Part shown: positions 1 through 64,000 of the stretch, piece after piece | How positions within the stretch are numbered: the first letter of the stretch is position 1 | Layout of the letters: each line of letters begins with the position of its first letter | Source: Escherichia coli | GTDB taxonomy: Bacteria > Pseudomonadota > Gammaproteobacteria > Enterobacterales > Enterobacteriaceae | Assembly (NCBI GenBank): GCA_032372955.1 | Contig: GCA_032372955.1_4725.1 | Strand: one strand, 5' to 3' | Length of the DNA stretch: 64,000 nt | Translations under genes and position numbers: made by a program | Notes under the pieces: generated by a model | Seen by the model: only the letters and a program-made list of their open reading frames with translations | Database searches by the model: none | What the model was told of the DNA's origin: nothing

Positions 1-200
1 TGCGTTACGACTTCGATCCGTTAGCACTGCAGGCGCTGATCGAAGCTGCGGCTGATGCTGGCTTCACCATCCGTCCTGAGAACATCCAGCATCTGGCAGG
101 TACCGCTGTTCGTGGTAACATGGCAGCACGTGCTCGTGGTCTGGGTAACATCTCCGGTAACATCTACGCACGTAGCGATCGCCCGAATGTTGGCGGTAAC
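1..200 (+). CDS. hypothetical protein, C-terminal fragment (gene begins upstream of window)
   Basis: Frame-3 open reading frame runs from window edge to TAA 198-200 with coding-like codon usage; not in ORF track because it lacks a start. Confidence 0.4.
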
Positions 201-256
201 AACATGGGTGGGGCATTCAACCTGTTCTAATGGAAGAACGTTCGATGTAATCTGAC

Positions 257-280
257 GGGAGGGAGGGCAACCTCCCTCCC
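257..280 (+). terminator. GC-rich stem-loop downstream of upstream gene
   Basis: Inverted repeat GGGAGGGAGG / CCTCCCTCCC read directly; no T-tract. Confidence 0.35.
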
Positions 281-322
281 TTATACGTCCTAACGTTCTT
301 TTTCATTTGTAGGAGATACCCC

Positions 323-2916
323 ATGGCCATCATGCTCGATATCGTGAGTTTCGATAGACAGCTCGCAGAACTTCCTTTTACGCCGATTTTGTTGAATGAT
401 TACGATACAAAAGTCGTCGAAGAGAAGAAGAAATTAAACAGTTTTATTACCCGTGTTTACTCCAGCGATACGTTGGATATCACGCCACAATGTGGTTGTG
501 GTTTCTACAATCGTGGTGAGCTACTCGGCACGGTGTGTCCAAACTGTAAAACGGTTGTAACCTACCCAGCAGAACAAGAGATTCGTTCGACGGTTTGGGC
601 GCGTGTTCCTGAAGGAATCGATGCGTTCATTAACCCGTTGGTCCATCTCGTGCTGGCAAGCGAGTTGAATATCAAAAGCTTTGAAACGATGACGTGGCTA
701 ATTGATGCCAGTTACCGTCCAAATGTAAAACGACCCATCGAACTCAAGAACTATCTGGAGCAGCAATTCGATGTATTCGGGATACGGCGCGGTGTAAATA
801 GCTTTATACAGAACTTCGATCGCATCATGGAGATCTTGTATAAAGGACCTACGTTACGTGGACCGAAGAACACGGAGAAAGTTGACACACTACGAGAATT
901 CATCCGTATCCATCGTGATAAGTTCTTCAGTCAGTATATCAGCTTTCCTGCGGCCATGATGTTCGTTATCGAGAATACGCCAACCGGTCGTTATGCGGAT
1001 AGCAAAATGGAAGGTGCGATCGATGCTATCGGTACGTTGAACAGTATCTATCATCCAACAACACCTTTGAGCGCCAGAAAGAAAGAAAACTGGATGGCGA
1101 AAGTGCAATTGAAGCTGCTGCAATACCATGCGGCGATTTTCGATGAGTTCATCGGTAAGAAGAAAGGTATTACACGTAAAAACATATTAGGTACATTACA
1201 TCCATTCACCACGCGTACCGTAATCAGTTCGATAACAGCGAACCATCGTTATTATCATCTGCATTTCCCATACGCGCCATTTACTTTAACCAATAAAGAA
1301 CATATCCAATCCAAGTTATTCCATCGTGGTTATTCGCCAAGAGCAGCACGTGCGTTCGTTGCGGAACATGTTCGCAATTATCATCCGATGATGAGCGAGC
1401 TGCATGATGAGCTTATTGCTGATACACCGTTCGATGGGATTGTGTGTGGTTTTGTTCGAAACCCATCACTTGACCGAAGCAGTAACCAATGTCTTGAAAT
1501 CACCAAGGTTAAACGCGATCCGCAGGATAACACCATCGGGTTAAGCGTGATGATCTTGAAAGGGTCGTTAGGCCCAGTAACGCAGAAATGTTGTTACGAG
1601 GAACTCCCTAATGCGGGAACCTACTTAGAGCCTTGTCCACCAACCACGTCTGGGAACAGAGTGTGGGGCTGAACTAATCATTCAGGTACGGTAAAAGCGG
1701 CAAGGATTGGGGAATCCGCAGCGAAGTCTCCAGAACGGAGATGTGCTCAACGACTATCGCTTACGGGCGTTAGGGCCAAGCGGTGTGGGAAACCACCGGT
1801 CATTTGACCGCCGAAATGGGAGCCCCGACCAGATAATGCTGAGGGTGAAAGATATAGTCTCTTCTTACGTGAAAGACGTAAGCAGTACCTTAGGTACGGG
1901 TATGGAGTAGCGAACCATACTGAAGATTTAGATAATGCAGATTTCAGTTTTTTCAATTAAATCAATAACTTACGATGATTTATTGATACCGTCGGGATCT
2001 GGTTTCTGGTAACAGGAACATAGTTAAAACTCTCTAATTGACGGGAAGTTTCTGTAATCGGACTACACACCAACTCATCGTGGTGACACAGATGAGGGCC
2101 AGCGTAATGAACTGGGTACGGTAAAAGAGGTAGGACGGGAATAATCCGCAGCGAAGCATCTCAACAAGAACGTTCACCTGATTATAGGAATCCACGAATG
2201 TTCGTTAAGATGTGTGCTCACAGACTATCGAAAGACGCGATGTCGAGTAGAGTAGGCTCTGTTAAACACAGACCCAAACGGGAGACTCCTCGCAACGAGG
2301 ATGAAGATATAGTCGATAAACAGCGACGGGGATGCTTAATCATAGGCCCTGCCTTCCGAAAGGAAGAGCTTGGATTCCGTGAATTGCTGGGAAGGGCTAA
2401 GGCCGCTACGCCTCGTAAGAGGAACCGATAAGGTAGAAACAAGGTAGCGGATGTACGCGGCTTCAATGACAATCCCTTCGGGGATGCCTACCGTACATGA
2501 CAATGTTCGATCAGCAGCGAAGCTCCGTTTAGGAGAACGTTCAACGAATACGTGGTCTCAAGCGAGATCCAGCGCGGAAGTCCTACGTTCCATTTGGAAT
2601 ATGGATAAGATGTATTCTGGACATTCCGGTAACACCGGAAGCTGCAGGTAAAGCTGCGGGTATGAGGTAGCGACTCATGCTGAACACTACGATGAACAAC
2701 CATATCGTCCCAGACATTTGGACTGCGAAACATTTCGGGCGTTTTCGACCCGAACTCGGTATGATGGATAATAACGTACCTTTTAAGGTATCTAAGAAAT
2801 GTGAACATCAGTCACCGGTTATTTCTACCATTGACTGTTGGTTCAACGAATTCGTGGAGGGCGATGACGTAGAACCTTATCTTGACGAAATAGAAGCAAC
2901 TAACAACCATTGCTAA
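323..2916 (+). CDS. RNA polymerase beta-prime-like subunit, N-terminal part; proposed exons 323-1565, 1932-1944, 2324-2336, 2692-2916 (about 497 aa)
   Basis: Zn-finger CGCGFYNRGELLGTVCPNC and RKNILGTLHPFTTRTVI resemble bacterial beta-prime; proposed spliced product reads [21 protein letters not shown], matching the universal [15 protein letters not shown] catalytic loop; RBS AGGAG before ATG 323. Confidence 0.55.
1566..1931 (+). ncRNA. group I intron 1 (putative self-splicing, no ORF)
   Basis: Q-like AATCCGCAGC 1713-1722, R-like CTCAACGACTATCG 1746-1759, S-like AAGATATAGTC 1849-1859 (R/S complementary GACTAT/ATAGTC); exon ends in U1565, intron ends in G1931. Confidence 0.55.
1945..2323 (+). 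ncRNA. group I intron 2 (putative)
   Basis: Second copy of GGTACGGTAAAAG and AATCCGCAGC (2143-2152), R-like GCTCACAGACTATCG 2215-2230, S-like AAGATATAGTC 2304-2314; boundaries inferred from reading-frame continuity; 3' splice site unusually close to S element. Confidence 0.4.
2337..2691 (+). ncRNA. group I intron 3 (putative)
   Basis: R-like GTTCAACGAATACG and complementary S-like AAGATGTATTC; 3' module GTATGAGGTAGCGACTCATGCTGAA mirrors intron 1 end; TAGGCCC near 5' end as in intron 1; ends in G2691. Confidence 0.4.
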
Positions 2917-2931
2917 AGGAGGACGCCTGTA

Positions 2932-3570
2932 ATGGCGCAAATATTTACAGGTGGACGAGACAGTTATCGTGCACTGAGGTTCGGAGAAATGTCCTCCGGT
3001 CTCGATAAAAGCTTTATGGAGTACGGCCACAAGCTGATGAATAGCCTCGGCGGCGCAAGCGAACACGTAAAGCATTTTTACGCTGAATCGTTAGCAACGT
3101 TCGACGCATTCAATCAGATAAACTATGCTGAACTCCGTAAGACGCTGTTGAGACAATCGGAGAACATCTTCCATGACGATGTGGTTATGCCATGTATCAC
3201 CGTGGAAGACTTCCGTGCCGCAAACGGCATATCTCGACAACTGATCATGGCGTGCCCTGAATTACGTACGAAGGCACAGCGTCAGCAGATCGAGGGGTAT
3301 GCTGAATGTTACACCGATCCGTTCAGTACGTTCAGTAATGAACTGCATCCGGACTACATGCGTGTAACAGACGGTGTGTTGATAACCGATCCTAAAACAG
3401 ATGAAACGTGGAGTATTTCCTACGAGTTTGATGATCATGAACTCGACCTACCAGAACTGAGTATCGATGATAAAGCAATTACATTAACCAACTGGGACAT
3501 GGCACGTATCCTACTGCAAGTTCCTGATGGCGAAGATTTCACCAATATCGCCGGTGGTAAATTAGGTTAA
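2932..3570 (+). CDS. hypothetical protein
   Basis: ORF track; RBS AAGGAGG upstream of ATG. Confidence 0.65.
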   Translation: MAQIFTGGRDSYRALRFGEMSSGLDKSFMEYGHKLMNSLGGASEHVKHFYAESLATFDAFNQINYAELRKTLLRQSENIFHDDVVMPCITVEDFRAANGISRQLIMACPELRTKAQRQQIEGYAECYTDPFSTFSNELHPDYMRVTDGVLITDPKTDETWSISYEFDDHELDLPELSIDDKAITLTNWDMARILLQVPDGEDFTNIAGGKLG

Positions 3571-3585
3571 TCCATTTAATGGCTG

Positions 3586-3619
3586 CCCTCCCTGCCTTAT
3601 GCAGGGAGGGTTTATGCCG
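3586..3619 (+). promoter_or_regulatory. GC-rich hairpin followed by TTTATGCCG (terminator plus putative late-promoter TATG motif)
   Basis: CCCTCCCTGC / GCAGGGAGGG stem then TTTATGC; member of recurring cassette. Confidence 0.45.
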
Positions 3620-3652
3620 CATGCAATCTTAAAATTGAAAACGAGGACAATC

Positions 3653-4450
3653 ATGAGTGTAAAACGTACTTCTCTGGGCTATCGTCGCATTGCGAGCCTG
3701 GCAACCCAAGAGGATATTATCTATCGTATCGAACACGATAAATTAGAATTTACCATGAACGACGCAGCCAATATCTGCGGTCGTTTAAACATTGAACGCG
3801 ATAGCAATAATGCGATGTATGTTGCCGCATTGTATTTTAATGGACGGTTGATTGAAACGAGTTTCAGCGTTGATCGCTTTGAGGATACCAGTAGCAGAGT
3901 GAAAACATTGATGGCGAACATGTTCGTCCGTACGTATTTACGTACACGTATTTCACGTTACGTTGGAAACGGTTTATCGGAAACAGAAGAGCATGGCTTA
4001 CGTCGCGGACTTTATAAATTGCTTTTAGAATTGCTGCCTACGCGGTACGGTATTACGGTTCCTGATGTGGATGATGTGTACTGGCGAGATACGTTGGACT
4101 GGATGCTGTATCAGATTTCCGAGACGACCTCCGACCTTCGTTATACCCGAAGCTTAAAAGGAGGAAGCTATGCCGTATACCGCAGCCTTCGTTATAATGA
4201 ACAGCAACATAAGGCGATGATAGTCACACGTCTTGTCTTCACGGTGAAAAGCGGATTAGGAGATACAGCTAACATTGAACCTTTCTCTGAGAAAAGCCAG
4301 TATACGACACATCTCATCGAACCCGTCGATTGTGTTACTGACGATCATACGCTCGATCGTTACGCACGACAGATCTGGCAGACGCTGACGTTACCGCATA
4401 TGGACATCGGTCTTCAGTCGTATACGCATCGTGATAGGAGAACACGTTAA
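3653..4450 (+). CDS. hypothetical protein
   Basis: ORF track frame; start moved to ATG 3653 downstream of hairpin, RBS GAGGA. Confidence 0.6.
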   Translation: MSVKRTSLGYRRIASLATQEDIIYRIEHDKLEFTMNDAANICGRLNIERDSNNAMYVAALYFNGRLIETSFSVDRFEDTSSRVKTLMANMFVRTYLRTRISRYVGNGLSETEEHGLRRGLYKLLLELLPTRYGITVPDVDDVYWRDTLDWMLYQISETTSDLRYTRSLKGGSYAVYRSLRYNEQQHKAMIVTRLVFTVKSGLGDTANIEPFSEKSQYTTHLIEPVDCVTDDHTLDRYARQIWQTLTLPHMDIGLQSYTHRDRRTR

Positions 4451-4458
4451 TCCAACAT

Positions 4459-4482
4459 TTTTCACGGCTATATTACTTAAGT
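4459..4482 (+). promoter_or_regulatory. putative early promoter TTTCACGGCTATATTACTTA
   Basis: Near-identical motif also at 27737 and 57151, related copy at 9736; contains TATATTAC core. Confidence 0.45.
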
Positions 4483-4569
4483 GATGTACAACATCAATCG
4501 ACTGTATAAGGCATATCACATTGTCCTTATATTGGAAATTAAATCCTAACGAAATCCGAGGATAGTAAA

Positions 4570-5034
4570 ATGACTTTAGCACAAGAAACCCAAATTCTGT
4601 TTATCCTGTCTCTCATCCTGGGCGCAGGTCTTATAATTTATTTAGCAGTAGCAGGTATGCGGTTACGTGAAGATGATAAACTTTATCAGATGACCGCCAA
4701 CTGGTTATTACGTCGTATCAACAAAGACTACGACAGCAGCTACTGTGAATTACTCGACAATCTGTCCAAAGACTGGATTCGTGCTTACGCTTACCCTGTT
4801 CGCCGTATGGCACAGCTGAGCAAGAAGTGGTTCAAAGCCAATCCGCGCACGACAATCAAACTCAACGGTATGGAACAAGCAAAGGTAATGACTTGGTTAC
4901 TTAACTTCGAACAGTATCCTGAAAATTGGAAAGTGGCCAAGATTCGTACAAACCGTTCCCTGGATGAAGTTATTCGTTTAGCGGCAGAGTTGCGCGGTCG
5001 TAATGTTAACGACGTTATCGCAGCTTTGGTTTAA
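4570..5034 (+). CDS. hypothetical membrane protein (N-terminal TM helix)
   Basis: ORF track; hydrophobic stretch FILSLILGAGLIIYLAVAG. Confidence 0.65.
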   Translation: MTLAQETQILFILSLILGAGLIIYLAVAGMRLREDDKLYQMTANWLLRRINKDYDSSYCELLDNLSKDWIRAYAYPVRRMAQLSKKWFKANPRTTIKLNGMEQAKVMTWLLNFEQYPENWKVAKIRTNRSLDEVIRLAAELRGRNVNDVIAALV

Positions 5035-5045
5035 GTATTTTTGCG

Positions 5046-5096
5046 GTCTCTCCCTACCTTCGGGTGGGGAGGGGCTGCCCATTCTTTTTTATTTTT
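5046..5096. terminator. rho-independent terminator (stem-loop plus T-tract)
   Basis: CTCTCCCTACC/GGTGGGGAGGGG stem followed by CATTCTTTTTTATTTTTG. Confidence 0.6.
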
Positions 5097-5152
5097 GTAA
5101 CTTTCTACGAATTTCCACCACCCTATGAAATGAAAAGCTTGAGGAGAACGGA

Positions 5153-5602
5153 ATGATCCATTTTGATGGTAATAGCAGCCAGCATTTTTCCTTTGAGGTC
5201 GAACAAACAAACAGTACCTTGGTCGGACGTTTCGGTGATGGTAACACACCGTTGTTTACCTACACGTACATGCTCAATAATGAACAACCGATGCGAATTA
5301 ACGCGACCAACTTCATGGCGGCGTTATGGGTGATCTACGGACTTAAAGTCGCCAACAGTAAATCGTACGCCTACAATAACTTTTTTCATGCTTGGTGGCA
5401 GCTTGAGTGTTATAATCGATTAAAGATTCCCGTACCTAAACATCCAGCAGAGTTGTCCGATATTGTTTATTTGGACTGTGGGTATATCGATATGCATACG
5501 CGAACATTTTACGCACCACGCACCAATGTATCCATGCCCGTCGAACTGGAGTTAGGGCATATGCCTAACTACGATAGATTGGTTGGAATGAATTACGCTT
5601 AA
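5153..5602 (+). CDS. hypothetical protein
   Basis: ORF track; RBS GAGGAG upstream. Confidence 0.65.
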   Translation: MIHFDGNSSQHFSFEVEQTNSTLVGRFGDGNTPLFTYTYMLNNEQPMRINATNFMAALWVIYGLKVANSKSYAYNNFFHAWWQLECYNRLKIPVPKHPAELSDIVYLDCGYIDMHTRTFYAPRTNVSMPVELELGHMPNYDRLVGMNYA

Positions 5603-5615
5603 AGAGGAGTTCCTC

Positions 5616-6023
5616 ATGGCATCGAATCCGTTACCTGGGCTGTCGAGCTTTTTAACCGCGTCGGGAAAAAAGCTGGATGGGTTAATGACCAATTTCGCAA
5701 TATCGAATTATTCCCAGTCGTATTGCTACCAAGGCTCTATCGTTTCACTACCGTACCTCATTGCAACGTCGCAGTATAGCGCACCCAAATTGGAAGATGC
5801 GACATACCGGATGTTGTATGATTATTTAATGCGTTATTACGATCGCGTGGAATTGAAAGTCCGTGTCAAGTATATCGATCCGACGACGGAACGTGTCGAT
5901 CTCCAGATTGGTGGGATTGTCACAGAGAAAGGTATATCGTACGATTTGGGCGGTGTTCTGCGATCCGAGCGTGGTAATTTTATCAAGTGGCAGGAGGAAG
6001 TAAATGAAGGCGCGCCAAACTAA
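5616..6023 (+). CDS. hypothetical protein
   Basis: ORF track; RBS AGAGGAG upstream. Confidence 0.65.
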   Translation: MASNPLPGLSSFLTASGKKLDGLMTNFAISNYSQSYCYQGSIVSLPYLIATSQYSAPKLEDATYRMLYDYLMRYYDRVELKVRVKYIDPTTERVDLQIGGIVTEKGISYDLGGVLRSERGNFIKWQEEVNEGAPN

Positions 6024-6786
6024 CAGCAACGTTAGCGAAGGAACGGATTTATTGGGGTATCCGGCTGGGGTGGTGGTTGTAAATGAAGAAGAGCGCATCC
6101 GTCGCGCTCAGGATCCGTCCATCCCGAAAACAAGACCGGACATGTGGCAGGAGCTGGTAGACAACAGCGAGCTTCTACGAAAAGGTTTACAGGAGATGAC
6201 GCGTCCCAACATCCTGCCTGAATCGCTGTTTGTTAAACATTTCTTGTATCCGTTCGCAGGAATGTTTTCGCAGGATCCTGAATACGCGGAGATGCTGAGT
6301 AATAGCACCATTGTTCACGATTGGTGCAAGATAGCAGGCCAACCGCATCGTGCTGTTAATATTGTTGCTGATGGGAATAACAACAAGGTTCTGTTTACGG
6401 TACCAGCTATCTTTATCCGGACACGTTCATACATCAATCGTGACCCCAATACGTGTTTCCTCGCGATGGTGGACAAAGCACGCCGACAGTATAACTTCAA
6501 TCCTGAAAGCGCTAAAGCTTACGTCGACCATCAGCTTGATCGCTTTGCCCCAAATGAAAGCAAAGACCATGTTGTTGCTGATTACGTGCAATGGCTTCGG
6601 ATTTTTGACCATTATAACGTACCCCTTTACGACGTTCGTGATGGTTCACGTCGTACGGTAAAAGAGCGTGGGTTATTAAATGGATTGAATCTGGCCAGAA
6701 CTTCTTCAACAACTGCGTCGGTGGGTAGTAGAAACATGCCGTCTACGACGGGGACTATTAGCAGCAGCAACTTAGAGGAATTCTGA
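6004..6786 (+). CDS. hypothetical protein
   Basis: ORF track; RBS GGAGGAAG upstream; overlaps neighbours by few codons. Confidence 0.6.
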   Translation: MKARQTNSNVSEGTDLLGYPAGVVVVNEEERIRRAQDPSIPKTRPDMWQELVDNSELLRKGLQEMTRPNILPESLFVKHFLYPFAGMFSQDPEYAEMLSNSTIVHDWCKIAGQPHRAVNIVADGNNNKVLFTVPAIFIRTRSYINRDPNTCFLAMVDKARRQYNFNPESAKAYVDHQLDRFAPNESKDHVVADYVQWLRIFDHYNVPLYDVRDGSRRTVKERGLLNGLNLARTSSTTASVGSRNMPSTTGTISSSNLEEF

Positions 6787-7928
6787 TGCGGGACTTCAGT
6801 CGAAATAAAACGCCTGGGGTATTACGTGGAATCAACTTGTCGGATATTCACTTTATCCATCGTCAAACACCGACAGTAAACCTGATTAGCCAACTACGTT
6901 ACTACATCACAAAAGAAGATCCTGCGCTGCTTGATGTGATTACGTTCAGTGGCGATGTCTTCGATCGTATTACGACATTTGTGACGAGTGATGTGGTTGC
7001 TGTTCGTGCCTGGGGTACCTGGTTGTTACGGTATGCGAGAAAACACGATATTACGTTGATCTTTCTTGAGGGTACCAATTTACACGACCAGAAGCAAAGC
7101 CAGTGGTTCGTTGAACAGAACGAGGTCATGGAGATAGGAGCGAAAGTTCGTTATTACGATGATCTCTGCATGGTTGATGAAGACTTCGGTTTAAAAGTGC
7201 TTTATCTTCCAGATAACTACAGCCACGATCCGGATGTGACGTTGTCGGCTGTGAACCGACTTATTGATGAGAAGGGATCGCCGGACTTCATTCTGATGCA
7301 CGGCGCGTTCGAATATCAGCTTCCACCAGAAGCGTTAAAAGCGACATGTGTTCATAGCAGCGATGCATATAACGCAATGGTAGAGAAGACCCAAGGGTGG
7401 GTCGTGAGCGGGCATATCCACTTACAATCCCAGAAAGGACGTATCATGGTTGGTGGTTCGTTCGGCCGCTTGTCGCATGGCGAAGAAGGTCCAAAGGGGT
7501 ACCTCCGTTATACGTTAACAGAATCGTTTAACGACCAGTGGGAATTTGTTGAGAACAAGAAAGCAGATGTCTACAAGACGATAAAACTGCACGGTCTTGT
7601 TGGAGATGAAATCATTCGTGTGTTGGAACGGGAACTGGCTCCATTGAAGAAGGGCGATCATATTCGAATACGCTGCGATAAGGAAGACGATGCGGCGAAA
7701 ACGTTTCGTTCCATTCCTTCTTTGTATCCAGGCTTTGTCTGGTCAATTAAAACGGACGCCAAGAACAACCAGTCGCTATTAAAGAACAGTTTTGTCAATA
7801 ACGTTATCGAGAAAGGCGGAGACTTGACAAAGGACAACGTTAAGCGTTTGTTGGTCGAACGCATTCGTAATAAATACCCGAACGTTGATGCCTTAAAGGT
7901 TTCTGCTTGGCTTGATACGTTGCCATGA
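6786..7928 (+). CDS. calcineurin-like metallophosphoesterase, SbcD/Mre11-like nuclease
   Basis: Motifs LSDIHF, GDVFD, GTNLHD, LMHGAFE, SGHIH in canonical order. Confidence 0.55.
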   Translation: MRDFSRNKTPGVLRGINLSDIHFIHRQTPTVNLISQLRYYITKEDPALLDVITFSGDVFDRITTFVTSDVVAVRAWGTWLLRYARKHDITLIFLEGTNLHDQKQSQWFVEQNEVMEIGAKVRYYDDLCMVDEDFGLKVLYLPDNYSHDPDVTLSAVNRLIDEKGSPDFILMHGAFEYQLPPEALKATCVHSSDAYNAMVEKTQGWVVSGHIHLQSQKGRIMVGGSFGRLSHGEEGPKGYLRYTLTESFNDQWEFVENKKADVYKTIKLHGLVGDEIIRVLERELAPLKKGDHIRIRCDKEDDAAKTFRSIPSLYPGFVWSIKTDAKNNQSLLKNSFVNNVIEKGGDLTKDNVKRLLVERIRNKYPNVDALKVSAWLDTLP

Positions 7929-7947
7929 TAAGAAGGAGTTGTGGGGT

Positions 7948-8745
7948 ATGAGCGATATGTACGCCCGCACGTTAGGTGATTATCCTTTATCGGTGGGGAC
8001 GTCAGCAACATTATCAGCCGTGCAGCAACAGCCAGAAACACAGATGGATTGGTTGTTCAACCTTCGTACTTTAGCACGCAATTTCGTTGAAAGCTTTGAA
8101 GACGTTGAACAACATAAATTACCGTTATCGATGATAACGGGGGATTTTCAAAACGAGTTACTGCAGCTAAGGCAGTTGGTGAATGAACTCGTTCCCCATA
8201 TTCGCTTGCGGATATATGCGCCAACCTATGCGTCAATAAAGCGTGTTTATCCGCACGCGATACATAAGGAGCCACACACCGAAAAACAAAAAGGACTCGC
8301 TACACTTTATCGTGGGTTGATGGCGTCTGTAGATCGACTCCCTAATATCGAATCGATGGATTGTAAATTACCCACGATAACCAAGACATCGTATATCACC
8401 ACGCACTATGTTTCTGACTTGTTGGCAAGAACCGGTTTTGGTGAACTTATTTTGGTAGAAAGCCATACCGGAACTTTGAAACGAAAACATCAGTGGTCAA
8501 CCAAACTTACTGGTGGGGATCGTCCAGAGGTTGCGAACCTTCCATTTACAAAGATGACCTTGGGGACGTTCGGTGACCAAGCCGTACAGTTCAACAGCGG
8601 GCCGGTGAAAATAAAAAGGATGTTGTTAGATCTTGCGAAACAGAGTCAGTGGAATCCATTAACAACGGAAGACCGTACACGCTTTGGCGTCAACCAGTTA
8701 CGTGACCCCTTTGCAAAACGTTTTCTGTTGGACATGTTCCGCTGA
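7948..8745 (+). CDS. hypothetical protein
   Basis: ORF track frame; ATG 7948 preceded by RBS AGAAGGAG. Confidence 0.6.
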   Translation: MSDMYARTLGDYPLSVGTSATLSAVQQQPETQMDWLFNLRTLARNFVESFEDVEQHKLPLSMITGDFQNELLQLRQLVNELVPHIRLRIYAPTYASIKRVYPHAIHKEPHTEKQKGLATLYRGLMASVDRLPNIESMDCKLPTITKTSYITTHYVSDLLARTGFGELILVESHTGTLKRKHQWSTKLTGGDRPEVANLPFTKMTLGTFGDQAVQFNSGPVKIKRMLLDLAKQSQWNPLTTEDRTRFGVNQLRDPFAKRFLLDMFR

Positions 8746-8818
8746 GGCTGTAATTTTTAACTAATATTGACTATCATCTGAACCAGAAATTGATTCACAC
8801 TACGTAACGAGGCTGAAA

Positions 8819-9610
8819 ATGAGCAATTGGAATTCGGGCAGTAAACCACAAGGAAACATTATTCCTACAGCGTATGACGACAACAACTGGAAACTGTGGG
8901 CGGACGAAAAGGTTGAGGGCGGTAATTCAGTCCCCTCATTGAAAATTAGCGTTGCTAAGAATCAACCGCGTATCACGGTTTACACTGGTCGTAAAGACCA
9001 GCAGGGTCGCGCTGAAAGCATTTGGGCACGCATGAGCTCATACGCGTTCTATAACCTGCTTGCGATCCTCGAGCAGGTTGCTAAGGGTAAGCCAGGCCAA
9101 CGCTTTGCGATGAAGAACGAAAAGGTTATCGACGATCGCAATAACCCAGGTAAGAAGAAACAGATTACCGAAAGTACAACGTGGGTTGGTAAGAACGATG
9201 ATGGTTCGGTATATATCGCTGTAACAGCATACCAAAAACCAAACATCCAATTCGTATTCAAGCCACCGCGTTTCCACGCTCTGGTTGATGAGTCTGGACA
9301 ACCTTTACAGATCGGGGTTGTTTCTCCGCTTTGTGCGTTGGAATTTGTACGTATTCATCGCGCGGTGTTGCCGAGCATCCTCGCAACCAATTTCGACGGT
9401 GAAAGCCGTAGCGTAAGTAATGGTGGCAACAATAACTATAACCGTAACAATAACAACGGCGGCGGTAACCGTAATGCTGGTAACGGCCAGTACAACGGTA
9501 ACTCTAACGCATCAAGTTCGGCTTCAGTGGCCCCTGATACCCGTTGGGATGCGCCAAGCGCAAATGACGACGATGATCCGTCCGTAGCCTTTGATGGCTT
9601 AGCGTTCTAA
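8819..9610 (+). CDS. hypothetical protein, possible ssDNA-binding protein
   Basis: N/G-rich low-complexity linker and acidic C-terminal tail ending DDDDPSVAFDGLAF, reminiscent of SSB C-terminus. Confidence 0.6.
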   Translation: MSNWNSGSKPQGNIIPTAYDDNNWKLWADEKVEGGNSVPSLKISVAKNQPRITVYTGRKDQQGRAESIWARMSSYAFYNLLAILEQVAKGKPGQRFAMKNEKVIDDRNNPGKKKQITESTTWVGKNDDGSVYIAVTAYQKPNIQFVFKPPRFHALVDESGQPLQIGVVSPLCALEFVRIHRAVLPSILATNFDGESRSVSNGGNNNYNRNNNNGGGNRNAGNGQYNGNSNASSSASVAPDTRWDAPSANDDDDPSVAFDGLAF

Positions 9611-9628
9611 CAATGCTTTAGCATCGCA

Positions 9629-9649
9629 TTCTGAGTCTTCGATTCAGAA
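9629..9649 (+). terminator. short stem-loop after CDS
   Basis: TTCTGA / TCAGAA inverted repeat. Confidence 0.25.
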
Positions 9650-9735
9650 GGTAACGCGAATATTTTCCGTTAGTGCAAGGTGTCTCGCTTCGGCGGGATG
9701 CCTTGCATGCTGAGCGATAACTCAGCCGGAATCCA

Positions 9736-9763
9736 AAATTATTCACGCTTATATTACCTTTGT
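9736..9763 (+). promoter_or_regulatory. putative early promoter variant (TTCACGCTTATATTACCTTT)
   Basis: Shares TTCAC and TATATTAC with the three conserved copies. Confidence 0.35.
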
Positions 9764-9814
9764 GGTAGACGTCATAGAATACGTTTTAACAGGGAACCGC
9801 GAAAAGAGGTTGTT

Positions 9815-11401
9815 ATGCACATAGTGCCCGTCATTACGACGCAAGGAAAAGAAAAGCTGGATCACTATCTCATCAAACACCGTGATGGACGTACTGTGGA
9901 ATTTTCAGGTCAGGGTTACATCAAGATTGATGGGGATATGGCTAGCAATCAGATGCGGGAGATTAACAAGTATCTCGCCTGGATAGAACAAAAGAACCCA
10001 CGTCGAATTGACGACATCTTTGAAGGGTTCGTTAAAGCACGTGAAGCGATGGATAACTACATTGCTCCACAACAACAAATGGAGGAGTTGAGCCGCGCTG
10101 TTGGTGAAATTTACAAACCGGTTGTGTATGAAGAGATTCTGGCATTGTGTAATACCCCAGGTTGGGTAAAATTACCGCCGGACATGAAAACAACATTAGG
10201 TGAGGATGATATACCCGAGAAAACCTATTTACGAAATGATTACGTTGAGTTAACGGCGTTAGCGATCTACGTCCGTCTGATGGTGCCGATTTGGGCAGAG
10301 TTTCTGATTGACGCAGGGAAAACGTACGGGACGGTCCGTAAAGAAGAAGTGGCTATGTCGCTGATGTATAAAACACGCATTCATGATATCGCCGCTTACG
10401 ACCGACTGGAAGACTATATCCGCGCACAAACGGGTGATAAAAAGATCACGCTGTCGATGACCGTGGATTACATGTCGACGGAGAAAGTACCCGGTTGGTT
10501 GCGTTCACAAGCCATCGTTCGTCGTCTCGCTGTACGCGATTTGGACCAAGCTGTACAGCCTGTCGTTAAAGATGGGGTGTTGGTGAGTTGTACGCATCTG
10601 GTAACGTTAATCTTTAGCTATGTGAATAACCTTTGTACGGAACGACGTTTCAGTGGACCGATTCGTGAGAAAACCCCACGAGGAAACGCGCAAGATGAAG
10701 ACAGTCAAGGCGTGATCGATGCGTTGATGGTGAAAGATAAACGTTCACCGCGTGTACTCATTCTTGACATCGCCTATCTTACCCAGATGGAACGTGTGTT
10801 GCACGACGTCGACGAAACGGCACCTTACGGTAAAGTTGAAGACATGTATGCGCGTATCGCAAAACGTTACGATGGATACACGTACGCTAAACACGATGAC
10901 ACCGTTGAGTTAAAACCAATCAACCGCGGATGCCGAGCACTGGCACAATGGTTGCTTGATAGCCATCTTCCGGCGAGAAGTCTGGCACCGATTGAAGCCG
11001 TGCATCAGGCAAAAGCGTTAGCCATCGCAGCGTGCTTGTTAGACCATTGGGGTTTTCCTCAACTGGCCGCGCTGACCGTAGGTATCCAGGTTAAACGCGA
11101 CGATGTTTATCAGATTATCCACCAATTAAAACCACAGGAGATCATTACTGTCAATAAATTGTATCCACACGCCATGTATGAAGATGAACGTACAACTTTA
11201 CCGGTTGTCGGTATTAACATGGTGGCCGATGCGTTTTGTGAATGGGACTGGGATGTTTCAGCAGCAGGCCCGGAAATCCTTGAGAAAGTCCCAGCTGACC
11301 GTAAAGGATTGATGCTTTGTCCAGCAGATATCCGTCAGCAGCTTGTGCAATTAGTTGTTCGATTAAATGAACACGTAGTAAATTTAAGAGGAAAAAAATA
11401 A
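9815..11401 (+). CDS. hypothetical protein
   Basis: ORF track frame; start moved to ATG 9815 with RBS AAAGAGG; upstream part of track ORF overlaps promoter region. Confidence 0.6.
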   Translation: MHIVPVITTQGKEKLDHYLIKHRDGRTVEFSGQGYIKIDGDMASNQMREINKYLAWIEQKNPRRIDDIFEGFVKAREAMDNYIAPQQQMEELSRAVGEIYKPVVYEEILALCNTPGWVKLPPDMKTTLGEDDIPEKTYLRNDYVELTALAIYVRLMVPIWAEFLIDAGKTYGTVRKEEVAMSLMYKTRIHDIAAYDRLEDYIRAQTGDKKITLSMTVDYMSTEKVPGWLRSQAIVRRLAVRDLDQAVQPVVKDGVLVSCTHLVTLIFSYVNNLCTERRFSGPIREKTPRGNAQDEDSQGVIDALMVKDKRSPRVLILDIAYLTQMERVLHDVDETAPYGKVEDMYARIAKRYDGYTYAKHDDTVELKPINRGCRALAQWLLDSHLPARSLAPIEAVHQAKALAIAACLLDHWGFPQLAALTVGIQVKRDDVYQIIHQLKPQEIITVNKLYPHAMYEDERTTLPVVGINMVADAFCEWDWDVSAAGPEILEKVPADRKGLMLCPADIRQQLVQLVVRLNEHVVNLRGKK

Positions 11402-11402
11402 A

Positions 11403-12989
11403 ATGATCCCGATGAATGTTCGTGAAATCCTGATGGTTGAAACCGCACCGTACAACAACGTACAACGTCGTCCACTACGATTCCACGCAGATAGCATGCG
11501 TAGCATCGAAGACTTTATTAACACGACGCGGTTCGGTACGGCAACAACACCATCAGCAATCAATAAGCTTGCAACCGGGTTGTTGCAGCAGTCTGCAGAA
11601 CCTGAGGGGGTTTCGGAGATTGCGAATGGTTGGGGCACACGCCGTTTCCATTTCATGATGGCTGTAGAAGAATCCTTGGCTCTCGCACCAGGAACCAAGC
11701 GTGTCCATTACATTTCTGGATACACCGACCATTCTGTAAGCCTTGATGCGTTTACAACGCGTGCTATCGATCTGCCGAATGAACTGGTGTTCTTCTTCAC
11801 GAATGTAATCCAGGTAACCGAAACAACCACAACGGATATGTTCGGTAAGCAAATCGTTCGTGCAACCCCGATGGATGCAACGAACCTGTTGACTGGTGCA
11901 TACGACCCCGTTAATCGCGATGTTCAGTTCAGTACTCGTGTTCAGGATACGCTGACTTATGCATCGACCGCACGTTGGGTAGGCAATGGTGGTTTTGATA
12001 ACCAGTTCATGGACCCAGCGATGCAGAACGTGATGCAGCAGTTCGATCCCGCCTACGCTGACGTGGTTCATCGTACATCCTACCCACCGCAGCCGGAACC
12101 GGTTTTCCGTGGTGTGGAGGCAGCAATGTGTTTCGCAACGGAGAAAATCAAACCAGCTAGTGCCGATACGAACATCCCAACCATCTATCTAAGAAAAGCC
12201 TTCGATAATGTTGGGGCTATTCGTCAAACGTACGAAAGCGGGTCTCATCCAGGTAGCGCAGAGAACGAGGATATTTACGTAGAAGCCGCTCAAGCTGTTC
12301 GTGAAGAACCGTTGGTTGCGCATCCAGTATTCGGTGCGATTATGCGTGATGAAGGATTCGCTTTCAGCGGTAGCCTGAGTTGGGCTGACATGAAACGGAT
12401 GTTCGGTGAACATATCCGTGACGTCTTAACGTTATTCCCGTATGTGGAAGCCCGTCGCGGTACATCAGCAACCACCGAGTTTGGTTGGATGCCGACCGAC
12501 AGCCAGAGCTGGGATGTGATCGATTATCCAACGCTGTATTGTTCATCGCTTGCTGCAATGATGCCTGCTGCCATGACGTATCGCATGTTGGAATCGTTCC
12601 GTTTCATTGCTGACAACCACGGTCACCCAGAACTCGGTATCATGCCAGGTCAATGGGCGGTTGCGGTTACCGACGCCGTACCGTTCATTAAAGGATACGA
12701 TTGTAACCGTGCTGCTGAACAAATGCGTTCTGACATGATTACCAATATCCTACCCTCCATGTTGGGCAACAACCCGAATGCGGTTATGGTGAGCGGCGCG
12801 ATTAACCTGTTCCTGGACAGCCAGTTCAAGATCAGCGTTGACGGTTCTGCACCGATTCCGTACACCATGCCGAACATCAACCCATCCGCATACAGCCCGC
12901 TGCTCAACCGTAGCCAGCAGGAGGTGTATAAGCTGAGCGTTGATTTGTTTAACCTGGTGGATGCGGTAACTACCAAAGGCAACTTCTAA
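11403..12989 (+). CDS. hypothetical protein
   Basis: ORF track; tightly coupled to upstream gene. Confidence 0.65.
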   Translation: MIPMNVREILMVETAPYNNVQRRPLRFHADSMRSIEDFINTTRFGTATTPSAINKLATGLLQQSAEPEGVSEIANGWGTRRFHFMMAVEESLALAPGTKRVHYISGYTDHSVSLDAFTTRAIDLPNELVFFFTNVIQVTETTTTDMFGKQIVRATPMDATNLLTGAYDPVNRDVQFSTRVQDTLTYASTARWVGNGGFDNQFMDPAMQNVMQQFDPAYADVVHRTSYPPQPEPVFRGVEAAMCFATEKIKPASADTNIPTIYLRKAFDNVGAIRQTYESGSHPGSAENEDIYVEAAQAVREEPLVAHPVFGAIMRDEGFAFSGSLSWADMKRMFGEHIRDVLTLFPYVEARRGTSATTEFGWMPTDSQSWDVIDYPTLYCSSLAAMMPAAMTYRMLESFRFIADNHGHPELGIMPGQWAVAVTDAVPFIKGYDCNRAAEQMRSDMITNILPSMLGNNPNAVMVSGAINLFLDSQFKISVDGSAPIPYTMPNINPSAYSPLLNRSQQEVYKLSVDLFNLVDAVTTKGNF

Positions 12990-12995
12990 TCCATA

Positions 12996-13018
12996 GGTCC
13001 CCTGTTGTAGGGGGGACC
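12996..13018 (+). terminator. GC-rich stem-loop
   Basis: GGTCCCC / GGGGACC inverted repeat 7 nt after stop. Confidence 0.4.
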
Positions 13019-13045
13019 GTTGACGTAAAGAAAAGGAAATACAAT

Positions 13046-14326
13046 ATGTCGAAGCTTATCGAAGCTTATCGCAAAGCACTACAGAGCGTTAACTATTTTG
13101 AGAATGACGCCCACGAATTAGAATATCGTTTTACGGATGGGGATGGTAAAGTTGTTGCGGTTGCCGCTACCGTGGAAAGCATGCCGCTGCTGATGCCGGT
13201 TTCCGAAGTTCGTACCGGAAATCAGCTGGCTGAACGTGTGCTGTTCCATCCGCTAAGTGAAGACGTGATGAACGGCGAATCGGAAGTACTTCAGTTCCTG
13301 CGTCGTGCGATGGTTGTTCGTTTTAATGCCACGCTATGCTCCATGCTGATTTGGATGGTTGAAACCGCAATCAATCCTAAAGAAGCAAAACGTTTCGGAC
13401 CGAAGCAAAAAGAGTTCTTCAACATCCTTGCGGACGCCAGCGATAAAACATTAACGACCCTGGGCAAACTGGTCACCGTTTGGCTGAAACGTGACACACC
13501 GTATACGCTGTCCAAAATTTATCTTCGTCGTACTGGTGCAACCTACATGGGTAAGAAGATGACCCGTGTTGCGGTCGTTACTTTCCCGTTCATGGAAGAA
13601 GAACACATCAGCACGAAAGATAAGAAAACGTACTGGTGTGGTGTTGAGATTTCCAAGAAAGATCTTAACATGCTGAGAAACCTGGTTGAGTACGTTATCC
13701 CGCACGCGGGCGAAGTAAGTGAAACGTACAATGCTGGGTCAAGCGATCCTCATGCTCCGTATTTCGATTGTCTTATCCACAGCTTCGCTAAGCTGATGGA
13801 ACCGCTGAACCATCTCATCAAACTGTTTGGTGATAAGTACGACGGTAAAGAGAACGGTTATTGTGATGTTACCTGGGTCGAGGATTTTGAACCGATCAAT
13901 CAACATCGTGGTCAGATTCCGCCAGCGAAATACAACATGGGTGTAACGCTGAACAGTCGTCCACAGCCGACGGTTAAGCCAAACCCATCAGCAGCTGCAC
14001 ATGAAGGTATGCAACCGCGTCCTGCTTCAACAGGCAGTGTGATCGATAACCTGTTGGGTAAAACCGCACCTGTCCAACCTAATCAGTGGGAAAGTGGTGG
14101 TAACCAACCGGCAGGTAATAGTACGTTTGATGCGTTGATGAACCGTGTTGCGGAACGTAACGGTACGATGTTCAATAATGCTGCTTGGCCAGGCATGGGC
14201 ATGCAACCTGCTGGGTGGGGGATGCCGCCAGCACCGCAGTCGCCAAACGGTTTACGTCGTCGTGCTGAGATGGAACGTAACAACATCCTGAGCGCGTGGA
14301 CAGGACATACTGTAAATCGTTTCTGA
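13046..14326 (+). CDS. hypothetical protein with low-complexity Q/P/G/N-rich C-terminal region
   Basis: ORF track; RBS AAAAGGAAA upstream. Confidence 0.65.
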   Translation: MSKLIEAYRKALQSVNYFENDAHELEYRFTDGDGKVVAVAATVESMPLLMPVSEVRTGNQLAERVLFHPLSEDVMNGESEVLQFLRRAMVVRFNATLCSMLIWMVETAINPKEAKRFGPKQKEFFNILADASDKTLTTLGKLVTVWLKRDTPYTLSKIYLRRTGATYMGKKMTRVAVVTFPFMEEEHISTKDKKTYWCGVEISKKDLNMLRNLVEYVIPHAGEVSETYNAGSSDPHAPYFDCLIHSFAKLMEPLNHLIKLFGDKYDGKENGYCDVTWVEDFEPINQHRGQIPPAKYNMGVTLNSRPQPTVKPNPSAAAHEGMQPRPASTGSVIDNLLGKTAPVQPNQWESGGNQPAGNSTFDALMNRVAERNGTMFNNAAWPGMGMQPAGWGMPPAPQSPNGLRRRAEMERNNILSAWTGHTVNRF

Positions 14327-14357
14327 TGTATTAAGTCATCGAACGACGGCATAAATG

Positions 14358-14386
14358 CCCTCCCTACGCTTTACGCTGTGGGAGGG
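14358..14386. terminator. bidirectional stem-loop between convergent genes
   Basis: CCCTCCC / GGGAGGG between plus-strand stop 14326 and minus-strand stop 14392. Confidence 0.45.
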
Positions 14387-14391
14387 TTATC

Positions 14392-14745
14392 TTAAGCGCT
14401 GTAGTGGATTGTGCGGTACTGTTGTTTTAATGTGTTGATTGCGCTTGTATCGACAATCTTCATGGTTAGAACATCGGCGGTGTATTCCGTAGGGTCGCGA
14501 TAACCATTGAGTCTCATGGTTATCCAGTGCATTGGTTCACTGCCCTCACCGAGCAGAACACGGCACAATCCATAAAAGTTACCATCGAATTCGTAGGCGC
14601 GTTCGGGTGGTATGTCTATCGTAGAGACCAGTCCGGCATTTTTGAAATATTCCAGATGCATCTCAACAACGTTCCTGAAATCAAGATCGTGGATGAGGTC
14701 ATCGGGGTTTGTCTTAAGAAAGTCGTTCAGGGGCGTGTTAGACAT
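14392..14745 (-). CDS. hypothetical acidic protein (reverse strand)
   Basis: ORF track; start set to second Met with RBS GAGG. Confidence 0.55.
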   Translation of the reverse strand: MSNTPLNDFLKTNPDDLIHDLDFRNVVEMHLEYFKNAGLVSTIDIPPERAYEFDGNFYGLCRVLLGEGSEPMHWITMRLNGYRDPTEYTADVLTMKIVDTSAINTLKQQYRTIHYSA

Positions 14746-14776
14746 GACGTACCTCAATTCGATAATAGGAAGTCCT

Positions 14777-16945
14777 ATGCATTATAAAGAAAAACCTCTT
14801 TATGAATCTGTGAAGCAGGCAATCGCTGAAGGTAAAATCATTCCCATTAAACAGGAGTATACTGGCGTAGGGACTGGACTTAACGGGCTACTGCATTATA
14901 ACTCAGCACAGCGCGCTGCGATGTTTGGTGGACATCTTAGCCAAGCGTTGGTTATCAAAGATGCGAAACCGTCCCGACTGACGACGGGGATCGAATACCA
15001 GTACGGACAGAACACGTGGTCAGTAGAGTTTCCAGTCGAATCTCGCATCATAGATATCATCCCACGTTTCCAACCGGGGCATACAGCAAACAGCATCAAA
15101 ACAAACACGATGCATTACGTGCTGTATGAAAACCAAGAGGATGGTAACCGTCACGAGCTACGCTTGCTTGAAGTGCCTGAGCATCACATCATGCATCAGC
15201 AGTACGGTTTCCGTTTTCGACCAACCAACTTGTTCCATTCCCTTCGTCGAGGCCAGATCGTACCGCGATATTCTCGTTTGATGGAAAGCCCAGCGATCAA
15301 TCAAGAAACGCGCGAGTGGGGTTACGGTCGCGATTGCAAAGTGTGTTTCGGTAGCTTCTATCAATGTATCGAGGATGGTGGTGTTGCCCGTCGTGGTGTA
15401 TTGAAGCATTTCACCAGTACCGGCATTGAGAAGCGAACGATCACATCAGGTAAATCACGATACCCAATCAATCTCTACGGTGATGATGAGGTATATCAAG
15501 CAATACCCGAGAACGGTGAGCGTATTCGTAAGGATGGGTTGCTTGCCGCAACACGCGAAATCGATCCTATCCTTAGCGTTGTTGACATGATGACGTGTAA
15601 CCTTCAGCGTGTGGATTATGTTTACGACGATCTCACTTACGCTGAACCGAATGCGCGTGTAACGGATATCGATGTTGTCAGTGATCGACATCGTCGTTCT
15701 GGACGTCAAGCCCGCGAGCGTGCGATTATGATGGAAGAGAAGATGCGTCCTCCGTATCGTCAATTCCTGAAATACGAGAACGCAATCGGTTTGCTTTACA
15801 CCCGAATTCAGGATGCTGTTCGTAAGTACGAACGTGAACGCGTTGGTACGTCGATACGTCATCATCAAACGGTGATGTGGTGGTTGAACCTGGCTGATGC
15901 TGAACACGGTATTGATATCCGCAATCCTAACGGACAGCTACGTCATGTGTTACCAACCCGCGATTACCGTAAAGAGAATCTCGATGATTGGCGTGTGACC
16001 ATCACGTACACGTATGACGTTGTTCCAGGTATCGGGTTTAAATTCACCGGTATGGCGGGTGATAAATTCGTTGTAACCGACATCATGGAAGACGATGAAA
16101 TGCCGGTTGACCAATGGGGTAACGTTGCGGACTTCATGTTCGACGATAGTACGGTAATCAAAAGGATGAGTTTAAGTCGTGTTAACGCACCGTACATCAA
16201 CGGCGTTGGCGATCAGATCATGCGTGAACTGAAACCGGTGATGGATGCAGGCGATCTGGAGACCGCTTGGAACACACTGATGCGCTACTACTATATCGTC
16301 AGTCCTGAATTCGTGGAACAGGTTGTTGAAAAATACTGTATCACGGATGAGGATAAATGGGATCATTTACGGTACGTACAACGCCACGGTACGGAAGTTT
16401 ATATCCCGACGGACAGTATCGCAGCCGGTTCAGAACGTATGGAGAATCTGATTCGTGAGTTCCCGTTGAAGAAAGGTCCTGTACGGTATCGTGGACGTTC
16501 TGGGCAATGGCGGACAACCAAGAACGATATTGCGATCGGCGACACGTACATCATGATGTTGGAGAAGACGGCGAACGACTGGTCAGCTGTGGGTATTCCT
16601 AAACTGCAAGCGCACGGATTACCGTCGAAACTCAGTAATAGCGATAAATACAGTTCTCCGGGTAAAGAGCAACCGACTCGTTACTGTGGTGAATCTGAAC
16701 ATCGTGAAGTTACCGCCTTTGCTGGCGGATGGTTCGCAAGCGTCTTTATGGATTATGCGAACAATCCAAAACAGGTGGATAGCATCACTGAAAGCATCTA
16801 CGCGACCGATAAGCCGTCAGCGATTCCTATTGCGACCAACTTCGAGAAGTATCCCATTGGCGGTAACCGTGCGTTGAGGATTCTGTATCATCAGCTGAAC
16901 GTTGCTGGCGGACAAATCATCGACGCAGATGACTGCGAAAGCTAA
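14777..16945 (+). CDS. RNA polymerase beta-like subunit, C-terminal part
   Basis: SAQRAAMFGGHLSQA resembles beta RAMMGANMQRQAVP; GMAGDKFVVTDIMEDDEMPVDQWGN resembles GDKMAGRHGNKG...EDMPYDENG; start moved to ATG 14777. Confidence 0.6.
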   Translation: MHYKEKPLYESVKQAIAEGKIIPIKQEYTGVGTGLNGLLHYNSAQRAAMFGGHLSQALVIKDAKPSRLTTGIEYQYGQNTWSVEFPVESRIIDIIPRFQPGHTANSIKTNTMHYVLYENQEDGNRHELRLLEVPEHHIMHQQYGFRFRPTNLFHSLRRGQIVPRYSRLMESPAINQETREWGYGRDCKVCFGSFYQCIEDGGVARRGVLKHFTSTGIEKRTITSGKSRYPINLYGDDEVYQAIPENGERIRKDGLLAATREIDPILSVVDMMTCNLQRVDYVYDDLTYAEPNARVTDIDVVSDRHRRSGRQARERAIMMEEKMRPPYRQFLKYENAIGLLYTRIQDAVRKYERERVGTSIRHHQTVMWWLNLADAEHGIDIRNPNGQLRHVLPTRDYRKENLDDWRVTITYTYDVVPGIGFKFTGMAGDKFVVTDIMEDDEMPVDQWGNVADFMFDDSTVIKRMSLSRVNAPYINGVGDQIMRELKPVMDAGDLETAWNTLMRYYYIVSPEFVEQVVEKYCITDEDKWDHLRYVQRHGTEVYIPTDSIAAGSERMENLIREFPLKKGPVRYRGRSGQWRTTKNDIAIGDTYIMMLEKTANDWSAVGIPKLQAHGLPSKLSNSDKYSSPGKEQPTRYCGESEHREVTAFAGGWFASVFMDYANNPKQVDSITESIYATDKPSAIPIATNFEKYPIGGNRALRILYHQLNVAGGQIIDADDCES

Positions 16946-16956
16946 CGAGGTATACG

Positions 16957-17367
16957 ATGGATCATTCGGATAGCGTGATAGCAATGATTACGCCACATCT
17001 GTTGCGCAACCTTCCAGCACCGAACGTCAAAACGAAGAATCATAATCGTCTTCTTGGATTATATCGAGACTGGCGGGATTCTGAAGGATTGACACGGATC
17101 GCGAACATCGATGCGGCTTATGATGCATTTCGTGACGAACACGATGAAAACGGCAATCTTAAGCCCATTGCAGCGCAGTTACGTAAAGATGTCGGTGATG
17201 ATGAAGTTCGCGATCTCCGCATCTGCGAAGAGGTTGCTACGAAGACCGCTCGGGGGTTAATGTTGCTGGAACTCTTCGGTGAACAAGGCCGTACCGAATT
17301 GCAGTCTGAACTTATCGCTTGCTTCGAAGACACGTTGTTAGAATTTAAAGATCGTCCTCCTTTCTGA
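16957..17367 (+). CDS. hypothetical protein
   Basis: ORF track. Confidence 0.65.
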   Translation: MDHSDSVIAMITPHLLRNLPAPNVKTKNHNRLLGLYRDWRDSEGLTRIANIDAAYDAFRDEHDENGNLKPIAAQLRKDVGDDEVRDLRICEEVATKTARGLMLLELFGEQGRTELQSELIACFEDTLLEFKDRPPF

Positions 17368-17378
17368 TGCATATTACG

Positions 17379-17419
17379 CCTCCTCCTGCCCATGTGGTGG
17401 GAGGAGGATGTTTATGCTG
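17379..17419 (+). promoter_or_regulatory. GC-rich hairpin followed by TTTATGCTG
   Basis: CCTCCTCC / GGAGGAGG stem then ATGTTTATGCTG. Confidence 0.45.
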
Positions 17420-17485
17420 ATTAAAGGGACGGTTTATTTTAACTGCTTAACACTAGAATGTGAAGACTTAAAGAGGATCCCTGGT

Positions 17486-17833
17486 ATGAGTGATAACGAA
17501 AATCGTTCCGTAGCAGTGAACTACGTCAACAATTTAATCTTGCAAGAACTTACTCGTGATGCAGTAAGGGCATCAAATAAGCTAGGTTTTATCAACCACC
17601 ACGGACACATCATCGACATTAACAATCCTGACTGCCAGATCGTCGACATACGCAGCCAGGTCGAACACGTCGCTAACGTCATGGTTAAAGCTGAATACTG
17701 GCTGGAAACCATGAAAGAGCATGTTATCCAACCCCAACAATTAGATATCGACGTTGATGAAATTATTGAACAAGTTGAAGAGTCGTTCAATGAACTTGTC
17801 AACCACCGTATCGAAAAAGTTTTAAAGTTTTAA
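17486..17833 (+). CDS. hypothetical protein
   Basis: ORF track frame; start moved to ATG 17486 with RBS AGAGGA. Confidence 0.6.
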   Translation: MSDNENRSVAVNYVNNLILQELTRDAVRASNKLGFINHHGHIIDINNPDCQIVDIRSQVEHVANVMVKAEYWLETMKEHVIQPQQLDIDVDEIIEQVEESFNELVNHRIEKVLKF

Positions 17834-17866
17834 ACGATTGCTAACATTCACCTGAGGAAAAACATA

Positions 17867-18229
17867 ATGAACTTAATTCGCAAATTAACACTGCAAGAAC
17901 TGGCCCGTCCAATCGGTATTGAGGCAGCACTGCATGATGAAGATAGCAATGCGCTACAAGTCGCCGTGTTTACAGCAACCACGAACTACGCTGTTGATGT
18001 AGGTACCATTGAACCCGTACGTAGTTTTGAAGAAGATGCAACCGTTATTGATACCGTTGCTCAAAACGTCGCACAGGGTTTGGTTGTACTTGACCTGGCT
18101 GGTGATGCTGGTGAAGAAGCACTGCGCGAAGCGATGGCTGATTACGCAGCTAACTGGGATACCACCGTCACAATGAAAACATTCGATGGTTCTGAAGAGG
18201 AAGATACGGAAGAAGACAGCGTAGAATAA
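17867..18229 (+). CDS. hypothetical acidic protein
   Basis: ORF track; RBS GAGGAAAAAC upstream. Confidence 0.65.
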   Translation: MNLIRKLTLQELARPIGIEAALHDEDSNALQVAVFTATTNYAVDVGTIEPVRSFEEDATVIDTVAQNVAQGLVVLDLAGDAGEEALREAMADYAANWDTTVTMKTFDGSEEEDTEEDSVE

Positions 18230-18243
18230 TAAACACGAATAAC

Positions 18244-18280
18244 CCTCCCTCTCCCATGCGGAGGTGGGAGGGAATTATGT
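18244..18280 (+). promoter_or_regulatory. GC-rich hairpin followed by AATTATGTCG and T-rich tract
   Basis: CCCTCCCTCTCC / GAGGTGGGAGGG stem. Confidence 0.45.
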
Positions 18281-18386
18281 CGTTGTTTTTATTTTCCGTT
18301 ATTTCTGACGGAAATAAAGCAATATATGCAAAGGCAACGTATATCCAACATGTCATCTATTTCTACGTAGAAGAGGAAATGAGATT

Positions 18387-18872
18387 ATGGAGATAGCACA
18401 CGCCAACATATACGGCGATGGGTTAACGGTATATGAAGAAACATGGGCGAATGAACGAATTGTTTGGCTTAACGGATTCAATGTCAAAACGATCGAGGAT
18501 CCTTCGTTAGGCGTCGCATATACGTATCCTGTCGATACCTTAGAACAGCTATTTCAGGATATTCGTAACGACCTCATTGAAGTGGAGGGTGTGGATGGAA
18601 CGGTTTATGGCCGAGTCGATAAGTTCGGACGTGACCTTCGAGGCGATCATCCAAACATCATTTCTATTGGTGTTTATCCGTATTCGACATTCCCGTTTGT
18701 TGATGGCGTTTATGTTATCCGACCAAAGTTGGTTGGTGAAGAAAACGTATACCGTAACGATAAAGGATTGCGTGTGACCGAAGTGAGACAGATAAAGGGC
18801 TTCATTCTCACGGTTGTTTCGGATATATCAGACGCTATGGATCCGTACGCTCTACGACAGAAAGCCGGGTAA
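18387..18872 (+). CDS. hypothetical protein
   Basis: ORF track; RBS AGAGGAAA upstream. Confidence 0.65.
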   Translation: MEIAHANIYGDGLTVYEETWANERIVWLNGFNVKTIEDPSLGVAYTYPVDTLEQLFQDIRNDLIEVEGVDGTVYGRVDKFGRDLRGDHPNIISIGVYPYSTFPFVDGVYVIRPKLVGEENVYRNDKGLRVTEVRQIKGFILTVVSDISDAMDPYALRQKAG

Positions 18873-19017
18873 TGTCGCCGACTTTTACTCCGGCAGTGGA
18901 GATATATTAACACCTACATAACCTAAGAGAAGGGATTCCCGATGCTATCATGGCGATAGTAAATTCCAACGGAATTGGTAAACCGTATGATAAAACCATT
19001 TAAATCGGAAAGTAATA

Positions 19018-21024
19018 ATGATTACAACACAGACAACCACCACGAAACGTCGTGTGAGGGCACGCGAGCTTATGCATTGGCCGGTTGATGAGGTGTTCGA
19101 ATGGGCACAGCCTAATGACCGTGTGTATATCGAGATGGACGATGGCGTTCATGAATTGCGTGCACGACGCATTTTCTTTAGTTACATGCACTGGTCTGTG
19201 CATCGCATGTATCCTGAGACCCCACTAACAAAAGAGAACCTGGTTGATAAACGCAAGTTCACAGCGGGTTCATCGGTTGCGTTGCAAAGCGCAGCGTATC
19301 GTCAATGCATGTATGCTTATCCACAAGAGAATCGTGAGGTTCTCTGGAAAGCATTGTTCGATATGTTTAACAATGTGTATAACTTCTTTACGTATGCGTT
19401 GGAGGAATACGTAACAACGATTTGCGCGGACGATTTTTATCAGATTACCGTACACCCCGAAGTTAAGAAAATCATCGCCGAAGCGGAACCCACCCGCGAA
19501 GGTATCGAAAGCGCATACAAGAAACTGACAAAGGTACTGAGCACCGATAAAACGTTACACGCAAACCCTATTGCACGTGCGGTAAGAACCGAACACGTTT
19601 CGATCGGACAGGTGCTGCAGTGTATTGGGATGCGTGGATTCTTGACTGATATTAACTCCGAGATATTCCGTGACCCAGTGATGCGGTCATACGCAGCTGG
19701 TTTGATCTCTCTTCCAGACAGCTTGAAAGAAAGTCGTTCTGCGGCAAAATCGTTGCTGTTCAACAAAGAGCAGATTAAAAAGTCTGAATATTTCGGTCGT
19801 GAACTTCAGATAGCGACAGCGGTTGTACAACGACTCCATCCTGGTGATTGTGGTAGTAAAGAGACCATCCCGATGCCAATCCGTGATGAGACCGACCTGC
19901 GTGGCTTCCACGGTCGATTCATTATTCGTGACGACGGTTCGTTGGTAGCGATACAACCACACATGAAAGAATTGATCGGCACCACAGTGCGCATGCGCTC
20001 TGTTAACTATTGTCATCATCCCGATCCTGCTGGGGTATGTACGACGTGTTACGGTGAATTAAGTCATAACTTCGCATTGACTGATAATGTCGGCGACGGT
20101 GCAGCGCGTACCTGTTCGCAACAGGTAACGCAGAACATTCTTTCTACCAAACACCACGATGGTTCGTCAACGGTATCCACAGCACCAATCCCACCGGAAT
20201 ATCAACATATCCTTCGCTACAGCCAGAACATGAACGACATCAAACTCGCACGTGAGCTGAAAGGTAAACACGTGTTGATTAAGATGAAGTTAGGTCTTGC
20301 GAACATGTTGTACGACGTAGCGGAAGCGGAAGAAATCAGTTCGCTGATACCGCAACGTCTGTTTAACATGACGCTTTGCGATATGGAGATTTACGACAGG
20401 AAAGATGAAAGCTATCGTAAGCTCAAAGTCAATTTCGATTTCTGTGGTCGTCCTGTTGTACCGAGTAAAGCGTTTATCCGGTATCTCAAACGCCATAGCT
20501 GGGAAGTGACGTCTGACGGGATTGTGATTTTCGACTTGAAACATTGGGACAATTCACGTACGTTATTCCAGATGCCGTTAATCCACAAAAACATGATGGA
20601 ATACGCAAAAGAAATCGAACGTGAATTCAAATTCGGGAAAGGTTCTTTCAGTGCCGGATTCCTCTCGGAAGACGAAGCAACACCGGAAGAAGTTGCAAAC
20701 GTGCTGTACTATTGGCATCGCCTGTGTGCTCAGCGTCTGCGAATGAACCTTTCGCATCTCGACGTTATTCTCTACGCCAGCATGATTCGTTCACCGCACA
20801 CGAAAGATTATCGCATGCCGAAACAGGGAACAACACGATACTTCAGTACCTTCAAGAAGAACATGAACATGCGCTCCTTGAGTATGAAGTTCGCTCACCA
20901 AGAGCAGCTGGATGCGTTCCAAAACCCGAACAGTTATATCCCAACCATGAAGCCGGATCATCCGATCGACTACATGCTGTTACCGCGTAAAGAACCTAAA
21001 CCGGAGGATGTAATCACGTTATGA
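19018..21024 (+). CDS. RNA polymerase beta-prime-like subunit, C-terminal part (tentative)
   Basis: QCIGMRGFLTDINSEIFRDPVMRSYAAGL resembles beta-prime GMRGLMAKP...NFREGL region preceding the bridge helix; weak overall. Confidence 0.45.
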   Translation: MITTQTTTTKRRVRARELMHWPVDEVFEWAQPNDRVYIEMDDGVHELRARRIFFSYMHWSVHRMYPETPLTKENLVDKRKFTAGSSVALQSAAYRQCMYAYPQENREVLWKALFDMFNNVYNFFTYALEEYVTTICADDFYQITVHPEVKKIIAEAEPTREGIESAYKKLTKVLSTDKTLHANPIARAVRTEHVSIGQVLQCIGMRGFLTDINSEIFRDPVMRSYAAGLISLPDSLKESRSAAKSLLFNKEQIKKSEYFGRELQIATAVVQRLHPGDCGSKETIPMPIRDETDLRGFHGRFIIRDDGSLVAIQPHMKELIGTTVRMRSVNYCHHPDPAGVCTTCYGELSHNFALTDNVGDGAARTCSQQVTQNILSTKHHDGSSTVSTAPIPPEYQHILRYSQNMNDIKLARELKGKHVLIKMKLGLANMLYDVAEAEEISSLIPQRLFNMTLCDMEIYDRKDESYRKLKVNFDFCGRPVVPSKAFIRYLKRHSWEVTSDGIVIFDLKHWDNSRTLFQMPLIHKNMMEYAKEIEREFKFGKGSFSAGFLSEDEATPEEVANVLYYWHRLCAQRLRMNLSHLDVILYASMIRSPHTKDYRMPKQGTTRYFSTFKKNMNMRSLSMKFAHQEQLDAFQNPNSYIPTMKPDHPIDYMLLPRKEPKPEDVITL

Positions 21025-22595
21025 AGTTAGCTCGTATCGACGTCTTCTCGCATGGCATGAGGCTGAGCGGATACGGACTTCGATTTGCCCATCTTATCGG
21101 CCATTACCTTCGAGACCGTTGTTTGCATCTGAGGAAACGGCGTGACCCTCGTACACGGAGAATGGTTACCGATACCATAAACACGTATGCCGCGGCAAGA
21201 AGCGATTATAGCGAGGTATACTTACTCCGCGAACAGTTGAAATCGTTTTTGGATTTTATCTTTTCCCGAGGGATACGAAAAGAGTGGTTGGAAATCGTCT
21301 ATCACGATCCGGTACCAGGTAAGGAAGTGGAGTTCGTAAAGAAATGGAAGTTTCCATGGCGTGAAGATCAGCAAGAATGGTTGGAGTACATGGACGGGGG
21401 TAAGGATACCCCCTTCAGAATGAGCCTAAACACCGCTCAAACGGGGTCGGGTAAAACAGCCATGTCTCAGGAGATTACCTTCCGACGCGGTGTACGGACG
21501 GGCATCATTCTGTCGCCGAGATACATGCCAGGCTGGCGAAGCTCACTACTGAACTTCTTCGGAATGGAACCAGGGGACGTTATCGAGATACGCGGGAACG
21601 CTAAGGAGGATCCACCGCATCCCGACATTCCTCGTTACAGTATGTTGGAGTTTCAAACCTTGGTTGAACAAGGTGAACTCGACTTCAAAATCGCATTGTT
21701 CTCCTTGAACATGTTCCAACGTTATATTGCGGACTACGAGAAGAATAACTGCGTTGCGCCATATGCCTTTCATCCCGCTGAGTTTTGGGAAAAGACCGGC
21801 ATAGGTTTGCTGATTCATGACGAGTGTCACGAAGCATTGCATTTCTTGTTTAAGGTCAAGTGTTACGCCAATATTCCGGAAATCATTTATCTGTCGGCAA
21901 CAGCGGTATCCGATGATCCGTTTATCGAACAGATGCTGTATTTGATGTATCCGAAAGAAGCCCGTTATGCGAAAGGCGAATACAAGAAATACATTGCGGT
22001 AAATGCGGTAACGTACCGACTACGCAGTACAGATAAAGTCAGATACAAAGGGTTTGGTGGAGCTTATTCGCACACGATATTCGAACAGTCTATCATGAAG
22101 AACAAGCAACTCAAACTCGCGTATTTTAACTTCATCTATACCGTTATTATCAAGGGTTTCATGAACCAGTATCAGGAAGGTATGAAGATGCTGGTGTATT
22201 GTGCGACCGTTGATATGTGTAAGTCGTTGTCGCATTATCTCAGTGAACGTATTCCTGAGCTAGAGATCGGTCCTTATACTGCTGAAGAAGATTTCATGGT
22301 CTTGCTGGATAACGATATTAGCGTTACGACAGTGAAATCGGCAGGTACCGGTATCGACCTTCCTGACTTGGTGATGACGTTCATGACGTTAGCGATGGGG
22401 TCACGAACCGGCAACATTCAGGTGTTGGGACGACTGCGTCAGCTGAAAGGGAAGTTTGAAGGAATGACGCCAACGTTCTGGTATCTGGTATGTACTTCTA
22501 TCGAAGCGCACCGTAAATACCATCAGCGCAAGGTGGAGTTCTTCAGCGACAAAGTGCTTACCCAGCGTGTTATCGATGAAGATTTTGAATTGTAA
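21021..22595 (+). CDS. SF2 DEAD/DEAH-box helicase
   Basis: Walker A TGSGKTAMS and DEAH-like LLIHDECHEA; ATGA start/stop overlap with upstream gene. Confidence 0.65.
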   Translation: MKLARIDVFSHGMRLSGYGLRFAHLIGHYLRDRCLHLRKRRDPRTRRMVTDTINTYAAARSDYSEVYLLREQLKSFLDFIFSRGIRKEWLEIVYHDPVPGKEVEFVKKWKFPWREDQQEWLEYMDGGKDTPFRMSLNTAQTGSGKTAMSQEITFRRGVRTGIILSPRYMPGWRSSLLNFFGMEPGDVIEIRGNAKEDPPHPDIPRYSMLEFQTLVEQGELDFKIALFSLNMFQRYIADYEKNNCVAPYAFHPAEFWEKTGIGLLIHDECHEALHFLFKVKCYANIPEIIYLSATAVSDDPFIEQMLYLMYPKEARYAKGEYKKYIAVNAVTYRLRSTDKVRYKGFGGAYSHTIFEQSIMKNKQLKLAYFNFIYTVIIKGFMNQYQEGMKMLVYCATVDMCKSLSHYLSERIPELEIGPYTAEEDFMVLLDNDISVTTVKSAGTGIDLPDLVMTFMTLAMGSRTGNIQVLGRLRQLKGKFEGMTPTFWYLVCTSIEAHRKYHQRKVEFFSDKVLTQRVIDEDFEL

Positions 22596-22627
22596 CGATA
22601 GCGTTTGGTGGAATCAAAAATCAATGA

Positions 22628-22646
22628 GGGGCCTCGAAGCAGGCCC
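22628..22646 (+). terminator. short GC stem-loop
   Basis: GGGGCCT / AGGCCC inverted repeat. Confidence 0.3.
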
Positions 22647-22663
22647 TTATAACCGGAGCATGT

Positions 22664-23557
22664 ATGTCACAAGTAAGAGGCGTGAAACAAATCGCCAATT
22701 TAATGATGTTAAGTGGTGAGACACAGCAGGAACGTGAGCTGGTCTTCTTTGGTAAACTGGCTGAAGACGGTGTTGAACGTCTTCGTCAAGTCGCATCAAA
22801 AATCGAACATATGGTGCAACATCAATGGTTGTTTGATAACACAGCCGTTGGTGGTGTGAAAGGTCAGGTGCGCGCACGTGCGATACAGATCGATAACGAA
22901 GAACCGAAATACATCATGACTACGAAGGTGTATCGCGGTCCAGGTGATGCAACGGAAAGCGAAGTCGAAATTCCGGTCGAGATGTTTGACGCGATCGAAC
23001 GTATGGCTCCTGAAGGCCAAGCGAAAACACGTTACACCGTAGAAAGCGCTGATGGTCTGGCATGGGAAGTTGACGTCATCTATACACGAGACCACCAGGT
23101 TGTTGAGTGGACGAAGATCGATATTGAAATTCCGGCTGGAACTTATCTTCGTGAAAATCCGACGTTGCCTGAAGCGTTGAGTGATGTGTTTGTGCAGATG
23201 ATCGATCGTCCTCACGCAAAACGTACGGATGAAGAGAACGCTATTCTTGACGATCTGTTCAAGAACAAATTCTACATCAAGAACGATAAGGTTGTGGTGA
23301 GCAAACTTCCTGAAGGGTTTGAACGCTTTGTTGATCCTAAGGTCGTCATTGAAATGCTGATGCCTGCCATCGAACCTCTCGTAAATATGATTCCAGCGTT
23401 AAGCTACAACGAGAAGTATTTTGATTTCGATGAAGAAGGTCAGCTGAAAAGCGCTTTACAAGAACTCAAGCATGCCGCACTCAGTGTCTTACGTTTAAGT
23501 AAGAAGAACAACGAAGAGTGTGATTGCGACCAAGATAAGAATGGAGAAAATGAATGA
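22664..23557 (+). CDS. hypothetical protein, possibly CYTH-like (triphosphate tunnel) fold
   Basis: Alternating charged motifs ERE, RAR, EVEIP, EVDVI, DIEIP suggest CYTH-like strands; weak. Confidence 0.6.
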   Translation: MSQVRGVKQIANLMMLSGETQQERELVFFGKLAEDGVERLRQVASKIEHMVQHQWLFDNTAVGGVKGQVRARAIQIDNEEPKYIMTTKVYRGPGDATESEVEIPVEMFDAIERMAPEGQAKTRYTVESADGLAWEVDVIYTRDHQVVEWTKIDIEIPAGTYLRENPTLPEALSDVFVQMIDRPHAKRTDEENAILDDLFKNKFYIKNDKVVVSKLPEGFERFVDPKVVIEMLMPAIEPLVNMIPALSYNEKYFDFDEEGQLKSALQELKHAALSVLRLSKKNNEECDCDQDKNGENE

Positions 23558-23892
23558 ACGTACAACAAATCTGTTTAATCGATGATCAGTTCAGTGAAAT
23601 TAACGGTGAGCGTTACAATGTTGTAAGCTGGACGCTTTCGATGGTCCAGGCTGCTGAACAATTCCCGATGGACAAACACAGCCCTGAAGCGTTCCGCGAT
23701 GTCTATAAACAAACCCAGCTGGTTGACCGTAAACTACCCGAAGGTTACGACGACGAGAAACTACTGAACGATATTAAGCGTGCGTTCGCCTTACACATGC
23801 TAACCTTAACCGAAGACGATCCTTTAGAAATCCCTGACGAGTGGCTTATCTACGATATGGAAGCCTACTTCATGAAAGAACTCTGGTTCTAA
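23554..23892 (+). CDS. hypothetical protein
   Basis: ORF track; overlaps upstream stop. Confidence 0.6.
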   Translation: MNVQQICLIDDQFSEINGERYNVVSWTLSMVQAAEQFPMDKHSPEAFRDVYKQTQLVDRKLPEGYDDEKLLNDIKRAFALHMLTLTEDDPLEIPDEWLIYDMEAYFMKELWF

Positions 23893-23909
23893 ATTAAATT
23901 GACATAAAC

Positions 23910-23966
23910 CTTCCTCCCCGCCCGTTATGGGTAGGGAGGAAGATATGCTAACTATTTTTTTTTTTA
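23910..23966. terminator. bidirectional terminator (hairpin plus T12 tract)
   Basis: CTTCCTCCCC / GGGTAGGGAGGAAG stem then ACTATTTTTTTTTTT; lies between convergent genes. Confidence 0.55.
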
Positions 23967-25415
23967 CTCGGTGAAGTGTGGTTTATAACCAGCCTGCCAT
24001 GCGGCGGTCATGGCGTCGTAGTTGATGTGTGAAGTGCCTGCCGGGAATGTCCAACCACTCAGATCCTGATTGAACGCGAAGCACCCAGACAACATATTGT
24101 TTGCATTCTTAACAGACGAAACATCCCACGAACCGATCGGTTGGTTGAATGTAGCGCAACCGTAGAAGAGGTCCTTCATTGAAGTAATGTTGCGGGTGTT
24201 CCATTTGGTGATGTTCACGTCGTTAATAACGCTGCATCGCGTAAACATACCTTCTAACGATGTCCAGTATGCCGGGATATAATCGGGAACCTTAGTTAAA
24301 CTGTTCGCCGCAAGGAATGATGGGGCCTTAGGTAATCCGTTGTTCCAGTCAACGATTTCAGTGATGTTACCACCGGTGAAGCTTTGCTGTACCTCTGTAT
24401 CTTCAACATTGGTAGGGGTACCCGTAGCGACGATCGTACGTTCCGTAGTGTCCGCATAAGTGTGCCGATATTCATTATCGCCTGAGTCCTGCGTCGTCTT
24501 ATTCCCATCACCCCAATCGATATTGACATTTGTCCAACCATCTAATGACAATATAATGCTGCCGCCTTTTGTTTTAAGAACGTATTGGATTGGTTTAGGT
24601 GAAGCGTGACCAACAACCATAGCACCCTTAAGGCTACCGATAACCCAATCTTTCTTGGTGGTTACCAGTAACTCGGCGTCACCGTATGACCGCACCTCTA
24701 CTCTACGAGCGTCTTCGCTTCCGTTAATTGTCTGCATTGCTTGTTGCATTTGTTCGCTGGTAATATCACCATAACGAACCATGACGTTCAGGATATTCTG
24801 GAAGTACGCAGCGTCAAGGACACCTTCAGTTGTTTCGGCATTTCCGTTTTCGCCGATAACCGAGGTTGTTGCTAACAGTAACGAACCAGATGTGTCAGCT
24901 TCAACGCCATCCAGATAAACCAGATTCGTAAGATTGGTTTGCTTGATGATCGTAATCAAGCTCAACGTATCGTTAGCGATATTGAACTGAAGATTACCAG
25001 CCCAAACATAAGACGTGTTTGCAACCGGAACCGTAATGTCTTTAATACCGGTGTCTTCGAACGTAATCTGCTTATTCAGCTCGGATTCGAGGAAGTCGAC
25101 GGTTGTGTCGAATACCAATCCGTAACGTTCAGCGATCGTGTTGATGATATCCCTTACGGCGGTATCATTTTTAACGATAACCCGTAACGGGATCCCAGTG
25201 AAGTTTTTAGCGATGTCTCGACGGATATAGGTCAGGGACTGCTCGTTAAAGTAACGGCTAGCATCGTTCGGTTTGATCGTAACAACAACCGTTCCGGGCA
25301 CTTCGCTTACCGGTTCAGTTAGTTCAAATTTTACGTCGTCTAATGTCAGCTGTAAGCTGTTTTTGCTATTTACTAACGCGAGAAGTTCGTCTTTCCAGCT
25401 TTGTTTGAGTTTCAT
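23964..25415 (-). CDS. DUF285/BspA-type repeat protein (reverse strand), possible virion or host-interaction protein
   Basis: C-terminal repeats FYGCATFNQPIGSWDVSSV and GCFAFNQDLSGW. Confidence 0.55.
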   Translation of the reverse strand: MKLKQSWKDELLALVNSKNSLQLTLDDVKFELTEPVSEVPGTVVVTIKPNDASRYFNEQSLTYIRRDIAKNFTGIPLRVIVKNDTAVRDIINTIAERYGLVFDTTVDFLESELNKQITFEDTGIKDITVPVANTSYVWAGNLQFNIANDTLSLITIIKQTNLTNLVYLDGVEADTSGSLLLATTSVIGENGNAETTEGVLDAAYFQNILNVMVRYGDITSEQMQQAMQTINGSEDARRVEVRSYGDAELLVTTKKDWVIGSLKGAMVVGHASPKPIQYVLKTKGGSIILSLDGWTNVNIDWGDGNKTTQDSGDNEYRHTYADTTERTIVATGTPTNVEDTEVQQSFTGGNITEIVDWNNGLPKAPSFLAANSLTKVPDYIPAYWTSLEGMFTRCSVINDVNITKWNTRNITSMKDLFYGCATFNQPIGSWDVSSVKNANNMLSGCFAFNQDLSGWTFPAGTSHINYDAMTAAWQAGYKPHFTE

Positions 25416-25514
25416 TTATTCTGCCTTATTAAATAAGTACAACGCATATACGTCATACGATCTTGCAACAAATACAGCATAAAGCTCTGCATGATGTCAG
25501 GTAGAGCTTCTTAA

Positions 25515-27596
25515 TCACCATTCCAAGAACGCAGGTCGTGGTTTAATATCGTATTCCGTGGTGTTTACGGTAACGTATTGATCGTATCCTTCCATCGCCA
25601 ACGTTTCTTGCAAGTTAACATCATCTTGCTTGTTCACAACATATTTGACACCCGTGATTTCTTCAACAAGCTGTCGACTTAACTCCATGATTTCGTGGCT
25701 ACGTGTAGAAACGTTACCCTCGCTTCCCGTATCTAACATGAAACGATAAATCCGAACAGGTTGCGTTTGCCCTACACGGTCAAGACGGCTGATGGCTTGG
25801 ATTTCATCGGATGAACGCCATGGGTTGTTCAGGAAAAGACCGACATTACACATCAGCATCGGAACCCCTTCAGCTAAGCTATCAAATGTTGCGATAGCGG
25901 GACCGCTGTCAGGATCATCGCGTAAGCGAGCAAGTATCTGGTTGATGTTCTTGTTGGTCTTCCCGTAAATGGGTTCAGGTAAGAAACCCGCATCACGAAG
26001 CATGTTGTCGACGCGCTCAACCACCTGAACGTACGACGTGAAGATCAACACTTTGGCTTCAGCGTTGTTGATGTACCCTTCGAAGTCGATGTACTCCACC
26101 ATGTCGACATGACACCGAATGCGGGCTGCACCTAGAACACGGGCCAACGCTTCACCCTGAATTTTCAACCCAACGTACTTGATGACACTCTTGGCGTCTT
26201 TGAAAGCAATCCTTAAATCGGAAGGAAGAACCGGCATGATAGAACGTTTTTCAAACGCATTGCAGAACATCGCATCTTCTTTGTCTCTGACGGGATCGTA
26301 ACCTTTCTGGAAACGAGCGACGATCGATTCGTATCGAGATAGCTCTTTACGTTCTCCGTCGGTACGAATAGTCTTACGATAGTAGTCCAAGGCGTCATCA
26401 AAAATCTTTCTGTAGTGTCCCCAGTTATCCTTGTAATACTTCGCCCGATCGCGTACAAATATCGCCATGTCGTCGCGGATACTCGAGATGGTATAATCGC
26501 TGCCGTTAGGGAGCTTCACGTAAACATCCTGAACTTCCGGTCGGGTTTTACGATAAGCTTCTTTAGGTACAACATGCATCATGAACCCAAGACGATGTCT
26601 GAGGATATCGTTAGCGCGACTGCTGGTTAAACCGTAAATCGCTTTGAAGCTATCGACCACCTGTCCTTGGAACATCGGGTCGATACAACCTAAACATGGG
26701 ATCATCTCAGAACCCATCTGTTTAACGGGCGTACCCGACATAAACAAGACATGCACATCCGCATTCATGGTCTGACGCATCGTCTGTACGAGATCAACCA
26801 ATCGTTGGGAACGTTGGCTGTTCTTGTCGTTGAAGTTATGGCTTTCGTCAACCACGATCAACACGCGCTTCGCTGTGCGTTTATGCTTGATCATTACATC
26901 GTTTAATAAACCCATCGACTCGTAATGCAGAAAATAATACTTATCGCTTTTCTGCAACTGTGATGGTGGCATTGTATCTGACCAGAACGCGGTTTCTGTT
27001 GCGGGGTCAACGATGGCTTTGTTTACATCGGATTGCCATGCTGAACGCATGGTGTTCTTAGGACAGCAGACCACAAATACATCGACGTTCATTGCGGCGC
27101 TTAAAGCCAATGCGGTGATTGTTTTACCGGCACCAGCACCCATCGCACACACGTATCCTTTCAGTCGGTATTTAGGTACGTTACGGTTATAGATGTCGAT
27201 AAACTCATCTTGATAATCGAACAGGGAGAGCGTTAGCATTTTGTTCATGCGTGCTTTATCGAGGATTGCAGGTTGTTCGATTGTGGTATTTTGCAGCCAC
27301 GTTTCCTGCAGCAGTACCTCAATAAGGTGTTTCAGCATGCGTTTGTTACTGCGGGTATTCTTTGCTTCGATGATCGTTTCGAGAATATAAACGAAATCGG
27401 GAAGGTAAAAGTTGTGGAGACTGAGTCCACTAGAAGAGAAATTACGAAACATATGTTTCATAAATCGGGAGGTACCCCATATTCGCTGAATGTCATCTGA
27501 AAGACGCCAGGCATCGATACCCCCGATATGCACGGTGTTGTTACTCTGATTTTTAACCGCTATTCGGTTCATTAAACGATTGATTCTATCCAACAT
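25515..27596 (-). CDS. SNF2-family helicase/ATPase
   Basis: DExH box VVDESHNF, motif III FMSGTPVKQ, motif VI QAISRLDRVGQTQPVRIYRF; start set to internal ATG (MLDRIN). Confidence 0.7.
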   Translation of the reverse strand: MLDRINRLMNRIAVKNQSNNTVHIGGIDAWRLSDDIQRIWGTSRFMKHMFRNFSSSGLSLHNFYLPDFVYILETIIEAKNTRSNKRMLKHLIEVLLQETWLQNTTIEQPAILDKARMNKMLTLSLFDYQDEFIDIYNRNVPKYRLKGYVCAMGAGAGKTITALALSAAMNVDVFVVCCPKNTMRSAWQSDVNKAIVDPATETAFWSDTMPPSQLQKSDKYYFLHYESMGLLNDVMIKHKRTAKRVLIVVDESHNFNDKNSQRSQRLVDLVQTMRQTMNADVHVLFMSGTPVKQMGSEMIPCLGCIDPMFQGQVVDSFKAIYGLTSSRANDILRHRLGFMMHVVPKEAYRKTRPEVQDVYVKLPNGSDYTISSIRDDMAIFVRDRAKYYKDNWGHYRKIFDDALDYYRKTIRTDGERKELSRYESIVARFQKGYDPVRDKEDAMFCNAFEKRSIMPVLPSDLRIAFKDAKSVIKYVGLKIQGEALARVLGAARIRCHVDMVEYIDFEGYINNAEAKVLIFTSYVQVVERVDNMLRDAGFLPEPIYGKTNKNINQILARLRDDPDSGPAIATFDSLAEGVPMLMCNVGLFLNNPWRSSDEIQAISRLDRVGQTQPVRIYRFMLDTGSEGNVSTRSHEIMELSRQLVEEITGVKYVVNKQDDVNLQETLAMEGYDQYVTVNTTEYDIKPRPAFLEW

Positions 27597-27631
27597 AATC
27601 GCGCTCGATTTAATAGAATGTATGATAAAAA

Positions 27632-27660
27632 CTCCTCCCCACACCTTTCCTGGGGAGGAG
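27632..27660. promoter_or_regulatory. GC-rich hairpin in divergent intergenic region
   Basis: CTCCTCCCC / GGGGAGGAG inverted repeat. Confidence 0.35.
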
Positions 27661-27736
27661 GCCGGGGATGTCCCTTAAAATGACGTCATTCGACAATCCA
27701 TAAAATACGATGGGCATCGAAACGGACCAACACAAA

Positions 27737-27762
27737 TCCTTTCACGGCTATATTACTTACGT
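27737..27762 (+). promoter_or_regulatory. putative early promoter TTTCACGGCTATATTACTTA
   Basis: Identical 20-mer core to copies at 4459 and 57151. Confidence 0.45.
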
Positions 27763-27804
27763 GGGTAAAGAAAATTTATTAATAGATTCAAAGAGGTACG
27801 TGCG

Positions 27805-28491
27805 ATGAAATCTTTATATTCGTTGGATTGTTTAAATTTCTTATCTCAGGAAACACGCGCTGAAGTAATTGAAAATATTCGGAAGAACGATCTTGCCCAT
27901 CAAGAAGAACATGTGCTTGCTGTTGTTGAACTGGCAAATGAACTTGCTGATGTGGTTGGTATCATCAAGCCCACGGAACGTCGTCGTCTATTAACGGCTG
28001 CTTTTATGCATGATATCGCTTGCCACGAAAACAGAACATACCACCACCTTATCGGGGGTATTCGTGCGTCGGTTATACTGCTTCGTAACGAGCAGCATAT
28101 TTTCACACCGGAAGACATCGAGGAGATACGCGTACTTATTGCTGAGCATCGTGCGTCGTATTCTGGTCCACGTAGCTCGGTTGCTTCTCAGGTGCTTCGT
28201 CTGGCGGATATGGGTCGTCTCGATAGCGAACGTTTTGGTATCCGTGCAATCGAACATCGTTACGGTCAGATGAGCAAAGAGTTCGCATTACAGGAAACCG
28301 CCGACTATCTTATTTCTAAATTTGCGCCTGATGGCTACGCTTGGATTACGTATCCGGCGTTAGGTCAGCAACTTTATATGAAAGAGATTGCGGTGATTAA
28401 ATCGCTCTGTGCGGATCGTGATAAACTCATTGCTTATTTGGATGATGTTTATACGTATGTTGAAAAGAAACATGGTGAAATCATGTGTTAA
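27805..28491 (+). CDS. HD-domain phosphohydrolase
   Basis: His...HD signature (EEHVLAV ... FMHDIA). Confidence 0.55.
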   Translation: MKSLYSLDCLNFLSQETRAEVIENIRKNDLAHQEEHVLAVVELANELADVVGIIKPTERRRLLTAAFMHDIACHENRTYHHLIGGIRASVILLRNEQHIFTPEDIEEIRVLIAEHRASYSGPRSSVASQVLRLADMGRLDSERFGIRAIEHRYGQMSKEFALQETADYLISKFAPDGYAWITYPALGQQLYMKEIAVIKSLCADRDKLIAYLDDVYTYVEKKHGEIMC

Positions 28492-28513
28492 ACATGAAAG
28501 CGGAGAATAATGA

Positions 28514-28996
28514 ATGAGTATCGTTGATTTAACATTAACAGAAGTTGGTGATGGTATTGAGGTTTCGATGAAAACCTCCGACGATCGCACCGTTGTTGCT
28601 AAACTGGAAGAAACCCTGTACGGCAATTACGTGGTGGGCGTTTCAGGGAAGGTGAGTATGTATCGCCTGGCTGGTATTTTAAGCGTCTTTGATGGGGGAT
28701 TGCTGCCGTCCGACCAACTCGAGCTCCAGAACAAATTGATCGACAATGACTTCTACACGGAAAATGTGAAAGTCTTTGGTTACAGCATGATGGGTGGTGT
28801 ATTTAGCGCCGCGACGAACACGCTTAACTTCGGTACCCAACAACTGATTCAGTTCAGTATCGAAAAGGGTAAACTGAAAACGGCGTGGAAAGGCAGCGCT
28901 GCATTCACACCAACCGATCTTCTGCTTACTTCCGCAGAACAGCATTTAAAAGCAAGTAAATCGGGTCGTGCGTTTCTGGAGCAATTAAATCAATGA
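28514..28996 (+). CDS. hypothetical protein
   Basis: ORF track. Confidence 0.6.
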   Translation: MSIVDLTLTEVGDGIEVSMKTSDDRTVVAKLEETLYGNYVVGVSGKVSMYRLAGILSVFDGGLLPSDQLELQNKLIDNDFYTENVKVFGYSMMGGVFSAATNTLNFGTQQLIQFSIEKGKLKTAWKGSAAFTPTDLLLTSAEQHLKASKSGRAFLEQLNQ

Positions 28997-29550
28997 CCCC
29001 GGCCATCTTCTTTATGTCGGATACCCATTTTGATAGCGAGCGTACCTGGACGTATTCACGCCGTCCGTTCGCAAGCGTCGCTGATATGAACCAGCACATG
29101 CTGAAAGCCATCAACAAGCTTCCAAAGAACAGTGTGTTGTGGCATTTAGGTGATTGGGGTAAGTTCGAGTTCGTGGAAGCCATTCGTTCTGATATCCAGG
29201 TTCAATTGGTATTGGGGAATTGGGACGAAGACGCATACAAAGCAACAGGATTAAGCTTTGAAGCGTGGCGTGATAAATTGCTCGGTATGGGGTTTGCTGC
29301 GGTTTATGAACATCCGTTGGTATTGCCGATTAGCAATGACGAATCCTACTGGCTATGCCATAAGCCCAGCGAAAGAAACCCAGGCTACTTTAATTTATTC
29401 GGTCATATTCATCGCTGTATGTTAGCGAAGGCTAACGGACTTAATGTCGGCGTTGATCAGCATTTCTATGCGCCGATTAGTTTGGACACCGTGCGTTTTT
29501 GGCGTAATGCGATAGAAAATCATTACGACGAAGAAGTATGGATGGAGTGA
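28993..29550 (+). CDS. calcineurin-like metallophosphoesterase
   Basis: Motifs SDTHFD, LGDWG, GNWDED, GHIHR. Confidence 0.55.
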   Translation: MTPAIFFMSDTHFDSERTWTYSRRPFASVADMNQHMLKAINKLPKNSVLWHLGDWGKFEFVEAIRSDIQVQLVLGNWDEDAYKATGLSFEAWRDKLLGMGFAAVYEHPLVLPISNDESYWLCHKPSERNPGYFNLFGHIHRCMLAKANGLNVGVDQHFYAPISLDTVRFWRNAIENHYDEEVWME

Positions 29551-29560
29551 TCATTAACCA

Positions 29561-29587
29561 CCCTCCCTTCGGGGAGGGTTTATGCTG
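29561..29587 (+). promoter_or_regulatory. GC-rich hairpin followed by TTTATGCTG
   Basis: CCCTCCC TTCG GGGAGGG then TTTATGCTGCG. Confidence 0.5.
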
Positions 29588-29616
29588 CGTTACCAGCACC
29601 TGTTAAGGAGATAAAG

Positions 29617-29892
29617 ATGTCTCGATCATCGACACACCCTGATCCCTGGAAACGATTTCTTAAGGAGCTTCATTATCATGTCGCAGCTCGACCCGGTTTG
29701 AGCGCACACCAAATGGAAATCGTTCTACAGGCGTTACTCATACGACACCCTCAAGTTACACGTATTAAATCATTCATTGGATCTGGAGAGTTCTATGCTT
29801 GCAAAAACTGTTTTAGCCGTCGTGACCATTACATCTACTTCTATTATCGCGCGGTTCCTTCGTCAATGACGGGTCGCGGTGTGGATTTTTAA
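29617..29892 (+). CDS. hypothetical protein
   Basis: ORF track; RBS AAGGAG upstream. Confidence 0.6.
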   Translation: MSRSSTHPDPWKRFLKELHYHVAARPGLSAHQMEIVLQALLIRHPQVTRIKSFIGSGEFYACKNCFSRRDHYIYFYYRAVPSSMTGRGVDF

Positions 29893-29966
29893 CACATGAC
29901 TACGGTAAAAATTAACGGTTTTTCATGTTCGTATAGGACATGAAAACAAACAATAAAGGCGTTAGA

Positions 29967-30401
29967 ATGAAGAATTCCATTGTTCGTCACGATTCGGATC
30001 GCGGGTTTTTTATCGATACGGATATCCTTCACGATATTTATTTCAATGACGATCGTGAATTAGCTGAGCTTGTAGACCAACGCTCGGAGACAATCGTCGC
30101 TGCTGGAGGAATATTTAAACCTCAACGATGGGAGGGACTTGATGTTAGTATCCGTCCCATCATCAGCCGAGAAACGCCTTTTGAATTACTCTTTATTTTC
30201 TCACCCCGATCGTTACCTGATGAACAACCGACAACGTTATCCTTAACGGCTGAAGTTGGTTATTGGTCGTACCATATCGAACAAAACGGCGTGGTACGTG
30301 AGGGTACGCTCGAACCTTTGGAATTAAAGAAGTTTCTTGGTACCATCAAAGACCAAGAACGTAAACGTAACCGTGCAATACGGAAACAAAACCGGAATTA
30401 A
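29967..30401 (+). CDS. hypothetical protein
   Basis: ORF track frame; ATG 29967 has better RBS spacing than 29940. Confidence 0.5.
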   Translation: MKNSIVRHDSDRGFFIDTDILHDIYFNDDRELAELVDQRSETIVAAGGIFKPQRWEGLDVSIRPIISRETPFELLFIFSPRSLPDEQPTTLSLTAEVGYWSYHIEQNGVVREGTLEPLELKKFLGTIKDQERKRNRAIRKQNRN

Positions 30402-30456
30402 TTTATTAGCAATCTCGACCACAGAAATCGGTCACTTTTAATAGGAATTGAAAAGA

Positions 30457-30978
30457 ATGAAAAAGTTGTTTCTTGCGGCTTTATTTATTACGGCTTCAGC
30501 ACATGCTTGGGATTATAGCGAACTGGAAACCGGACACGCCAAACTAGGCACGATGTATACCTGGTCATCAGCAGAAGTCAGTGCACCAACCGCCCTGGAA
30601 GTTAACTGCTTGTCTACGGGAGGCGCGTGGGTAAAACTGGATACGGAAGATGAAGGTTATCAGGCACCTCTTCTTCGTGACTATCCGGGTATCGTTAAAA
30701 TCACGATTGGAACCGTTGATGGAATCAGTTATTTCAATGGAGAAACCGATCTTAACTTCTGGTCGAAGGGTGGACAACAGCGTTTGGTGAACTTCGTTAG
30801 TGAATTGAATCAAGCGTTGACCATTTCGGTGTTAACCGATGATGGTAAAACGTACCGCGTTCGTCCGATCGAACCGGAGATGCGAATCGATGTCCGTAAA
30901 TGTCCAGCGGGTGTGCCAGCAATGGTTGACCCCAACACGCGTACCGTACGCACACCTGAAGAAATGAACGCACTTTAA
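30457..30978 (+). CDS. hypothetical secreted/periplasmic protein
   Basis: Signal-peptide-like MKKLFLAALFITASAHA. Confidence 0.6.
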   Translation: MKKLFLAALFITASAHAWDYSELETGHAKLGTMYTWSSAEVSAPTALEVNCLSTGGAWVKLDTEDEGYQAPLLRDYPGIVKITIGTVDGISYFNGETDLNFWSKGGQQRLVNFVSELNQALTISVLTDDGKTYRVRPIEPEMRIDVRKCPAGVPAMVDPNTRTVRTPEEMNAL

Positions 30979-30993
30979 CATGGAGGAAGGTGG

Positions 30994-31257
30994 ATGGGCG
31001 TACCCATCCACCTTCACGAGGCTATTATGGCGAAGAAACCAAAGAAACGTAATAAGAGATACAATCCGAATAAACGTTCGAAGTTTACGCTGGTTTACAT
31101 GACGGACACTGAGTTCCAGGAAGCCAATCGACGTCATCGTTGTCTACGGGAAGCTTACCTCAATGAACATGGCTCTAAGGTTCTAACGGCTGCTGACGAT
31201 GTTCCTGAAGAACAGTTTACCGATATTCAGTTATTCTTATCAAAAGGAATTCAATAA
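30994..31257 (+). CDS. hypothetical basic protein
   Basis: ORF track. Confidence 0.55.
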   Translation: MGVPIHLHEAIMAKKPKKRNKRYNPNKRSKFTLVYMTDTEFQEANRRHRCLREAYLNEHGSKVLTAADDVPEEQFTDIQLFLSKGIQ

Positions 31258-32213
31258 TGAAAACGCTTATTGATACGACATGCCCTCATTGCGGACACGA
31301 CATTTCGCTGGCATCGATTCGTTACGATATGTTTTCGGATATGCCGTTGCCGAACACGTGCTATGTTTGTACTAGCTGTTTGAAAACCGTTAAGGTATTT
31401 GTTGTCGATAACAGCGCAGAACGCCATATTTCGTTTTTACCATCGGATGAAAAACACGAAGCGATTTGGTCGATTATTTTCTCTAATACAACTCGCCCAG
31501 CCAATCCGTTTGTTTCCAGTACATCGATGGCTGTTGATGTCGATTGTTTTATGTCTGAGTTAACCTTGGGTACCGTCGAACATATTAATGCGATCGCCGA
31601 TCTTTATATTGGTCAGTCGTTGAATCAAGGGCATCTGTCACCAAACGGGACTCTCTGTATCGAAGGAGACAACTACGAAGAGGCGATGTCGCATTACCGC
31701 ACGCATCTGACGATACCCATGCGCTACATCAGCGATATTCAAGAAGCCGCACTTTTCGCAACCGATCTTGCGTGGTTATTTAATGCGGTTATCCATCAAG
31801 CAAATGAGGGTACGTTGTTGCAGAAAGTTGATGGTAAGATCGGCTGGTGCCACAGCGTGCGTAGTGCGGTTGTGATCGATTACTTATTGCGTAATCGGTG
31901 GATTGCCCAACTGTTTAATTATTGGTATCAATACGTCTTGGATTACGACGTTGAGCCGGTTCTTTACAGTGCTGATGGTAGCGTCTGGTTGTCGCATGGG
32001 TTTGTTAAAGGGCTGGATGTTGATGAACCCCTGTTCCTCTATCCACGAGGATTTCGGGAACTAACGTTTGATGAGGCAATGGAACTGTTAAAACAGGATA
32101 ATCCTGTCAACCACCATGAAGAGAACGCTCGTCGATTCAGTCCTGATCGTAAAGCGACGGATCTGTCCGACAGCAATGCTTCGATAATTCCAGCAGATCG
32201 TGTCTTGCATTAA
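31257..32213 (+). CDS. hypothetical protein with N-terminal zinc ribbon
   Basis: CPHCGH ... CYVCTSC. Confidence 0.6.
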   Translation: MKTLIDTTCPHCGHDISLASIRYDMFSDMPLPNTCYVCTSCLKTVKVFVVDNSAERHISFLPSDEKHEAIWSIIFSNTTRPANPFVSSTSMAVDVDCFMSELTLGTVEHINAIADLYIGQSLNQGHLSPNGTLCIEGDNYEEAMSHYRTHLTIPMRYISDIQEAALFATDLAWLFNAVIHQANEGTLLQKVDGKIGWCHSVRSAVVIDYLLRNRWIAQLFNYWYQYVLDYDVEPVLYSADGSVWLSHGFVKGLDVDEPLFLYPRGFRELTFDEAMELLKQDNPVNHHEENARRFSPDRKATDLSDSNASIIPADRVLH

Positions 32214-32228
32214 CAAGGGGGTCTCGGT

Positions 32229-33071
32229 GTGAAAATCAGTTATCAGGAACAGGATCATCGCTGTAAACACTGTGATAAAGATCTTAGTAAACCGATGCTT
32301 GCAGCATACGGTCAACACGAACCAACGGTGGTATGTGATGACTGCGCAAGCCGCTACTCACTTGTGCGTGAAGGTGATGATGAGGGTATCCAACTTAAGT
32401 TACGTGATACCCATGAATATCGACTTCGTGTTGTCGCGGTACTGGCTCCACCGTACCAGAAAGGGAAACCCCGTAAAGCAGCATGGACGTTCGCGGAGTT
32501 CGATGTGGCGATTGATAAACCGATTACGAAAGGTCTTTCACCGTTCAACGACATCGTTGAGTATAACAACATCAAGAACGCGGTTGCTGATTTGCTCCCA
32601 TTATCACCACACAGTTGTGTCTATGGGGTTGGAACGTTACCGCAGGTGTGTTGTGTCTTACCACGAGAAACATATATATCGTTAGGTGCCCGACAACTGA
32701 TTAAGTTCTTTGGGGTATATGACGATATGCTGAGTAAGATCGGTGAGCTTCTGGTTACCATGTCGAAAACCAAAGACGTTAGCCGGAAGAACAAAGATGT
32801 GCGTATTAGTCATGCGGTTTGTGCGCATCTGATGGCGGGGTCGATGTGGTTGGGTGATTACGCTAACACGGTTATTAGCCAGCTCCCCATTTCGTACGAG
32901 GTTGTGTTTAAAGATGGCGTTTTCTACGGCGTGCGTCGTAAAGATACGGCTTTCCAGCTGAAGAATATCATTCTCGACTTACCTATCGATCATCTTATCG
33001 CCACTGTTATTTCTGATCCCTCACGCGTTGTCGACATGGTACGTGGAAAACTAAAAGGTAACCCAGCATGA
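32229..33071 (+). CDS. hypothetical protein with N-terminal zinc ribbon
   Basis: CKHCDK ... CDDC; GTG start per track. Confidence 0.55.
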   Translation: MKISYQEQDHRCKHCDKDLSKPMLAAYGQHEPTVVCDDCASRYSLVREGDDEGIQLKLRDTHEYRLRVVAVLAPPYQKGKPRKAAWTFAEFDVAIDKPITKGLSPFNDIVEYNNIKNAVADLLPLSPHSCVYGVGTLPQVCCVLPRETYISLGARQLIKFFGVYDDMLSKIGELLVTMSKTKDVSRKNKDVRISHAVCAHLMAGSMWLGDYANTVISQLPISYEVVFKDGVFYGVRRKDTAFQLKNIILDLPIDHLIATVISDPSRVVDMVRGKLKGNPA

Positions 33072-33379
33072 AACGACTATCTGCAAGACAGGTGTCGTTG
33101 TGTTACTACGGAATGGAGTACGATGCCTTAGCAAAATTGTTTCGTCAGTATCTTGAAGATCATCACCTTACCAACGATGATCTCTTTTCTTATTCTTATT
33201 TGAACTACCCGATTAACATGATACGCTACTCGGAAGCCGAAGGCGAATACCTGGTGGTTGCTTCCGTTATGCGTTATCTGTTAGTTGATCTATACAAACG
33301 TCTGTACCTGCCGGAGAGACTGCGTATACAAGAAACATTAAGGAGACTTCATAGTGAGCGTTTTACGGGAAGCGTTTAA
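33068..33379 (+). CDS. hypothetical protein
   Basis: ORF track. Confidence 0.55.
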   Translation: MKRLSARQVSLCYYGMEYDALAKLFRQYLEDHHLTNDDLFSYSYLNYPINMIRYSEAEGEYLVVASVMRYLLVDLYKRLYLPERLRIQETLRRLHSERFTGSV

Positions 33380-33950
33380 GTTCGTTGCTGGAGAACAGAC
33401 CGACGATGATATTCGGCGATTCATGGCATATATCGCACCGCTGAGTCACGATGGGGTTCCGGGACATAATGTGTTCCTGCCGTTGCGGGGTGTTTCGACA
33501 ACAGCCGCCTATGTCCGTCTGTTAACCGAGATGTTGCGGATTAGCGAGCACCCTGGTGGTACCAACCGTGTTAGCTTGAAAGGGCTTGCTGAGCAATTAT
33601 CTTACATGCCTGTTATCCGTGAGAAACCATCATGGGCGGAAGAACGTCGCGCGTTAACCCTGATACGCAATCTGGATTCTGATGCTTGGCGTGAGAACCT
33701 CATCACGTATTTGTTGATCATCAAACGTCGTCAGAAACCAGCGAAGAGTCTGCTCATTATTGACGACAACGACCCGAACGTTGATTTGGTTGAGATCACA
33801 CGAGCAATAAGCGCGTTGACCGGTGAATCAATCAATCCTAAACTTGAACCGTTGGCCGCAATCCGTCAGATGGTCAGCAGGCTGTCTGATAATACGGCCT
33901 TTGTCAATATTTGCAGCGATTACGATAAAGAAAAGGAGAGTATTCGATGA
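33354..33950 (+). CDS. hypothetical protein
   Basis: ORF track. Confidence 0.55.
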   Translation: MSVLREAFKFVAGEQTDDDIRRFMAYIAPLSHDGVPGHNVFLPLRGVSTTAAYVRLLTEMLRISEHPGGTNRVSLKGLAEQLSYMPVIREKPSWAEERRALTLIRNLDSDAWRENLITYLLIIKRRQKPAKSLLIIDDNDPNVDLVEITRAISALTGESINPKLEPLAAIRQMVSRLSDNTAFVNICSDYDKEKESIR

Positions 33951-34282
33951 TAGACAGTATCGAACTTAATGAAGAGCAGCCGTTATCGGTCGTACAACAA
34001 CTTTTAGCGCAGCATGAGCTTGTTTGGTCGGAAGAGCGTACGCCATGTGAAAACTGTCGCTATAACCATGTTGTCGCTGAGACCGTTTTTGGTTCTCTAA
34101 CTATCGAGTGGAAAGGTTGGAAGGATTATACCAGCTACGACTGCGATTTACCTTTCCCAGTCAACGATGAGTTTCCACACATCAACGCTGATAGTTTAGA
34201 TGAAGCGAAAGCGAAAGTAAAAGCTTGGTACGACTACGTGATATTGGCTGGACTCGGCCTGACAACAGATAAACCAGAATAA
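33947..34282 (+). CDS. hypothetical protein
   Basis: ORF track. Confidence 0.55.
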   Translation: MIDSIELNEEQPLSVVQQLLAQHELVWSEERTPCENCRYNHVVAETVFGSLTIEWKGWKDYTSYDCDLPFPVNDEFPHINADSLDEAKAKVKAWYDYVILAGLGLTTDKPE

Positions 34283-34294
34283 TGAAAAGGTGTT

Positions 34295-35620
34295 ATGATG
34301 AGCAAACTACTGTTTGAAATTAACGGGAAAGAATATACACCGCCCCAGGCAGTTATCGGTGCGTTATTACGATACACTGCATACCGGCGTCAAGGATGGT
34401 TGTTTGATATTGATGGACCGGCGTTTATTACAGCGATACAGGATGCTATCGCCCCGAAGAAATTATGCGATAATTACAATACTGAACTGTCGTACAAATT
34501 ATCGCCTATGGTTCCATATGCGTCCTATAAGGAACTTTTGACGGGTATATGTTCGTATGAACAAGGTGGGTCCACATCGTACACGCGTGCGCTGGAATTC
34601 GTAGAAGAAATAGTGCGTCGATTGAAAGTTGATCCGTATAACACGCGTAAGGGAATAATACAACTAATGGTGTACGATTTCTCGGCTAGCCAAGAAATCA
34701 TCGCGGAGTATAATCCTTACTTACTTATACGTGCTTTCTTCTGGATCGATGCAGCGCTAGATGATCGTTCCGGACCATGCCGTTTAGCGATTCATGCCGG
34801 TGAACGCCAGTTGAAGCAATGGTTGGAAGATTGCGATATCAATTTGCATGGCATGACGATACCCGATTTCTTCGAAGACTATTTTTCGTTATCGGGACTC
34901 GATGATGCTGTAGTAGAACTGAAACCTACGGATACCGATCCGGTTGTCGTCGAACTTAAAACCGAATCGGATACCAGCAACCATTCGTTCGAGCCGTTAG
35001 CGGTAGAGAAGCCTGCATTTTGTTTAGATGTTGAAAACCTTAGTTTGGAAAAGAATGGAGTATTGCTGGAAATCGGTATCGTGTTCTTCGATCTGGCTAA
35101 TCCAGAATCCATTGTTAACGGTCCGCGTATAGATATCTTCCCTGACGTTCATGGTCAAATCGCTGACGGCGGTCGTATCAGTGAATCAACAGTAGAATGG
35201 TGGCAAACCAAAGCACCAAAGGAAGCGCGCGACTATTGTTTTCAACATTGTAAGGCAATGGGTTATAAAGAAGCCATCGCCGAAGTAAATGCGTTCGTCA
35301 ACAGTATTCGTGACAGAATGACTGAATACTACGGTAAAGATACCTTCTATTATCTTGCTCGTGGTGAAACAGATTGGCCTCAATTAGAGCATTGGTTCCG
35401 TAAAGCGGGCTTTAAGCCAGTTTGTCGTTATAACCAGGTTCAGGATATCCGTTCGATGATTGCTGCGTATCAAGACAAACCGGTATCCATCTTAGGCACC
35501 AAAGAGTATCCAGACATGGGTATTCCGCTGATCCGTCATACCGCTATCGGTGACGCAATCATGGATGCGTACGACGTTGCGTTAGCGCGAAGCATGGCGA
35601 CGTCTAAGCTACTGAAGTGA
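34295..35620 (+). CDS. DEDDh-type 3'-5' exonuclease (DnaQ-like domain in C-terminal half)
   Basis: Exo motifs LDVENL, ARGETDW, HTAIGDAIMDAYD. Confidence 0.55.
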   Translation: MMSKLLFEINGKEYTPPQAVIGALLRYTAYRRQGWLFDIDGPAFITAIQDAIAPKKLCDNYNTELSYKLSPMVPYASYKELLTGICSYEQGGSTSYTRALEFVEEIVRRLKVDPYNTRKGIIQLMVYDFSASQEIIAEYNPYLLIRAFFWIDAALDDRSGPCRLAIHAGERQLKQWLEDCDINLHGMTIPDFFEDYFSLSGLDDAVVELKPTDTDPVVVELKTESDTSNHSFEPLAVEKPAFCLDVENLSLEKNGVLLEIGIVFFDLANPESIVNGPRIDIFPDVHGQIADGGRISESTVEWWQTKAPKEARDYCFQHCKAMGYKEAIAEVNAFVNSIRDRMTEYYGKDTFYYLARGETDWPQLEHWFRKAGFKPVCRYNQVQDIRSMIAAYQDKPVSILGTKEYPDMGIPLIRHTAIGDAIMDAYDVALARSMATSKLLK

Positions 35621-35671
35621 TAGCACCCTGCGCAATGAATATGACGATGATCGTTTAATAAAGGAAAGAAG

Positions 35672-35986
35672 ATGTCTGAAAAGCATATTGAAATTCTTGA
35701 TGCCGCTATCGCTTCGAAAGATAGCGGTACATTCATCAAAGCGGTATTTGCAGAACAGCGTAATAACCCAGCAACGCTGAATAAAGTTCGTGATGCAATT
35801 GCATTCCGTCTTACCAAGTCAGATATTTCTGATGTGGATAAAACAACGATGCGTAAATTACGCGACGATCTTAATGCATACATCGCTCGTGGTTGTACGG
35901 ATAAAACCGTTCGTGAGGTTCTCGATTCTAACGTGAAATACGAATCAGACTTCAAGAAGAACGGTTCAACACCGAAAACAGAATAA
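35672..35986 (+). CDS. hypothetical protein
   Basis: ORF track; RBS AAAGGAAAGAAG upstream. Confidence 0.6.
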   Translation: MSEKHIEILDAAIASKDSGTFIKAVFAEQRNNPATLNKVRDAIAFRLTKSDISDVDKTTMRKLRDDLNAYIARGCTDKTVREVLDSNVKYESDFKKNGSTPKTE

Positions 35987-35995
35987 CAGCATATT

Positions 35996-36036
35996 CCCTC
36001 CTCCTTCCCTGATGGGTTGGAGGAGGGTTATGTTCG
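35996..36036 (+). promoter_or_regulatory. GC-rich hairpin followed by TTATGTTCG
   Basis: CCCTCCTCC / GGAGGAGGG stem. Confidence 0.45.
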
Positions 36037-36049
36037 TATTGAGGTTAAC

Positions 36050-36349
36050 ATGCTCGATCGTGAACGATTGAAGAAAACGACAAAGCTCCTCGATGAGTTC
36101 AGAACCGCGGGTCAATTCGAGAGCTTCACTAAGAACCGAGCTATTGTTCGATTCCTTCTTTATTTGTGTTGCGTTGATTCGTCAGAGCGGGTTAGCCATA
36201 CGTGTCCTCTGCTCAACGAAAATCGTATTCCGTTATACAAAGCCGAAGAGTTATGTGAGTTCTTGATGAAATTCGGCGTTTTCTGTAACAGATATCGTGG
36301 CGATAGATCCGATGGGTATCTTGTCGAATTTAATGTCTTATTTCATTAA
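36050..36349 (+). CDS. hypothetical protein
   Basis: ORF track frame; start moved to ATG 36050 downstream of hairpin. Confidence 0.5.
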   Translation: MLDRERLKKTTKLLDEFRTAGQFESFTKNRAIVRFLLYLCCVDSSERVSHTCPLLNENRIPLYKAEELCEFLMKFGVFCNRYRGDRSDGYLVEFNVLFH

Positions 36350-36434
36350 AACATTACTGAAATAGGATATCTAATGAGGTGAAATTCCTCGCTACTACTT
36401 ACTTACTATAATTACTTATTTACCGAGGTATCAA

Positions 36435-37037
36435 ATGACTGTTTATTTGAAAATGATTAACGGGCATTCCAATGAAATTGCCGACGCTAATCGTCCTTTC
36501 AATTTATATCCCGTTCCTGACGGAGCTTGTATTGAATTCAATCGTGATCCTACAGGGAATCCGTTCATTAATGTCGTCATGAGCGATAAAACAAAAAGAT
36601 CGTTTTATCCGACAGGTAATACCTATGTCGTTGAGGATAAAACGACGGTATCCAAGTTTGAGTTCGAAGAAAAATTTAGCGCTGAAGATCGTAAAGAGAC
36701 GTTAGATTTTCTTCAGAGTTTGGATTCATATCAGAATTTACCGGCGGATATTAAATGCTTAAAAATCGAAGATATGCTGTTAGCATTAAAACATACACCT
36801 CTTAAATGTTCAGAGAAAACGCCACGCGTGTTTAATATCCGTCTATTGAAATACTGTACACAACCGGTTAGAGTGAAAGAGAGTCAAACTCCATTGCTGG
36901 AAAAGTTATTCAGCGATTGTGGTTATCCCCACGTTGGATTTATTTACCCGGAACCAGAAAAATCATCAACCGAAAGAACGGTAATGCACATTGTTGTTAA
37001 ATTACCTTCGGCGGAGAATATCCTGTCGGGTTGGTGA
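36435..37037 (+). CDS. hypothetical protein, paralog family member 1 of 3
   Basis: Shares N-terminal pattern with 37110 and 37730 (LKMI..G, NRPF, VPD, IEFNRD, GNTYV). Confidence 0.65.
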   Translation: MTVYLKMINGHSNEIADANRPFNLYPVPDGACIEFNRDPTGNPFINVVMSDKTKRSFYPTGNTYVVEDKTTVSKFEFEEKFSAEDRKETLDFLQSLDSYQNLPADIKCLKIEDMLLALKHTPLKCSEKTPRVFNIRLLKYCTQPVRVKESQTPLLEKLFSDCGYPHVGFIYPEPEKSSTERTVMHIVVKLPSAENILSGW

Positions 37038-37051
37038 TATACCTCAACCCT

Positions 37052-37077
37052 TGAAGGGGAGGGTTAAATCCCCTTCA
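37052..37077 (+). terminator. stem-loop between paralog cassettes
   Basis: TGAAGGGG / CCCCTTCA inverted repeat. Confidence 0.4.
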
Positions 37078-37109
37078 TTACTACTACTAGGACTACTAAG
37101 GAATAAAAC

Positions 37110-37643
37110 ATGAGCGTTATTGTAAAAGTAATGGGCAACTGCGATACTAGCGATCGTAACAACGCAAAACCGTTTACATTGCATGTGGTACCAGATCGCT
37201 TGACCACAATTGAATTCAACCGCGATTCGATGGGTAGACCGACACTGGAATTCGTCGCCCATGGTGATAAGGATCAACGATTTATCGATTACCCAGGTGG
37301 TAACGTTTATGTGATGGACAATGGTAACACCATCGCAACGTATGCCTATTCCTGTGGTTTTGGGAAGGATGATGTTGACCGTATGTACGCGTACGTCCGT
37401 GCTACGAAGTATGGGGAAGTGCTGGATGCGAGTGGTAAACTTGACGATCGCCTTATTTGTGCGTTGTTGGAAATCCGTTTAATCGATCGTGATATAAAAC
37501 AAACGCGCAATATCGAGTTTGTAAAATCAGACAATCCTAACTTTGTTAGTCACGTAAATCGTCTTTTACAAGAGTTGTTTACTGGTGAATTAACGGCATA
37601 TTACGCCGGTGCGAACGGCAAAATCATCGCGATCGTTAAGTAG
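37110..37643 (+). CDS. hypothetical protein, paralog family member 2 of 3
   Basis: Paralog pattern as above. Confidence 0.65.
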   Translation: MSVIVKVMGNCDTSDRNNAKPFTLHVVPDRLTTIEFNRDSMGRPTLEFVAHGDKDQRFIDYPGGNVYVMDNGNTIATYAYSCGFGKDDVDRMYAYVRATKYGEVLDASGKLDDRLICALLEIRLIDRDIKQTRNIEFVKSDNPNFVSHVNRLLQELFTGELTAYYAGANGKIIAIVK

Positions 37644-37653
37644 TAATCCCTAC

Positions 37654-37677
37654 GAGGGGGTGGGATAATACCCCCTC
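37654..37677 (+). terminator. stem-loop between paralog cassettes
   Basis: GAGGGGG / CCCCCTC inverted repeat. Confidence 0.4.
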
Positions 37678-37729
37678 AATTTGTTGTACTATCTATCATT
37701 TCTATTATCTATTATCATGAGGTTCTATT

Positions 37730-38278
37730 ATGTCTATGTTTTTGAAAATGATGAGCGGTTACAATCTCCCCGATGAGAACAATGCGAAGCCTTGTACGGT
37801 TCTACCGCTTTCGGATAAATGTAAGATCGAATTCGGTCGCGACGAGTACGGCGCACCTGTTGTAACCGTCGCCTATGAAGACGGAACAATCGAGAGCTAT
37901 CATCCTGATGGGAATACTTACCTCACCGAAGATCGTCGTACGATCGCAGCGTATGCGTACTCTGAATACGTAGCGCCAGGTCGTCGTATGGCTGTCGAGG
38001 TCACGATGAAAGACCTTAAGCGCTACGACGATTATGCACAGTTCGCAACCAATAACCAGATTGCGCATTTCCTAACTGTGTTATCTTGCGTTCCTCGCGG
38101 ATGCGGCATAACCCGTAAATGTCGTCTGTCTGTTGACGATCGTATCAATGTAGGCGATATTGATAAACTTAGCGATTTTATCGCGGATATGGGTTATCAA
38201 TTTGCTGGCTATACCACAACAAATCCGATGGATGACGAAATTATTTACGTTCTCGAATTCGCTGTTCTCGTGAAATAA
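37730..38278 (+). CDS. hypothetical protein, paralog family member 3 of 3
   Basis: Paralog pattern as above. Confidence 0.65.
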   Translation: MSMFLKMMSGYNLPDENNAKPCTVLPLSDKCKIEFGRDEYGAPVVTVAYEDGTIESYHPDGNTYLTEDRRTIAAYAYSEYVAPGRRMAVEVTMKDLKRYDDYAQFATNNQIAHFLTVLSCVPRGCGITRKCRLSVDDRINVGDIDKLSDFIADMGYQFAGYTTTNPMDDEIIYVLEFAVLVK

Positions 38279-38291
38279 GTTGATTGATGGA

Positions 38292-38320
38292 GCCTCCCGT
38301 AATGGGAGGCTTTTATGCTG
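38292..38320 (+). promoter_or_regulatory. GC-rich hairpin followed by TTTTATGCTG
   Basis: GCCTCCC GTAAT GGGAGGC then TTTTATGCTG. Confidence 0.5.
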
Positions 38321-38442
38321 CCATATCCCGTCCATCAAAACTAACGGATTTTAAGAATTCTCTGAAGCCAGGAGAACCGACGTTGTAAGTAATTAGGGCG
38401 TCTCGACAAAACTCTATTTACTTTTACGACGAGGTGAAAACG

Positions 38443-38646
38443 ATGTTAACGAAGGAATCCAAGAAGAACATTGAAGCATGGATTTTTGATAATGCGCCGT
38501 TGAATCTATCATTGGATCCGAAGGTTCGTGGTTTACAAGCTGATTTTGCGTATAACGTGTTACATGGTTGCTGTTACACGTTAAGCAATCCTAAATATCG
38601 TTATAAATTTCAGGAACTACTCGAAACACTTAGAGGATTAAAATGA
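38443..38646 (+). CDS. hypothetical protein
   Basis: ORF track frame; ATG 38443 with RBS GAGGTGAAAA. Confidence 0.55.
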
Positions 38647-39662
38647 AACAGTATTTGGACCTTTTGCAAGACATCATGGATAACGGTCGCGATAAAGCCG
38701 ATCGCACAGGTACCGGAACCCGTTCCGTATTCGGGCGTCAAATGCGTTTTGACTTGAAGAAAGGATTCCCGCTGGTAACCACCAAGAAGATTCACCTTAA
38801 GAGCGTTATCCACGAACTGCTCTGGTTTCTTAACGGTGATACGAACGTTGCTTATCTTCAAGATAACGGTGTTCGTATCTGGAATGAATGGGCTGACGAA
38901 GAAGGGAATCTAGGACCGATTTACGGCAAACAATGGCGGGAATGGATCGACTATAAAGTGGTTGTTCCGCACGATACAGAACGTACTCGTGAGTTGATGC
39001 AACGCGGCTATGAGTATTGCGGCATCCTTGACGCCGGTATGCTAAAACACCTCGTGTATGTTAAACCTCACGATCAGATTGCAAACGTAATGCGTCAGCT
39101 TAAAGAAGATCCTGATTCTCGACGGATCATCGTTAGCGCGTGGAACGTAGGCGATTTAGACGATATGCATCTCGCTCCGTGCCATTCATTTTATCAGTTC
39201 TATACCCACGAGCTCACGATCGATGAACGCGTTGATTATGTTCAACGCAATGACGTATTAAGAACCCAATGGGTTACGGATGACGTACGGCATAGTGAAA
39301 CGGAACTTTGGTTGAACGCGCATAACGTACCAACACGTGCTTTATCCTGTCAGCTTTATCAGCGATCGTGCGACGCAGTGCTTGGGAAACCGTTCAACAT
39401 CGCATCGTATTCGTTGTTAACGCATATGCTTGCCCAACAGCTGAATATGGACGTTGGTGAGTTCGTGTGGACGGGTGGAGATTGCCACATCTATCACAAC
39501 CACTTCGAACAGGTTAAAGAGCAGCTCAGTCGTGAGCCGTACCCATTACCGAAGCTAACAATCGTACGTAAACCGGAAAGTATTACGGATTACCGTTACG
39601 AAGACTTTGTGTTTGTTGGATATCAATCACATCCGGCTATCAAGGCTAAGGTGGCGGTGTAA
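38643..39662 (+). CDS. thyA: thymidylate synthase (ThyA-like, with two insertions relative to the ~264-aa canonical enzyme)
   Basis: [78 protein letters not shown]. Confidence 0.9.
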
Positions 39663-39674
39663 ATTAACAACTGA

Positions 39675-39692
39675 GGGTGGGTACGCCCACCC
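39675..39692 (+). terminator. short GC stem-loop
   Basis: GGGTGGG / CCCACCC. Confidence 0.3.
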
Positions 39693-39709
39693 TAATACGG
39701 AGAACTATC

Positions 39710-40003
39710 GTGGATGAAGTAAGTTCTGAACTGTTAGAAGCAATGGATGAGCGAGTAACCACTATCGGTTTTTATCTCACTGGTGTTACTGAAGCATTAC
39801 CCATACCGAAAAATAGTTACGAGATGGAGGCTGATAGCATACTTACACAAACCCTTCCTATACAGCTTAAAGCAGAAATTAACGAACGTCTACGCGTCGA
39901 TATGCTTACGAAAGAACAGCGTGAATCCTTGCTGGAAGCATTAGATACCATCGACAAGAGAATGACGCTTCTTAAATTAGGTTTTAAGAAGCAATTGCAT
40001 TAA
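39710..40003 (+). CDS. hypothetical protein
   Basis: ORF track frame; GTG 39710 downstream of hairpin with RBS GGAG. Confidence 0.5.
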   Translation: MDEVSSELLEAMDERVTTIGFYLTGVTEALPIPKNSYEMEADSILTQTLPIQLKAEINERLRVDMLTKEQRESLLEALDTIDKRMTLLKLGFKKQLH

Positions 40004-40033
40004 GAATATCGAGATTTATTTTAGGAGTTTAGA

Positions 40034-40174
40034 ATGGCCTGGTCATACCCCTATCGTATTCTGATAGGTGTTAAAAATAAGAAAGGTCCCCGTAAAGGTA
40101 AATGGAGATACACCTGGTTATGCGGACAGATAGAACTAAAACCAAGGATCTTCTCTGCCTGGAGTAAAAAGTGA
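40034..40174 (+). CDS. small basic protein with KKGPRKGK motif (46 aa)
   Basis: ATG with RBS TAGGAG; not in ORF track (below length cutoff); motif shared with three other small ORFs. Confidence 0.4.
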   Translation: MAWSYPYRILIGVKNKKGPRKGKWRYTWLCGQIELKPRIFSAWSKK

Positions 40175-40377
40175 TGATTAATTCTCTACAGCGCCACATA
40201 CTAAATCATGTTATCAACGACATGATTGGTGTTCGTTTAGTCAAAGGAAAACACAAGAAAGGTTGCAATAAAGGAAAACGGTTCGTGGCGTATGTGGTAC
40301 CAACGACTGAACGAAGGATCGCAAATGCTGCGGTGGATTCTATCGCGAAAGCGATGCCGTGGCTTATGTTGGACTGA
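40171..40377 (+). CDS. small basic protein with KHKKGCNKGK motif
   Basis: ORF track. Confidence 0.5.
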   Translation: MMINSLQRHILNHVINDMIGVRLVKGKHKKGCNKGKRFVAYVVPTTERRIANAAVDSIAKAMPWLMLD

Positions 40378-40403
40378 CTTTTTAGAGGAAAGAGAGGTTA
40401 CGC

Positions 40404-40595
40404 ATGCAATGTCTCGAAGTGACAGAAGCAGGTACGCTAGAATATATCGACCCGATGTATTCATCCCGATTTATCGCCACTCGATATTTGGATCGTGTTT
40501 ATAACAAACGCGTTAAACGAGGCCCAGGTAAAGGCAGACAGAAGAAAGTAAGTATTTATAAATGCCATAAAGCGCCTAATCCGGTGTATTATTGA
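40404..40595 (+). CDS. small basic protein with KRGPGKGRQKK motif
   Basis: ORF track; RBS AGAGAGG upstream. Confidence 0.5.
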   Translation: MQCLEVTEAGTLEYIDPMYSSRFIATRYLDRVYNKRVKRGPGKGRQKKVSIYKCHKAPNPVYY

Positions 40596-40939
40596 AGATA
40601 GCGTTGAAGAGGATCTACCCTATGCTTAGCATCACTTATTTTCGTCGATGCTGGTATATTCATCAGTACCGCAAAAACAGGAATCAGATTATCGATATAA
40701 AGTTTCATATTGACTCTTTACTCAAACTAGAGAAGGTGAAAGAACAACCGTTGGTTGTCGTTCGGTTGAGGTCTTTATTAGAACGTTTACGTATAGCGTC
40801 GCAGGTGAATGAACAGCTTCATCAGGCGAATAAAGCGCGTGCGCCAAGGGTTGTACGGAAATGTTATCGTTCCGGATTTAACCATCGATTGAAAAGTATA
40901 CGTAACAGTTTAAAGCATATAACGGAGAATATGGCATGA
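40592..40939 (+). CDS. hypothetical basic protein
   Basis: ORF track; AT-rich segment. Confidence 0.5.
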   Translation: MKIALKRIYPMLSITYFRRCWYIHQYRKNRNQIIDIKFHIDSLLKLEKVKEQPLVVVRLRSLLERLRIASQVNEQLHQANKARAPRVVRKCYRSGFNHRLKSIRNSLKHITENMA

Positions 40940-41580
40940 AAGATATCGCGGAAACAAAAGAAGAGAAATACACCCAACTGAAGAAGAAACTGGAGAAACA
41001 AGGTTTTCTAGCGAAACGTTTAATCCGTGTTATGCGTTATAAATACAAATGCTATTTCGGTACGGAGCTATCGAACGGTGATGCGTTTGTTAACGAGTGT
41101 CGTCGGACAATATCTCGCATTAATGACTTACAAGCGCGTAATGATTGGTGGTACAAAGAATCGGAAAACTTCACTGATACCGACCGCCGTACCGTATCCC
41201 ACTTAGAAAAACAGTTGAAGGAGTTAATGGAAGACAGAGCCGACTTACAACGTCGAATCCATCAGCGATTTGATGAGTGGGAGAAGGGGGCTTTTATTAA
41301 CGGTGATGAGATACGTATCGATAACATCATTAGACGTCTTATCGCTAAAGATGATGAGGAAGACTTACCGTTACCGGACGATCACGATACCGCGAAACAG
41401 GTTCTCGAACAAGCGGTACGTTGCATGGGTGCTTTGCTCTCCCTGGGTCATATCGAACGCAAAAAGATCGTTCAATGTAAATTCGAAAAGCTTCTCGTTC
41501 AGTTCCACCGCAAGTTCTTTTATAGCACCGAAAAAGAAGTTGCTGTACAACTAATAGAAGGTATCAATGAAGTTAAATAG
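40936..41580 (+). CDS. hypothetical protein (coiled-coil-like)
   Basis: ORF track. Confidence 0.55.
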   Translation: MKDIAETKEEKYTQLKKKLEKQGFLAKRLIRVMRYKYKCYFGTELSNGDAFVNECRRTISRINDLQARNDWWYKESENFTDTDRRTVSHLEKQLKELMEDRADLQRRIHQRFDEWEKGAFINGDEIRIDNIIRRLIAKDDEEDLPLPDDHDTAKQVLEQAVRCMGALLSLGHIERKKIVQCKFEKLLVQFHRKFFYSTEKEVAVQLIEGINEVK

Positions 41581-41935
41581 AACTGTTCGGAGTATACAGT
41601 CATTTTGGTATCGATATTGGTTTAATCGTAATTTACGTGACTTCGTTCGGCTTATCCGTTATGTGAAGCTCATGATAAATTGTCGTGAGTTAAATAGAGA
41701 GTTGGGGATAGGTAGTGCGAGGAAATATACGTACGATACAGACCCGTTTATCGAGTACTGCAATTCGTATATAAGAGATATCGTGGTTCTGATGAAATCG
41801 AGCCATGAGTTGTTTATGTATTGCGATTCTTGCTACAAGTCCTTTCTCGGACGCCGTGTTCGTGCAAATCGAATAAGAAATGCGATCTCTATGTTACATT
41901 GGCGATTTTACTATTTTCCAGACCCCGATAAATAA
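41567..41935 (+). CDS. hypothetical protein
   Basis: ORF track. Confidence 0.5.
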   Translation: MKLNRTVRSIQSFWYRYWFNRNLRDFVRLIRYVKLMINCRELNRELGIGSARKYTYDTDPFIEYCNSYIRDIVVLMKSSHELFMYCDSCYKSFLGRRVRANRIRNAISMLHWRFYYFPDPDK

Positions 41936-41940
41936 ACAAC

Positions 41941-42273
41941 GTGTATATGAATCAGACAGCTATAATTGATATTTATAACTATCGTAAATACACATCCATG
42001 CTCGATGCTGCGACTTCGCTGTTAGAGCACAAGTTACGCGAATGCAACGTACAGACCGCTACAGAAGAAGTTCTGGAAATCGCGCAGTTGTTACTTGATC
42101 GTTTAAAAGAACTTCGAATTTACGTGGCGAGCATGTATGGGAATGGTCCCGATGCTGTAAGTATTGCTTACAACAAACCAAGATTGATGGTGGAGAAGAT
42201 TATCGAGCAAACCGGTAACATCGACAATGAAATCAGCGCCTTTATAAGCGGCGTCAATACGTTAAAACTTTAA
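41941..42273 (+). CDS. hypothetical protein
   Basis: ORF track. Confidence 0.5.
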   Translation: MYMNQTAIIDIYNYRKYTSMLDAATSLLEHKLRECNVQTATEEVLEIAQLLLDRLKELRIYVASMYGNGPDAVSIAYNKPRLMVEKIIEQTGNIDNEISAFISGVNTLKL

Positions 42274-42278
42274 GAGAG

Positions 42279-42587
42279 ATGATAAAAATGAACGAAAACA
42301 ATTGTGAACTGGTTCCAGAAGAAAGGTTGGTTGCGATTCGTGATTACTTCTTGGCTGATGAAGAGAACAAACCATTCTTCGTCTTTTCGGATAATAAACA
42401 TCAAGCAACCTGTGAACTCGCTGCAGCCGAGGGTATGCGTGATGCGTTAGTGTATCGATTGGAAGCGAAACGATCTGTTGTATCAGACACGACAGAGATC
42501 GATAATGCAATCAAGGCGGTCGATCGTCGATATGACGAGTTACTTACCGAGTATGAGAAAGGGTCGCAAACGGTAATTCTTCACTAA
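42279..42587 (+). CDS. hypothetical protein
   Basis: ORF track. Confidence 0.55.
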   Translation: MIKMNENNCELVPEERLVAIRDYFLADEENKPFFVFSDNKHQATCELAAAEGMRDALVYRLEAKRSVVSDTTEIDNAIKAVDRRYDELLTEYEKGSQTVILH

Positions 42588-42617
42588 TCCGCCCCATCCA
42601 TTTGCACGGAGACGCAG

Positions 42618-42899
42618 ATGTTCAACAGTTCGATGGTGTATTACGGTAGTATCGTTCAGGTATTGGTACCTTTCATCGATGATCGTACCTGTTTAGCAGC
42701 AGACGCACGGTATATTCAACGCTGGGTAAAACTTGGGCGATTAACACGAAAACATTTACAGCATGCGATGACTTCAACCCATGCTGCGATTCATCTTATC
42801 GACCCTAACTTTCGCGACGGTAAAAGACACATTCACCTTTATCGTGAAAGTTATGTCCGCTGGTTAGAAAACGCATTAAAGGATAAAGAACATGAGTAA
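42618..42899 (+). CDS. hypothetical protein
   Basis: ORF track. Confidence 0.55.
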   Translation: MFNSSMVYYGSIVQVLVPFIDDRTCLAADARYIQRWVKLGRLTRKHLQHAMTSTHAAIHLIDPNFRDGKRHIHLYRESYVRWLENALKDKEHE

Positions 42900-43377
42900 C
42901 ACAGTTAAACTTAATGAAAACAATTTTTCAAAACTGGACGATTTTATCGAAGAATATATCGAGAAAAAGCAATGGGCTATTATCAGTGTCGCTCCTGATG
43001 AGGGAAGCGACGAGCCTGGCTTTATGTATACTGTTGGTCTAACCGAACACGGAATGCCGGAAATCTTCGTATCCGGTTACTGCCCTGCCCTTGGTTCAGC
43101 AATCAACAAACTGGGTAACTTCATGGTGAAGGCAAAGACCATCCCGTTAGGCGCGTTCGATGGTAATCTGATTTTGAAGGGTACGGGTGAAACCTTGCGT
43201 CTCGACGTACGCGAAATTGAGGATATTGAATCCTTCAACGAAGTGTATGCGATAGCGGCTTTCGCTCGATACGGTAAAAAAGTTGCAGGTATTCAGCTTG
43301 TTTGGCCTGACACCAGCAATACGTTACCACATGAAGGTGGTTACGAATCATGCTGCTGTCCGCAGATCCTGCTTTAA
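42892..43377 (+). CDS. hypothetical protein
   Basis: ORF track. Confidence 0.6.
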   Translation: MSNTVKLNENNFSKLDDFIEEYIEKKQWAIISVAPDEGSDEPGFMYTVGLTEHGMPEIFVSGYCPALGSAINKLGNFMVKAKTIPLGAFDGNLILKGTGETLRLDVREIEDIESFNEVYAIAAFARYGKKVAGIQLVWPDTSNTLPHEGGYESCCCPQILL

Positions 43378-43415
43378 TCTTAATACCAATAATTAAATTG
43401 TTTATAGGAGTTTTT

Positions 43416-43604
43416 GTGAAATCGACCATCAACCGCACCGATTTTCATCCCGATCGTATTGCGGAGACCTTTGCTCGTATGGATAATAACACGTTCGCCA
43501 TGTTGTTCAACAGCGGATTTGATTCTACCCACGAGACCAGTCGTTCTACCGGTGTGATTATCGATGCGGAATGTGTCCATGTTAAGGAAACAAACGCGGA
43601 ATAA
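43416..43604 (+). CDS. hypothetical small protein
   Basis: Track ORF 43350-43604 trimmed to GTG 43416 with RBS AGGAG. Confidence 0.35.
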   Translation: MKSTINRTDFHPDRIAETFARMDNNTFAMLFNSGFDSTHETSRSTGVIIDAECVHVKETNAE

Positions 43605-43610
43605 GACGCA

Positions 43611-43985
43611 ATGTACGTTATTATCGATGATGTTGAAGGACGACAGCTAACGCCAGTTCAATCGTTACGATTGCGTAATGCCGCATTGATGTACGCTGTG
43701 TTATGGTGGGACTGTAAAACACGCTTACCTAGCGATGCAAAATCGATGCGGCGCTATTCAGAAGCATTAGTGTCGTGTGAACATGATGAGATTTTTCAAC
43801 GACTCTTTGACCGGCTATCAGGTTATCAAGCAATCATTCGGAAGGGTTTGTTTGTCTCTATTGAATGGTTCGGTACTGAGTTACGGTTAATCGTTGACCG
43901 CAAGGGTATGACATTACGCCCTAACGCATTCGAGTCGACACGAGCGATTGCTTGGTGGGACGAGGAAGGTAATCGTCTCTGGTGA
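43611..43985 (+). CDS. hypothetical protein
   Basis: ORF track. Confidence 0.6.
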   Translation: MYVIIDDVEGRQLTPVQSLRLRNAALMYAVLWWDCKTRLPSDAKSMRRYSEALVSCEHDEIFQRLFDRLSGYQAIIRKGLFVSIEWFGTELRLIVDRKGMTLRPNAFESTRAIAWWDEEGNRLW

Positions 43986-43991
43986 TAAGCA

Positions 43992-44010
43992 CCCCGTCTT
44001 AATGACGGGG
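43992..44010 (+). terminator. short GC stem-loop
   Basis: CCCCGTC TTAAT GACGGGG. Confidence 0.35.
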
Positions 44011-44062
44011 GATACGCTTAAGTAAAGGTATGAGATCAGACAACAACCGAACGAGGTGAAAC

Positions 44063-44179
44063 ATGGTGAATAATGACGAGCTTACGGAAATAAAATCTTG
44101 GGTTGCTAAAGCGCTGCTTGCGTATAGCGCCGTCGGCGTACTGTTTGCCGTAATTGGCATGGTAGGTATGCTACGATGA
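44063..44179 (+). CDS. small membrane peptide (38 aa, one TM helix)
   Basis: ATG with RBS GAGGTGAAAC; hydrophobic ALLAYSAVGVLFAVIGMVGML; stop overlaps next start. Confidence 0.4.
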   Translation: MVNNDELTEIKSWVAKALLAYSAVGVLFAVIGMVGMLR

Positions 44180-44442
44180 GCATCGAGGATGACTTTTTAC
44201 GGAACGCACTTGACTTTTATTCTAAACCATTAACACCCGGTGGGTTGGAATTGGGTGTGGTCGATCCTGATAAATTGCATCCAATTGCTAAATGGTTGAA
44301 TCAACATCGAGAAGGGCTGTATTCCGTTGACCAACCGGAACTGGTGGCACGTTGGCATATTAAGAAAAGCGGTCTCAATATGTCGTTACAAGCGCGTGCG
44401 AACAAAGACCATATTGCCCTATCGATCATGGGTACTTTTTAA
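44176..44442 (+). CDS. hypothetical protein
   Basis: ORF track. Confidence 0.6.
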   Translation: MSIEDDFLRNALDFYSKPLTPGGLELGVVDPDKLHPIAKWLNQHREGLYSVDQPELVARWHIKKSGLNMSLQARANKDHIALSIMGTF

Positions 44443-44456
44443 CGAGGATAATTTAC

Positions 44457-45434
44457 ATGGCTTCTGTTGGCCCAATCGATAAGACACGCGATGCGGTAAA
44501 GGCGTTGCTCGAAAGAATTTATTTTGAGCTTGCGAATGCCGAACATCCAAGCGTGAGTCTTTTCGATGATAAACTCACAGCGATTAATAACGTTCATCCA
44601 ATGCTGTATCAGGATCTCCTTACGTCGTGGAAACCGATGGGTGTTTTCGCGAACGCTTTTTCAGATACCGTCGTAGCCAGCGGCTTTGAAAAACCGAAGC
44701 TACCTTTTGTCTATGAGCCGTCGGTCGATCCAAGACGGGAGCGTCTGGGTGTTTTAACGCACGCTCTGATTGACAGTATTGGTTATTATCTTTCCTCTGA
44801 ATGGACAGCTAAATATACCGAGCTGTTAGACGAATACGAGCTGTGGCGTAATCAGATCTTAACGGATGCGGAGAAGAAAGCATACGCGATCGCGTTGGCG
44901 GAGAAAACCCGCGGGGACGTTGGTCGCTTAATCCACGATTTTTACGCGGTTTTGAAACCAACCTACTACGAAACAAAACGTCAACTGACCTGGGAAGAAG
45001 CACAGGCGTTGATGCAGAGCGCAGAAACAGCGGATGATATTTCGGGTATAATCCACGATTACTGTATGTCAAGAATCCTGCTGGATAAAGGCAATCAGAA
45101 ATACGTTCGTGAGGTTCCGCTTCCCAATAACGCGATGGGGATCGCAAACGAGATTTTCGAGTTCCTGAACGAATGGAATCCGCCGTTACTTGCGATTACG
45201 TATATCTGCGATGATATTCTTACCGAGGATCTGTTCCTTCCATTGTTAGGTGAAGCGTCGCTGCGACGTTATTCCCAGACGTTCAAGAACAGCGCAACGA
45301 TGGCATCGACCGTACCGGTTAGTTTACCACGTCGTCGTAAAATGCTTACGGTATCCGCTGGCAAGATTAACCTCTTAGTGTTGTATTATGCTGTAAGAAA
45401 CGGCCTGCCAACATTAATTTTCAGGAAAAAGTAA
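44457..45434 (+). CDS. hypothetical protein
   Basis: ORF track; RBS ACGAGGATAA upstream. Confidence 0.65.
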   Translation: MASVGPIDKTRDAVKALLERIYFELANAEHPSVSLFDDKLTAINNVHPMLYQDLLTSWKPMGVFANAFSDTVVASGFEKPKLPFVYEPSVDPRRERLGVLTHALIDSIGYYLSSEWTAKYTELLDEYELWRNQILTDAEKKAYAIALAEKTRGDVGRLIHDFYAVLKPTYYETKRQLTWEEAQALMQSAETADDISGIIHDYCMSRILLDKGNQKYVREVPLPNNAMGIANEIFEFLNEWNPPLLAITYICDDILTEDLFLPLLGEASLRRYSQTFKNSATMASTVPVSLPRRRKMLTVSAGKINLLVLYYAVRNGLPTLIFRKK

Positions 45435-45851
45435 ATGGCTGAAGCGACTGTACAAAACCCCCTTTCATTGATTCAGCAAATAAACATACAGATTTCTCCA
45501 AAATGCTGTTCTCTTGAACTTGCATTATCCCACGTCGAAAGCTGGGTAACCTTTCGCCGCACGGTGCATCCGCGTTTCCCGGTAAATATCAGTCCTGTCA
45601 TCGTGGTGGCATTAGAAAACGAAGACCTTACTCAAGACATGTGGCAACGCATCCGTGGACGCATACCGCAATACGTAAATGTGATGGGTGTTCTGTTAGT
45701 AAGTGACACCGAAGCATTCGAAAGCCATCCGTTGTGTTACGCCGATGTGGTGGTTACGGATAACCCGATGATGCTTGAACGTATGCGTGCTGTGCTGACT
45801 AATCCGGTTCGAACGGAAATACTCATCGACATTAAACAGGATGCTTCTTAA
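45435..45851 (+). CDS. hypothetical protein
   Basis: ORF track. Confidence 0.6.
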   Translation: MAEATVQNPLSLIQQINIQISPKCCSLELALSHVESWVTFRRTVHPRFPVNISPVIVVALENEDLTQDMWQRIRGRIPQYVNVMGVLLVSDTEAFESHPLCYADVVVTDNPMMLERMRAVLTNPVRTEILIDIKQDAS

Positions 45852-46161
45852 CAGTTTGGGTGATAACATGCGTTATTGGAAACTTTCAGCTTATCAAATT
45901 GCGTTATTGGGTATCGACACCAAAGAGAAAGAATTGTTGCACGGTGAACTCGACACCGCTTACCTTTCAGAAAACAACATGGTTGTATGTAAATTTGTTG
46001 GGTTAACGACGCGACGTAATACGGTACATGAAACCTATGCGTTGAAGGGTAAAGGCATGCAGGAAGTTGCTGCCGTGATTCGTACCGGTATCGTGGTACC
46101 GCCAGGTGTAAGTGATAATCTTGATGAGGTGTTACATGGAACTCGTAAAGCAACCCGTTAA
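45841..46161 (+). CDS. hypothetical protein
   Basis: ORF track; alternative start ATG 45868. Confidence 0.5.
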   Translation: MLLNSLGDNMRYWKLSAYQIALLGIDTKEKELLHGELDTAYLSENNMVVCKFVGLTTRRNTVHETYALKGKGMQEVAAVIRTGIVVPPGVSDNLDEVLHGTRKATR

Positions 46162-46744
46162 TGCGTGGACGATCATGCCGGATGAAGCTGTTCGCTATGG
46201 CTTCCTGAAGAAGCACGCGCCGAAGCTCATCGATGGTACCATCGGACCGGAACAGGATTTGTTGTATGCCGTGCTGTTTGATGACTATCGTGCGATGGCG
46301 GTTTATGGTGAGTCAGGAAAAGCACACGTCGTAAGCATCGAACGTTACGTGTTTAATGAGCCGGGTGTTAAGGAACAGCTTGATGCCATCATGATGAACA
46401 CGAAACCCGTACCTGAACATATCAAGCTTCAGTTCCTCGAGATGCTGAATCCAGATGAACGGACGGTGCGGCTTATTCGTAACGATCCTGCCACCCAGGA
46501 ACTCACGGAAGTATTACTGGACCTGAAACTGCATGTCGCCCTCGAACGTGCTGAAGGGGGTAAGGTTAATACCTGTATCCGTCAATTCTGTAAATCCCGT
46601 GAAGCGAAGGTTAAACACCATCAAACACGGAATATCCTGAAAGCGATTCGTTCCGTCGCGTTACCTGAAATTAAAATGAAGGAAGTGCTGTCGTTATACG
46701 AAGCTTATATGAACGACGAAGTCGAATGCGTCGTGAAGTCGTGA
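46136..46744 (+). CDS. hypothetical protein
   Basis: ORF track frame; ATG 46136 with RBS GAGG. Confidence 0.55.
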   Translation: MELVKQPVNAWTIMPDEAVRYGFLKKHAPKLIDGTIGPEQDLLYAVLFDDYRAMAVYGESGKAHVVSIERYVFNEPGVKEQLDAIMMNTKPVPEHIKLQFLEMLNPDERTVRLIRNDPATQELTEVLLDLKLHVALERAEGGKVNTCIRQFCKSREAKVKHHQTRNILKAIRSVALPEIKMKEVLSLYEAYMNDEVECVVKS

Positions 46745-46761
46745 CGAAATAAAAGCATATT

Positions 46762-46807
46762 GCCTGTGTCCCTCCCATCATGGGCGGGCACGGGCGTTAT
46801 GCTGATG
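46762..46807 (+). promoter_or_regulatory. GC-rich hairpin followed by GTTATGCTGATG
   Basis: GCCTGTGTCCCTCCC / GGGCGGGCACGGGC imperfect stem. Confidence 0.45.
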
Positions 46808-46851
46808 TACATTTTGACAATTTTTTGGTTTCGTATGGAGGAAACGACAAC

Positions 46852-49902
<3,051 letters not shown>

Positions 49903-49906
49903 GAAA

Positions 49907-50227
49907 ATGGGTAAATGTTGGACGGATAAAGAAGATGAAGCGTTGCTGCTTATTCTTAGCACGTCACCAAAAGCGAGTTATAAAGAAGTAGCACGTTGCA
50001 TGAATCGAACACCATGTTCTATTCGCGCACGTTACATCAGGTTGAGGAAACGACGTGGTGATCTACCGCCTCGCGGGGGAGCTTACACACCCGAAGAAAG
50101 GGTTAGGATTACCATGCTTGCAAAGAAACATACCCTAAAAGAAATTGCTGAAATAATGAATCGTAGCGTACACGCCATCCGGTGTTATTGTTTTCGAAAC
50201 AAGATATCGCTTAAAGTAAGACGTTGA
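49907..50227 (+). CDS. Myb/SANT-like HTH protein, tandem paralog 1 of 6
   Basis: WTDKEDEALL plus HTH-like TLKEIAEIMNRSVHAIR. Confidence 0.55.
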   Translation: MGKCWTDKEDEALLLILSTSPKASYKEVARCMNRTPCSIRARYIRLRKRRGDLPPRGGAYTPEERVRITMLAKKHTLKEIAEIMNRSVHAIRCYCFRNKISLKVRR

Positions 50228-50239
50228 TGGGGTGGCACT

Positions 50240-50707
50240 ATGGTCAAGGACTGGACACCCGAAGAAGACGCGATATTGATTACCCTGTACCGAAACGGTA
50301 TCCCGATGCAAGAGATTGCGGCACGGCTTGACCGAACAGAAGGTTCGGTTCAAGGTCGAATTAACCGTAATCGCAAGCGCTGGAAACTCATGTCGCGTCA
50401 CCGCTATTGTTGTTTCGAAGAACGCGTGATGTTAGCCGATTATCTTAAGACGCATAGCGTAAAAGAAGCTGCAGCGATGTTCAACCGTAGCGTGGACGCA
50501 ATCGCTAAACTCTGCTACCGTTACGGTATTGTTGCATGCAAAGCGCAACGTCGAGAGATGATTTATTATCGAATACATACGCTTAGAAAAGAGAATAACA
50601 CCTGGGAGAGAATACGGAATATCATCAATAACGAATTTAACACCCATTACACGTTAAGCGGTGTTCATAGCCTCTACTACACTCAAGCATTAAAACGCGT
50701 AGAATAG
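50240..50707 (+). CDS. Myb/SANT-like HTH protein, tandem paralog 2 of 6
   Basis: WTPEEDAIL plus SVKEAAAMFNRSVDAIAKL. Confidence 0.55.
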   Translation: MVKDWTPEEDAILITLYRNGIPMQEIAARLDRTEGSVQGRINRNRKRWKLMSRHRYCCFEERVMLADYLKTHSVKEAAAMFNRSVDAIAKLCYRYGIVACKAQRREMIYYRIHTLRKENNTWERIRNIINNEFNTHYTLSGVHSLYYTQALKRVE

Positions 50708-50720
50708 GAGAAATCTCGTT

Positions 50721-51224
50721 GTGAAACCTCCAGTACGACGATGGAATCGTAAGGATGATGAACAGTTGCTGGAATTGTACTATCGTCACCCGAAATTAAA
50801 AATCCGTGAAATCGCAGAAATCATGGAAACAACGTACGGTGCAATTAAATCGAGGTTGATATACTTAAATGTTGAACGTCGTAAACCGCATAAACGTTTC
50901 AGTGTCGATGAGTTGGAATACATCAGAGTGCACTGCAAACACAAAAGTTACAAACAACTCGCACGCGATTTAAACAGGGATCCAAACAGTATTAGAACGA
51001 TTGCACACCGTCATGGTTTCAAGCGGTTAAGCGAGGCTGATACTAAGATCTTCATAGCCTTCGTTGATACATTGTTAGAAGAAACACAGGATTGGCACCA
51101 CATTGCTGAACGGGTTAATGCGCATTTCGGTATAACACGTACGAAGCAGGCTGTCTATCAGCGTTGGTGGCATCATAGAAAGAAAAGAGGGATACAAGAT
51201 GGGACGATCTCGACCGTGGCGTGA
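50721..51224 (+). CDS. Myb/SANT-like HTH protein, tandem paralog 3 of 6
   Basis: WNRKDDEQLL plus SYKQLARDLNRDPNSIRTI; GTG start. Confidence 0.5.
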   Translation: MKPPVRRWNRKDDEQLLELYYRHPKLKIREIAEIMETTYGAIKSRLIYLNVERRKPHKRFSVDELEYIRVHCKHKSYKQLARDLNRDPNSIRTIAHRHGFKRLSEADTKIFIAFVDTLLEETQDWHHIAERVNAHFGITRTKQAVYQRWWHHRKKRGIQDGTISTVA

Positions 51225-51702
51225 CGACGAGCTGAAAGATGTTACGCATCTGTATTTGAACACATCGATGACGATTGATGAAATCGCGCAACGGACAGGG
51301 CGAACACGCGCCAGCGTCGACGCGCGTCTGGGGCGTTTGGGAATACGTCAACGTCAAAAGCATCGGCCGTATACGGAAGAAGAACGCACATACATCAAGT
51401 CGGTAATCAAACAAAAATCGCTGAGGGAGATTGCGTACGATTTAAACCGTTCGTATGACTCGGTTCGTCAGTTTATACGGCTTAATAGAATTCGTCGTGC
51501 GCTAACCAAGCAAGAACGGGAAGCGATTATCGCGTTTATCGCGGAACGACTTAACGTTACCCAAAATTGGAATGTTATCACATACGACGTTGTTGTTAAA
51601 TTTGGGATTACAACGAATAAACATGCGTTGTATCAACGTTGGTGTTACTACACGAAAAACAAAGGAGCTGCCTATGCGCAAATACCGTCGCTGGACAGAT
51701 GA
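51199..51702 (+). CDS. Myb/SANT-like HTH protein, tandem paralog 4 of 6
   Basis: WRDDELKDV plus SLREIAYDLNRSYDSVRQF. Confidence 0.55.
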   Translation: MGRSRPWRDDELKDVTHLYLNTSMTIDEIAQRTGRTRASVDARLGRLGIRQRQKHRPYTEEERTYIKSVIKQKSLREIAYDLNRSYDSVRQFIRLNRIRRALTKQEREAIIAFIAERLNVTQNWNVITYDVVVKFGITTNKHALYQRWCYYTKNKGAAYAQIPSLDR

Positions 51703-52204
51703 GGAACTCTCACGCCTCGAGAATTACGCGGACCAGATACCCAGACCACCGGTTAGTGAGCTGGCTGCTGTATTTCAACGCACAGAAAGCGCGATTAAGA
51801 ATAAGTTGTATATGTTGTTCCCTTCGATGAGAACCAATGAGGCATATACAGACAACGAGATTTCCTATATTCGCGACAATATCCACAGATACTCGGTTAA
51901 ACAACTGTCAAATCATCTTGGCCGATCGAGAGCGAGTGTCGCCTCCGTAATACGACGACTTAAGCTACGTCGATACGACCCAGATGAATGGTGCAAAATT
52001 TCAGACCGTATTACAGCACTTCGACGTGAAGGAGTTAACTGGAGGGAAGTTGCTCGCATTATCAGCGTCGAGTTCAAACGGGAGTATCGTCACACACATC
52101 TTTGTCAGCGTTACTATTATAACACACGTGGTAAGAAATGGCAGCAGGTAAAGAATACACAACAACCGAAATCGCATTCATACGCCGAAACGCGGGCGTC
52201 ATGA
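51674..52204 (+). CDS. Myb/SANT-like HTH protein, tandem paralog 5 of 6
   Basis: WTDEELSRL plus SVKQLSNHLGRSRASVASV; start ATG 51674 with RBS AAAGGAG. Confidence 0.55.
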   Translation: MRKYRRWTDEELSRLENYADQIPRPPVSELAAVFQRTESAIKNKLYMLFPSMRTNEAYTDNEISYIRDNIHRYSVKQLSNHLGRSRASVASVIRRLKLRRYDPDEWCKISDRITALRREGVNWREVARIISVEFKREYRHTHLCQRYYYNTRGKKWQQVKNTQQPKSHSYAETRAS

Positions 52205-52644
52205 CATCGAAAGAAATAGGTGAAGCGTTAGGACGGAGTCAGAGAGCAATTAGCGCGATTGCTTCAATGCTTAACATCAAACTGAGTCATCGTAATCGGA
52301 ACGATATTTTATCGCGGGTTGTCCATTTACGTGATGGCGAGAACCGTCGATGGCGGGAGATCATTACCATCATTCAGGATGAGTTTGATGTCACGTATTC
52401 CGAATCGGGACTACAGCGTGGATATCAACGCGTGAAGCTCACGACGATAAAGAACACCGATCCTACTCGTCTTCGTATGTTAAATGAAATCCATCGTTAT
52501 CGGCAATACGATAAACTTCCATGGAAAGAGGTGCAAAAACGTATCGAGGTGCGTTACAACAAACATTATCAAATCACAACACTTTGTCAAATGTACCGAC
52601 GTCATCGTAATCGACTGTTAGGTAATGAGGGAATTTTAGCATGA
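52138..52644 (+). CDS. Myb/SANT-like HTH protein, tandem paralog 6 of 6 (start uncertain, overlaps paralog 5 in another frame)
   Basis: YTTTEIAFIRRN plus TSKEIGEALGRSQRAISAI. Confidence 0.45.
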   Translation: MAAGKEYTTTEIAFIRRNAGVMTSKEIGEALGRSQRAISAIASMLNIKLSHRNRNDILSRVVHLRDGENRRWREIITIIQDEFDVTYSESGLQRGYQRVKLTTIKNTDPTRLRMLNEIHRYRQYDKLPWKEVQKRIEVRYNKHYQITTLCQMYRRHRNRLLGNEGILA

Positions 52645-53174
52645 GCATCAAAACAGTAGTTATTAATGAACGGCCGTTCTATTGCGTTATCGCCTCAACG
52701 GCCGCCGATCCACACCTTTACCCACATAAACGACAGATTCGTGAGCTGTACCGTATTCTCGACGACGTAGAATCAGAGGCATGGGCTACCACGTTTATGT
52801 TTGAGAATATCCCCGATTTAAAACGCGAGTACGATGCCTTAGAACTAGAAAAGCGTTTACCAGACACCGCAAAGTTGGTCGTTATGATCGACGCCATCGC
52901 TTCGATGCCGGTAGGCCTCTTGGAAGTGAATATAGAGAGCCATATGGGTATTCATGACGTTACATCGATTATTGTAAAACCCGAATATCGCGGACGTGGT
53001 ATCGGCCACGCCTTGATGAACGAAGCACGTAACATCGCTTACCAGTGCGGTGGGCATTCTATTGGCCTGGATGTTCGTGCCGATAACGCTGAAGCCCAGG
53101 CGTTCTATGAGTCTGAGGGTTTCACGGTAAGATCGTCCTGGTTAACATCGTCCGTAAAACAGAAAGGAGCTTAA
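52641..53174 (+). CDS. GNAT-family N-acetyltransferase
   Basis: Motif A VKPEYRGRGIGHALM and C-terminal AQAFYESEGF. Confidence 0.65.
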   Translation: MSIKTVVINERPFYCVIASTAADPHLYPHKRQIRELYRILDDVESEAWATTFMFENIPDLKREYDALELEKRLPDTAKLVVMIDAIASMPVGLLEVNIESHMGIHDVTSIIVKPEYRGRGIGHALMNEARNIAYQCGGHSIGLDVRADNAEAQAFYESEGFTVRSSWLTSSVKQKGA

Positions 53175-53175
53175 C

Positions 53176-53604
53176 ATGAGCTGGTTCGATCGTAAATTCT
53201 TCACGTTGGAAGAAGTCTTGAACCTACCTTGCGACGCGAATAAGGAAAAGATCGCCGACATGCAACGAATCGCATTAACTCACGCGATTAATGATGTCTC
53301 ACAGTTCTCTATCGGTGATCGTGTTGAGCTTCCGTTCGGAACCGGCGAAGAAGGAGATAACACAGCGGTTAAATTCGTTCCCGCTGTTGTCGTGGGTGTC
53401 CATTTCACGGCATCACAAGTCAGTTACGACCTTGCGATACCTATCGACGGTTGTGACTTGTTTATGGTCTTCAACAATTTCCGTGGTGATATGCGCACGA
53501 TAGACGGAAGCAATGCGACCGATTTCATCGAGAAACGTGTTGCCGAGGCGTTGGTGAAGAAAACGCTCGGTACGCCGAATCTTAAAGTTATTGAAAATGA
53601 ATAA
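53176..53604 (+). CDS. hypothetical protein
   Basis: ORF track. Confidence 0.6.
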   Translation: MSWFDRKFFTLEEVLNLPCDANKEKIADMQRIALTHAINDVSQFSIGDRVELPFGTGEEGDNTAVKFVPAVVVGVHFTASQVSYDLAIPIDGCDLFMVFNNFRGDMRTIDGSNATDFIEKRVAEALVKKTLGTPNLKVIENE

Positions 53605-53609
53605 TTGTA

Positions 53610-53637
53610 CCCTCCCGGCATGGGAGGGCTTATGCCG
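53610..53637 (+). promoter_or_regulatory. GC-rich hairpin followed by CTTATGCCG
   Basis: CCCTCCC GGCAT GGGAGGG. Confidence 0.5.
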
Positions 53638-53653
53638 ATAAAAAGGAAACAAA

Positions 53654-54304
53654 ATGAACGACGTTATTGCATTAGTCACGCAAGGCGAAACCAAAATGCC
53701 GTTGCCGTACCAGCAGCTTGCTGCTATCTTAGAACCAATGACGCACCATCAACAATGGATCGTGCGTGAAGAATATACCCAGCGCATCGGGTGGTCATTG
53801 TTAACCATGGATACCGCGCTCCAGTTAGCGAGCATCTGTTACGGGCGACGCGTCGCTGACCTGGGTTGTGGGACGGGTTACCTGACTTACGTGTTACGTA
53901 AACTCGGTGTTGAGGATATTACCGCGTACGACATCGCAATACATCCCCATCCGTTTATTGATGATATCCAGCAAGCGGACTACACAAACATCGATCTTTC
54001 ACAGTACGACGTTATTTTACTGTCGTGGCCACCTTACGACAAACCACAAGCGGCATTGGTTGCCGCACGTATTCAACCTCACCAGCTTTTGGTCTATCAG
54101 GGTGAAGGATACGGAGGCTGCACTGGAGATGACACCTTCCATTCGATGCTTCGTTCGGATTTTGCCTCTGTGGAAGAATTCACCGTTAACTTAAATGCAC
54201 GTCATTTGAACTTTTACGGTATATACGACTCATGGACGGTTTATCGCAAGCAATCAGAATTTACAAAACAAAAGGATGATTTGGAAGATATGCGTCATGA
54301 ATGA
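53654..54304 (+). CDS. class I SAM-dependent methyltransferase-like protein with noncanonical SWPPY motif
   Basis: Motif I VADLGCGTGYLT; downstream DVILLSWPPYD resembles amino-MTase motif IV (D/N/S)PPY but with Trp before PP. Confidence 0.5.
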   Translation: MNDVIALVTQGETKMPLPYQQLAAILEPMTHHQQWIVREEYTQRIGWSLLTMDTALQLASICYGRRVADLGCGTGYLTYVLRKLGVEDITAYDIAIHPHPFIDDIQQADYTNIDLSQYDVILLSWPPYDKPQAALVAARIQPHQLLVYQGEGYGGCTGDDTFHSMLRSDFASVEEFTVNLNARHLNFYGIYDSWTVYRKQSEFTKQKDDLEDMRHE

Positions 54305-54314
54305 AGGAAAAGAA

Positions 54315-55001
54315 ATGGAGGACCGTTTTATGTTAATCGTAACCAGCAGGCAGGAAGTATCCGATTGGCTTAACATTCATCTTAACGCTAACGCCTCCCC
54401 AGGGGGCGTTGTGATCAATCCCGTTTATAATGGGCTGCCGTTCAAAGCTCGATATGAACGAGGTGCGTTGGTATCTGCGAAAGTGAATGACGTCTCATTA
54501 AATCCGGAACATGCTTTACGCGTATTTCGTATTCCGTTAACGATCAATTATCGTGGTTTAGCAAAAGTGATGGTCGTTTCTGGTACGGTATGTAAATACG
54601 CTGAAGCGTCTATCGATGATTTTCATAATGGGGTAAGGCACTTTAGTGCGGTTGCTGTAGGTTATCCTGAAGCGGATCGGGTTGAGGTTATCGAACAGGG
54701 ATCTACAGCTATTCCGTCCGACGTGTTTAAACTGCGTTGTTTGTTCGAGACTTGGCGCTTAGCCAGCTTCAAACAGTCGCGAATCGTTCCACATCGAACA
54801 GTATCGGACGCGCTACGACAGCTTGATGTGATCGTCGCAACGTTAAATCGGACAAAAGGTATTTCTGCGTTGTTGTTTTCGTTGAACAGTCCAGAAGACC
54901 GTTCACGAACGCAGAATCCAGACTGTGTGTTCTTAACCCCGGAAGGAGTTATCCATGGTTTACCGAAGAAGTCTCTGGAAGGTAAGATGGCAACGTCTTA
55001 A
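54315..55001 (+). CDS. hypothetical protein
   Basis: ORF track frame; ATG 54315 with RBS GAAGGAAAAG. Confidence 0.55.
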   Translation: MEDRFMLIVTSRQEVSDWLNIHLNANASPGGVVINPVYNGLPFKARYERGALVSAKVNDVSLNPEHALRVFRIPLTINYRGLAKVMVVSGTVCKYAEASIDDFHNGVRHFSAVAVGYPEADRVEVIEQGSTAIPSDVFKLRCLFETWRLASFKQSRIVPHRTVSDALRQLDVIVATLNRTKGISALLFSLNSPEDRSRTQNPDCVFLTPEGVIHGLPKKSLEGKMATS

Positions 55002-55045
55002 GTGGTTATGTAAAGAGAAATGGAAAAAGATAAAGAGGGCTTTAA

Positions 55046-55645
55046 ATGACAGTGGTGAGTATTACTGAGCCGCGGTTTATCCGCGAAGTTATCGACCGTC
55101 GTCGATCGGTGATCGTTGCTTACGGACGAATGGAAAGTACCGCACCTCAAGAACTTTGCGTGCTATTCCAGGGGTGTTTCGTACACCGACAGGAAGGCCA
55201 TAAGGGTAAAATCGTTCCTGGTGATTTGATTAAAGCGATGCGTAAGATCGATGTTGAACAACGCAAGCTGAATCTGTCGCATCGTCTGCCTCCCCTCGAT
55301 GAGGCCGAAGCCAAAGACTTCGCCGATCGGGTTATGAAATCAGCTATCGTTCAGTACTTCGGAAACATGCCAAGCAAACGTAATAAAGCCTTACATGTTG
55401 AATCCGATCAGCTGCTTCATTGGAATTCGAAAGCGTTCCGATTCGAAGAGGTGTTCTTACCCACTTTCGGTAAACGGTTGGCGTGGGACTTTTCAACAGA
55501 GTATGTTTACAGCGGAGACATCCCGCCAGAAATACAACATAAGAAAGGGAAAGTACTAGAAGAGCAAACAGAAGCTGCAGTCATCGAACAGGTTTACCAG
55601 CGTCTGACATTCTGGTTGTTCGGACCAATACTGGAACCTAAGTAA
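55046..55645 (+). CDS. hypothetical protein
   Basis: ORF track; RBS AAAGAGGG upstream. Confidence 0.6.
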   Translation: MTVVSITEPRFIREVIDRRRSVIVAYGRMESTAPQELCVLFQGCFVHRQEGHKGKIVPGDLIKAMRKIDVEQRKLNLSHRLPPLDEAEAKDFADRVMKSAIVQYFGNMPSKRNKALHVESDQLLHWNSKAFRFEEVFLPTFGKRLAWDFSTEYVYSGDIPPEIQHKKGKVLEEQTEAAVIEQVYQRLTFWLFGPILEPK

Positions 55646-55723
55646 AACATTACATACACCAAATAACTTTTTAATACCGGGTAAATCCTCCTTATCTAAA
55701 CATATTTCAAAAGGACAGTAATC

Positions 55724-56170
55724 ATGCAAATTACAAAAGCAGAACGTATCGAAATTTTCAAAACCACAAAAACCAACGAACAGAATCGAATCGCTAACAA
55801 TACTCGACTGGTTGCTCGAATGTTGCGTGCGGGCTACGAGCAAGCCTCTCGATTTACCAGCCATTTAAAGCAGACTGGCATTGCTTATTACGACGAAGAT
55901 AAAGACATTCTGATTTACACCGGATGGATCGAAAACCATTGCTGGTGCGATCACGGACATGCGATAATGCACCTGCTCCCAAGCGGTAACGTTAGCGTAA
56001 CGTTTACATTAACGCCGTTGATGGTGCGTCGTGCGTTCCGTATGAATAACTTCATGGAACTGCAGGCGTACGTCCCAATAGCAGCAAAGATGGTATTACC
56101 GACCATCCACGATTGCACGGATATTGTATTCGATGGAAAAGACCTATCCATCACGTACTATTTAGATTGA
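55724..56170 (+). CDS. hypothetical protein
   Basis: ORF track; RBS AAAGGA upstream. Confidence 0.6.
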   Translation: MQITKAERIEIFKTTKTNEQNRIANNTRLVARMLRAGYEQASRFTSHLKQTGIAYYDEDKDILIYTGWIENHCWCDHGHAIMHLLPSGNVSVTFTLTPLMVRRAFRMNNFMELQAYVPIAAKMVLPTIHDCTDIVFDGKDLSITYYLD

Positions 56171-56177
56171 GGGAAAG

Positions 56178-57134
56178 ATGATGGCTGTGCTAACGCCCAG
56201 ATACTTCACCTTCGTTTGCGGTAATAAACCGAAATTTAGTTACAGTGATGATATCCATCGCATGCTACGTAACCGCGTAGCAAAAGCGTTGATTGCACTC
56301 ATTTCGGAGCGTTACGGGTTTGGTCTCGATTACCCCAAAGAAGGAGGTCGGCTGGTTGCTCCGTTACCACCGAATGATCATCCGATACACCCGTTATTGG
56401 ATACGGTGATTCTTCCCCTGTTCACTGAACAGACGCCCCTAACAAAAAGTTTATGTCGCCATTTGCTCTATGATTACAGTGTGCTGTGGGAGCCATTACG
56501 TACGATGCAACCACCGCGTAATTTAGGCGTATTTGACAAGTATGAAGTGTCAACCATTGTTAATCTGCTTGGCGGCGAACATGCTTTAGGTTGGCGCGTT
56601 GCCGATGAACTTACGATAAGTTGGGGGGTGAGTAACGTCACAGATTACGATATAGACCGTAAACAAATCTGTCTTTGGGAGCATACCGGCCCGACAGTGC
56701 AAGAACTGCTTGATATGCCCAATCTCTTCTACACGGGAGTGATACTGGGTTATCGGCCAGGGGATAAGGACTTCTACCTCGAAAATCATCGATGGTTAAC
56801 GCAATATGGGCACACTTTAACCTACCCAAAACTTGAAGAAATGGGGAATAATGTTTGGTGTATCCGTAATTTAGCCATTCTTCCCGATAACGAGCATTTT
56901 GCGAAAATACTTGCCGATAAAGGAGGCATGGAAGATATTTACAGCGTGTGTTTTGATTTAGGCATCGCCTGTGTCTTTCGTATCGCTGACGTCGGAGGGA
57001 GTCCGCGCATCGAGATGGTTGAACGCTATCGTTGGGCAGAAGGTACGATACCACCTGATGAAATACTCAAACTTTTCCCTGAGGTTGTGGTTAAACGGAT
57101 TAATGAGATCCAACCCTACTTAGCAAAAGCGTGA
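56178..57134 (+). CDS. hypothetical protein
   Basis: ORF track; RBS GAGGGAAAG upstream. Confidence 0.6.
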   Translation: MMAVLTPRYFTFVCGNKPKFSYSDDIHRMLRNRVAKALIALISERYGFGLDYPKEGGRLVAPLPPNDHPIHPLLDTVILPLFTEQTPLTKSLCRHLLYDYSVLWEPLRTMQPPRNLGVFDKYEVSTIVNLLGGEHALGWRVADELTISWGVSNVTDYDIDRKQICLWEHTGPTVQELLDMPNLFYTGVILGYRPGDKDFYLENHRWLTQYGHTLTYPKLEEMGNNVWCIRNLAILPDNEHFAKILADKGGMEDIYSVCFDLGIACVFRIADVGGSPRIEMVERYRWAEGTIPPDEILKLFPEVVVKRINEIQPYLAKA

Positions 57135-57150
57135 ATGGGTTAATACATTA

Positions 57151-57175
57151 ATTTTCACGGCTATATTACTTAGGT
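57151..57175 (+). promoter_or_regulatory. putative early promoter TTTCACGGCTATATTACTTA
   Basis: Third identical copy; followed by hairpin GGTGAAGC...GCTTCACC. Confidence 0.45.
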
Positions 57176-57242
57176 GAAGCAATGCAGTAATCAGCTTCAC
57201 CTTGAATTATTAGCAACCAATCCAATATAAAAGGATGTCAAG

Positions 57243-57560
57243 ATGAGTATGTTTAAAATGGCTGTATTCGCTATTCGTAATAATCGCGATATCTTAGGTC
57301 ATTTGGAAGCCGACGCGGAAGGAACATTGATTCGTTTCATGCGTCGTGTTAAAGAAGCCTTTGATAATCGCGAGTATCTCGTGGAAGTTGTTGAGGACCT
57401 TCCACCGAACTCGATGCGTTTTGTCGCTATCGATGGGTCCGCAACCGACATCCGTTTCATCACCGTTAACGGAACAATGATGATGTTTTCGGGCGATGAT
57501 ACTGTTACAGGGCTGTTTCCAATCGTAACGGTTCTGGGTCATTTCTTACGTGCAAACTAA
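57243..57560 (+). CDS. hypothetical protein
   Basis: ORF track; RBS AAAGGATG upstream. Confidence 0.6.
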   Translation: MSMFKMAVFAIRNNRDILGHLEADAEGTLIRFMRRVKEAFDNREYLVEVVEDLPPNSMRFVAIDGSATDIRFITVNGTMMMFSGDDTVTGLFPIVTVLGHFLRAN

Positions 57561-57563
57561 TCA

Positions 57564-57586
57564 GGCCCCCCTAAATGGGGGGGCCT
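57564..57586 (+). terminator. GC stem-loop followed by TTTATACC
   Basis: AGGCCCCCC TAAAT GGGGGGGCCT. Confidence 0.45.
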
Positions 57587-57620
57587 TTATACCGATTTTA
57601 TTTCAACGAGGATCTTTATC

Positions 57621-58043
57621 ATGAAACTGTTCAAAAATATCGCATTCGCTATCGTCACCACTCTGGCTTTTGTTAGCACGCAAGCACAGGCTAACTGGAT
57701 GGCTCGTGGGAATAACTGTTACGCCTACAGCGAAGACGGTCGTTATCAGATTGGTATCTCCGATCGTTCGCTTGTTGTCATGGGTCAATTTCAATGCCGT
57801 GCGCACTATCCGATGTCTGATACCGTAGGAATCAATGGACGTGTATACCAAGCATTGAATATCTGCAGTCCGGACATGCGTTTGATCCCGGTTATTAGCC
57901 TTGCGAATACAGATCAAGCTGCTAGCGCAATCGCCAGCCTTAAAGAAGCACGTCGTGCGCGTATTCGTGCGTTTAACGAAACCATCATCGTAAATACCGA
58001 TGATATTCAGGCATGCGCTAACAGTGTAGCGGCCGTACGTTAA
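57621..58043 (+). CDS. secreted/periplasmic Cys-containing protein
   Basis: Signal-peptide-like MKLFKNIAFAIVTTLAFVSTQAQA; several Cys in mature part. Confidence 0.6.
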   Translation: MKLFKNIAFAIVTTLAFVSTQAQANWMARGNNCYAYSEDGRYQIGISDRSLVVMGQFQCRAHYPMSDTVGINGRVYQALNICSPDMRLIPVISLANTDQAASAIASLKEARRARIRAFNETIIVNTDDIQACANSVAAVR

Positions 58044-58079
58044 TAGGTATTGTAACATTTTACTTTCGAGGAAAATATC

Positions 58080-58430
58080 ATGAAAACGTTAACTAAATTG
58101 TTTGTTGCTGTTGCTATTCTGTTCGGTAGTGTTGTCGGTTCAGCACAGGCTGGATTGCTGGATAGCCCAGAGGTTTACGATAAAGCAAAAGCAATCTACA
58201 TGGCCATGGAGAGCATGACGCCAGCAGACCTTGAAGAATGTGGTGTTGATTTCGGTACCCCGAAAGAACTTCCCGGAGTTAAGAACCCTACCAACCCCAG
58301 CGTGAAATTGAAAGTGGCAGACTTCGAAGTTTTCAACCCCTCTTTCAAGACCTACGCGCGGGTTCGTATACTTGTTGATCCAGCAACCGGTGTTGTTCAG
58401 GGCGGTGAATATCTCTATCTGGGTAAATAA
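58080..58430 (+). CDS. secreted/periplasmic protein
   Basis: Signal-peptide-like MKTLTKLFVAVAILFGSVVGSAQA. Confidence 0.6.
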   Translation: MKTLTKLFVAVAILFGSVVGSAQAGLLDSPEVYDKAKAIYMAMESMTPADLEECGVDFGTPKELPGVKNPTNPSVKLKVADFEVFNPSFKTYARVRILVDPATGVVQGGEYLYLGK

Positions 58431-58448
58431 TTGAGTAAGGACAATACG

Positions 58449-58658
58449 ATGATTCCAGCTAACCCTCTTTTAAGTATCAATCCTTTCCACAGCAATCCTG
58501 GTGTCGATCAGATACAACCTGCTTTTTTATCACAGTTCCGGGCTGATTATGATGGCGACACCGTAACTGGAAACAGTATCCGTCTGTTGAATCGCCGCAA
58601 GAAAGGTCCAGGTAAAGGCAAAGTAAAAATCATTCAACGTTTAATCTCTTATGTATAA
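58449..58658 (+). CDS. small basic protein with KKGPGKGK motif
   Basis: Track ORF trimmed to ATG 58449 with RBS TAAGGA; motif shared with 40034-40595 cluster. Confidence 0.5.
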   Translation: MIPANPLLSINPFHSNPGVDQIQPAFLSQFRADYDGDTVTGNSIRLLNRRKKGPGKGKVKIIQRLISYV

Positions 58659-58676
58659 ACCAACACTGTTTGATAA

Positions 58677-58716
58677 GTGCCGCCTACATATGGGCGGCAC
58701 TGCTCTGGTCTTTATG
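58677..58716 (+). promoter_or_regulatory. GC stem-loop followed by TTTATGTTG
   Basis: GTGCCGCC TACATATG GGCGGCAC then TGCTCTGGTCTTTATG. Confidence 0.4.
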
Positions 58717-58740
58717 TTGTACAACAGTTGTCAAGGAGGT

Positions 58741-58821
58741 ATGTGGGTACGTGCGTTGTTACTCGCATTCGCGTTAGTGATGTTTCTAAAATTTGAATCA
58801 TCGCTTTATCAGAAAAAGTAA
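58741..58821 (+). CDS. tiny hydrophobic peptide (26 aa)
   Basis: ATG immediately after strong RBS CAAGGAGGT; sequence MWVRALLLAFALVMFLKFESSLYQKK; below track cutoff. Confidence 0.3.
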   Translation: MWVRALLLAFALVMFLKFESSLYQKK

Positions 58822-58831
58822 GAAGGAGTTC

Positions 58832-59026
58832 ATGATGGGACATATGCTACTACGGGGATTAACGGGGATGGTTCTAGCATGGATGGTCATTGGGTTTTGT
58901 GGGATGATGTTCTTCATGGTCGATGAACCTGCTGCCCGAATTAACGTAGGGTTATGGTTCGTCTTCTTGATGATAGCGGTATTCGTTATCGTTACCTTGT
59001 TAAGGAATGTAGGAAAGCGCAAATAA
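58832..59026 (+). CDS. small two-TM membrane protein, holin-like
   Basis: Two hydrophobic helices and charged C-terminus RNVGKRK; RBS AAGAAGGAG. Confidence 0.45.
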   Translation: MMGHMLLRGLTGMVLAWMVIGFCGMMFFMVDEPAARINVGLWFVFLMIAVFVIVTLLRNVGKRK

Positions 59027-59042
59027 ACGAACGGGAAAAGCC

Positions 59043-59414
59043 ATGGGTTTAAAGACATACGCAAAAATCTATTTCATTTTCACTTTTATAATGATTGGGA
59101 TTTCTGCAGCGAATATCGATTTTGAAACAACGACGGAACGCGTTTATTACGTTATCCGAACCATCGTTTGTGTTATAGGGCAGCTTCCCCTTTTGTATAT
59201 TTGTACATGGTCGACGCGTAACATCAGACGGTTTGTCGTGTATGGGTTCGCGTACGTTCTTTTTATGCTTGTTATGTGGCAGGTCGATGCTCGACTGAGC
59301 GATATCGCAAATATCATCGCAACGGCGATTCTCAGTGCAACAAGCTGGTGTTTATTTTTACCGATGTGTCGACGTGTCGAGGATGAAGGTTATGGGTATC
59401 ATGGAGAATCTTAA
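59043..59414 (+). CDS. multi-pass membrane protein
   Basis: Four hydrophobic segments. Confidence 0.55.
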   Translation: MGLKTYAKIYFIFTFIMIGISAANIDFETTTERVYYVIRTIVCVIGQLPLLYICTWSTRNIRRFVVYGFAYVLFMLVMWQVDARLSDIANIIATAILSATSWCLFLPMCRRVEDEGYGYHGES

Positions 59415-59703
59415 GTTAACTAATCGCATCCTTGTCGATAGAGAAGTTGTTTTACGCGAGATACGAAGCGTGATGGCGATCTTTAATCTGGATCATCGAT
59501 CTGCCATTATGTCTATTCTCTTGAATAAAACAACCTTTAATATCCGGGAGATACGTCGTATTCACAACGGTATGGAACGACGGCATAAATTAAGCGACGA
59601 ACTCGTACATTGCGAGTTTATACCGCATCAAGTCTATCGACGTATTTATCGTGATCCATGCCTTCGGGATAAATACAACCTATGGCTCGACGGTAGAGGT
59701 TAA
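59392..59703 (+). CDS. hypothetical basic protein
   Basis: Track ORF trimmed to ATG 59392 with RBS GAGGATGAAGG. Confidence 0.45.
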   Translation: MGIMENLKLTNRILVDREVVLREIRSVMAIFNLDHRSAIMSILLNKTTFNIREIRRIHNGMERRHKLSDELVHCEFIPHQVYRRIYRDPCLRDKYNLWLDGRG

Positions 59704-59955
59704 CATCTTTGAGAAACTATATGAATTCAAACGATGTACACCTTTACCGCGTTGGATGCGGGAAATGGGTTCTGTTATCCAACGTTATGTTTATTGCCAA
59801 ACCAGAGGAGACCGTAATTTCAGTACCGTTTATTTCTGTCGTGGATGTCGGGCAAACATCTGACGCTAACCTGCTGCCCGCTGAATAGAACAACCCGATG
59901 ACGGGATGCGTTATCAAGACGCCAGTGGACAGCACCTTATCGTGAGGTTATTAAG

Positions 59956-60453
59956 ATGCAAGGTATTTTACACACGTTGATTTTAGGGCTTGTTATGTTG
60001 CTTATCACACCGTTCAGTCAAGCATCGGTGAACGCAGGACCTAGAATCGATTGCCGGAAAGAGATCGTCGCATGCGCTGTGTATATGGAAGCCAGAGGCG
60101 AATCTGTAAAAGGGCAATACTCCGTGGCGTTTTTAATACATAATCGATCTATGGACTACCGATTCCCTACGAACGTCAAAGACGTCGTACTGCAAAGAGG
60201 TCAATTCCCCTGGACAAAACAAAGGCGTATTGTCATACGCGATCACGCTGCTTTTGAGCGAGCAAGAGCAATAGCACGAGAGGTCGCAACATTACGTTAC
60301 ACTGACATTGCGGCTTACCATAAAGCCGACCCAACACGAGGAGCCGTATTCTTTAACGCGAAACATCTTCGCCCTAAACATTTCAGAAAACATGCTACCA
60401 ATATCACCGTGGTAGACAGCCACATTTTCTTTGGTAAACGACGTCACACGTAA
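59956..60453 (+). CDS. SleB/CwlJ-type cell-wall hydrolase with N-terminal signal or signal-anchor, candidate endolysin
   Basis: VYMEARGESVKGQYSVAFLIHNRS matches Hydrolase_2 core; hydrophobic N-terminus HTLILGLVMLLITPFSQA. Confidence 0.6.
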   Translation: MQGILHTLILGLVMLLITPFSQASVNAGPRIDCRKEIVACAVYMEARGESVKGQYSVAFLIHNRSMDYRFPTNVKDVVLQRGQFPWTKQRRIVIRDHAAFERARAIAREVATLRYTDIAAYHKADPTRGAVFFNAKHLRPKHFRKHATNITVVDSHIFFGKRRHT

Positions 60454-60467
60454 AACAAATCCGTATG

Positions 60468-60501
60468 CCCTTCCTGCGTAATGCAGGAAGGGTTTATGCT
60501 G
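60468..60501 (+). promoter_or_regulatory. GC-rich hairpin followed by TTTATGCTG
   Basis: CCCTTCCTGC GTAAT GCAGGAAGGG then TTTATGCTG. Confidence 0.5.
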
Positions 60502-60546
60502 TTAAACTGACTAAATGTAATCATCCTAATAAAGAAGGAAATCATC

Positions 60547-60804
60547 ATGAAAACGATCAAAGCAACTAAATCCGTTAAAACAAATAAAACTAACGTTCAG
60601 CCGCTGCACCATATCACGGTTTACCGTAACAAAGATAACGCCATCACCAAGTTCCGCGTTCGTGTAAAAGCGGCTGAATCCGTATTAGAGAAATTGGTTG
60701 ATATGACGGTTTCTGTCGATGCCTATGATTCGTATCAGAAAGCAATGCTGGCAGCAATTCAAATCCGCGATAAAGCGCTGAACAACCCAATCAACGCATT
60801 TTAA
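60547..60804 (+). CDS. hypothetical protein
   Basis: ORF track; RBS AAGAAGGAAATC upstream. Confidence 0.6.
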   Translation: MKTIKATKSVKTNKTNVQPLHHITVYRNKDNAITKFRVRVKAAESVLEKLVDMTVSVDAYDSYQKAMLAAIQIRDKALNNPINAF

Positions 60805-60826
60805 TTACTTAGCAACTTAGCAAACG

Positions 60827-60862
60827 GTTCTTCTCTTCCTGAAGCTGTGGAGGGGAAGAACC
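60827..60862 (+). terminator. imperfect stem-loop
   Basis: GGTTCTTCTCTTCC / GGAGGGGAAGAACC. Confidence 0.4.
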
Positions 60863-60933
60863 AGAAAGGAGTAATTATGTTTTCTTTTGTTGTCAGCGAA
60901 GAACAATTAGCGAAATTCAAATAACGTGCATGG

Positions 60934-61377
60934 ATGGCTATCAAGGAAGGAGTCATTGAACCCGGAATATTACCCGCGTGCCAGGCGTTGTTAGATGCGC
61001 CTGGTGTTGCACCGATGTGGTCATGCGAAGGACACGATAATGTAACCCGTAAAGTGGTCGTTGATGGGAAAACAAGCACAAAGGTTGTTCGTAAGCACCC
61101 GCACGTTATCGTCGCTGTAACGACCGAAGGGTTGTCTTATATAGACGCTATAGGTGAATGCTTACGACGCCAACCCGCTGATTATATTTGGCGAATTGGG
61201 GTTAACAGATTGAGCGATCCCACCAAAGAAGATGACACGTCGGAGACACTCTATTGGGCTTGGGATATCCACTCGGTTAATTTCAAACATCGCGATGGCG
61301 GGACAATGGAGGAACGCGGTCAACGATTAAACGCTGCTATTCTGGAAGCGGTAGAGTTCGTAAAGAACAAGAATTAA
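60934..61377 (+). CDS. hypothetical protein
   Basis: ORF track; no obvious RBS, possibly coupled to upstream 15-codon ORF 60877-60924. Confidence 0.5.
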   Translation: MAIKEGVIEPGILPACQALLDAPGVAPMWSCEGHDNVTRKVVVDGKTSTKVVRKHPHVIVAVTTEGLSYIDAIGECLRRQPADYIWRIGVNRLSDPTKEDDTSETLYWAWDIHSVNFKHRDGGTMEERGQRLNAAILEAVEFVKNKN

Positions 61378-61454
61378 CTTTTACAGAAATTCAGTAACCT
61401 GTGTACTTGTAATCATGTCGCGTAAAAGACAATCTTTTGTTTGAGGAATAGAAA

Positions 61455-62204
61455 ATGCAAGAAGCACGTTATCAAGGAAGCATCATGCTTTCCTGTGGTT
61501 TTGTTATCGAACACCCAACGCTTGGTAAATTGTTCATCAAAGAAGAAATACGTAAACCAGGACAATCGAAGAACTTTTCGCCGCTTTTAGCCGCTAAAGC
61601 CTTATTAGAATCGTTCGAGGATATTAACGTCGTCACTTATCACACAACGTTATATCAAGCTGATGGGTACAGATGGTTCGACGGATGGATTCGTGTTCAT
61701 CACGATCAGATCGAGGTCGCTGTGGGAAACCTAGACGCTCTTCCGTTTACCCGTCATGATATCGATGCTGTTAAAATCGATCATAGTGACGCGGTGATCA
61801 AACTGCAGGACGATGAGTTGATCCAAGATGTACGTCGTTTCTGGTCGAACTATCAGGATAACATTTTGATTCCGGTACCTGACGAACTCTCTAAAGTTTA
61901 TGATGGACTGGTTAGCGAGAAGGGGGACGTATGGCGCACGTGCGAAGATCCCTATCGCTTCTTTACACGTAAACAAAAAGAACGTTTGATGGTACGCGGC
62001 TGGATTGAGAATCCTCTCGGCGATGTTTACCATTACGTTGATGCGGAAGCTGTGGTAAGTGACGAACGGCATAAATTTGATATTCGTGATGAACAGTTAA
62101 TATGGACAGCGCAGCGTTCAGTAGAGCAAGATGATGTGATTACTATGTTCTATGATCCTGAAATCAAATTGACTCTGTTTGTAGAAGGGGATATTGACGA
62201 ATGA
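61455..62204 (+). CDS. hypothetical protein
   Basis: ORF track; RBS GAGGAATAGAAA upstream. Confidence 0.6.
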   Translation: MQEARYQGSIMLSCGFVIEHPTLGKLFIKEEIRKPGQSKNFSPLLAAKALLESFEDINVVTYHTTLYQADGYRWFDGWIRVHHDQIEVAVGNLDALPFTRHDIDAVKIDHSDAVIKLQDDELIQDVRRFWSNYQDNILIPVPDELSKVYDGLVSEKGDVWRTCEDPYRFFTRKQKERLMVRGWIENPLGDVYHYVDAEAVVSDERHKFDIRDEQLIWTAQRSVEQDDVITMFYDPEIKLTLFVEGDIDE

Positions 62205-62776
62205 ATTGGATTAAGGTAGTGTTGTTTATTATACTTGTTGCTGTATCTATCGGACTATTCTTTTACACACGTCGGAAAGAACAGAAACGTAAACCGAGCA
62301 GACCGTTGGTTACCGGTGTTGTAACACCCGCAAAACAGTCTGAATTACCTAAATCGCTTTATATGACGGAAGTGACTTTAGATGCATCTAAAGGCAATGA
62401 GCTTGTGCTCGAAATGTTAATGCAGAAACATTATAAAGATGCTGTATTGACTGCCGAGTATTGGGTTGATCCTAACAGGCCAGGCAAACGCTGGCGCGCA
62501 TGGTATCCTTTACATGTGCCGTGCACAAACACCTGGATTGAGTGGCCTGCATTGGTTAGCTATCGTTCAACCGATAAAGCGAACAAAGCAGCGTTCTTCT
62601 TAGACACCAATCGTTTCAAATGGTATCCCGATAAGGTAACGAATGAGCCGGTATGGATGCCTAAGAAAGGTGGTACGTGCTTTACTGTTGGACAAGTCCT
62701 GTTAACAGATTTGGACGACCAGAACAACTTCTTTGTCATTGAAGAAGAAAAGCTTAACGATCTGATTCCTTACTAA
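62201..62776 (+). CDS. hypothetical protein with N-terminal TM helix
   Basis: ORF track; hydrophobic WIKVVLFIILVAVSIGLFFY. Confidence 0.6.
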   Translation: MNWIKVVLFIILVAVSIGLFFYTRRKEQKRKPSRPLVTGVVTPAKQSELPKSLYMTEVTLDASKGNELVLEMLMQKHYKDAVLTAEYWVDPNRPGKRWRAWYPLHVPCTNTWIEWPALVSYRSTDKANKAAFFLDTNRFKWYPDKVTNEPVWMPKKGGTCFTVGQVLLTDLDDQNNFFVIEEEKLNDLIPY

Positions 62777-62795
62777 TCGTTCGATATAACGGTAC

Positions 62796-62854
62796 ACGGT
62801 GTTCATCCCTAAAAAGGATGAACACCGTTTTCCTATTTTTCGTTTTTTTTTTTT
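62796..62854 (+). terminator. rho-independent terminator
   Basis: ACGGTGTTCATCC / GGATGAACACCGT stem followed by long T-tract. Confidence 0.7.
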
Positions 62855-62913
62855 GAGGTTCCCATGGTATGAATTAGGTTTCTTTCCTATCAACGATCAT
62901 CTATGAGGTCAGT

Positions 62914-63744
62914 ATGTATCCTGAAGCATCGTGGCAGGAAGAAGCGTTATCTAAAATAAACGCTTATCTCCAGCATCCGTTGTCTCTGTCAGACATTACG
63001 TTAACGCCAGCCTGGTATGGTGCATCAGGTCGGTTACGCCTTTCTATAGCCCCCACACCACAATCGGTTTACTACGTCGAAGACCCCGTACAGGTTTATC
63101 TTCAACGTCGCGATATTAATAAGCTCTTTATCAAACACCAACCTTTTATTGTCGTTGCTGATATGACGACGACAGCAGACTGCTTAACGCAGCTGTTTAA
63201 GAAGTATGGGTTGAAGATCGATTTAACGATCTTTGATTCTTCAGCGTTAGCGTTACCGGTTAAATTTGAAAGCGGTGAGAAAACCATATCTGTTCCCGTT
63301 CTTTCTGACGCATCAGCATCGTGGTACGGTACGTTTCAATTCCTCGCACGAAAAGATGTAAGTGCCGATATTAGCGAACTGATTACGGTACGAGAACCGC
63401 TAACCTCGTATTATCCAGAAGATAGTAAACAAGGGGATTTCCACACATTCAGTACATACGGCATCAAGCTAAATATACCGCCGCAAGATGCGATACGTTC
63501 GATGTCGGTTGGAGATACTCCCGAAGGATACAACGCATTCCGTTTAGCCTCATCGCTGATTTCAATGAGTTATACCTCAGCTTGGGAACTCATCACAACA
63601 GCCAGTGTCGTTTATAATGGAAAAGTTGCCGATGCGAACGATTTAGATGTTCCAATACTTCCGTCGTTCGGAAGCTCTGTTCTGGTGTTAAAACCTCATT
63701 CCGATAGCGGCGTCAGCAGCAAACTTTATTTTAGTTACGATTAA
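62914..63744 (+). CDS. hypothetical protein
   Basis: ORF track. Confidence 0.6.
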   Translation: MYPEASWQEEALSKINAYLQHPLSLSDITLTPAWYGASGRLRLSIAPTPQSVYYVEDPVQVYLQRRDINKLFIKHQPFIVVADMTTTADCLTQLFKKYGLKIDLTIFDSSALALPVKFESGEKTISVPVLSDASASWYGTFQFLARKDVSADISELITVREPLTSYYPEDSKQGDFHTFSTYGIKLNIPPQDAIRSMSVGDTPEGYNAFRLASSLISMSYTSAWELITTASVVYNGKVADANDLDVPILPSFGSSVLVLKPHSDSGVSSKLYFSYD

Positions 63745-63758
63745 GGTGGAGTAAATAA

Positions 63759-64000
63759 TGGCGACATTCTTACCTGACGATAAGCAGGATCTGGTTGACC
63801 AACTCAATATACTAAATAAAACAGATATCCCGGTTGATGGTATCGCAGTCACTGCTGTTGGCGATAGTCAAAAACTTGATGGTGTTGGAAAATACACGGG
63901 GACGGTTACGGTTAATAAACCAAAACGGTCATTCGCGACATTGTTTCCGTTCGGCGCGATCATGAAAAAAGAAACCGGTGATGAGGATGTTACTGGTCGC
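63759..64000 (+). CDS. hypothetical protein, N-terminal fragment (runs off window end)
   Basis: ATG 63759 with RBS AAGGTGGAG; open to window end. Confidence 0.45.

Follow-up and report, generated by a model that had tools for sequence, protein, structure and literature searches.

Where does a jumbo phage encode the metal-binding loop of its own RNA polymerase if no contiguous copy of the motif can be found around the gene? The window, by which we mean the whole 64,000-nucleotide stretch of DNA analysed here, is 97% identical to Escherichia phage Goslar and shares its gene neighbourhood (a chimallin gene upstream of the polymerase locus and the same 212-aa gene downstream); it comes from a Goslar-like nucleus-forming jumbo phage. 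The gene at 323–2916 is evidently a phiKZ gp55 homolog, the N-terminal beta-prime-like subunit of the non-virion RNA polymerase (nvRNAP). Its first exon is 37–65% identical to uninterrupted homologs and matches the phiKZ gp55/56.1 chain (PDB 7ogp_A) with E=1e-74. Read without splicing, this ORF ends at a stop at 1672, giving a 449-aa read-through product. A six-frame search of the 64-kb window found no contiguous DFDGD, and Pfam searches found no polymerase domain in the unspliced ORF or in a 79-aa ORF further downstream.

An earlier note on this DNA had proposed that three tandem group I introns split the motif across two 13-nt micro-exons. The observation is confirmed, with cores, guides and natural intron-minus alleles in agreement, and the group I interpretation is supported by the comparisons below. 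We consider it very probable that the gene encodes the nvRNAP beta-prime N-terminal subunit, interrupted by three ORF-less group I introns.

The predicted spliced subunit

The predicted exons are as follows.

323–1565, plus strand: exon 1, comprising 414 codons of the nvRNAP beta-prime N-terminal subunit gene and the T of a Tyr codon
1932–1944, plus strand: micro-exon 1, ATAATGCAGATTT, 13 nt, supplying (Y)-N-A-D-(F)
2324–2336, plus strand: micro-exon 2, CGACGGGGATGCT, 13 nt, supplying (F)-D-G-D-A
2692–2916, plus strand: exon 4, 74 codons and a stop, C-terminal end NNHC

Removing 1566–1931, 1945–2323 and 2337–2691 leaves an in-frame coding sequence of 1494 nt (497 aa), exactly as the earlier note had read the splice points (after U1565; G1931 before ATAATGCAGATTT; G2323 before CGACGGGGATGCT; G2691 before ATGAAC), and restores the Mg-binding loop YNADFDGDA. 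The alignment that the note had suggested bears the prediction out: the 497-aa protein aligns end to end, across the junctions, with the phiKZ gp55/56.1 chain of the solved nvRNAP (E=1e-74), and is collinear and gap-free with it and with nine uninterrupted homologs, in which NADFDGD is invariant. A Pfam RNA_pol_Rpb1_2 match spans the junctions and is present only after splicing. Among 5.8 billion proteins, the spliced form of the Goslar-like clade was not found, only the 449-aa read-through ORF. The Goslar record annotates exon 4 as a separate hypothetical protein, gp185, started at an upstream in-intron ATG; in the window, the 79-aa ORF at 2677–2916 covers this exon. An intein was considered and rejected, as the frame stops at 1672 inside intron 1 and no open frame crosses the block.

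Ribozyme cores and exon guides

Every one of the three units combines a group I core with its own guide sequence, a U-G pair at the 5' splice site and a final G. Upstream exons end in U (U1565, U1944, U2336) and introns in G (G1931, G2323, G2691), as first described. The core helices P3, P4, P6, P7 and P8 and the P/Q/R/S elements are present: the Q-like element AATCCGCAGC does start at 1713 and 2143, and the proposed R/S pairs lie at 1752/1854 and 2223/2309 (GACTAT/ATAGTC) and at 2546/2612 (GAATAC/GTATTC). Constrained folds gave all of the following helices.

1566–1931, plus strand: intron 1, group I, 366 nt, no ORF, terminal G1931
1562–1566/1571–1575 and 1577–1582/1592–1597, plus strand: intron 1 P1 (U1565–G1572) and P2
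1604–1608/1818–1822, 1612–1617/1715–1720 and 1721–1746, plus strand: intron 1 P3, P4 and P6
1752–1757/1854–1859, 1758–1810 and 1824–1845, plus strand: intron 1 P7, P7.1/7.2 and P8
1864–1882, 1885–1897 and 1899–1921, plus strand: intron 1 P9, P9.1 and P9.2
1945–2323, plus strand: intron 2, group I, 379 nt, no ORF, no P9, terminal G2323
1953–1986, 2002–2008/2013–2019 and 2030–2034/2280–2284, plus strand: intron 2 P1-loop hairpin, P2 and P3
1989–2001, plus strand: intron 2 internal guide, CCGUCG then GGAUCUG, 13 nt, pairing with both micro-exons
2038–2045/2145–2151, 2048–2055/2135–2142 and 2156–2213, plus strand: intron 2 P4, P5 and P6
2223–2228/2309–2314 and 2287–2292/2296–2301, plus strand: intron 2 P7 and P8
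2337–2691, plus strand: intron 3, group I, 355 nt, no ORF, terminal G2691
2334–2338/2343–2347, 2340–2343 with 2692–2695, and 2353–2366, plus strand: intron 3 P1 (U2336–G2345), P10 and P2
2375–2381/2573–2579, 2385–2390/2511–2516, 2394–2397/2505–2508 and 2517–2540, plus strand: intron 3 P3, P4, P5 and P6
2546–2551/2612–2617, 2553–2571 and 2580–2606, plus strand: intron 3 P7, P7.1 and P8
2624–2640, 2642–2659 and 2660–2680, plus strand: intron 3 P9, P9.1 and P9.2

The Rfam group I model, RF00028, which the earlier note had named as a check, gave a divided answer. Intron 2 (44.0 bits; E=1.6e-9 in a local scan, 6.3e-8 over the whole window) and intron 1 (30.4 bits; 1.8e-5 and 7.4e-4) were matched by alignments spanning the model (P3–P8 with P/Q/R/S elements), whereas intron 3 reached only 17.6 bits (E=0.13), with an alignment covering P3–P6. 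These matches came only from a permissive scan; all three introns score under the curated gathering threshold of 50 bits, at which the window gave no match. For comparison, two introns at the same motif in other phages pass (phiKZ-like T2P, 80.4 bits; LucasX, 54.7), and Goslar intron 2 scores 46.9.

Covariation speaks for intron 3 separately. RNAalifold found its core independently, 31 of the 99 pairs in its family are changed on both sides, pairing holds in 98.3% of cells, and there are three compensated versions of P7. Shuffled alignments gave 6.4 compensated pairs and slid controls 1–2; none of 500 shuffles reached the observed values. Introns 1 and 2, each compared across 8 alleles with little divergence, have 98.0% and 99.7% of cells paired, with 5 compensated pairs and 1, respectively.

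The guides show how 13 nt can serve two ribozymes. Within each micro-exon the P1 and P10 segments do not overlap, and the three guides are distinct. In intron 2, positions 1989–1994 pair with the 3' exon CGACGG (2324–2329; micro-exon 2 nt 1–6) as a 6-bp P10, and 1995–2001 pair with the 5' exon CAGAUUU (1938–1944; micro-exon 1 nt 7–13) as a 7-bp P1 with U1944–G1995 at the splice site. The chance expectation of such a 13-nt guide is about 2e-4. In Goslar the exon reads CCGACUU and the guide GAGUCGG, so that two silent exon differences from the window are compensated in the guide. An alternative P1 with AAAUC near the 5' end was rejected in favour of GGAUCUG because the latter provides the U-G pair, lies directly beside the P10 segment and shows covariation with the exon in Goslar. 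The earlier note had held intron 2 to be the weakest of the three for its short 3' end; with this guide and the Goslar compensations, it is instead the best supported. The 6-bp P10 with CGACGG defines its 3' splice site, and the short tail reflects the clean loss of P9, the stem in which the Goslar copy harbours its HNH endonuclease ORF.

The outer introns make do with less. Intron 1 P1 draws on only 4 exon nucleotides, and micro-exon 1 nt 2–5 can form a 4-bp P10 with intron 1; intron 3 P1 uses just 3 (micro-exon 2 nt 11–13), again with a 4-bp P10. An extended, bulged intron 3 P1 with exon GGGG was rejected, as copies in relative L004 give it no support; the L004 ortholog has C-G in place of the splice-site U-G.

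The three introns look like independent introns of the phage IA-like type. Between P7 and the P3 3' strand, introns 1 and 2 have two hairpins (P7.1/P7.2) and intron 3 has one. The 3' hairpin module and the UAGGCCC guide region (TAGGCCC near the 5' ends) previously noticed in introns 1 and 3 are both present and common to the two. Profiles of the three intron families (nhmmer) found no further copies in the 64-kb window. By blastn, intron 1 has 70–76% similarity to introns from phiKZ, PhiPA3, Bacillus phages of the SPO1 type and DNA polymerase genes of coliphages; intron 2 is the ortholog of the annotated Goslar Intron_gpI and also resembles a PhiPA3 intron. A twintron was rejected: coding micro-exons separate the units, every unit has a full core and a guide of its own, and each is carried by some relatives and lacking in others.

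Intron variation among Goslar-like phages

Twelve Goslar-clade alleles with flanks 93–99% identical fall into five configurations: introns 1, 2 and 3; intron 2 (with HNH) and 3; iA and 3; iA only; and intron 1 (with HNH) only. Each intron is precisely missing in at least one close relative, with the predicted exon junction and frame intact: intron 1 is absent from Goslar, L004, L014 and L015, intron 2 from L013, L004, L014 and L015, and intron 3 from L013, L014, L015 and L016. All 12 alleles encode YNADFDGDA with only synonymous differences, micro-exons included, and a terminal G is found in 30 of 30 intron copies (P10 is absent in the iA copies). Four insertion sites lie within ten codons among genomes that share over 93% identity, and phiKZ-like and Xanthomonas phages add another two; the intron 3 family sits after GCU at two positions 18 nt apart. 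Divergence in the introns is 3–10 times lower than at four-fold sites in the genes on either side, although this low divergence could reflect recent spread instead of constraint.

As the earlier note had reported, the window's introns carry no homing endonuclease: an endonuclease domain is absent from all of their ORFs (67, 77 and 66 aa). I-HmuI-like HNH ORFs do occur, however, in orthologs of intron 1 and of intron 2 from other phages, and the introns are evidently not homing-naive. The Goslar intron 2 ORF has HNH_3 and NUMOD1 domains, and the L013 intron 1 ORF has I-HmuI-like NUMOD matches and weak, sub-threshold HNH_3 matches; the two HNH proteins are 27% identical.

Splicing, precedents and meaning

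We infer a history of serial invasion, in which mobile introns with I-HmuI-like HNH endonucleases would have entered one extremely conserved 27-nt target, the ORFs of introns 1 and 2 being lost later. Each intron would fold into its own ribozyme core, its guide pairing with the last 3–7 nt of the exon before it (P1, with U-G where cleavage takes place) and the first 4–6 nt of the exon after it (P10), and would be excised by the standard two-step guanosine-initiated transesterification. Each micro-exon would be divided between P10 of the preceding intron and P1 of the following one, and joining exon 1, both micro-exons and exon 4 would yield the YNADFDGDA loop in a 497-aa protein; exon skipping of any kind would shift the frame. 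In phiKZ, one long-read transcriptome study saw no splicing of the predicted introns in the conditions it used; demonstrating that members of this phage family splice in vivo has thus not always been easy.

Might the introns need help? That splicing is non-autonomous or non-constitutive, with phage or host chaperones or a fixed order, and with exon-skipped, frame-shifted transcripts that may limit or time polymerase production, is a rather unlikely refinement of the main explanation, which it does not exclude. The module and guide region common to introns 1 and 3 and the lack of any spacer between ribozymes 13 nt apart would be in keeping with it, as would two precedents: phage Twort skips a 23-nt exon flanked by two similar introns, and T4 intron splicing needs translation, which the phage nucleus does not have. 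The distinct guides and non-overlapping P1 and P10 segments, however, favour correct pairing.

Far less probable is a dead or crippled three-intron allele met in genomes of metagenomic origin, with real introns of which at least one is splicing-defective (candidates being intron 2, which has no P9, and intron 3, whose P1 takes in just 3 exon nucleotides). Although P9 is lost, the P1 helices are very short and several three-intron alleles come from assemblies, not cultured phages, seven independent three-intron alleles (93–99% identical) keep cores, guides and exon codons intact, and the introns change less than neutral sites, which also led us to reject a pseudogene. Moreover, the subunit bears the catalytic loop of a polymerase that the phage family needs, and cultured Goslar itself must splice introns 2 and 3. 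It is scarcely credible that only the Goslar-annotated intron 2 is real, units 1 and 3 being spacers or decayed and the subunit working as separate 449-aa and 79-aa polypeptides with no covalent DFDGD loop: jumbo phages do naturally divide their polymerase subunits between separate genes, public annotation has exon 4 as its own gene and introns 1 and 3 lie under the Rfam cut-off, but the Asp triad would be missing or left in untranslatable 13-nt pieces, intron 3 has its 31 compensated pairs, for both intron 1 and intron 3 there are close relatives that lack the intron precisely and keep the frame, the micro-exons change only synonymously and all homologs are collinear across the motif.

The three-intron gene thus preferred has close precedents. 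The phiKZ gene 55/56 intron interrupts the same gene and catalytic motif with the same intron class (the solved polymerase, PDB 7ogp, has a fused PHIKZ055/056.1 chain), but it is a single intron at another position, between N and ADFDGD, with no micro-exons; the intron of phiKZ-like T2P shares the GGGTATGG...CCATACTGAA 3' hairpin module and has an associated HNH ORF. Goslar Intron_gpI, annotated with its HNH/NUMOD1 ORF (Goslar_00187/00186), follows GA(Y)TT just as window intron 2 does and has a core 96.8% identical to it, but it keeps a P9 stem of 14 bp, within which lies an I-HmuI-like endonuclease ORF of 336 aa, and Goslar lacks intron 1. Intron 3 does occur in Goslar without being annotated, and the public record therefore has a truncated subunit. 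The PhiPA3 gp210 intron, likewise of group I, brings an HNH endonuclease with nicking activity; it sits at conserved catalytic Asp residues of a chimallivirus polymerase gene, and its endonuclease harms intron-minus rival phages (Birkholz et al. 2024). There the gene is that of a virion RNAP beta subunit with a single intron, and the competitive role was demonstrated by experiment.

Further afield, Twort has three group I introns in one ORF and a very short internal exon, reportedly of 23 nt, between related introns; the window differs in its two consecutive 13-nt internal exons within one 9-codon catalytic motif and in that each intron is carried by some close relatives and lacking in others. 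Two or three IA-type introns per essential gene, often with endonuclease ORFs, also split the genes for DNA polymerase and terminase in Bastillevirinae (PMC11878797), but these are spread along the genes, and we found no report there of sub-20-nt exons or of one motif hit at several adjacent positions. Mitochondrial cox1 micro-exons (a 1-nt exon in placozoans; PMC5436844) likewise arise from neighbouring group I insertions at a conserved catalytic residue, but are organellar, not viral, and not two in a row. Jumbo-phage polymerase genes with group I introns were known before, as were phage genes with three introns and exons of 23 nt. Our search of the literature on phage group I introns, micro-exons and Chimalliviridae introns found no consecutive pair of 13-nt exons in one catalytic motif and no account of the multi-site polymorphism described here. 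The arrangement is a variant of known phage biology, not a new kind of thing.

Public annotation, Goslar included, has a truncated catalytic subunit without the Asp triad; the corrected gene model would give the whole clade a normal 497-aa subunit. The 13-nt exons, each fully used by P10 and P1, are shorter than the phage and bacterial cases we found (23 and 34 nt) and offer a natural system for how adjacent group I ribozymes avoid exon skipping. The insertion sites and configurations, for their part, document gains of introns, losses of endonucleases and exchanges of modules with unusual density. The locus also belongs to a phage family in which an intron endonuclease was recently shown to be a weapon between co-infecting phages. 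We tentatively entertain the possibility that the 27 nt of YNADFDGDA are a target contested by co-infecting Goslar-like phages and the three-intron allele a stacked armour. If so, at least two I-HmuI-like HNH endonucleases, of the intron 1 and intron 2 lineages, would attack the motif, and each intron would abolish, without cost to the coding sequence, the site that a rival's endonuclease recognises. The intron 3 family, with its two positions after GCU and its exon guide of only 3 nt, would have reached ectopic sites without an endonuclease, for instance through reverse splicing, and the ribosome-free phage nucleus would aid folding, letting three ribozymes form 13 nt apart.

Structure of the interrupted polymerase gene

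Over its first 4.2 kb, the window shares 97% identity with vB_EcoM_Goslar, an Escherichia jumbo phage that forms a nucleus and in which the nuclear shell protein gene lies upstream of the polymerase subunit gene. The protein of ORF 323-1672, whose Goslar counterpart carries the annotation RNA polymerase beta/beta-prime-like subunit, is homologous to phiKZ gp55, which serves as N-terminal beta-prime-like subunit in the non-virion RNA polymerase (top PDB match, chain PHIKZ055/PHIKZ056.1 of 7ogp; E=1e-74). Pfam returned no polymerase match on the unspliced ORF, and contiguous DFDGD is absent from every frame of the 64-kb window. The earlier note had proposed that three tandem group I introns split the YNADFDGD motif, and we found every motif at the position it gave. 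The predicted splice points divide the gene as follows.

323-1565 (+), exon 1
1566-1931 (+), intron 1
1932-1944 (+), micro-exon 1, 13 nt
1945-2323 (+), intron 2
2324-2336 (+), micro-exon 2, 13 nt
2337-2691 (+), intron 3
2692-2916 (+), exon 4

Joining the four exons gives 1494 nt in frame, encoding 497 aa, the continuous product that had been predicted. This protein aligns ungapped through the junctions with phiKZ gp55/56.1, and it also aligns with nine uninterrupted metagenomic homologs (32-65% identity) in which N-A-D-F-D-G-D is invariant; Pfam RNA_pol_Rpb1_2 is above threshold at residues 371-428 of the spliced product, spanning the junctions. The two nearest homologs share the gene order chimallin, uninterrupted 496-aa gene, 212-aa gene. 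In the window, GC-rich perfect hairpins that look like terminator-type stem-loops follow the chimallin gene (258-283, GGGAGGGAGGG...CCCTCCCTCCC) and the 212-aa gene (3586-3611, CCCTCCCTGCCTTATGCAGGGAGGG).

Group I features and splice-site pairing

At the curated Rfam threshold there was no match in the window. In a permissive RF00028 scan, two introns gave full-length matches to the model: intron 2 at 44 bits (E=1.6e-9) and intron 1 at 30.4 bits (E=1.8e-5). Intron 3 gave a partial match, at only 17.6 bits (E=0.13), and the whole-window scan recovers only introns 1 and 2. The classical P, Q, R and S core elements were placed by the Rfam alignments. With P1, P3 and P4 fixed and the P7 strands kept unpaired for the pseudoknot, complete helices P1-P9 are predicted in introns 1 and 3 and complete P1-P8 in intron 2. 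Intron 1 is similar to introns of SPO1-like Bacillus phages, coliphage DNA polymerase genes, phiKZ and PhiPA3, and intron 2 to a PhiPA3 polymerase-gene intron.

For the intron 3 family (six aligned sequences from three lineages), RNAalifold independently recovers P2-P9.2, and once P7 is included, pairing extends to 98.3% of cells. Both sides have changed in 31 of 99 pairs, compared with 6.4 in shuffles (0/500 reach 31) and 1-2 in slid controls; P7 itself occurs as GAAUAC/GUAUUC, GAGUA/UACUC and GAUCAU/AUGAUC. Introns 1 and 2, less diverged than this family, keep 98.0% and 99.7% of pairing, with 5 compensated pairs and 1, respectively. When the window is compared with the other three-intron alleles, four-fold sites in flanking genes differ by 6-10% and introns by 0-5%, a low intron divergence that fits constraint or recent spread. 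RNAalifold also pairs UAG (2343-2345, in the intron 3 guide) with CUA (2687-2689), two nt 5' of the terminal G; across three lineages the outer pair shows covariation (UA/AU/GC), and the pairing competes with P1.

Intron 2 carries a textbook guide, CCGUCG|GGAUCUG at 1989-2001. The 3' half of this guide pairs with the final seven nt of micro-exon 1, placing a U-G pair at the splice site, and the 5' half pairs with the initial six nt of the second micro-exon. Goslar differs at two silent exon positions (GCA to GCC, GAT to GAC), and its guide has changed to match (GGAUCUG to GAGUCGG), which is direct evidence that this pairing is under selection. Corresponding pairings are GGGU|C with GGCCC and micro-exon 1 UAAU with (G/A)UUA for intron 1, and GCU|UA with UAGGC and exon 4 AUGA with UCAU for intron 3; in neither micro-exon do the P10 and P1 segments overlap. 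In contig L004 (5602-5625, orthologous to window 2324-2342), the intron 3 ortholog follows an exon ending in GCC|, which would put a C-G pair at the splice site in place of the near-universal U-G; no other boundary there retains the Ala codon. Overall, the analysis supports both the reality of the tandem introns and their interpretation as three group I introns; what is said of their catalysis and autonomy, of the order in which they are removed and of any skipping of exons is inferred.

Intron polymorphism and its likely history

Apart from Goslar itself, searches of viral and metagenome contigs yielded eleven further alleles of its clade, and the whole set shows five intron configurations.

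Intron configurations of Goslar-clade alleles (L numbers, contigs compared; iA, intron 3 family member at a different site)
Introns 1, 2 and 3: seven alleles (window, L005, L008, L011, L012, L017, L018)
Intron 2 (with 336-aa HNH ORF) and intron 3: Goslar
iA and intron 3: L004
iA only: L014, L015
Intron 1 only (with 322-aa HNH ORF): L013

For each of the three introns there is thus a close relative that lacks it precisely, and at each site the intron-minus relatives preserve the predicted junction exactly. With predicted introns removed, every allele reads YNADFDGDA, all differences being synonymous. The clade has four insertion sites within ten codons (after nt 1, 9, 14 and 27 of a 27-nt block). 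Elsewhere, a phiKZ-like phage has an intron at N|A of the motif and Xanthomonas phage LucasX one just 5' of the P-N-A-D codons, both above the Rfam threshold. Silent differences cluster in or near the 27-nt target (window 1547-1565, 1932-1944 and 2324-2336 against other alleles) and track configuration, with CTTGAAAGGG accompanying intron 1, CCTTAAGGGA accompanying iA and CCTCAAAGGT in Goslar; such a pattern would be expected from co-conversion during homing or from selection against endonuclease recognition.

The two endonuclease ORFs encode I-HmuI-like HNH proteins with 27% mutual identity. One lies within the P1 loop of L013 intron 1, as a ~1-kb insertion relative to window 1566-1571, and the other in the 14-bp P9 stem of Goslar intron 2 (L001:3452-4516, against window 2319-2323). 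The window copies, in which the earlier note saw no endonuclease ORF, are clean ORF-less derivatives; intron 2 has lost the entire P9 stem, which explains the short 3' tail that had been considered its weak point. Most likely, introns would have homed repeatedly into a single highly conserved target, with endonuclease ORFs lost afterwards.

The 3' hairpin module of window intron 1 (1897-1927, GGGTATGGAGTAGCGAACCATACTGAAGAT) is identical at 31/31 nt to that of iA in L004 (5566-5596), at a different site in a different genome, which suggests recombination between different introns. The introns of the phiKZ-like phage and LucasX contain the same GTAGCGA-loop hairpin. Identity between intron 3 and iA is 72%, and GCU precedes both. 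In their P5 extensions, introns 1 and 2 have in common the element GGTACGGTAAAAG(C/A)GG (window 1686-1698, 2113-2129); nhmmer also detects similarity between the 5' halves of these two introns (E about 1e-6) and between intron 3 and the 3' half of intron 1 (E about 1e-8). By these similarities, the three introns look like mosaics of related modules.

Known systems and the Goslar gene model

Polymerase genes of jumbo phages are documented to carry group I introns, including one in phiKZ gene 55 that lies in this same catalytic motif. Three-intron phage genes, short exons of 23 nt (Twort) and 34 nt (Coxiella), and organellar micro-exons between group I introns are also on record. Our literature search turned up no account of a pair of successive 13-nt exons inside one catalytic motif, or of multi-site intron polymorphism of this kind.

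After the subunit gene, Goslar is annotated with Intron_gpI, then an HNH/NUMOD1 ORF, then a small hypothetical gene; one of its two introns is thus annotated and intron 3 left out. The public record gives the subunit as a truncated 423 aa lacking DGD (L001:1823-3094), and a separate 79-aa hypothetical protein (L001:4872-5111). The Goslar gene model needs correction.

Follow-up and report, generated by a model that had tools for sequence, protein, structure and literature searches.

Throughout the 64,000-nucleotide stretch of DNA analysed here (the window), GC-rich hairpins lying between genes are followed almost at once by the tetranucleotide TATG, and the question raised by these cassettes is whether they start transcripts or end them. 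The window comes from a close relative of Escherichia phage Goslar (Chimalliviridae), a jumbo phage that forms a nucleus, and shares 94–98% nucleotide identity with Goslar positions 171232–106967. The Goslar annotation of the matching region includes RNAP subunit genes, and the genes downstream of the window cassettes are mostly related to replication and nucleotide metabolism, not late structural ones.

Broadly, a cassette is a stem-loop, C-rich in its 5' arm and G-rich in its 3' arm, with (T)TTATG 0–3 nt behind it; the window consensus is [C-rich arm]-loop-[GGGAGGG]-N0-3-TTATGCYG. The nine intergenic sites listed in a previous sequence-only reading all bear such a GC-rich stem-loop and (T)TTATG at that distance (9/9). 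TTATGC(T/C)G is present in seven of them, the others being 35996 (TTATGTTCG) and 18244, whose AATTATG variant (AATTATGTCG) had been correctly described, although its hairpin starts at 18243. An unbiased scan of the window added about eight further sites, on both strands. Strict cassettes (terminal 6 bp of a GC stem, 0–4 nt, TATG) number 12 in the window vs. 1.05±1.07 in 100 dinucleotide-preserving shuffles (maximum 4), and 15 vs. 1.37±1.15 if TTAT is taken as the core instead. The 8-mer TTATGCYG occurs eight times on the plus and five times on the minus strand, against some two expected per strand; this excess is entirely hairpin-linked, the four hairpin-less copies (45386 on the plus strand; 62074, 59588 and 38111 on the minus strand) corresponding to chance level. 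The 5' arm is the C-rich one in 31 of 35 cassettes, and stem sequence and length vary freely among sites while pairing is kept. Near-identical hairpin copies are also found at many places in Goslar.

Hairpins in the window start 1–33 nt past a stop codon. On the plus strand, the cassette at 257–288 lies after the stop codon of chimallin (chmA) and before an RNAP beta' ORF starting at 323; its hairpin (257–280) is G-first (GGGAGGGAGG/CCTCCCTCCC) and followed by TTATACGT, the Goslar copy being identical. The cassette at 3586–3619 (hairpin 3586–3610, then TTTATGCCG; loop inverted in Goslar) starts 15 nt past the stop at 3570, and the next gene probably starts in fact at ATG 3653. That at 17379–17419 (hairpin 17379–17407, spacer ATG, TTTATGCTG) has an antisense-side TATG at 17373 and a next gene start at 17486, and that at 18243–18282 (hairpin 18243–18272) reads AACTATGTCG in Goslar, with TATG kept. 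Further along the same strand, ACCCTCCC-ttcg-GGGAGGGT plus TTATGCTG (29560–29587) begins 9 nt past the stop at 29550, with the next ATG at 29617; AGCCTCCC-gtaat-GGGAGGCT plus TTTATGCTG (38291–38320) bears the Goslar annotation “putative terminator”; CCCTCCC-ggcat-GGGAGGG plus cTTATGCCG (53610–53637) lies 5 nt past the stop at 53604 and 20 nt ahead of ATG 53654; and CCCTTCCTGC/GCAGGAAGGG plus TTTATGCTG (60468–60501) comes after an endolysin homologue. Antisense-side mirrors accompany the plus-strand cassettes at 35987–36036 (hairpin 35996–36027; mirror aaTATGCTG; next gene start 36050) and 46753–46804 (hairpin 46762–46795, gTTATGCTG; mirror aaTATGCTT; next gene start 46852). Plus-strand variants are found at 22629–22655 (GGGCCT/AGGCCC, TTATAACCG; 13 nt ahead of ATG 22664) and 57563–57594 (AGGCCCCCC/GGGGGGCCT, TTATACCG; 30 nt ahead of ATG 57621), and a looser one at 58676–58719 (hairpin 58676–58701, 10-nt gap, TTTATGTTG). 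As the sequence-only reading had in substance anticipated, the ORF starts at 3599, 17408, 36017 and 46780 are ATG or TTG codons within the loop, 3' arm or spacer of a cassette; further downstream, in-frame starts with a Shine-Dalgarno sequence ahead of them are present at 3653, 17486, 36050 and 46852 (Goslar gene lengths compared).

On the minus strand, the cassette at 25475–25508 lies between two minus-strand genes and has an imperfect hairpin (25483–25508 in the scan) followed by TTATGCTG; its Goslar counterpart, annotated there as a terminator, has a perfect 11-bp stem but reads TTCATGCTG, with TATG lost. An atypical minus-strand site at 27620–27660 (CTCCTCCCC/GGGGAGGAG, 27632–27660 in the scan, then tttTTATCATAC) has no TATG and lies, within a divergent region, upstream of a helicase gene on the minus strand. 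Bidirectional cassettes occupy convergent junctions at 14347–14396 (hairpin 14358–14386; catTTATGCCG on the minus side, TTATCTTAAG on the plus side), between the homologues of gp173 (plus) and gp172 (minus) as oriented from the Goslar annotation, and at 23899–23952 (hairpin 23908–23944; TTATGTCAA on the minus side, aTATGCTAA and then a T-run on the plus side), between ORFs 23554–23892 (plus) and 23964–25415 (minus). Both are full cassettes without any gene downstream. The Goslar depositors independently annotated several cassette hairpins as putative terminators.

Which neighboring gene the cassette belongs to was assessed on the whole Goslar genome with curated CDS, scoring each side of 108 intergenic hairpins for TATG. 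Hairpin-linked TATG was found on 31 of the 125 sides with an upstream same-strand gene end, compared with 3 of the 91 without (p = 7e-6). Given an upstream gene end, the rate was the same with a downstream same-strand gene (19/77) as without it (12/48; 25% vs. 25%, p = 1), and none of the 14 divergent, promoter-only junctions of Goslar showed a hairpin-linked TATG. Setting the dG threshold at −15 or at −18 leaves this result unchanged. In Goslar, stop codon and hairpin are tightly spaced (median 14 nt), and the spacing between the hairpin and the annotated start that comes next is broad (median 80 nt). In IMG/VR loci, TATG also stands beside 28–36% of sides without an upstream same-strand ORF, context classes there being noisy, as they derive from ORFs only and from loci picked around symmetric cassettes. 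The cassette tracks upstream gene ends, not downstream gene starts. The remark that the tail is no classical U-tract holds, but the step from “not a terminator” to “promoter” does not.

The same motif has a mapped counterpart in relatives. The window consensus fits the phiKZ terminator motif BCCYCCCCHWWDGGGRRGGBYTTATKYYGT, located by ONT-cappable-seq at 61 RNA 3' ends (PMC10914365). Motif A of 201phi2-1 is strongly similar to it, and, of eight terminators of that phage bearing sequence motifs of the same study, six equalled or exceeded the lambda T0 control in a two-fluorophore reporter (PMC11512511). The phiKZ 3' ends (PMC10914365) and the 201phi2-1 reporter activity (PMC11512511), together with the link to upstream gene ends in Goslar, speak against a plain promoter. 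The exact pattern CCCTCCC-N3-9-GGGAGGG-N0-3-TTATG was retrieved in at least 120 IMG/VR stretches, nearly all in jumbo contigs of 220–325 kb and several per contig; among 171 unique instances, the positions after TTATG, left free in the search, were Y (84%), Y (89%), G (62%) and T (61%). Between the window and its Goslar orthologues, stems differ by 2.3%, loops by 17% and flanks by 3.8%, the stem-to-loop disparity being the pattern expected if structure matters; the 7-nt core differs as much as its flanks (3.8% vs. 3.8%), a comparison that tells little in so close a genome pair.

In our assessment, the cassette is an intrinsic terminator of a non-canonical kind (hairpin + UUAU/G) and not, in the first place, a promoter. 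Very probably it is the factor-independent terminator with which Chimalliviridae, the phiKZ-like jumbo phages that build a nucleus, end their transcripts, seen in this window in a Goslar-type phage of E. coli. By analogy with phiKZ and 201phi2-1, terminator activity would extend to Goslar and the window phage. The nascent RNA, typically from 1–30 nt past the stop codon onward, would form a stable hairpin whose 5' arm is rich in C and whose 3' arm is rich in G; in place of a long U-tract, this hairpin would be followed by a short tail of conserved sequence, (U)UAU-G-Y-Y-G(U). At U|G the RNA:DNA hybrid would keep only 4–5 weak rU/rA base pairs, and this pyrimidine(−1)/G(+1) step, preceded by G's at a distance of about 10 nt, would fit the elemental-pause consensus of multisubunit RNAPs; so few weak pairs at a pause-like step could allow the hairpin to strip the transcript at approximately UUAU, the presumed release point. 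Some features sit uneasily with a terminator. As the sequence-only reading had remarked, most sites lack a T-tract: classical criteria would not call the tail U-rich, and a consensus terminator scan of 28000–47999 (5 or more T in 8) recovers just one of the four cassettes there. C-first polarity, TATG and YYGT are conserved beyond the needs of a generic hairpin terminator, which hints at extra recognition, and the minus-strand site at 27620–27660 lies at the start of a gene, with no obvious upstream transcript.

The promoter idea could survive as an addition to termination: the hairpin would terminate transcription coming from upstream, and the T(−3)A(−2)T(−1)G(+1) next to it would start the downstream mRNA (5'-GCYG...) through the non-virion RNAP (nvRNAP), giving insulated yet re-started transcription units along co-directional gene arrays. 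TATG is, as the sequence-only reading had it, the late-promoter element of the phiKZ nvRNAP, 5'-T(−3)ATG(+1)-3', whose four positions are all needed for initiation (PMC4666361) and which gp123 reads on the non-template strand (PMC12809450). TATG, not TTAT, is also the best-conserved and commonest 4-mer after jumbo-phage hairpins (162 of 449 unselected sides), including CTATG variants that lose U and keep TATG, as at window position 18275 (AATTATG vs. AACTATG in Goslar). Seven window cassettes lie 13–38 nt from the next Shine-Dalgarno sequence and ATG, with no space for another promoter, and early-promoter motifs in the 64 kb are only four. In Goslar the YYG extension is present at 13/19 co-directional vs. 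2/12 convergent junctions (p = 0.009), and a Goslar RNA-seq preprint apparently places a separate “TSS” of nvRNAP beta'(1) at most 91 nt upstream of its ATG, an interval that includes cassette 257–288 (10.1101/2023.09.20.558163). Nonetheless, this double role appears unlikely: TATG is indifferent to downstream genes and missing from divergent junctions, where promoters must exist; the full TTATGCCG at 14347–14396 points into a gene antisense; and among the jumbo contigs of IMG/VR the YYG trend is reversed, with 13/32 at co-directional and 58/86 at convergent junctions. The TATG candidates that precede Goslar structural genes without a hairpin have no GCYG, p119L, the best-studied late promoter, has no upstream hairpin, three window cassettes carry TATA and two TATC, and the downstream genes are mostly not late structural. 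The phiKZ promoter and terminator motifs are reported separately, with no coincidence noted in the available parts of the source (PMC10914365).

A signal unrelated to transcription ends has also to be weighed, whether a tag at the 3' end that stabilizes mRNA or lets it leave the phage nucleus or the early-infection (EPI) vesicle, a palindrome bound by a protein, or an N4 vRNAP-type hairpin promoter. Promoters of the latter type have short 5–7 bp stems with 3-nt loops and act on the template strand, unlike the cassette hairpins. Strong polarity, near-identical copies across Goslar, the family-wide reuse of CCCTCCC/GGGAGGG and the need of every mRNA for export in nucleus-forming phages would suit a sequence-specific signal, but stems are free to vary among sites with pairing retained, no binding factor is known, and ChmC eCLIP gave no motif, with peaks near start codons. 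A stabilizing hairpin at the 3' end could also be a terminator, and the two usually coincide. We regard such a signal as very improbable.

A refinement of the terminator explanation, not an alternative to it, concerns the pause: the promoter pocket of the beta-like nvRNAP subunit could capture non-template TATG during elongation and stall the enzyme as the hairpin forms, TATG replacing the U-tract as pause element. Consistent with this, TATG and not U-richness is conserved family-wide after hairpins and is linked to upstream gene ends; structural work shows gp123 binding splayed non-template T-3, A-2, T-1 and G+1 sequence-specifically (PMC12809450); and it is a puzzle of the phiKZ field that an element as short as TATG cannot by itself define promoters. 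We nevertheless find it rather improbable, given that, in the transcribing complex, the pocket of gp123 has been described as incomplete (PMC12809450), that the 201phi2-1 terminators were active in a host-RNAP reporter and host RNAP has no such pocket (PMC11512511), and that early units of the virion RNAP bear the same cassettes (e.g., the early-promoter motif at 27749 and then cassette 29560).

As for what these terminators would do, many units, alike on both strands, would stop transcription from both directions where gene ends converge, and termination is probably partial, since several downstream genes start just past a cassette with no space for another promoter. This kind of motif is already known as the conserved terminator of phiKZ-like jumbo phages, and the window holds its Goslar-type E. 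coli copy.

The window belongs to a Goslar-type phage. The stretch 28000-40000 matches only Escherichia phage vB_EcoM_Goslar (94% identity; megablast, GenBank phages), a nucleus-forming jumbo phage of the Chimalliviridae, and the whole window aligns to Goslar 171232→106967 on the reverse strand, in six blocks of 92-98% identity (local blastn). The matching Goslar region is annotated with the 3' end of chmA (the chimallin, or nuclear-shell, gene), several RNA-polymerase subunit genes, helicases, NAD-ligase, thymidylate synthase, endolysin and the start of a tail gene; the Goslar identity, this annotation and the contig sizes found in IMG/VR point to a nucleus-forming jumbo phage that encodes multisubunit RNA polymerases (RNAPs) of its own. 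Almost all genes lie on the + strand, the exceptions being the homologues of the Goslar genes gp160, gp161 and gp172. Several local differences from Goslar were also observed: a ~660-bp insertion at 36416-37079, holding an ORF of 200 aa without a Pfam match (36435-37037); a stretch likewise without alignment at 34286-35001; and a segment without counterpart at 1563-1932. Group-I-intron-like matches occur at 1545-1881 and 1996-2323 (+), after the RNAP beta' ORF 323-1672; they score 30 and 44 bits, short of the Rfam gathering score (50). The HNH homing-endonuclease ORF gp186, which adjoins the single annotated intron of Goslar, is missing from the window.

The sequence-only reading had described nine intergenic sites (3586, 17379, 18244, 29561, 35996, 38292, 46762, 53610 and 60468) where a GC-rich hairpin is followed almost at once by TTATG. 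All nine fit this description and the cassette is real. Three unbiased scans of the window (perfect palindromes, TTAT-anchored folding and a hairpin census) regained them and added sites on the + strand at 257, 22629, 57563 and 58676, together with others read on the - strand at 14358-14386, 23908-23944, 25483-25508 and 27632-27660. Strict cassettes, defined as a GC stem (its last 6 bp) with TATG 0-4 nt behind it, number 12 in the window, vs 1.05±1.07 (maximum 4) in 100 dinucleotide-preserving shuffles, and the 8-mer TTATGCYG is enriched only behind hairpins, its four hairpin-less copies being at chance level (~2 per strand expected). The scans, the shuffle excess and the hairpin-restricted enrichment thus confirm and extend the original observation. 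Arms of the CCCTCC/GGAGGG type are found in 12 of ~17 window cassettes, and 31 of the 35 Goslar cassettes have a C-rich 5' arm. Hairpin-linked tails in the window read TTATGCTG or TTATGCCG at nine sites, and TTATGTCG, TTATGTTCG or TTATACCG elsewhere; the sense side bears TATG in ~12 cassettes and TATA in three, with TATC instead on the plus side of 14347-14396 and at 27620-27660. On the antisense side of three co-directional cassettes TATGC is present as well (35987-35995, 46753-46761 and 17369-17376, - strand), giving a GCATATT-hairpin-TTATGC layout; such symmetric units could stop, or start, antisense transcripts.

The cassettes resemble canonical Rho-independent terminators in their GC-rich hairpin, placed right behind a gene, and in the weak A/U-rich hybrid after the stem. 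They differ in a strong C-first/G-second arm polarity and in their tail, a fixed UUAUGYYG containing no more than 4-5 U where the canonical terminator has a 7-9-nt U-tract. The earlier remark that most of them lack a T-tract holds, a U-tract (≥5 U in 8) being present in one of the four cassettes of window 28000-47999. Terminator-like matches in that same stretch do not exceed shuffles in a consensus scan (23 vs 18.1±4.1), and Rfam covariance models at the gathering score gave 0 matches across the whole window. A few classical hairpin and T-run terminators coexist with the cassettes, such as the one at 62796-62850 (+), where a long T-run follows a 13-bp stem ahead of the tail-gene region. Other post-stop-codon hairpins, mostly with the G-rich arm first, lie at 37052-37077, 37654-37677, 39674-39693, 12996-13018 and 43992-44010; neither TTAT nor TATG stands behind this second class, whose tails read TTACTAC, AATTTG and AATACG. 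In Goslar, the TTAT/TATG tail is rarer on G-first than on C-first hairpins (4/19 vs 36/73, p=0.04).

A much closer likeness is found in phiKZ, where ONT-cappable-seq located 133 termination regions (Putzeys et al. 2024, microLife, PMC10914365) and a conserved intrinsic-terminator motif, 5'-BCCYCCCCHWWDGGGRRGGBYTTATKYYGT-3', was described (PMC10914365). To judge by sequence, the window consensus (C-rich arm, loop, GGGAGGG, N0-3, TTATGCYG) is this phiKZ motif. Common to both are a C-rich 5' arm, a short loop, a G-rich 3' arm, a 0-2 nt spacer, TTAT and then G/T-Y-Y-G-T, and both sit just 3' of genes and are used bidirectionally between convergent genes; the cassettes thus carry the arms, the TTAT with its KYYGT tail and the gene-end position of the phiKZ type. 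Both carriers are chimalliviruses with two multisubunit RNAPs, although phiKZ differs in genus and host (Phikzvirus on Pseudomonas, Goslarvirus on E. coli), the window stems show more variety and in many cases greater length, reaching 14 bp, and the base after TTAT in the window, unlike the K of phiKZ, is mostly G (~12 G, 3 A, 2 C). Terminator motif A and the A/B combination of phage 201phi2-1 are described by their authors as a stem-loop strongly resembling the phiKZ motif (PMC11512511). When eight motif-bearing 201phi2-1 terminators were placed between two fluorescent reporters, 6/8 equalled or beat lambda T0, longer stems giving stronger termination, and activity was seen in vivo (PMC11512511); these assays relied on the host RNAP in Pseudomonas and not on the phage RNAPs. 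The RNA 3' ends and the terminator activity of the motif come from phiKZ and 201phi2-1, and would extend to Goslar-type phages by analogy.

The sequence-only reading had likened the TATG to the late-promoter element of the phiKZ non-virion RNAP (nvRNAP), and had held that most sites are not classical intrinsic terminators. A terminator and a dedicated promoter make different predictions on gene context, and these were compared over the whole Goslar genome, assembled with 245 curated CDS. Its 108 intergenic hairpins at dG ≤ -11 were taken regardless of their flanks; each offers two sides, one per strand, which were scored for a same-strand gene ending just upstream (U) and a same-strand gene starting downstream (D), with TATG counted within 10 nt of the stem. 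TATG was found on 19/77 co-directional sides (U=1, D=1), 12/48 convergent sides (U=1, D=0), 0/14 divergent sides (U=0, D=1) and 3/77 sides with neither gene (U=0, D=0). The occurrence of hairpin-linked TATG is thus tied to U (31/125 vs 3/91, p=7e-6) and, given U, is independent of D (19/77 vs 12/48, p=1), a result that persists at dG ≤ -15 and ≤ -18. In Goslar the upstream stop and the hairpin start are a median of 14 nt apart, and the distances between the hairpin and the next annotated start are broadly distributed (median 80 nt). In the window, the convergent junctions 14347-14396 and 23899-23952 bear the cassette with nothing beyond to transcribe, the - side of the former showing the full TTATGCCG and the latter TATG on both sides. 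Linkage to upstream gene ends and the presence of convergent cassettes are to be expected of a terminator but not of a dedicated promoter. Promoter activity as the primary function of the cassette is therefore unsupported, the linkage of TATG to a downstream gene being absent. Sense and antisense strands show no asymmetry in RNA stability or G·U (mean dG -20.36 vs -20.38, p=0.38-0.59; 19 vs 13 cassettes), a test that is uninformative because the stems are near-perfect palindromes. An N4-type hairpin promoter and a REP-like mobile repeat were also considered, and neither was supported.

The identity of the four bases is, on the other hand, real. Ceyssens 2014 is reportedly among the sources for the phiKZ nvRNAP late promoter T(-3)ATG(+1). 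The nvRNAP starts late transcripts at the G of this element, all four bases being required (Yakunina 2015, PMC4666361), and the beta-like subunit gp123 grips these four non-template bases in a 2026 structure (Chen 2026, PMC12809450), so that the sequence-only reading had named the element correctly. The cassette has in common with the late promoter the identical 4-mer, on what would be the non-template strand for the downstream gene, and a short 5'UTR with a Shine-Dalgarno (SD) sequence behind it. The late promoters of phiKZ have no conserved upstream element (p119L has no hairpin) and precede late structural genes; the cassette TATG, unlike them, tracks upstream gene ends rather than downstream gene starts. 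By Goslar annotation, the genes downstream of window cassettes are mostly hypothetical, replication or nucleotide-metabolism genes. The YYG(T) extension is carried by the cassette TATG and missing from hairpin-less TATG candidates: in divergent regions of Goslar such TATGs precede many structural genes, and none carry GCYG. A statement that terminator tail and promoter core have TATG in common was not found in the searchable literature.

Some observations still argue for an additional role in initiation. Seven window cassettes lie 13-38 nt before the next SD and ATG, leaving no room for another promoter, and the strong early-promoter-like motif ttttCACGGCTATATTACttaNGTGA has only four copies in the window (4469, 9750, 27749 and 57162); the downstream genes therefore need read-through or restart. 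A hint comes from a Goslar RNA-seq preprint, which draws a separate TSS for nvRNAP beta'(1) within the 91 nt that hold the cassette at 257-288 (10.1101/2023.09.20.558163). The YYG extension in Goslar is commoner at co-directional than at convergent junctions (13/19 vs 2/12, p=0.009); the trend is the opposite among the IMG/VR matches listed (13/32 co-directional vs 58/86 convergent, p=0.011), and the flanks at Goslar convergent junctions often overlap the stop codon of the opposing gene. It is conceivable, if rather unlikely, that the hairpin-linked TATG is more than a degenerate U-tract and that the phage RNAP reads it with the non-template TATG pocket used at promoters, either in a promoter-like pause that would bring about hairpin termination without a U-tract, or so as to end one mRNA and begin the next at the G. 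If true, phiKZ-like phages would have a connection between their conserved terminator and the minimal TATG promoter, itself so far unexplained. As to the four early-promoter-like sites themselves, all on the + strand, they share the long conserved motif ttaatNCAnnatttttCACGGCTATATTACttaNGTGA, their coordinates marking the start of TATATTAC; a scan of 183 kb of Goslar found ten copies of the TATATTAC core, eight of them with the extended motif, one of these eight lying upstream of chmA. phiKZ has an AT-rich early promoter, and ttaatNCAnnatttttCACGGCTATATTACttaNGTGA would seem to be its analogue in this lineage, an early promoter for the virion RNAP. Sigma-70-type promoter-like matches are strongly depleted in window 28000-47999 (15 vs 39.1±6.8 in shuffles), consistent with a genome not relying on, or avoiding, the host RNAP.

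The cassette extends well beyond Goslar. A scan of IMG/VR with the exact pattern CCCTCCC-N3-9-GGGAGGG-N0-3-TTATG matched at least 120 stretches; among the matches listed, nearly all lie in viral contigs of 220-325 kb, several per contig; many of the hairpins fit the pattern on either strand, reading CATAA-hairpin-TTATG. The positions after TTATG left unspecified by the pattern are, across 171 unique instances among the matches listed, Y (84%), Y (89%), G (62%) and T (61%), a strong bias that, at the level of the motif, independently reproduces TTATKYYGT. Behind hairpins of the listed matched loci that were not chosen by the pattern, the commonest 4-mer 0-4 nt past the stem is TATG (162/449 sides), followed by TTAT (93) and CTAT (56), which makes TATG, and not a wealth of U, the conserved core. 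ORF-based context classes in the IMG/VR loci were too noisy to confirm the gene-context result of Goslar.

All cassettes are present in both the window phage and Goslar. Over 15 of them, divergence amounts to 2.3% in stems, 17.2% in loops, 3.8% in the 7-nt core and 3.8% in flanks, and the constraint on the core is not measurable from this comparison because the genomes are too close. At 25475-25508 the Goslar stem is better, with CATG in place of TATG, and a T→C change at 18275 retains TATG. Two loops are exact reverse complements between the phages (window 3596-3600, CTTAT/ATAAG; 62809-62815, CTAAAAA/TTTTTAG), which, together with the 17% loop divergence vs 3.8% in flanks, suggests palindrome-mediated loop flipping. 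One hairpin, CCCTCCTCCTTCCCTTACGGGTTGGAGGAGGG including its loop, has at least eight near-identical copies scattered in the Goslar genome (starts 4149, 15778, 27741, 49776, 61009, 93440 and 224384; TTAT positions 48140 and 134584), with the window copy at 35996-36027, which points to duplication, gene conversion or very tight selection on the sequence.

Recurrent, enriched, conserved in the family and linked to gene ends, the cassette is in all likelihood a non-canonical intrinsic terminator, a further case of the phiKZ type in a Goslar-type phage of E. coli. Elemental pausing of multisubunit RNAPs follows the consensus G(-10)Y(-1)G(+1), and the class II terminator of T7 RNAP is ATCTGTT. As with such sequence-specific signals, a short conserved sequence at or after the release point may help to stop the polymerase. 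We infer that the hairpin would leave only a weak 4-5-bp hybrid (UUAU), with the enzyme at a Y(-1)/G(+1) step and G's near -10; U|G with G's ~10 nt upstream would fit the pause consensus. The transcript would be let go at about UUAU, and the downstream GC-rich GYYG may act as a brake on forward translocation. Termination is probably incomplete, which would fit the overlapping transcription units reported for phiKZ (PMC10914365).

The cassette also bears on gene annotation. Its ATG, with GGAGG as SD, was rejected as a start codon, being in frame at some sites only, with a spacing of 4 nt, and better SD and ATG starts lie downstream. In the Goslar deposit, gp183 starts at the ATG of the motif (window 3614), with an SD-preceded in-frame ATG at 3653; the 31-aa gp167 has its annotated start inside the hairpin (window 18265); and gp145 (window 35973-36200) is annotated on the opposite strand across the hairpin 35996-36027, where a + strand ORF with an SD runs from 36050 to 36349. 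These three annotations are probably errors caused by the cassette.

Save for a possible double use of TATG, the cassette is the kind of regulatory element that one would expect in this phage family: the terminator motif was known from phiKZ and 201phi2-1, and what is added here is its apparent counterpart in a Goslar-type E. coli phage. For the Chimalliviridae it provides a family-wide rule for transcription-unit ends, a hairpin and (T)TATGYYG(T) 1-30 nt past the stop codon, which uncovers probable start-codon errors in the Goslar annotation. At its core the terminator tail has the same TATG that serves the nvRNAP as its start signal, and Pseudomonas and E. coli phages alike conserve it; this raises the question of whether the role of TATG lies with termination or pausing, with re-initiation, or with both.

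Follow-up and report, generated by a model that had tools for sequence, protein, structure and literature searches.

The window analyzed here, a 64-kb stretch of DNA, shares 97% identity with Goslar, an Escherichia phage of the nucleus-forming, phiKZ-like jumbo type (chimallivirus). It encodes homologues of gp55, gp68, gp71, and gp74, proteins of the second, non-virion RNA polymerase (nvRNAP) of phiKZ. Four proposed units of plus-strand genes can be delineated. (i) The first (4570..9610, +) holds seven co-directional ORFs in the ORF list, from 4570–5034 through 8819–9610, corresponding to Goslar gp182–gp176; by the Goslar annotation, the last of them is the homologue of gp176, i.e., ChmC (bioRxiv 10.64898/2026.04.21.720040). 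(ii) The second (9815..23892, +), defined by BLASTP against phiKZ and the Goslar annotation, opens with a gene for a gp68-like, sigma-like nvRNAP subunit (9815–11401, +; 24% identity to phiKZ gp68, 4e-34). It continues with a gp69/PicA-like gene (11403–12989, +; BLASTP against phiKZ gp69), an ORF at 13046–14326 (+), nvRNAP beta (14612–16945, +), the gp74-like C-terminal part of nvRNAP beta' (19018–21024, +; 30% identity to phiKZ gp74, 2e-96), and a helicase (21021–22595, +), among others; it also yields a BLASTP match to phiKZ gp71 (2e-43). (iii) The third (27805..57134, +) is a block of ~50 co-directional ORFs, corresponding to Goslar gp159–gp106 by annotation, in which an HD-domain protein comes first and thymidylate synthase, an NAD-dependent DNA ligase, an exoribonuclease, and a methyltransferase are also found. 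(iv) The fourth begins with a gene for a 105-aa product (57243..57560, +) that matched no PHROG family. Every nvRNAP subunit gene of the window stands 3' of a copy of the motif described below, and no vRNAP gene in the window lies downstream of one; in phages of the phiKZ type, the nvRNAP subunit genes are expected to be early genes (PMC4666361).

A search of the window located the exact 19-mer TTCACGGCTATATTACTTA at 4461–4479, 27741–27759, and 57154–57172, all on the plus strand, where 0.02 copies are expected by chance and none of 100 shuffles reached three; no further copy with three or fewer mismatches exists in the window. The stretch in common is 20 nt long, since a T stands before every copy (4460, 27740, and 57153), and on its 3' side one variable base is followed by GTG. 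A variant copy, TTCACGCTTATATTACC, occupies 9742–9758. The first-pass annotation had reported three identical cores and a related copy at 9736. The exact repeats and the variant are both present; the coordinates first given were 2–6 nt off, and the repeat spelled out there counts 19 bases. The 8-base TATATTAC occurs four times in the 64 kb, always on the plus strand and exactly at the four motif sites. An unbiased repeat search of the window returned the motif element as its top two direct-repeat families (D1/D2), and a position-weight matrix (PWM) scan scored the four sites at 40–54 bits, with the next match at 21.3 and shuffles at no more than 4.9; no additional copy was detected by PWM inside 27805..57134. 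The motif ends 91, 57, 46, and 71 nt upstream of the ATG codons at 4570, 9815, 27805, and 57243, respectively, in agreement with the 40–110 bp proposed earlier, and these positions, previously named as unit starts, do open the first ORFs 3' of the sites.

Each putative promoter would span ~38 bp, comprising an A/T-rich upstream box at about −37 to −24 with a T-run at its end, the lineage-specific box TTCACGG at −23 to −17, the invariant core TATATTAC at −14 to −7, and a conserved T-G(A) six bases past the core, with initiation predicted at that G. The TATATTAC-N5-TG spacing is present at all four sites. P1 (4446..4483, +; 53.7 bits by PWM), an exact copy of the motif belonging to repeat families D1/D2, has its A/T box GTTAATCCAACATT at 4446–4459, its −20 box TTTCACGG at 4460–4467, its core at 4469–4476, and a predicted start at G4483; the stop codon TAA (4448–4450) of the preceding ORF falls within the upstream box. 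P2 (9727..9764, +; 46.1 bits by PWM), the variant copy, is built from GGAATCCAAAATTA, TTCACGCT, the core at 9750–9757, and CCTTTGTG, with a predicted start at G9764. P3 (27726..27763, +; 40.6 bits by PWM; core at 27749–27756; predicted start G27763) sits in the divergent gap between a minus-strand gene (25515–27644) and the plus-strand gene at 27805. P4 (57139..57176, +) scores 49.8 bits by PWM and has its core at 57162–57169 and a predicted start at G57176.

The TATATT of the core agrees with TATAAT at five of six positions, and at P4 a TTAATA located 16 nt upstream brings the sigma-70 matches to 9/12, as might be expected if the sites were host promoters (−10 = TATATT) serving E. coli RNA polymerase early on. 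Such a host origin is highly improbable: the minimal sigma-70 pattern is found at one of the four sites (P4), no more than shuffles give, and the most conserved positions, namely TTCACGG, the AC after TATATT, and the TG at +1, are foreign to sigma-70 promoters. Furthermore, phiKZ, a Pseudomonas phage with rifampicin-resistant development (PMC4666361), uses this core as well, and at the early stage a vesicle encloses both the Goslar DNA and the vRNAP. A general scan for sigma-70 promoters (TTGACA/TATAAT-like hexamers 16–18 nt apart) gave counts in the window at or below those of shuffles.

Across the whole Goslar genome (237 kb), we found 13 sites of the TAYATTACYT type. Each of the 13 follows the main coding strand and sits in a gap between annotated genes, 5' of a gene that points the same way; one of them overlaps an annotated 62-aa ORF. 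The site at 172978 stands before chmA (gp246, chimallin), which the chimallivirus literature describes as an early-expressed gene (bioRxiv 10.64898/2026.04.21.720040). When the window is compared with Goslar and two IMG/VR relatives, the differences are confined to N positions, with the conserved positions left unchanged. By mass spectrometry, Goslar virions pack five vRNAP subunits, gp78, gp196, gp205, gp207, and gp210 (bioRxiv 10.64898/2026.04.21.720040), and in a ChmA knockdown, stalled at the vRNAP-containing vesicle stage, the chmA transcript stays near control level (bioRxiv 10.1101/2023.09.20.558163). Published Goslar RNA-seq has 175 of 249 genes on by 5 min, a result that does not discriminate between units. 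In the literature, we found neither mapped transcription start sites for this phage or Goslar nor a report of a Goslar promoter motif or start-site map.

The same architecture recurs in phiKZ. In the first 100 kb of that genome, TATATTAC forms 10 well-built coding-strand sites, all of the form TATATTAC-N5-TG with a T/A-rich upstream part. They include one before gp068 and one 80 nt upstream of gp054 (chimallin), whose primary start site carries the early promoter motif by dRNA-seq (PMC8244752). Published accounts that cite Ceyssens 2014 describe 28–32 early promoters in phiKZ, with an AT-rich consensus and used by the injected virion RNA polymerase (PMC8244752, PMC10914365, PMC7598289). phiKZ and window sites share the 8-base core, its spacing to the conserved TG(A), a T-run just upstream of about −19 with an A-rich box further 5', orientation with the adjacent genes, and placement in intergenic gaps, often right after a hairpin. 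Both phiKZ and the Goslar lineage have sites before the chimallin and gp68 genes, the chmA promoters reading TGAAAAAAATTTCAGGGTTATATTACCTAGGTGAAT in Goslar and TGAAAAAAATTTGAGATTTATATTACTAAATTGAAT in phiKZ. Differences are seen at −23 to −15, with TTCACGG(C) in the window versus TTTAAACAG or TTGAGAT in phiKZ; directly past the core, with CYT versus tAA; and in site number, with 13 per 237 kb in Goslar versus 10 in the first 100 kb of phiKZ. A phiKZ matrix of the flanks only, with the 8-base core masked, ranked the four sites of the window within the top 0.018%, 0.59%, 2.1%, and 0.028% of its positions. By position, P2 (9742) is the orthologue of the phiKZ site at 57984, upstream of gp068, and of a site at about 7955 in a Moabitevirus locus (L061). 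The layout of hairpin, promoter, and gp68 homologue is found in Phikzvirus, in Serratia/Pectobacterium Moabiteviruses, and in this phage, with proteins just 22–24% identical. The likeness to phiKZ early promoters, which the first-pass annotation had suggested, is borne out by the shared TATATTAC-N5-TG core, the flank-matrix ranks, and the positional orthology at gp068.

More distant systems show a graded resemblance. The experimentally defined early consensus of phage AR9, AAATATATATTAT-(6N)-G+1 (PMC5312081), has, like the window, a TATATTA(T/C) core, six bases, and an initiating G; it is recognized by a virion multisubunit polymerase, and single deviations strongly affect it (PMC5312081). Unlike the phage of the window, AR9 is a uracil-DNA Bacillus phage outside Chimalliviridae, and upstream its consensus consists of A and T throughout, with no box of the TTCACGG type. 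As a general rule, RNAP-encoding jumbo phages carry an AT-rich motif of ~10 nt centered near −10 (PMC7598289). For 201phi2-1, the published description is of an AT-rich motif ~10 bp upstream of the start site, conservation in the −10, −20, and −30 regions, and placement before small hypothetical genes, with only six early sites recovered experimentally (PMC11512511). T7/SP6 and N4 similarly have phage-specific conserved promoters of ~20 nt repeated along the genome, and those of N4 are used by a virion-injected polymerase, as proposed for this phage; they bear no sequence resemblance to the window sites and serve the single-subunit enzyme family.

An assignment to middle-class nvRNAP promoters, or to dual early/middle promoters, would rest on the sub-string ATTACC, which resembles the weak, AT-rich phiKZ middle motif, centered about 22–24 nt upstream of the start site and reported as AAAATTACC (PMC4666361) or as an A-run followed by TACT (PMC8244752). 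ATTACC(T) is present in the variant copy and in several Goslar sites, some with an A-run upstream, and phiKZ gp054 itself has both early and middle start sites (PMC8244752). We consider this assignment unlikely. The whole element matches the early class, its full 8-base core and spacing to TG being those found before phiKZ gp054 and gp068. In such phages, the conserved motif that can be found bioinformatically is the early one, middle and late motifs being weak (PMC7598289). In addition, the motif precedes nvRNAP subunit genes, whose first expression cannot depend on nvRNAP. Finally, TACATTAC and TATATTAC interchange at orthologous sites of relatives and therefore represent one site class.

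Some sites also carry an inverted repeat at the predicted start. At P1, TGATGT-aca-ACATCA (4482..4496, +) begins at −1/+1 (z = −3.5 for the +1..+50 fold) and would form a hairpin at the extreme 5' end of the RNA. At P4, AGGTGAAGC-13 nt-GCTTCACCT (57172..57202, +) spans −4..+27 (z = −2.65), and a relative (L044) keeps the stem with a different loop. These repeats begin at −8..+3 and extend downstream, with loops of 3–13 nt; they are common in the Goslar lineage (6/13 sites, and 2/4 in the window) and rare in phiKZ (1/10). The N4 early promoter is a DNA hairpin upstream of the start, with a stem of 5–7 bp and a 3-nt loop. An N4-type hairpin promoter was rejected for the window, where the repeats lie at or after the start, are optional, and have longer loops in part.

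At about half of the Goslar-lineage sites, the inverted repeat overlaps the conserved 3' part, and a dimeric protein could bind there; instead of being a promoter, the motif might then be a repeated site for a phage DNA-binding protein (operator, packaging/partition-type) or what is left of a small mobile element. We regard this as very improbable, given that the sites are strictly co-oriented with the genes 3' of them (13/13) and always occupy the upstream intergenic gap, that in three genera they precede the same genes, that the conserved core is asymmetric, and that the inverted repeats differ in sequence from site to site, with half of the sites lacking one. The same site could be a promoter and, in addition, an operator. 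The repeats of the Goslar lineage may constitute a separate control layer, as 5' hairpins that may stabilize early mRNAs or mark export from the infection vesicle, or as an operator that may shut off early transcription.

Very probably, the four sites are early promoters of the phiKZ class recognized by the virion-packaged, injected multisubunit vRNAP, a reading that comparative evidence supports, short of proof. phiKZ shares both the core and the gene positions (chimallin, gp68), and therefore vRNAP promoters are the best reading of all four. The features of the early class are found together in the window and Goslar: a jumbo-phage genome with vRNAP and nvRNAP, an over-represented AT-rich element of ~10 nt, a T-rich upstream part, conservation at −20/−30, and co-oriented placement before chimallin and nvRNAP genes. 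The sequences themselves show the motif, how far it exceeds chance, where it lies, and that it is homologous and positionally orthologous to sites of phiKZ. That vRNAP recognizes the sites, that they act early, and which nucleotide starts the RNA are what we infer; the sequence fits a start site 6 nt past the element at 4/4 window, 10/10 phiKZ, and 12/13 Goslar sites, the last with N3-TGA. P1 would drive seven small or unknown genes, with chmC last; P2 would drive the gp68-like specificity subunit, PicA, nvRNAP beta/beta', and the helicase, and its output would prepare the change from early to middle and late transcription; P3 would drive the 29-kb block of nucleotide-metabolism and replication genes; and P4 would drive another block of small genes. 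Judged from sequence, the predicted sites show the cascade from virion polymerase to second-polymerase genes to be wired as in phiKZ.

Further counterpoints bear on this early-promoter reading. With thirteen promoters for ~175 early genes, either transcripts must be very long (29 kb after P3) or some promoters have gone unrecognized. No terminator stands before P1 or P4, so these two would be internal boosters and not unit boundaries. Downstream of P4 there is an endolysin gene, a type usually expressed late.

A broader interpretation, which we offer tentatively, joins a deeply conserved early-promoter specificity of chimalliviruses with start-site inverted repeats added at about half of the promoters in the Goslar lineage. 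The TATATTAC-N5-TG core would have persisted from Pseudomonas phiKZ to E. coli Goslar and the Serratia/Pectobacterium Moabiteviruses, at 22–31% protein identity, and promoter positions before chimallin and the gp68-like subunit would likewise have been retained across genera. Such deep conservation would contrast with the early promoters of the literature, 'different from phage to phage'. If true, virion polymerases could cross-recognize promoters between genera, with a short −20 box that differs between lineages (TTCACGG versus TTTAAACAG) as the discriminator. Goslar is the E. coli model of nucleus-forming phages, with an early program that runs in a membrane vesicle and an injected polymerase as its driver. 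The ~38-bp consensus, with 13 sites across the Goslar genome and four in the window, offers testable start sites and lets existing RNA-seq coverage be re-read. The promoters could be used as parts for vesicle-stage-specific expression of reporters or edits, and the sites are candidate templates for virion-polymerase biochemistry. Conceptually, an expected feature is confirmed, not a new one revealed.

Two further elements lie in the second unit and in the gap before it. A weak fifth candidate (18885..18932, +), with ...CCTACATAACCTAAGAGAAG and TACATAAC at 18915–18922, is found upstream of the gp74-like gene at 19018; it scores 21.3 bits, far under the four sites and above shuffles (16.6 for the Goslar orthologue), and its status as a further promoter is uncertain. 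Between chmC and P2, a strong stem-loop of 16 bp (9673..9708, +; −31.6 kcal/mol, z = −5.8) is terminator-like yet lacks a T-run, and a T-run terminator scan does not call it; in the orthologous gap, the order of hairpin then promoter is also found in phiKZ (z = −4.3) and Moabitevirus (z = −5.9). The window also shares a family of terminator hairpins of the phiKZ-like type.

The window shows 97% identity to Escherichia phage vB_EcoM_Goslar and is collinear with the minus strand of that genome, from ~171.2 kb to ~107.0 kb. This phage belongs to the nucleus-forming, phiKZ-like jumbo phages (chimalliviruses). Its virions contain five subunits of vRNAP, the injected virion RNA polymerase (bioRxiv 10.64898/2026.04.21.720040), which transcribes early genes inside a membrane vesicle (bioRxiv 10.1101/2023.09.20.558163). 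The window is also syntenic with phiKZ gp55–gp75, with matches to gp55 (323–1672, 31% identity), gp68, a sigma-like subunit of the second, non-virion polymerase (nvRNAP; 9815–11401, 24% identity, E = 4e-34), gp69/PicA (11403–12989), gp71 (14612–16945) and gp74 (19018–21024), and a homologue of Goslar gp176/ChmC at 8819–9610.

Within these 64 kb there are three exact copies of the 19-mer TTCACGGCTATATTACTTA, starting at 4461, 27741 and 57154 and all on the + strand, where 0.02 would be expected by chance; allowing up to three mismatches returned no further match in the window. The 20-nt stretch TTTCACGGCTATATTACTTA is common to all three copies and precedes a single free base and GTG; a variant, TTCACGCTTATATTACC, starts at 9742. 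The 8-base core TATATTAC is found four times, precisely in the three exact copies and the variant. An unbiased repeat search of the window returned the element as its top two families, and a weight-matrix scan scored the four sites at 40–54 bits, with the next match at 21.3 and shuffles at no more than 4.9. Exact matching, repeat search and weight matrix thus confirm the element that the first-pass annotation had reported at three loci with a related variant, at coordinates that prove to be shifted by 2–6 nt. The sites, hereafter P1 to P4 (cores at 4469–4476, 9750–9757, 27749–27756 and 57162–57169; P2 is the variant), do lie upstream of the plus-strand genes named there, 91, 57, 46 and 71 nt from the ATGs at 4570, 9815, 27805 and 57243, respectively. 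PHROGs assigned a function to neither the first gene after P1 nor the first after P4.

According to reviews, an AT-rich motif of ~10 nt is conserved in each jumbo phage that encodes an RNAP; it can be found bioinformatically, is centred around −10 in front of early operons and is an early promoter in all tested cases (PMC7598289). The early consensus of AR9 reads AAATATATATTAT-(6N)-G+1, and the start in phiKZ and phiR1-37 is reported 6 nt 3′ of the element (PMC5312081). At the window sites, six bases separate TATATTAC from a conserved G. Because this spacing matches AR9, phiKZ and phiR1-37, transcription is predicted to start at 4483, 9764, 27763 and 57176, with the core at −14 to −7 and putative 5′ leaders of 87, 51, 42 and 67 nt. 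Host-type sigma-70 promoters are an unlikely reading of these sites and were rejected after a sigma-70 scan of the window, in which only P4 reached the minimal criterion and the sites did no better than shuffles; moreover, the best-conserved bases of the element are not sigma-70 features. A full-text literature search for TATATTAC returned unrelated papers only. The element is apparently an unreported new member of a well-known kind, and its interest is chiefly practical. A 21-codon ORF (MYNINRLYKAYHIVLILEIKS, 4484–4549, +) begins one base past the predicted P1 start, inside the putative 87-nt leader of the 4570 gene, and may be due to chance.

For comparison, phiKZ sites were derived directly from the first 100 kb of the phiKZ genome sequence, which holds ten well-built TATATTAC sites on the coding strand, each reading TATATTAC-N5-TG with a T-run and an A-rich box upstream. 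One precedes gp054 (chimallin) at 80 nt and another precedes gp068; the primary start site of gp054 has been linked by dRNA-seq to the early promoter motif (PMC8244752). The chimallin promoters of the two phages are nearly superimposable (TGAAAAAAATTTCAGGGTTATATTACCTAGGTGAAT in Goslar, TGAAAAAAATTTGAGATTTATATTACTAAATTGAAT in phiKZ). Scored with a phiKZ flank matrix whose core columns were masked, P1 to P4 still rank among the best 0.018%, 0.59%, 2.1% and 0.028% of all positions in the window. Three genera share one arrangement of the interval from chmC to the gp68 homologue: a strong hairpin (z from −4.3 to −5.9) is followed within ~20–45 nt by the TATATTAC element and then by the gp68 homologue; the proteins share only 22–24% identity. 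Core, spacing, flank matrix and positional orthology support, at the level of sequence, the phiKZ-type early-promoter interpretation of all four sites that the first-pass annotation had proposed. The strict co-orientation of the sites and their positional orthology across genera are at odds with both a pure protein-binding site and a mobile repeat. Middle-class promoters served by nvRNAP, or dual early/middle ones, seem very improbable: ATTACC does resemble the weak phiKZ middle motif (PMC4666361), but the element taken as a whole corresponds to the early class and precedes the very genes that encode nvRNAP.

The whole Goslar genome was assembled for a genome-wide motif count. It contains ten TATATTAC copies, all on the minus (main coding) strand and eight with the extended motif; a matrix scan combined with the pattern TAYATTACYT added five sites with the variant TACATTAC, for 13 in total. 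All 13 are coding-strand sites in the gaps between annotated genes, each preceding a gene of the same orientation; a single site overlaps an annotated 62-aa ORF, and N3-TGA directly follows the motif in 12. The site at Goslar 172978, just beyond the window edge, precedes the chimallin gene chmA, which is early-expressed according to the chimallivirus literature (bioRxiv 10.64898/2026.04.21.720040). None of the 13 sites has vRNAP genes at short range downstream. In two Goslar relatives from IMG/VR, orthologues of the TACATTAC sites read TATATTAC; since orthologous sites swap spellings, the two form one class, and a separate (middle) class for TACATTAC was rejected. Where the window, Goslar and these relatives differ within the sites, it is at free positions. 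Uncultivated jumbo-phage contigs of 183–278 kb carry several copies each of the sub-type TTCACG-NN-TATATTACYT. The contigs encode homologues of Goslar proteins (20–35% identity, blastx against Goslar ORFs), and the comparison showed them, as judged from sequence, to be distant relatives of Goslar; megablast of two of them found no GenBank phage match.

We infer that injected vRNAP would bind a ~38-bp element and start at the conserved G. P1 would open a seven-gene unit ending with chmC and a hairpin at 9673–9708, which has no T-run, and P2 a unit for the gp68-like subunit, PicA, the beta and beta′ parts of nvRNAP, and a helicase. The early programme would thereby build the enzyme for the later one; in phiKZ, likewise, every nvRNAP subunit is made early (PMC4666361). 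P3, in a divergent gap, would open 29 kb of genes for nucleotide metabolism and replication, and P4 a further block of small genes. Downstream of P3 (27805–57134), ~50 co-directional ORFs span 29 kb with no further early-motif copy; early expression of the whole block may depend on read-through or on other promoters. By RNA-seq, 175 of 249 Goslar genes are on at 5 min (bioRxiv 10.1101/2023.09.20.558163), and 13 promoters for 175 genes imply that transcripts are very long or that weaker promoters have escaped recognition.

The equivalent of the P3 block has two annotated terminators in Goslar. Three stretches of the window (34287–35000, 36417–37078 and 55646–55691) have no blastn match to Goslar at an E-value cut-off of 1e-20 and are small replacements within the P3 block, the surrounding alignment being collinear at 92–98% identity. 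A degenerate promoter copy, CCTACATAACCTAAGAGAAG (18885–18932, +; core-like part at 18915; 21.3 bits), precedes the polymerase gene at 19018 (gp74-like), is kept in Goslar (16.6 bits) and may act as a promoter of low strength or different timing.

A T-run terminator scan found none adjoining the four sites. A universal 5′ hairpin was rejected, as it is present at two of the four and the P2 and P3 folds are no better than shuffles. Perfect inverted repeats of at least 6 bp, starting −8 to +3 of the predicted start, occur at two of the four window sites (4482–4496 and 57172–57202), at 6/13 Goslar sites (226695, 187639, 166069, 113797, 86705 and 49732) and at loci L006, L016, L020, L019 and L044 of relatives; controls gave 4.9% for random positions and 0–2/13 for shifted windows, and phiKZ has 1/10. 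The conserved promoter CCT...TGA forms part of some left arms. Relatives keep the stems and replace the loops (e.g., TGATAAGA-gcaaaata-TCTTATCA versus TGATAAGA-catcgggt-TCTTATCA), and the repeats may act as an operator or form a hairpin at the 5′ end of the RNA. Another group of strong hairpins, with the stem CCCTCCC-loop-GGGAGGG and the tail YTTATGC (−14.6 to −25.1 kcal/mol), lies on the + strand at 3585–3616, 29560–29584, 53610–53634 and 60467–60498. Within its first 100 kb, phiKZ carries this stem and tail (GGGAGGCTTTATG) at seven places, three of them ~40 nt upstream of early promoters, and the hairpin looks like a terminator signal common to chimallivirus genera; the tail ATG at 3614 coincides with the annotated Goslar start codon of the following gene.

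Directly 3′ of the gp55-like polymerase gene, the group I intron model matches over its full length twice in tandem (1545–1881 and 1996–2323, +), with scores of 30.4 and 44 bits (E = 1.4e-5 and 1.2e-9), i.e., below the Rfam gathering score of 50, at which Rfam returned no match anywhere in the window. Goslar carries one annotated intron and an HNH endonuclease gene at this locus; the latter (Goslar 168217–169281) is absent from the window, which has an extra 368 nt (1564–1931) carrying the second intron-like match. Given the two matches and the extra 368 nt, the 449-aa ORF at 323–1672 probably reads through into an intron.

Follow-up and report, generated by a model that had tools for sequence, protein, structure and literature searches.

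A strand-reversed gene pair in a Goslar-like phage

Why should two genes run backward within a long block of plus-strand genes, and why should one of them encode BspA-type repeats and the other an SNF2-family ATPase? The question is raised by a window of 64,000 nucleotides, the whole stretch of DNA analysed here, in which the initial annotation had marked a strand-reversed pair; two minus-strand open reading frames within the plus-strand block, at 23964-25415 and 25515-27596, bear this out. Across 23500-28000 the window shows 96.6% nucleotide identity to Escherichia phage Goslar with gene order unchanged, and as a whole it corresponds to Goslar 106,967-171,232. Judged by these comparisons, the source is a nucleus-forming jumbo phage and a close relative of the E. 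coli phage Goslar, and the two minus-strand genes are identified by sequence as orthologues of Goslar gp161 and gp160, respectively. The genes concerned are:

23964-25415, minus strand: virion protein gene, 483 aa, Goslar gp161 orthologue
25515-27596, minus strand: SNF2-family ATPase gene, 693 aa, orthologue of Goslar gp160, phiKZ gp203 and RAY gp131
27805-28491, plus strand: HD-domain hydrolase gene (Pfam HD), gp159 orthologue, first gene of the downstream early unit

The backward pair is a known and conserved combination of a virion helicase and a fibre-type virion protein with a swappable tip, and it is expressed late; the observation is genuine but largely explained already. We consider it likely that the region is a conserved late cassette of two virion-protein genes lying antiparallel in a long early block, with the mode of expression and the gene roles proposed below. 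The identities, synteny, motifs, leucine-rich-repeat (LRR) fold and variability pattern come from this analysis, and virion presence and nucleus-dependent expression from the data of others on Goslar orthologues that are 95-99% identical. All experimental evidence was obtained with Goslar, phiKZ and RAY, the present phage being known from its sequence.

Late expression within an early block

In published Goslar RNA-seq, knockdown of chimallin changed gp160 by a log2FC of -5.1 to -5.8 and gp161 by -4.8 to -6.1, with the major capsid protein at about -4. This is contrasted by gp106-159 and gp162-186, which remained between -1.3 and +1.4; gp159 itself belongs to the early class (log2FC about +1). 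The two reversed genes are thereby the only nucleus-dependent (late) genes among ~80 early genes. Reversed genes are not alone in virion association: high-copy virion proteins are also encoded by the gp158 and gp168 orthologues, which are plus-strand and early-class.

We propose that the virion RNA polymerase would transcribe the plus-strand neighbours straight after injection from TATATTAC-type promoters, and that the minus-strand pair would remain unexpressed until the phage nucleus has formed and the non-virion polymerase is available. Early transcription would be kept out by the opposite orientation together with phiKZ-type hairpin terminators, of which there would be three: a bidirectional one at the 3' end of the pair, an intergenic one and a third immediately ahead of the helicase gene.

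Conservation of the reversed module

The initial annotation had called the pairing of a repeat protein with a chromatin-remodeller-like ATPase unexpected, which does not hold. Gene order around the pair is identical in four Goslar-like genomes, including Goslar and two more distant ones, and the helicase runs backward relative to its neighbours in seven of the eight chimallivirus lineages checked, as seen in phiKZ, Noxifer, RAY, Eowyn, Proteus phage 10 and Vibrio phage 2 TSL-2019. The exception is Ralstonia phage RP12, whose helicase is co-oriented with its neighbours, so reversal is not obligatory. The helicase is followed by zero to two variable genes, and this slot holds different genes in different genera: phiKZ gp203-202-201 are all annotated as structural, the Noxifer module consists of the helicase, gp316 and the virion structural protein gp317, and the Eowyn passenger gp055 is a DUF7941 protein. 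The phiKZ (gp201-gp203) and Noxifer (gp315-317) modules share with the present one a leading helicase gene, virion structural protein genes after it, the strand opposite to flanking early/middle genes, a bidirectional hairpin-TTATG end and an adjoining early TATATTAC promoter for the divergent neighbour. They differ in that their passenger genes are unrelated in sequence to the one found here and, in phiKZ, in that three genes are tightly packed without an internal hairpin.

It had also been suggested that the island might be variable, in which case a bacterial-type BspA surface protein could have been inserted horizontally beside an unrelated ATPase. DUF285 repeats are indeed widespread in bacteria, with many database copies labelled bacterial BspA, the gene after the helicase varies by genus, and close relatives carry very divergent alleles in place of the repeat protein's distal part. 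However, the 'bacterial' labels trace to phage contigs of ~235-245 kb within bacterial assemblies, DUF285 domains are frequent in jumbo phages (113 phage records match), the GC content of the pair (0.43-0.49) equals that of its flanks, the repeat protein begins with a DUF7941 module specific to chimalliviruses, and a reversed helicase module is common to phiKZ. Acquisition of the whole cassette is thus highly improbable and largely refuted by synteny, GC content and the DUF7941 N-terminus. The pair itself is conserved in the Goslar clade with no sign of insertion, and what varies is the downstream slot and, in the repeat protein, its distal two-thirds. The conserved synteny and the virion-component status of the repeat protein therefore essentially dispose of the island idea within the Goslar clade.

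Terminator-type hairpins and promoter motifs around the pair

The non-coding elements in and beside the conserved late cassette are as follows:

23903-23907, minus strand: TTATG after the hairpin, canonical 3' element of the terminator motif, ending the late unit
23908-23944, both strands: phiKZ-type terminator hairpin, plausibly bidirectional, 12-bp stem CTTCCTCCC.../...GGGAGGAAG, between the gp162-like and gp161-like genes, which converge here
23955-23965, plus strand: T11 run (A11 on the minus strand, abutting the TAA stop), 10 nt downstream of the hairpin
25443-25459, minus strand: CGTATGACGTATATGCG, conserved block preceding the start codon of the gp161-like gene; candidate for a promoter or 5'-UTR element
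25474-25512, minus strand: intercistronic hairpin then TTATGCTGT, terminator-type element; a terminator is annotated here in Goslar
27625-27661 (hairpin 27631-27661), minus strand: terminator-type hairpin (CTCCTCCCC / CCTCCTCCCC...GGGGAGGAG) then TTTTTAT, ending 28 nt upstream of the helicase ATG
27698-27705, minus strand: TTTTATGG, candidate late start site of the helicase gene for nvRNAP (TATG, as in the phiKZ consensus), within a perfectly conserved block
27741-27759, plus strand: TTCACGGCTATATTACTTA, early promoter motif (virion RNA polymerase type), 46 nt ahead of the HD-hydrolase gene

The experimentally mapped, conserved intrinsic terminator of the phiKZ type reads 5'-BCCYCCCCHWWDGGGRRGGBYTTATKYYGT-3' (Putzeys et al. 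2024, PMC10914365). The left-boundary hairpin shares its pyrimidine-rich 5' arm, its GGGRRGG 3' arm and the TTAT(G) that follows, but has a longer 12-bp stem with a 13-nt loop and an extra T11 tract on the plus-strand side. Eight such hairpins lie in the window, both island boundaries included, and CCTCCC...GGGAGG is found at 8 sites there versus 0 expected. Folding energies for the left hairpin are -26.1 kcal/mol (plus strand, z = -4.1) and -28.9 kcal/mol (minus strand, z = -5.1), values matched by 0 of 200 shuffled sequences, and the hairpin is kept in Goslar and in the relatives L010 and L011, with its inner part inverted in L011. Behind it, the minus strand reads TTATG and the plus strand ATATGC, and the former element (GGTTTATG) is invariant in four Goslar-like genomes. 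From these features bidirectional termination appears plausible. In RAY, Proteus phage 10 and phiKZ the corresponding module ends with the same layout. A simple terminator scan missed this hairpin because the T-run begins 10 nt past the stem. The run, given as T12 in the initial annotation, is T11, and its last two T with the next A make up the TAA stop codon of the 483-aa gene; its counterparts at the equivalent junction are A9 in RAY, A13 in Proteus phage 10 and A10-12 in L010 and L011. It probably reinforces termination of plus-strand early transcripts.

Between the two genes, the hairpin stem carries compensatory changes in L011 (AGCTCT/AGAGCT to AGCCCT/AGGGCT), and by analogy with the phiKZ nvRNAP consensus the TATG of TTATGCTGT could be where late transcription of the gp161-like gene starts. 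The CGTATGACGTATATGCG block is nearly invariant in four genomes although the coding sequence downstream diverges to 60%. The right hairpin is also kept in four genomes, the only change being one at the loop edge in L010, and is annotated as a minus-strand terminator in Goslar; we propose that it acts as an insulator or a leader structure. The hairpin in front of the helicase gene has the opposite orientation in phiKZ and is missing from RAY and Eowyn, and an insulator role would therefore be clade-specific at best. No late promoter for the pair could be identified with confidence. The early promoter that had been noted in the divergent region beside this hairpin is present, but it serves the plus-strand HD gene and not the pair. 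This 19-mer, TTCACGGCTATATTACTTA, has three exact copies in the window where 0.02 would be expected, and each of them is on the plus strand; it is TATATTAC-type, matching the phiKZ and 201phi2-1 early consensus, and the same early-promoter arrangement adjoins phiKZ gp204.

The helicase

The helicase reading frame was listed by program as 25515-27644. Its start is most likely the ATG at 27596, giving 693 aa, as this is the annotated start in Goslar and is kept in three further relatives; the alternative GTG at 27644 falls within the hairpin. Pfam detects ResIII, SNF2-rel_dom (31.9 bits, cutoff 24.9) and Helicase_C, and the best matches among solved structures (PDB phmmer) are SWR1, ISWI, SNF2 and a Sulfolobus Rad54-like protein. 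The protein is 98.8% identical to Goslar gp160 and 98.7% to its L010 counterpart, and orthologues in 202 chimallivirus records are 34-39% identical over at least 93% of the length. Full-length orthology, the same Pfam domain set, virion packaging and backward orientation are shared with phiKZ gp203, RAY gp131 and Goslar gp160, with no substantive difference, and on this evidence the gene is assigned to the conserved virion-associated SNF2 helicase of chimalliviruses. Goslar virions contain gp160 at ~10.6 copies (15 peptides; Goslar Table S4), RAY gp131 shows capsid-like localisation, and phiKZ gp203, which undergoes N-terminal proteolytic processing, is packaged in the head, DNA-associated and non-essential in the laboratory.

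We suggest that ~10 copies are packaged with the DNA and most likely act on the encapsidated or newly injected genome, in handling or transcription of incoming DNA. Phage P1 packages DarB in its virion to protect incoming DNA, and by comparison the helicase could be mainly an injected anti-defence factor with the fibre gene as functionally unrelated cargo. The Vibrio phage 2 TSL-2019 orthologue is annotated 'DarB-like antirestriction', phiKZ gp203 is a packaged protein that remains with the DNA and is dispensable in the laboratory, and there are weak domain-level matches to defence-system SNF2 helicases. We regard this as unlikely, as a Pfam search found no methyltransferase or other DarB-specific domain, the PADLOC matches are to generic SF2 lobes at 20-40 bits, and near-universal presence across chimalliviruses with different hosts better fits a core virion role.

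A virion protein with a conserved anchor and a hypervariable distal part

The gp161-like protein is predicted to comprise an N-terminal DUF7941 module (Pfam, aa 4-185, 88 bits, cutoff 27), a helical and beta-sandwich middle and a C-terminal DUF285 LRR solenoid (aa 385-456, 77 bits, cutoff 25). Its gene falls into two parts:

24876-25415, minus strand: conserved DUF7941 anchor/oligomerisation module, codons 1-180, 86-99% identity, 18 orthologues
23967-24875, minus strand: hypervariable mosaic distal part, codons 181-483 (middle and LRR), 32-99% identity

The initial annotation took the repeats as typical of bacterial surface proteins. The signature FxGC..FNQ..W and the predicted solenoid are indeed those of BspA/TpLRR proteins, but this protein is phage-encoded, is fused to a phage virion module, has only about three to five repeats and, unlike those proteins, shows no visible signal peptide or cell-wall anchor in its sequence. 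It has a BspA-type domain but is no bacterial surface protein. Goslar virions contain ~111 copies of gp161 (range 74-174; 27 peptides, 53.8% coverage; Goslar Table S4), a number similar to that of other DUF7941 paralogues. The present protein has 95.5% amino-acid identity to gp161 with equal length, position and orientation, and 16 of the 22 substitutions fall within the last 200 residues and reach the extreme C-terminus.

According to the Goslar structure preprint, DUF7941 is a chimallivirus-specific family with ten paralogues in Goslar, and one of them, gp22, forms filaments when purified (Basu et al. 2026, bioRxiv 10.64898/2026.04.21.720040). The preprint describes gp161 as a virion-borne DUF7941 protein with an LRR/beta-helix domain and proposes, as to location and adhesin role, that it belongs to flexible baseplate-anchored host-recognition filaments; its baseplate map showed no density for gp161 or any DUF7941 protein (bioRxiv 10.64898/2026.04.21.720040). 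In line with that preprint, we suggest that the conserved N-terminal module would join DUF7941 filaments emanating from the peripheral baseplate, and that the distal beta-sandwich and LRR part would bind host surface structures and be exchanged among related phages.

The protein might instead be internal or capsid-associated, or a co-purifying contaminant. It is absent from the Goslar cryo-EM model, the same preparation contained nucleus and PhuZ contaminants, and the gene adjoins that of a helicase packaged in the head and lies a long way from the clusters of tail and DUF7941 genes. Its peptide and copy numbers, like those of other DUF7941 paralogues, make this distinctly unlikely, as do the modelled position of phiKZ DUF7941 protein gp127 at the peripheral (outer) baseplate, a 584-aa paralogue, 47% identical, within the tail-fibre cluster, and a conserved anchor with a mosaic distal part of raised dN/dS, the signature of an exposed receptor-binding protein.

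The exposed-fibre reading is consistent with the variability pattern. In tailed phages, modular tail fibres and receptor-binding proteins combine a conserved N-terminal virion attachment with a variable distal part exchanged by recombination. The gp161-like protein shares this pattern but differs in its chimallivirus-only DUF7941 anchor, in a TpLRR/BspA-type LRR distal domain in place of a trimeric fibre tip, and in a gene location outside the tail gene cluster. Codons 1-180 have a dN/dS of 0.04 versus Goslar (0.03-0.04 for helicase and anchor) and a dS versus L010 equal to that of the helicase; codons 181-483 have a dN/dS of 0.50 versus Goslar, and versus L010 their synonymous sites are saturated (pS 0.77; flanks dS 0.35). 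The L010 orthologue is only 60% identical, against 84-99.8% for the flanking genes. This variability of residues 181-483 resembles that of receptor-binding fibres. The available portions of Basu et al. 2026 contain no description of such clade-wide modular hypervariability. New here is that, among Goslar-like phages, the gp161 anchor is kept while the distal part is hypervariable and mosaic, its middle and C-terminal segments assorting independently.

The minus-strand gene pair lies in a close relative of phage Goslar

The two minus-strand genes that the initial annotation had picked out are present as ORFs with Pfam domains, and they encode the orthologues of gp160 and gp161 of Escherichia phage vB_EcoM_Goslar (gp numbers are those of Goslar unless another phage is named). 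The pair and its control elements are listed below.

Features of the minus-strand pair and its flanks
23908-23944, both strands: left-boundary hairpin with a 12-bp stem, from folding (minus-strand motif 23944-23903)
23955-23965, plus strand: T11 run, overlapping the TAA stop of the 483-aa gene
23964-25415, minus strand: gp161-like gene, 483 aa (ORF and Pfam)
25512-25474, minus strand: intercistronic hairpin, its stem differing from the CCYCCC type, followed by a perfect TTATGCTGT
25515-27596, minus strand: helicase gene (gp160 orthologue), 693 aa from the ATG at 27596 (ORF and Pfam)
27631-27661, minus strand: hairpin upstream of the helicase (27661-27625 with its tail), followed by TTTTTAT and ending 28 nt before the ATG
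27741-27759, plus strand: early-promoter motif TTCACGGCTATATTACTTA, a 19-mer pointing at the HD-hydrolase gene

When positions 23500-28000 were compared with a phage collection by megablast, the sole match was Goslar, at 96.6% identity over the full length, and where the two window ends and the middle were compared, identity to Goslar was 94.7-97.9%. The window ends map to Goslar 168,042-171,232 and 106,967-109,462; the window is therefore the reverse complement of approximately 107-171 kb of Goslar and comes from a close relative. Judged by these matches, the source is a nucleus-forming jumbo phage of the family Chimalliviridae. Goslar-like phages are found mostly as ~235-245 kb contigs in isolate assemblies of E. 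coli, Salmonella, Shigella and Enterobacter. The taxon labels of eight proteins (P0003, P0006, P0017, P0019, P0022, P0026, P0052 and P0056) are misleading because their source is likewise ~235-245 kb phage contigs inside bacterial assemblies.

We conclude that the pair consists of a virion helicase and a DUF7941-LRR fibre protein, and that it is real, ordinary for the family and essentially explained already: the two genes have been documented in Goslar, as have late expression and occurrence in the virion, and phiKZ has the helicase module too. All wet-lab evidence on the two proteins comes from orthologues in Goslar, phiKZ and RAY, not from the window phage.

Two other parts of the window differ from its relatives. 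Positions 1-2500 align in three pieces (85% of the query) across 3.19 kb of Goslar, in a region where Goslar carries a group I intron with an HNH/NUMOD1 endonuclease near the RNA polymerase beta subunit and nuclear shell genes; intron or endonuclease content seems to differ between the two phages. The gp164 orthologue (21021-22595), a second SF2 helicase adjoining an RNA polymerase subunit gene, has 91.2% nucleotide identity to Goslar compared with 95-97% in its neighbours, with nearly all differences synonymous (116 codons). In two Goslar-like contigs carrying the same pair, L010 (9823-12084) and L011 (9806-12067), the gp164 orthologue has 753 rather than 524 aa owing to a ~230-aa insertion between residues 145 and 146, which in L010 has no match in a Pfam search. 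The locus may be a site used by an intein or a homing element, with tracts of co-conversion.

The SNF2-family helicase is an orthologue of chimallivirus virion helicases

As listed, the helicase gene begins at GTG 27644, a codon within a hairpin. We use instead the ATG at 27596, which is the start annotated in Goslar and is kept in three more relatives. The protein is 98.8% identical to Goslar gp160 and matches SNF2-rel_dom (31.9 bits, cutoff 24.9), Helicase_C (30 bits, cutoff 23.5) and ResIII (47.4 bits, cutoff 22.5) in Pfam. Its translation contains GAGAGKT and VVDESH, the Walker A and DExH box of a bipartite SF2 core. By sequence, the closest solved structures are SWR1, ISWI, SNF2 and SsoRad54 (a Sulfolobus Rad54-like protein). 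No accessory chromatin-reader domains were detected in Pfam, including matches at E up to 10, and at that threshold the N-terminus gives only a sub-threshold HTH_60 match. The description as chromatin-remodelling type is a label for the family and does not state a function.

Full-length homologues (at least 80% of the length, 34-39% identity) were found in 202 phage records, all of them chimallivirus-type jumbo phages. The domain set is identical to that of phiKZ gp203, and full-length orthology places the protein in the chimallivirus virion-associated helicase group of phiKZ gp203 and RAY gp131. In Goslar virions gp160 was detected by mass spectrometry with 15 peptides, at ~10 copies per virion (Basu et al. 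2026, bioRxiv 10.64898/2026.04.21.720040). RAY gp131 is annotated as a virion-associated SWI/SNF family helicase and shows capsid-like localisation, while phiKZ gp203 is processed proteolytically, packaged in the head and co-pellets with DNA, and still tolerates transposon insertions. By analogy with what has been suggested for RAY gp131, the helicase might be a DNA-bound translocase that arrives with the genome and aids unpacking or transcription in the early infection vesicle; we hold this tentatively, as a reading with somewhat less than an even chance of being right. The main alternative is an anti-restriction role like that of P1 DarB, against which PADLOC returned only generic SF2 matches for the helicase. 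The SNF2 ATPase is conserved, packaged and DNA-bound, and yet dispensable.

The DUF7941-DUF285 protein is orthologous to a Goslar virion protein

The 483-aa protein has 95.5% amino-acid identity to Goslar gp161. Residues 4-185 match DUF7941 (PF25613; 88 bits, cutoff 27) and residues 385-456 match DUF285 (PF03382; 77 bits, cutoff 25), and the DUF285-type repeats noted in the initial annotation (FYGCATFNQPIGSW, LSGCFAFNQDLSGW) are seen in the translation. The repeat part is predicted to fold as an LRR solenoid. Between these domains, residues 185-350 match nothing in Pfam at E up to 10. The protein also matches PHROG 1037 and 2935, both described as virion structural protein. An AlphaFold2 model has low confidence over residues 1-180, with pLDDT below 50 at 130-175, which is compatible with, though no proof of, the disordered linker that in DUF7941 proteins would follow an N-terminal globular domain and mediate head-to-tail oligomerisation. 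'BspA family surface protein' was rejected as an identity, being a domain-level database label only: the hydrophilic N-terminus MKLKQSWKDELLALVNSKNS is part of DUF7941, neither a secretion signal nor an envelope anchor was found in the protein, and the gene is phage-borne. PADLOC defence-system profiles gave no match for the repeat protein.

DUF7941 is restricted to chimalliviruses, as is consistent with its occurrence in this Goslar-like window, and gp161 is one of ten DUF7941 proteins in Goslar (Basu et al. 2026). In gp86, gp92 and gp161 the DUF7941 module lies at the N-terminus, ahead of carbohydrate-binding, glycoside-hydrolase or LRR/beta-helix domains. When purified, gp22, another DUF7941 protein, assembles into long filaments, and in the authors' proposal host recognition involves a 'cloud' of DUF7941 filaments attached to the peripheral baseplate (Basu et al. 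2026). Mass spectrometry of Goslar virions recovered gp161 with 27 peptides and 53.8% coverage, at ~111 copies per virion, and gp161 was not located in any map (Basu et al. 2026). For phiKZ, the virion atlas has gp127, also a DUF7941 protein, modelled in the outer part of the baseplate. The initial annotation had considered a DUF285 protein beside an SNF2 ATPase unexpected; with both orthologues being Goslar virion proteins, the combination is an ordinary one for the family.

In Goslar the pair is a late unit within an early block

In Goslar RNA-seq a non-targeting control was compared with chimallin knockdown, which halts infection at the early, virion-polymerase stage. Under knockdown gp160 falls by log2 -5.1 to -5.8 and gp161 by -4.8 to -6.1, a drop like the one for the major capsid protein (about -4) and also for the baseplate genes. 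The adjacent gp159 and gp162 are unchanged, and every gene of gp106-gp159 and gp162-gp186 stays within -1.3 to +1.4. Expression class shifts roughly 30-fold or more across the island boundaries, which supports, indirectly, transcript ends at the predicted terminators there. Besides the pair there is no nucleus-dependent (late) unit in the roughly 64 kb of the window, where the other strand holds nothing more than the pair and two small early genes.

The reversed orientation of the helicase recurs across the family. In phiKZ (L008) the helicase gp203 and the virion structural genes gp202 and gp201 form a minus-strand trio between plus-strand runs. The reversed set consists of helicase, small gene and virion structural protein in Noxifer, helicase and one gene in RAY, helicase and two genes in Eowyn (the second a DUF7941 protein), and the helicase alone in Proteus phage 10 and Vibrio phage 2 TSL-2019; Ralstonia RP12, whose helicase is co-oriented with its neighbours, is the sole exception among the lineages compared. 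The reversed arrangement is thus old. The passenger genes 3' of the helicase are unrelated to each other: Pfam detects no domain in phiKZ gp201 or gp202, neither resembles the repeat protein by BLASTP, and RAY gp130 has just a sub-threshold Gly_rich_2 match in Pfam. In RAY, Proteus phage 10 and Eowyn no homologue of the window flanking genes was found within 6 kb of the helicase.

An inserted island had been suspected for this region. We find the same pair in Goslar, L010 and L011, a GC content equal to that of the flanks, and a reversed helicase in phiKZ as well. Passengers are unrelated, flanks are not conserved between genera and GC is flank-like: the region is a late cassette that is conserved but varies in its second position, and not an insertion. 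What stands of the suspected variability is that the second position differs between genera and that the gp161 tip is mosaic.

Small proteins of unassigned function encoded in the plus-strand early block, the orthologues of gp158 (28514-28996) and gp168 (~17867-18229), were also considered. Goslar gp158 and gp168 rank in the top ten by abundance among unmodelled virion proteins, with >200 copies, and are unaffected by chimallin knockdown. Because these early plus-strand genes also encode abundant virion proteins, virion membership alone does not explain the reversal, whereas late, nucleus-dependent timing does. We explain the odd strand layout as that of a late unit temporally insulated within an early block, and this may help in reading other jumbo-phage genomes.

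Predicted terminators bound the pair

Long-read transcriptomics of phiKZ defined a conserved intrinsic-terminator motif in which TTAT comes after a hairpin, and reported bidirectional terminators specifically between convergent genes (Putzeys et al. 2024, PMC10914365). Phage 201phi2-1 has a motif much like it. The window contains this motif as eight CCTCCC...GGGAGG hairpins where none is expected, most of them followed by (G)TTTATGCYG. For the hairpin at the left boundary of the pair, folding energies are -26 to -29 kcal/mol (z = -4.1 and -5.1), a stability that none of the shuffles reaches. It is canonical on the minus strand (CCYCCC...GGGRRGG, followed by GTTTATG) and near-canonical on the plus strand, where it is followed by ATATGC and, 10 nt later, by the T11 run. 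The same order of stop codon, A-run, GCATA(A/T), hairpin and TTATG is seen where the reversed modules of RAY (A9) and Proteus phage 10 (A13) end, and in phiKZ it recurs minus the A-run. A bidirectional terminator predicted at the left boundary is thus well supported by homology; of the 'hairpin/T12 bidirectional terminator' originally described, the hairpin holds up on folding, bidirectionality is backed by homology, and the run is T11, not T12. In L011 (8470-8510) the inner stem and loop of this hairpin are inverted relative to the window (23908-23944), Goslar and L010, so that on its minus strand L011 matches what the window has on the plus strand, with the outer stem and flanking GGTTTATG unchanged.

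Within the pair, the intercistronic hairpin is backed by compensatory stem changes in a relative. The hairpin upstream of the helicase, in the divergent region where it had been reported with an early-promoter motif, is kept in four Goslar-like genomes with one loop-edge difference, in L010. It presumably acts as an insulator or leader structure, although the equivalent phiKZ hairpin faces the opposite way. A generic scan for sigma-70 promoters and terminators gave nothing above shuffles and missed the boundary hairpin; such a scan is unsuited because the phage uses its own polymerases.

Early-promoter and candidate late start sites

The early-promoter motif is likewise present in the divergent region. 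It fits the early consensus of phiKZ, TATATTAC, as well as the longer form of 201phi2-1, has the extended context of a promoter for the virion RNA polymerase, and lies 5' of the HD-hydrolase gene, which is early-class in Goslar RNA-seq. The 27741-27759 motif therefore belongs to this plus-strand gene and not to the island. The 19-mer TTCACGGCTATATTACTTAnGTG occurs as three exact copies (0.02 expected in the window) and one variant, all plus-strand and intergenic; TATATTAC alone is not significant (4 sites, 2.3 expected) and becomes so only within the extended 19-mer. The variant, a slightly divergent fourth copy TTCACGCTTATATTACC at 9742-9760, lies upstream of a large plus-strand ORF, listed as 9680-11401, the true start of which is probably further downstream.

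Transcription by the phiKZ non-virion polymerase begins at the G of TATG, and conserved candidate TATG late start sites are found 5' of both island genes (27698-27705 and 25474-25481). No late promoter was definable beyond these candidates. ATCGTAT was considered as one and rejected: it lies upstream of both island genes but is frequent throughout the genome, and 18 other late genes of Goslar lack it upstream. On the plus strand, a hairpin followed by TTATGC(T/C)G occurs at 3585-3616, 17381-17416, 18246-18279, 29560-29584, 35999-36032, 38290-38317, 46761-46801, 53610-53634 and 60467-60498. The TATG after these hairpins is identical to the core of the phiKZ late promoter for the non-virion polymerase, and their 3' arm GGGAGG resembles a ribosome-binding site. 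Goslar-like phages may thus couple a terminator with a late start site and a translation signal. The 350-nt divergent region between phiKZ gp203 and gp204 (17769-18118) includes a ~200-nt GC-rich structured stretch without an annotated gene, which may be a small RNA. Its equivalent is absent from the window, and an Rfam search of the window returned no known RNA family.

A fixed anchor and a swappable tip in the gp161-type protein

The pair is present in identical synteny in L010 and L011. Relative to the window, thirteen neighbouring genes of L010 are 84-99.8% and the helicase 98.7% identical, whereas identity is just 60% for the gp161 orthologue; the L011 values are 93% for the helicase and 70% for the gp161 orthologue. 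Across 18 orthologues, residues 1-180 keep 86-99% identity while the middle region ranges over 32-98% and the LRR part over 46-99%, and these last two assort independently. The gp161-type gene is by far the most variable in its neighbourhood, with a sharp anchor/tip boundary. Compared with Goslar, dN/dS is 0.04 for the anchor, 0.03 for the helicase and 0.50 for residues 181-483. Compared with L010, the synonymous distance of the anchor equals that of the helicase (0.35) and the distal part is saturated (pS 0.77, dN 0.55), which indicates that a distant allele has replaced the distal part, the breakpoint lying near residue 180.

The fixed anchor with a swappable tip is what is new in this analysis. 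Such variability is what an exposed receptor-binding protein would be expected to show; it supports, without proving, the proposal that DUF7941-LRR proteins contact the host, and makes the gp161-type gene a candidate handle for host-range engineering in nucleus-forming E. coli phages. More speculatively, and in our estimate rather improbably, the slot 3' of the helicase could be a conserved 'cargo slot' in which chimalliviruses keep accessory virion proteins under strictly late, nucleus-dependent expression, with terminators insulating it on either side, and which is filled in the Goslar clade by a modular adhesin whose DUF7941 anchor is fixed and whose beta-sandwich/LRR modules are swapped near residue 180 among co-circulating phages. 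If so, the gp161-type protein would be one of the main determinants of host range across E. coli, Salmonella, Shigella and Enterobacter, and its gene a natural site for retargeting Goslar-like phages.

A 584-aa paralogue of the gp161-type protein (47% identity) sits in a tail-fibre/DUF7941 cluster, and is likely the source of the gp161-type gene via duplication. In L009, ENA contig NODE_6_length_241206, this DUF7941-DUF285 paralogue is clustered (7001-15755) with a 175-aa DUF7941 protein, an 834-aa Phage_tail_fib protein and a DUF7941-NCTSP TIM-barrel protein.
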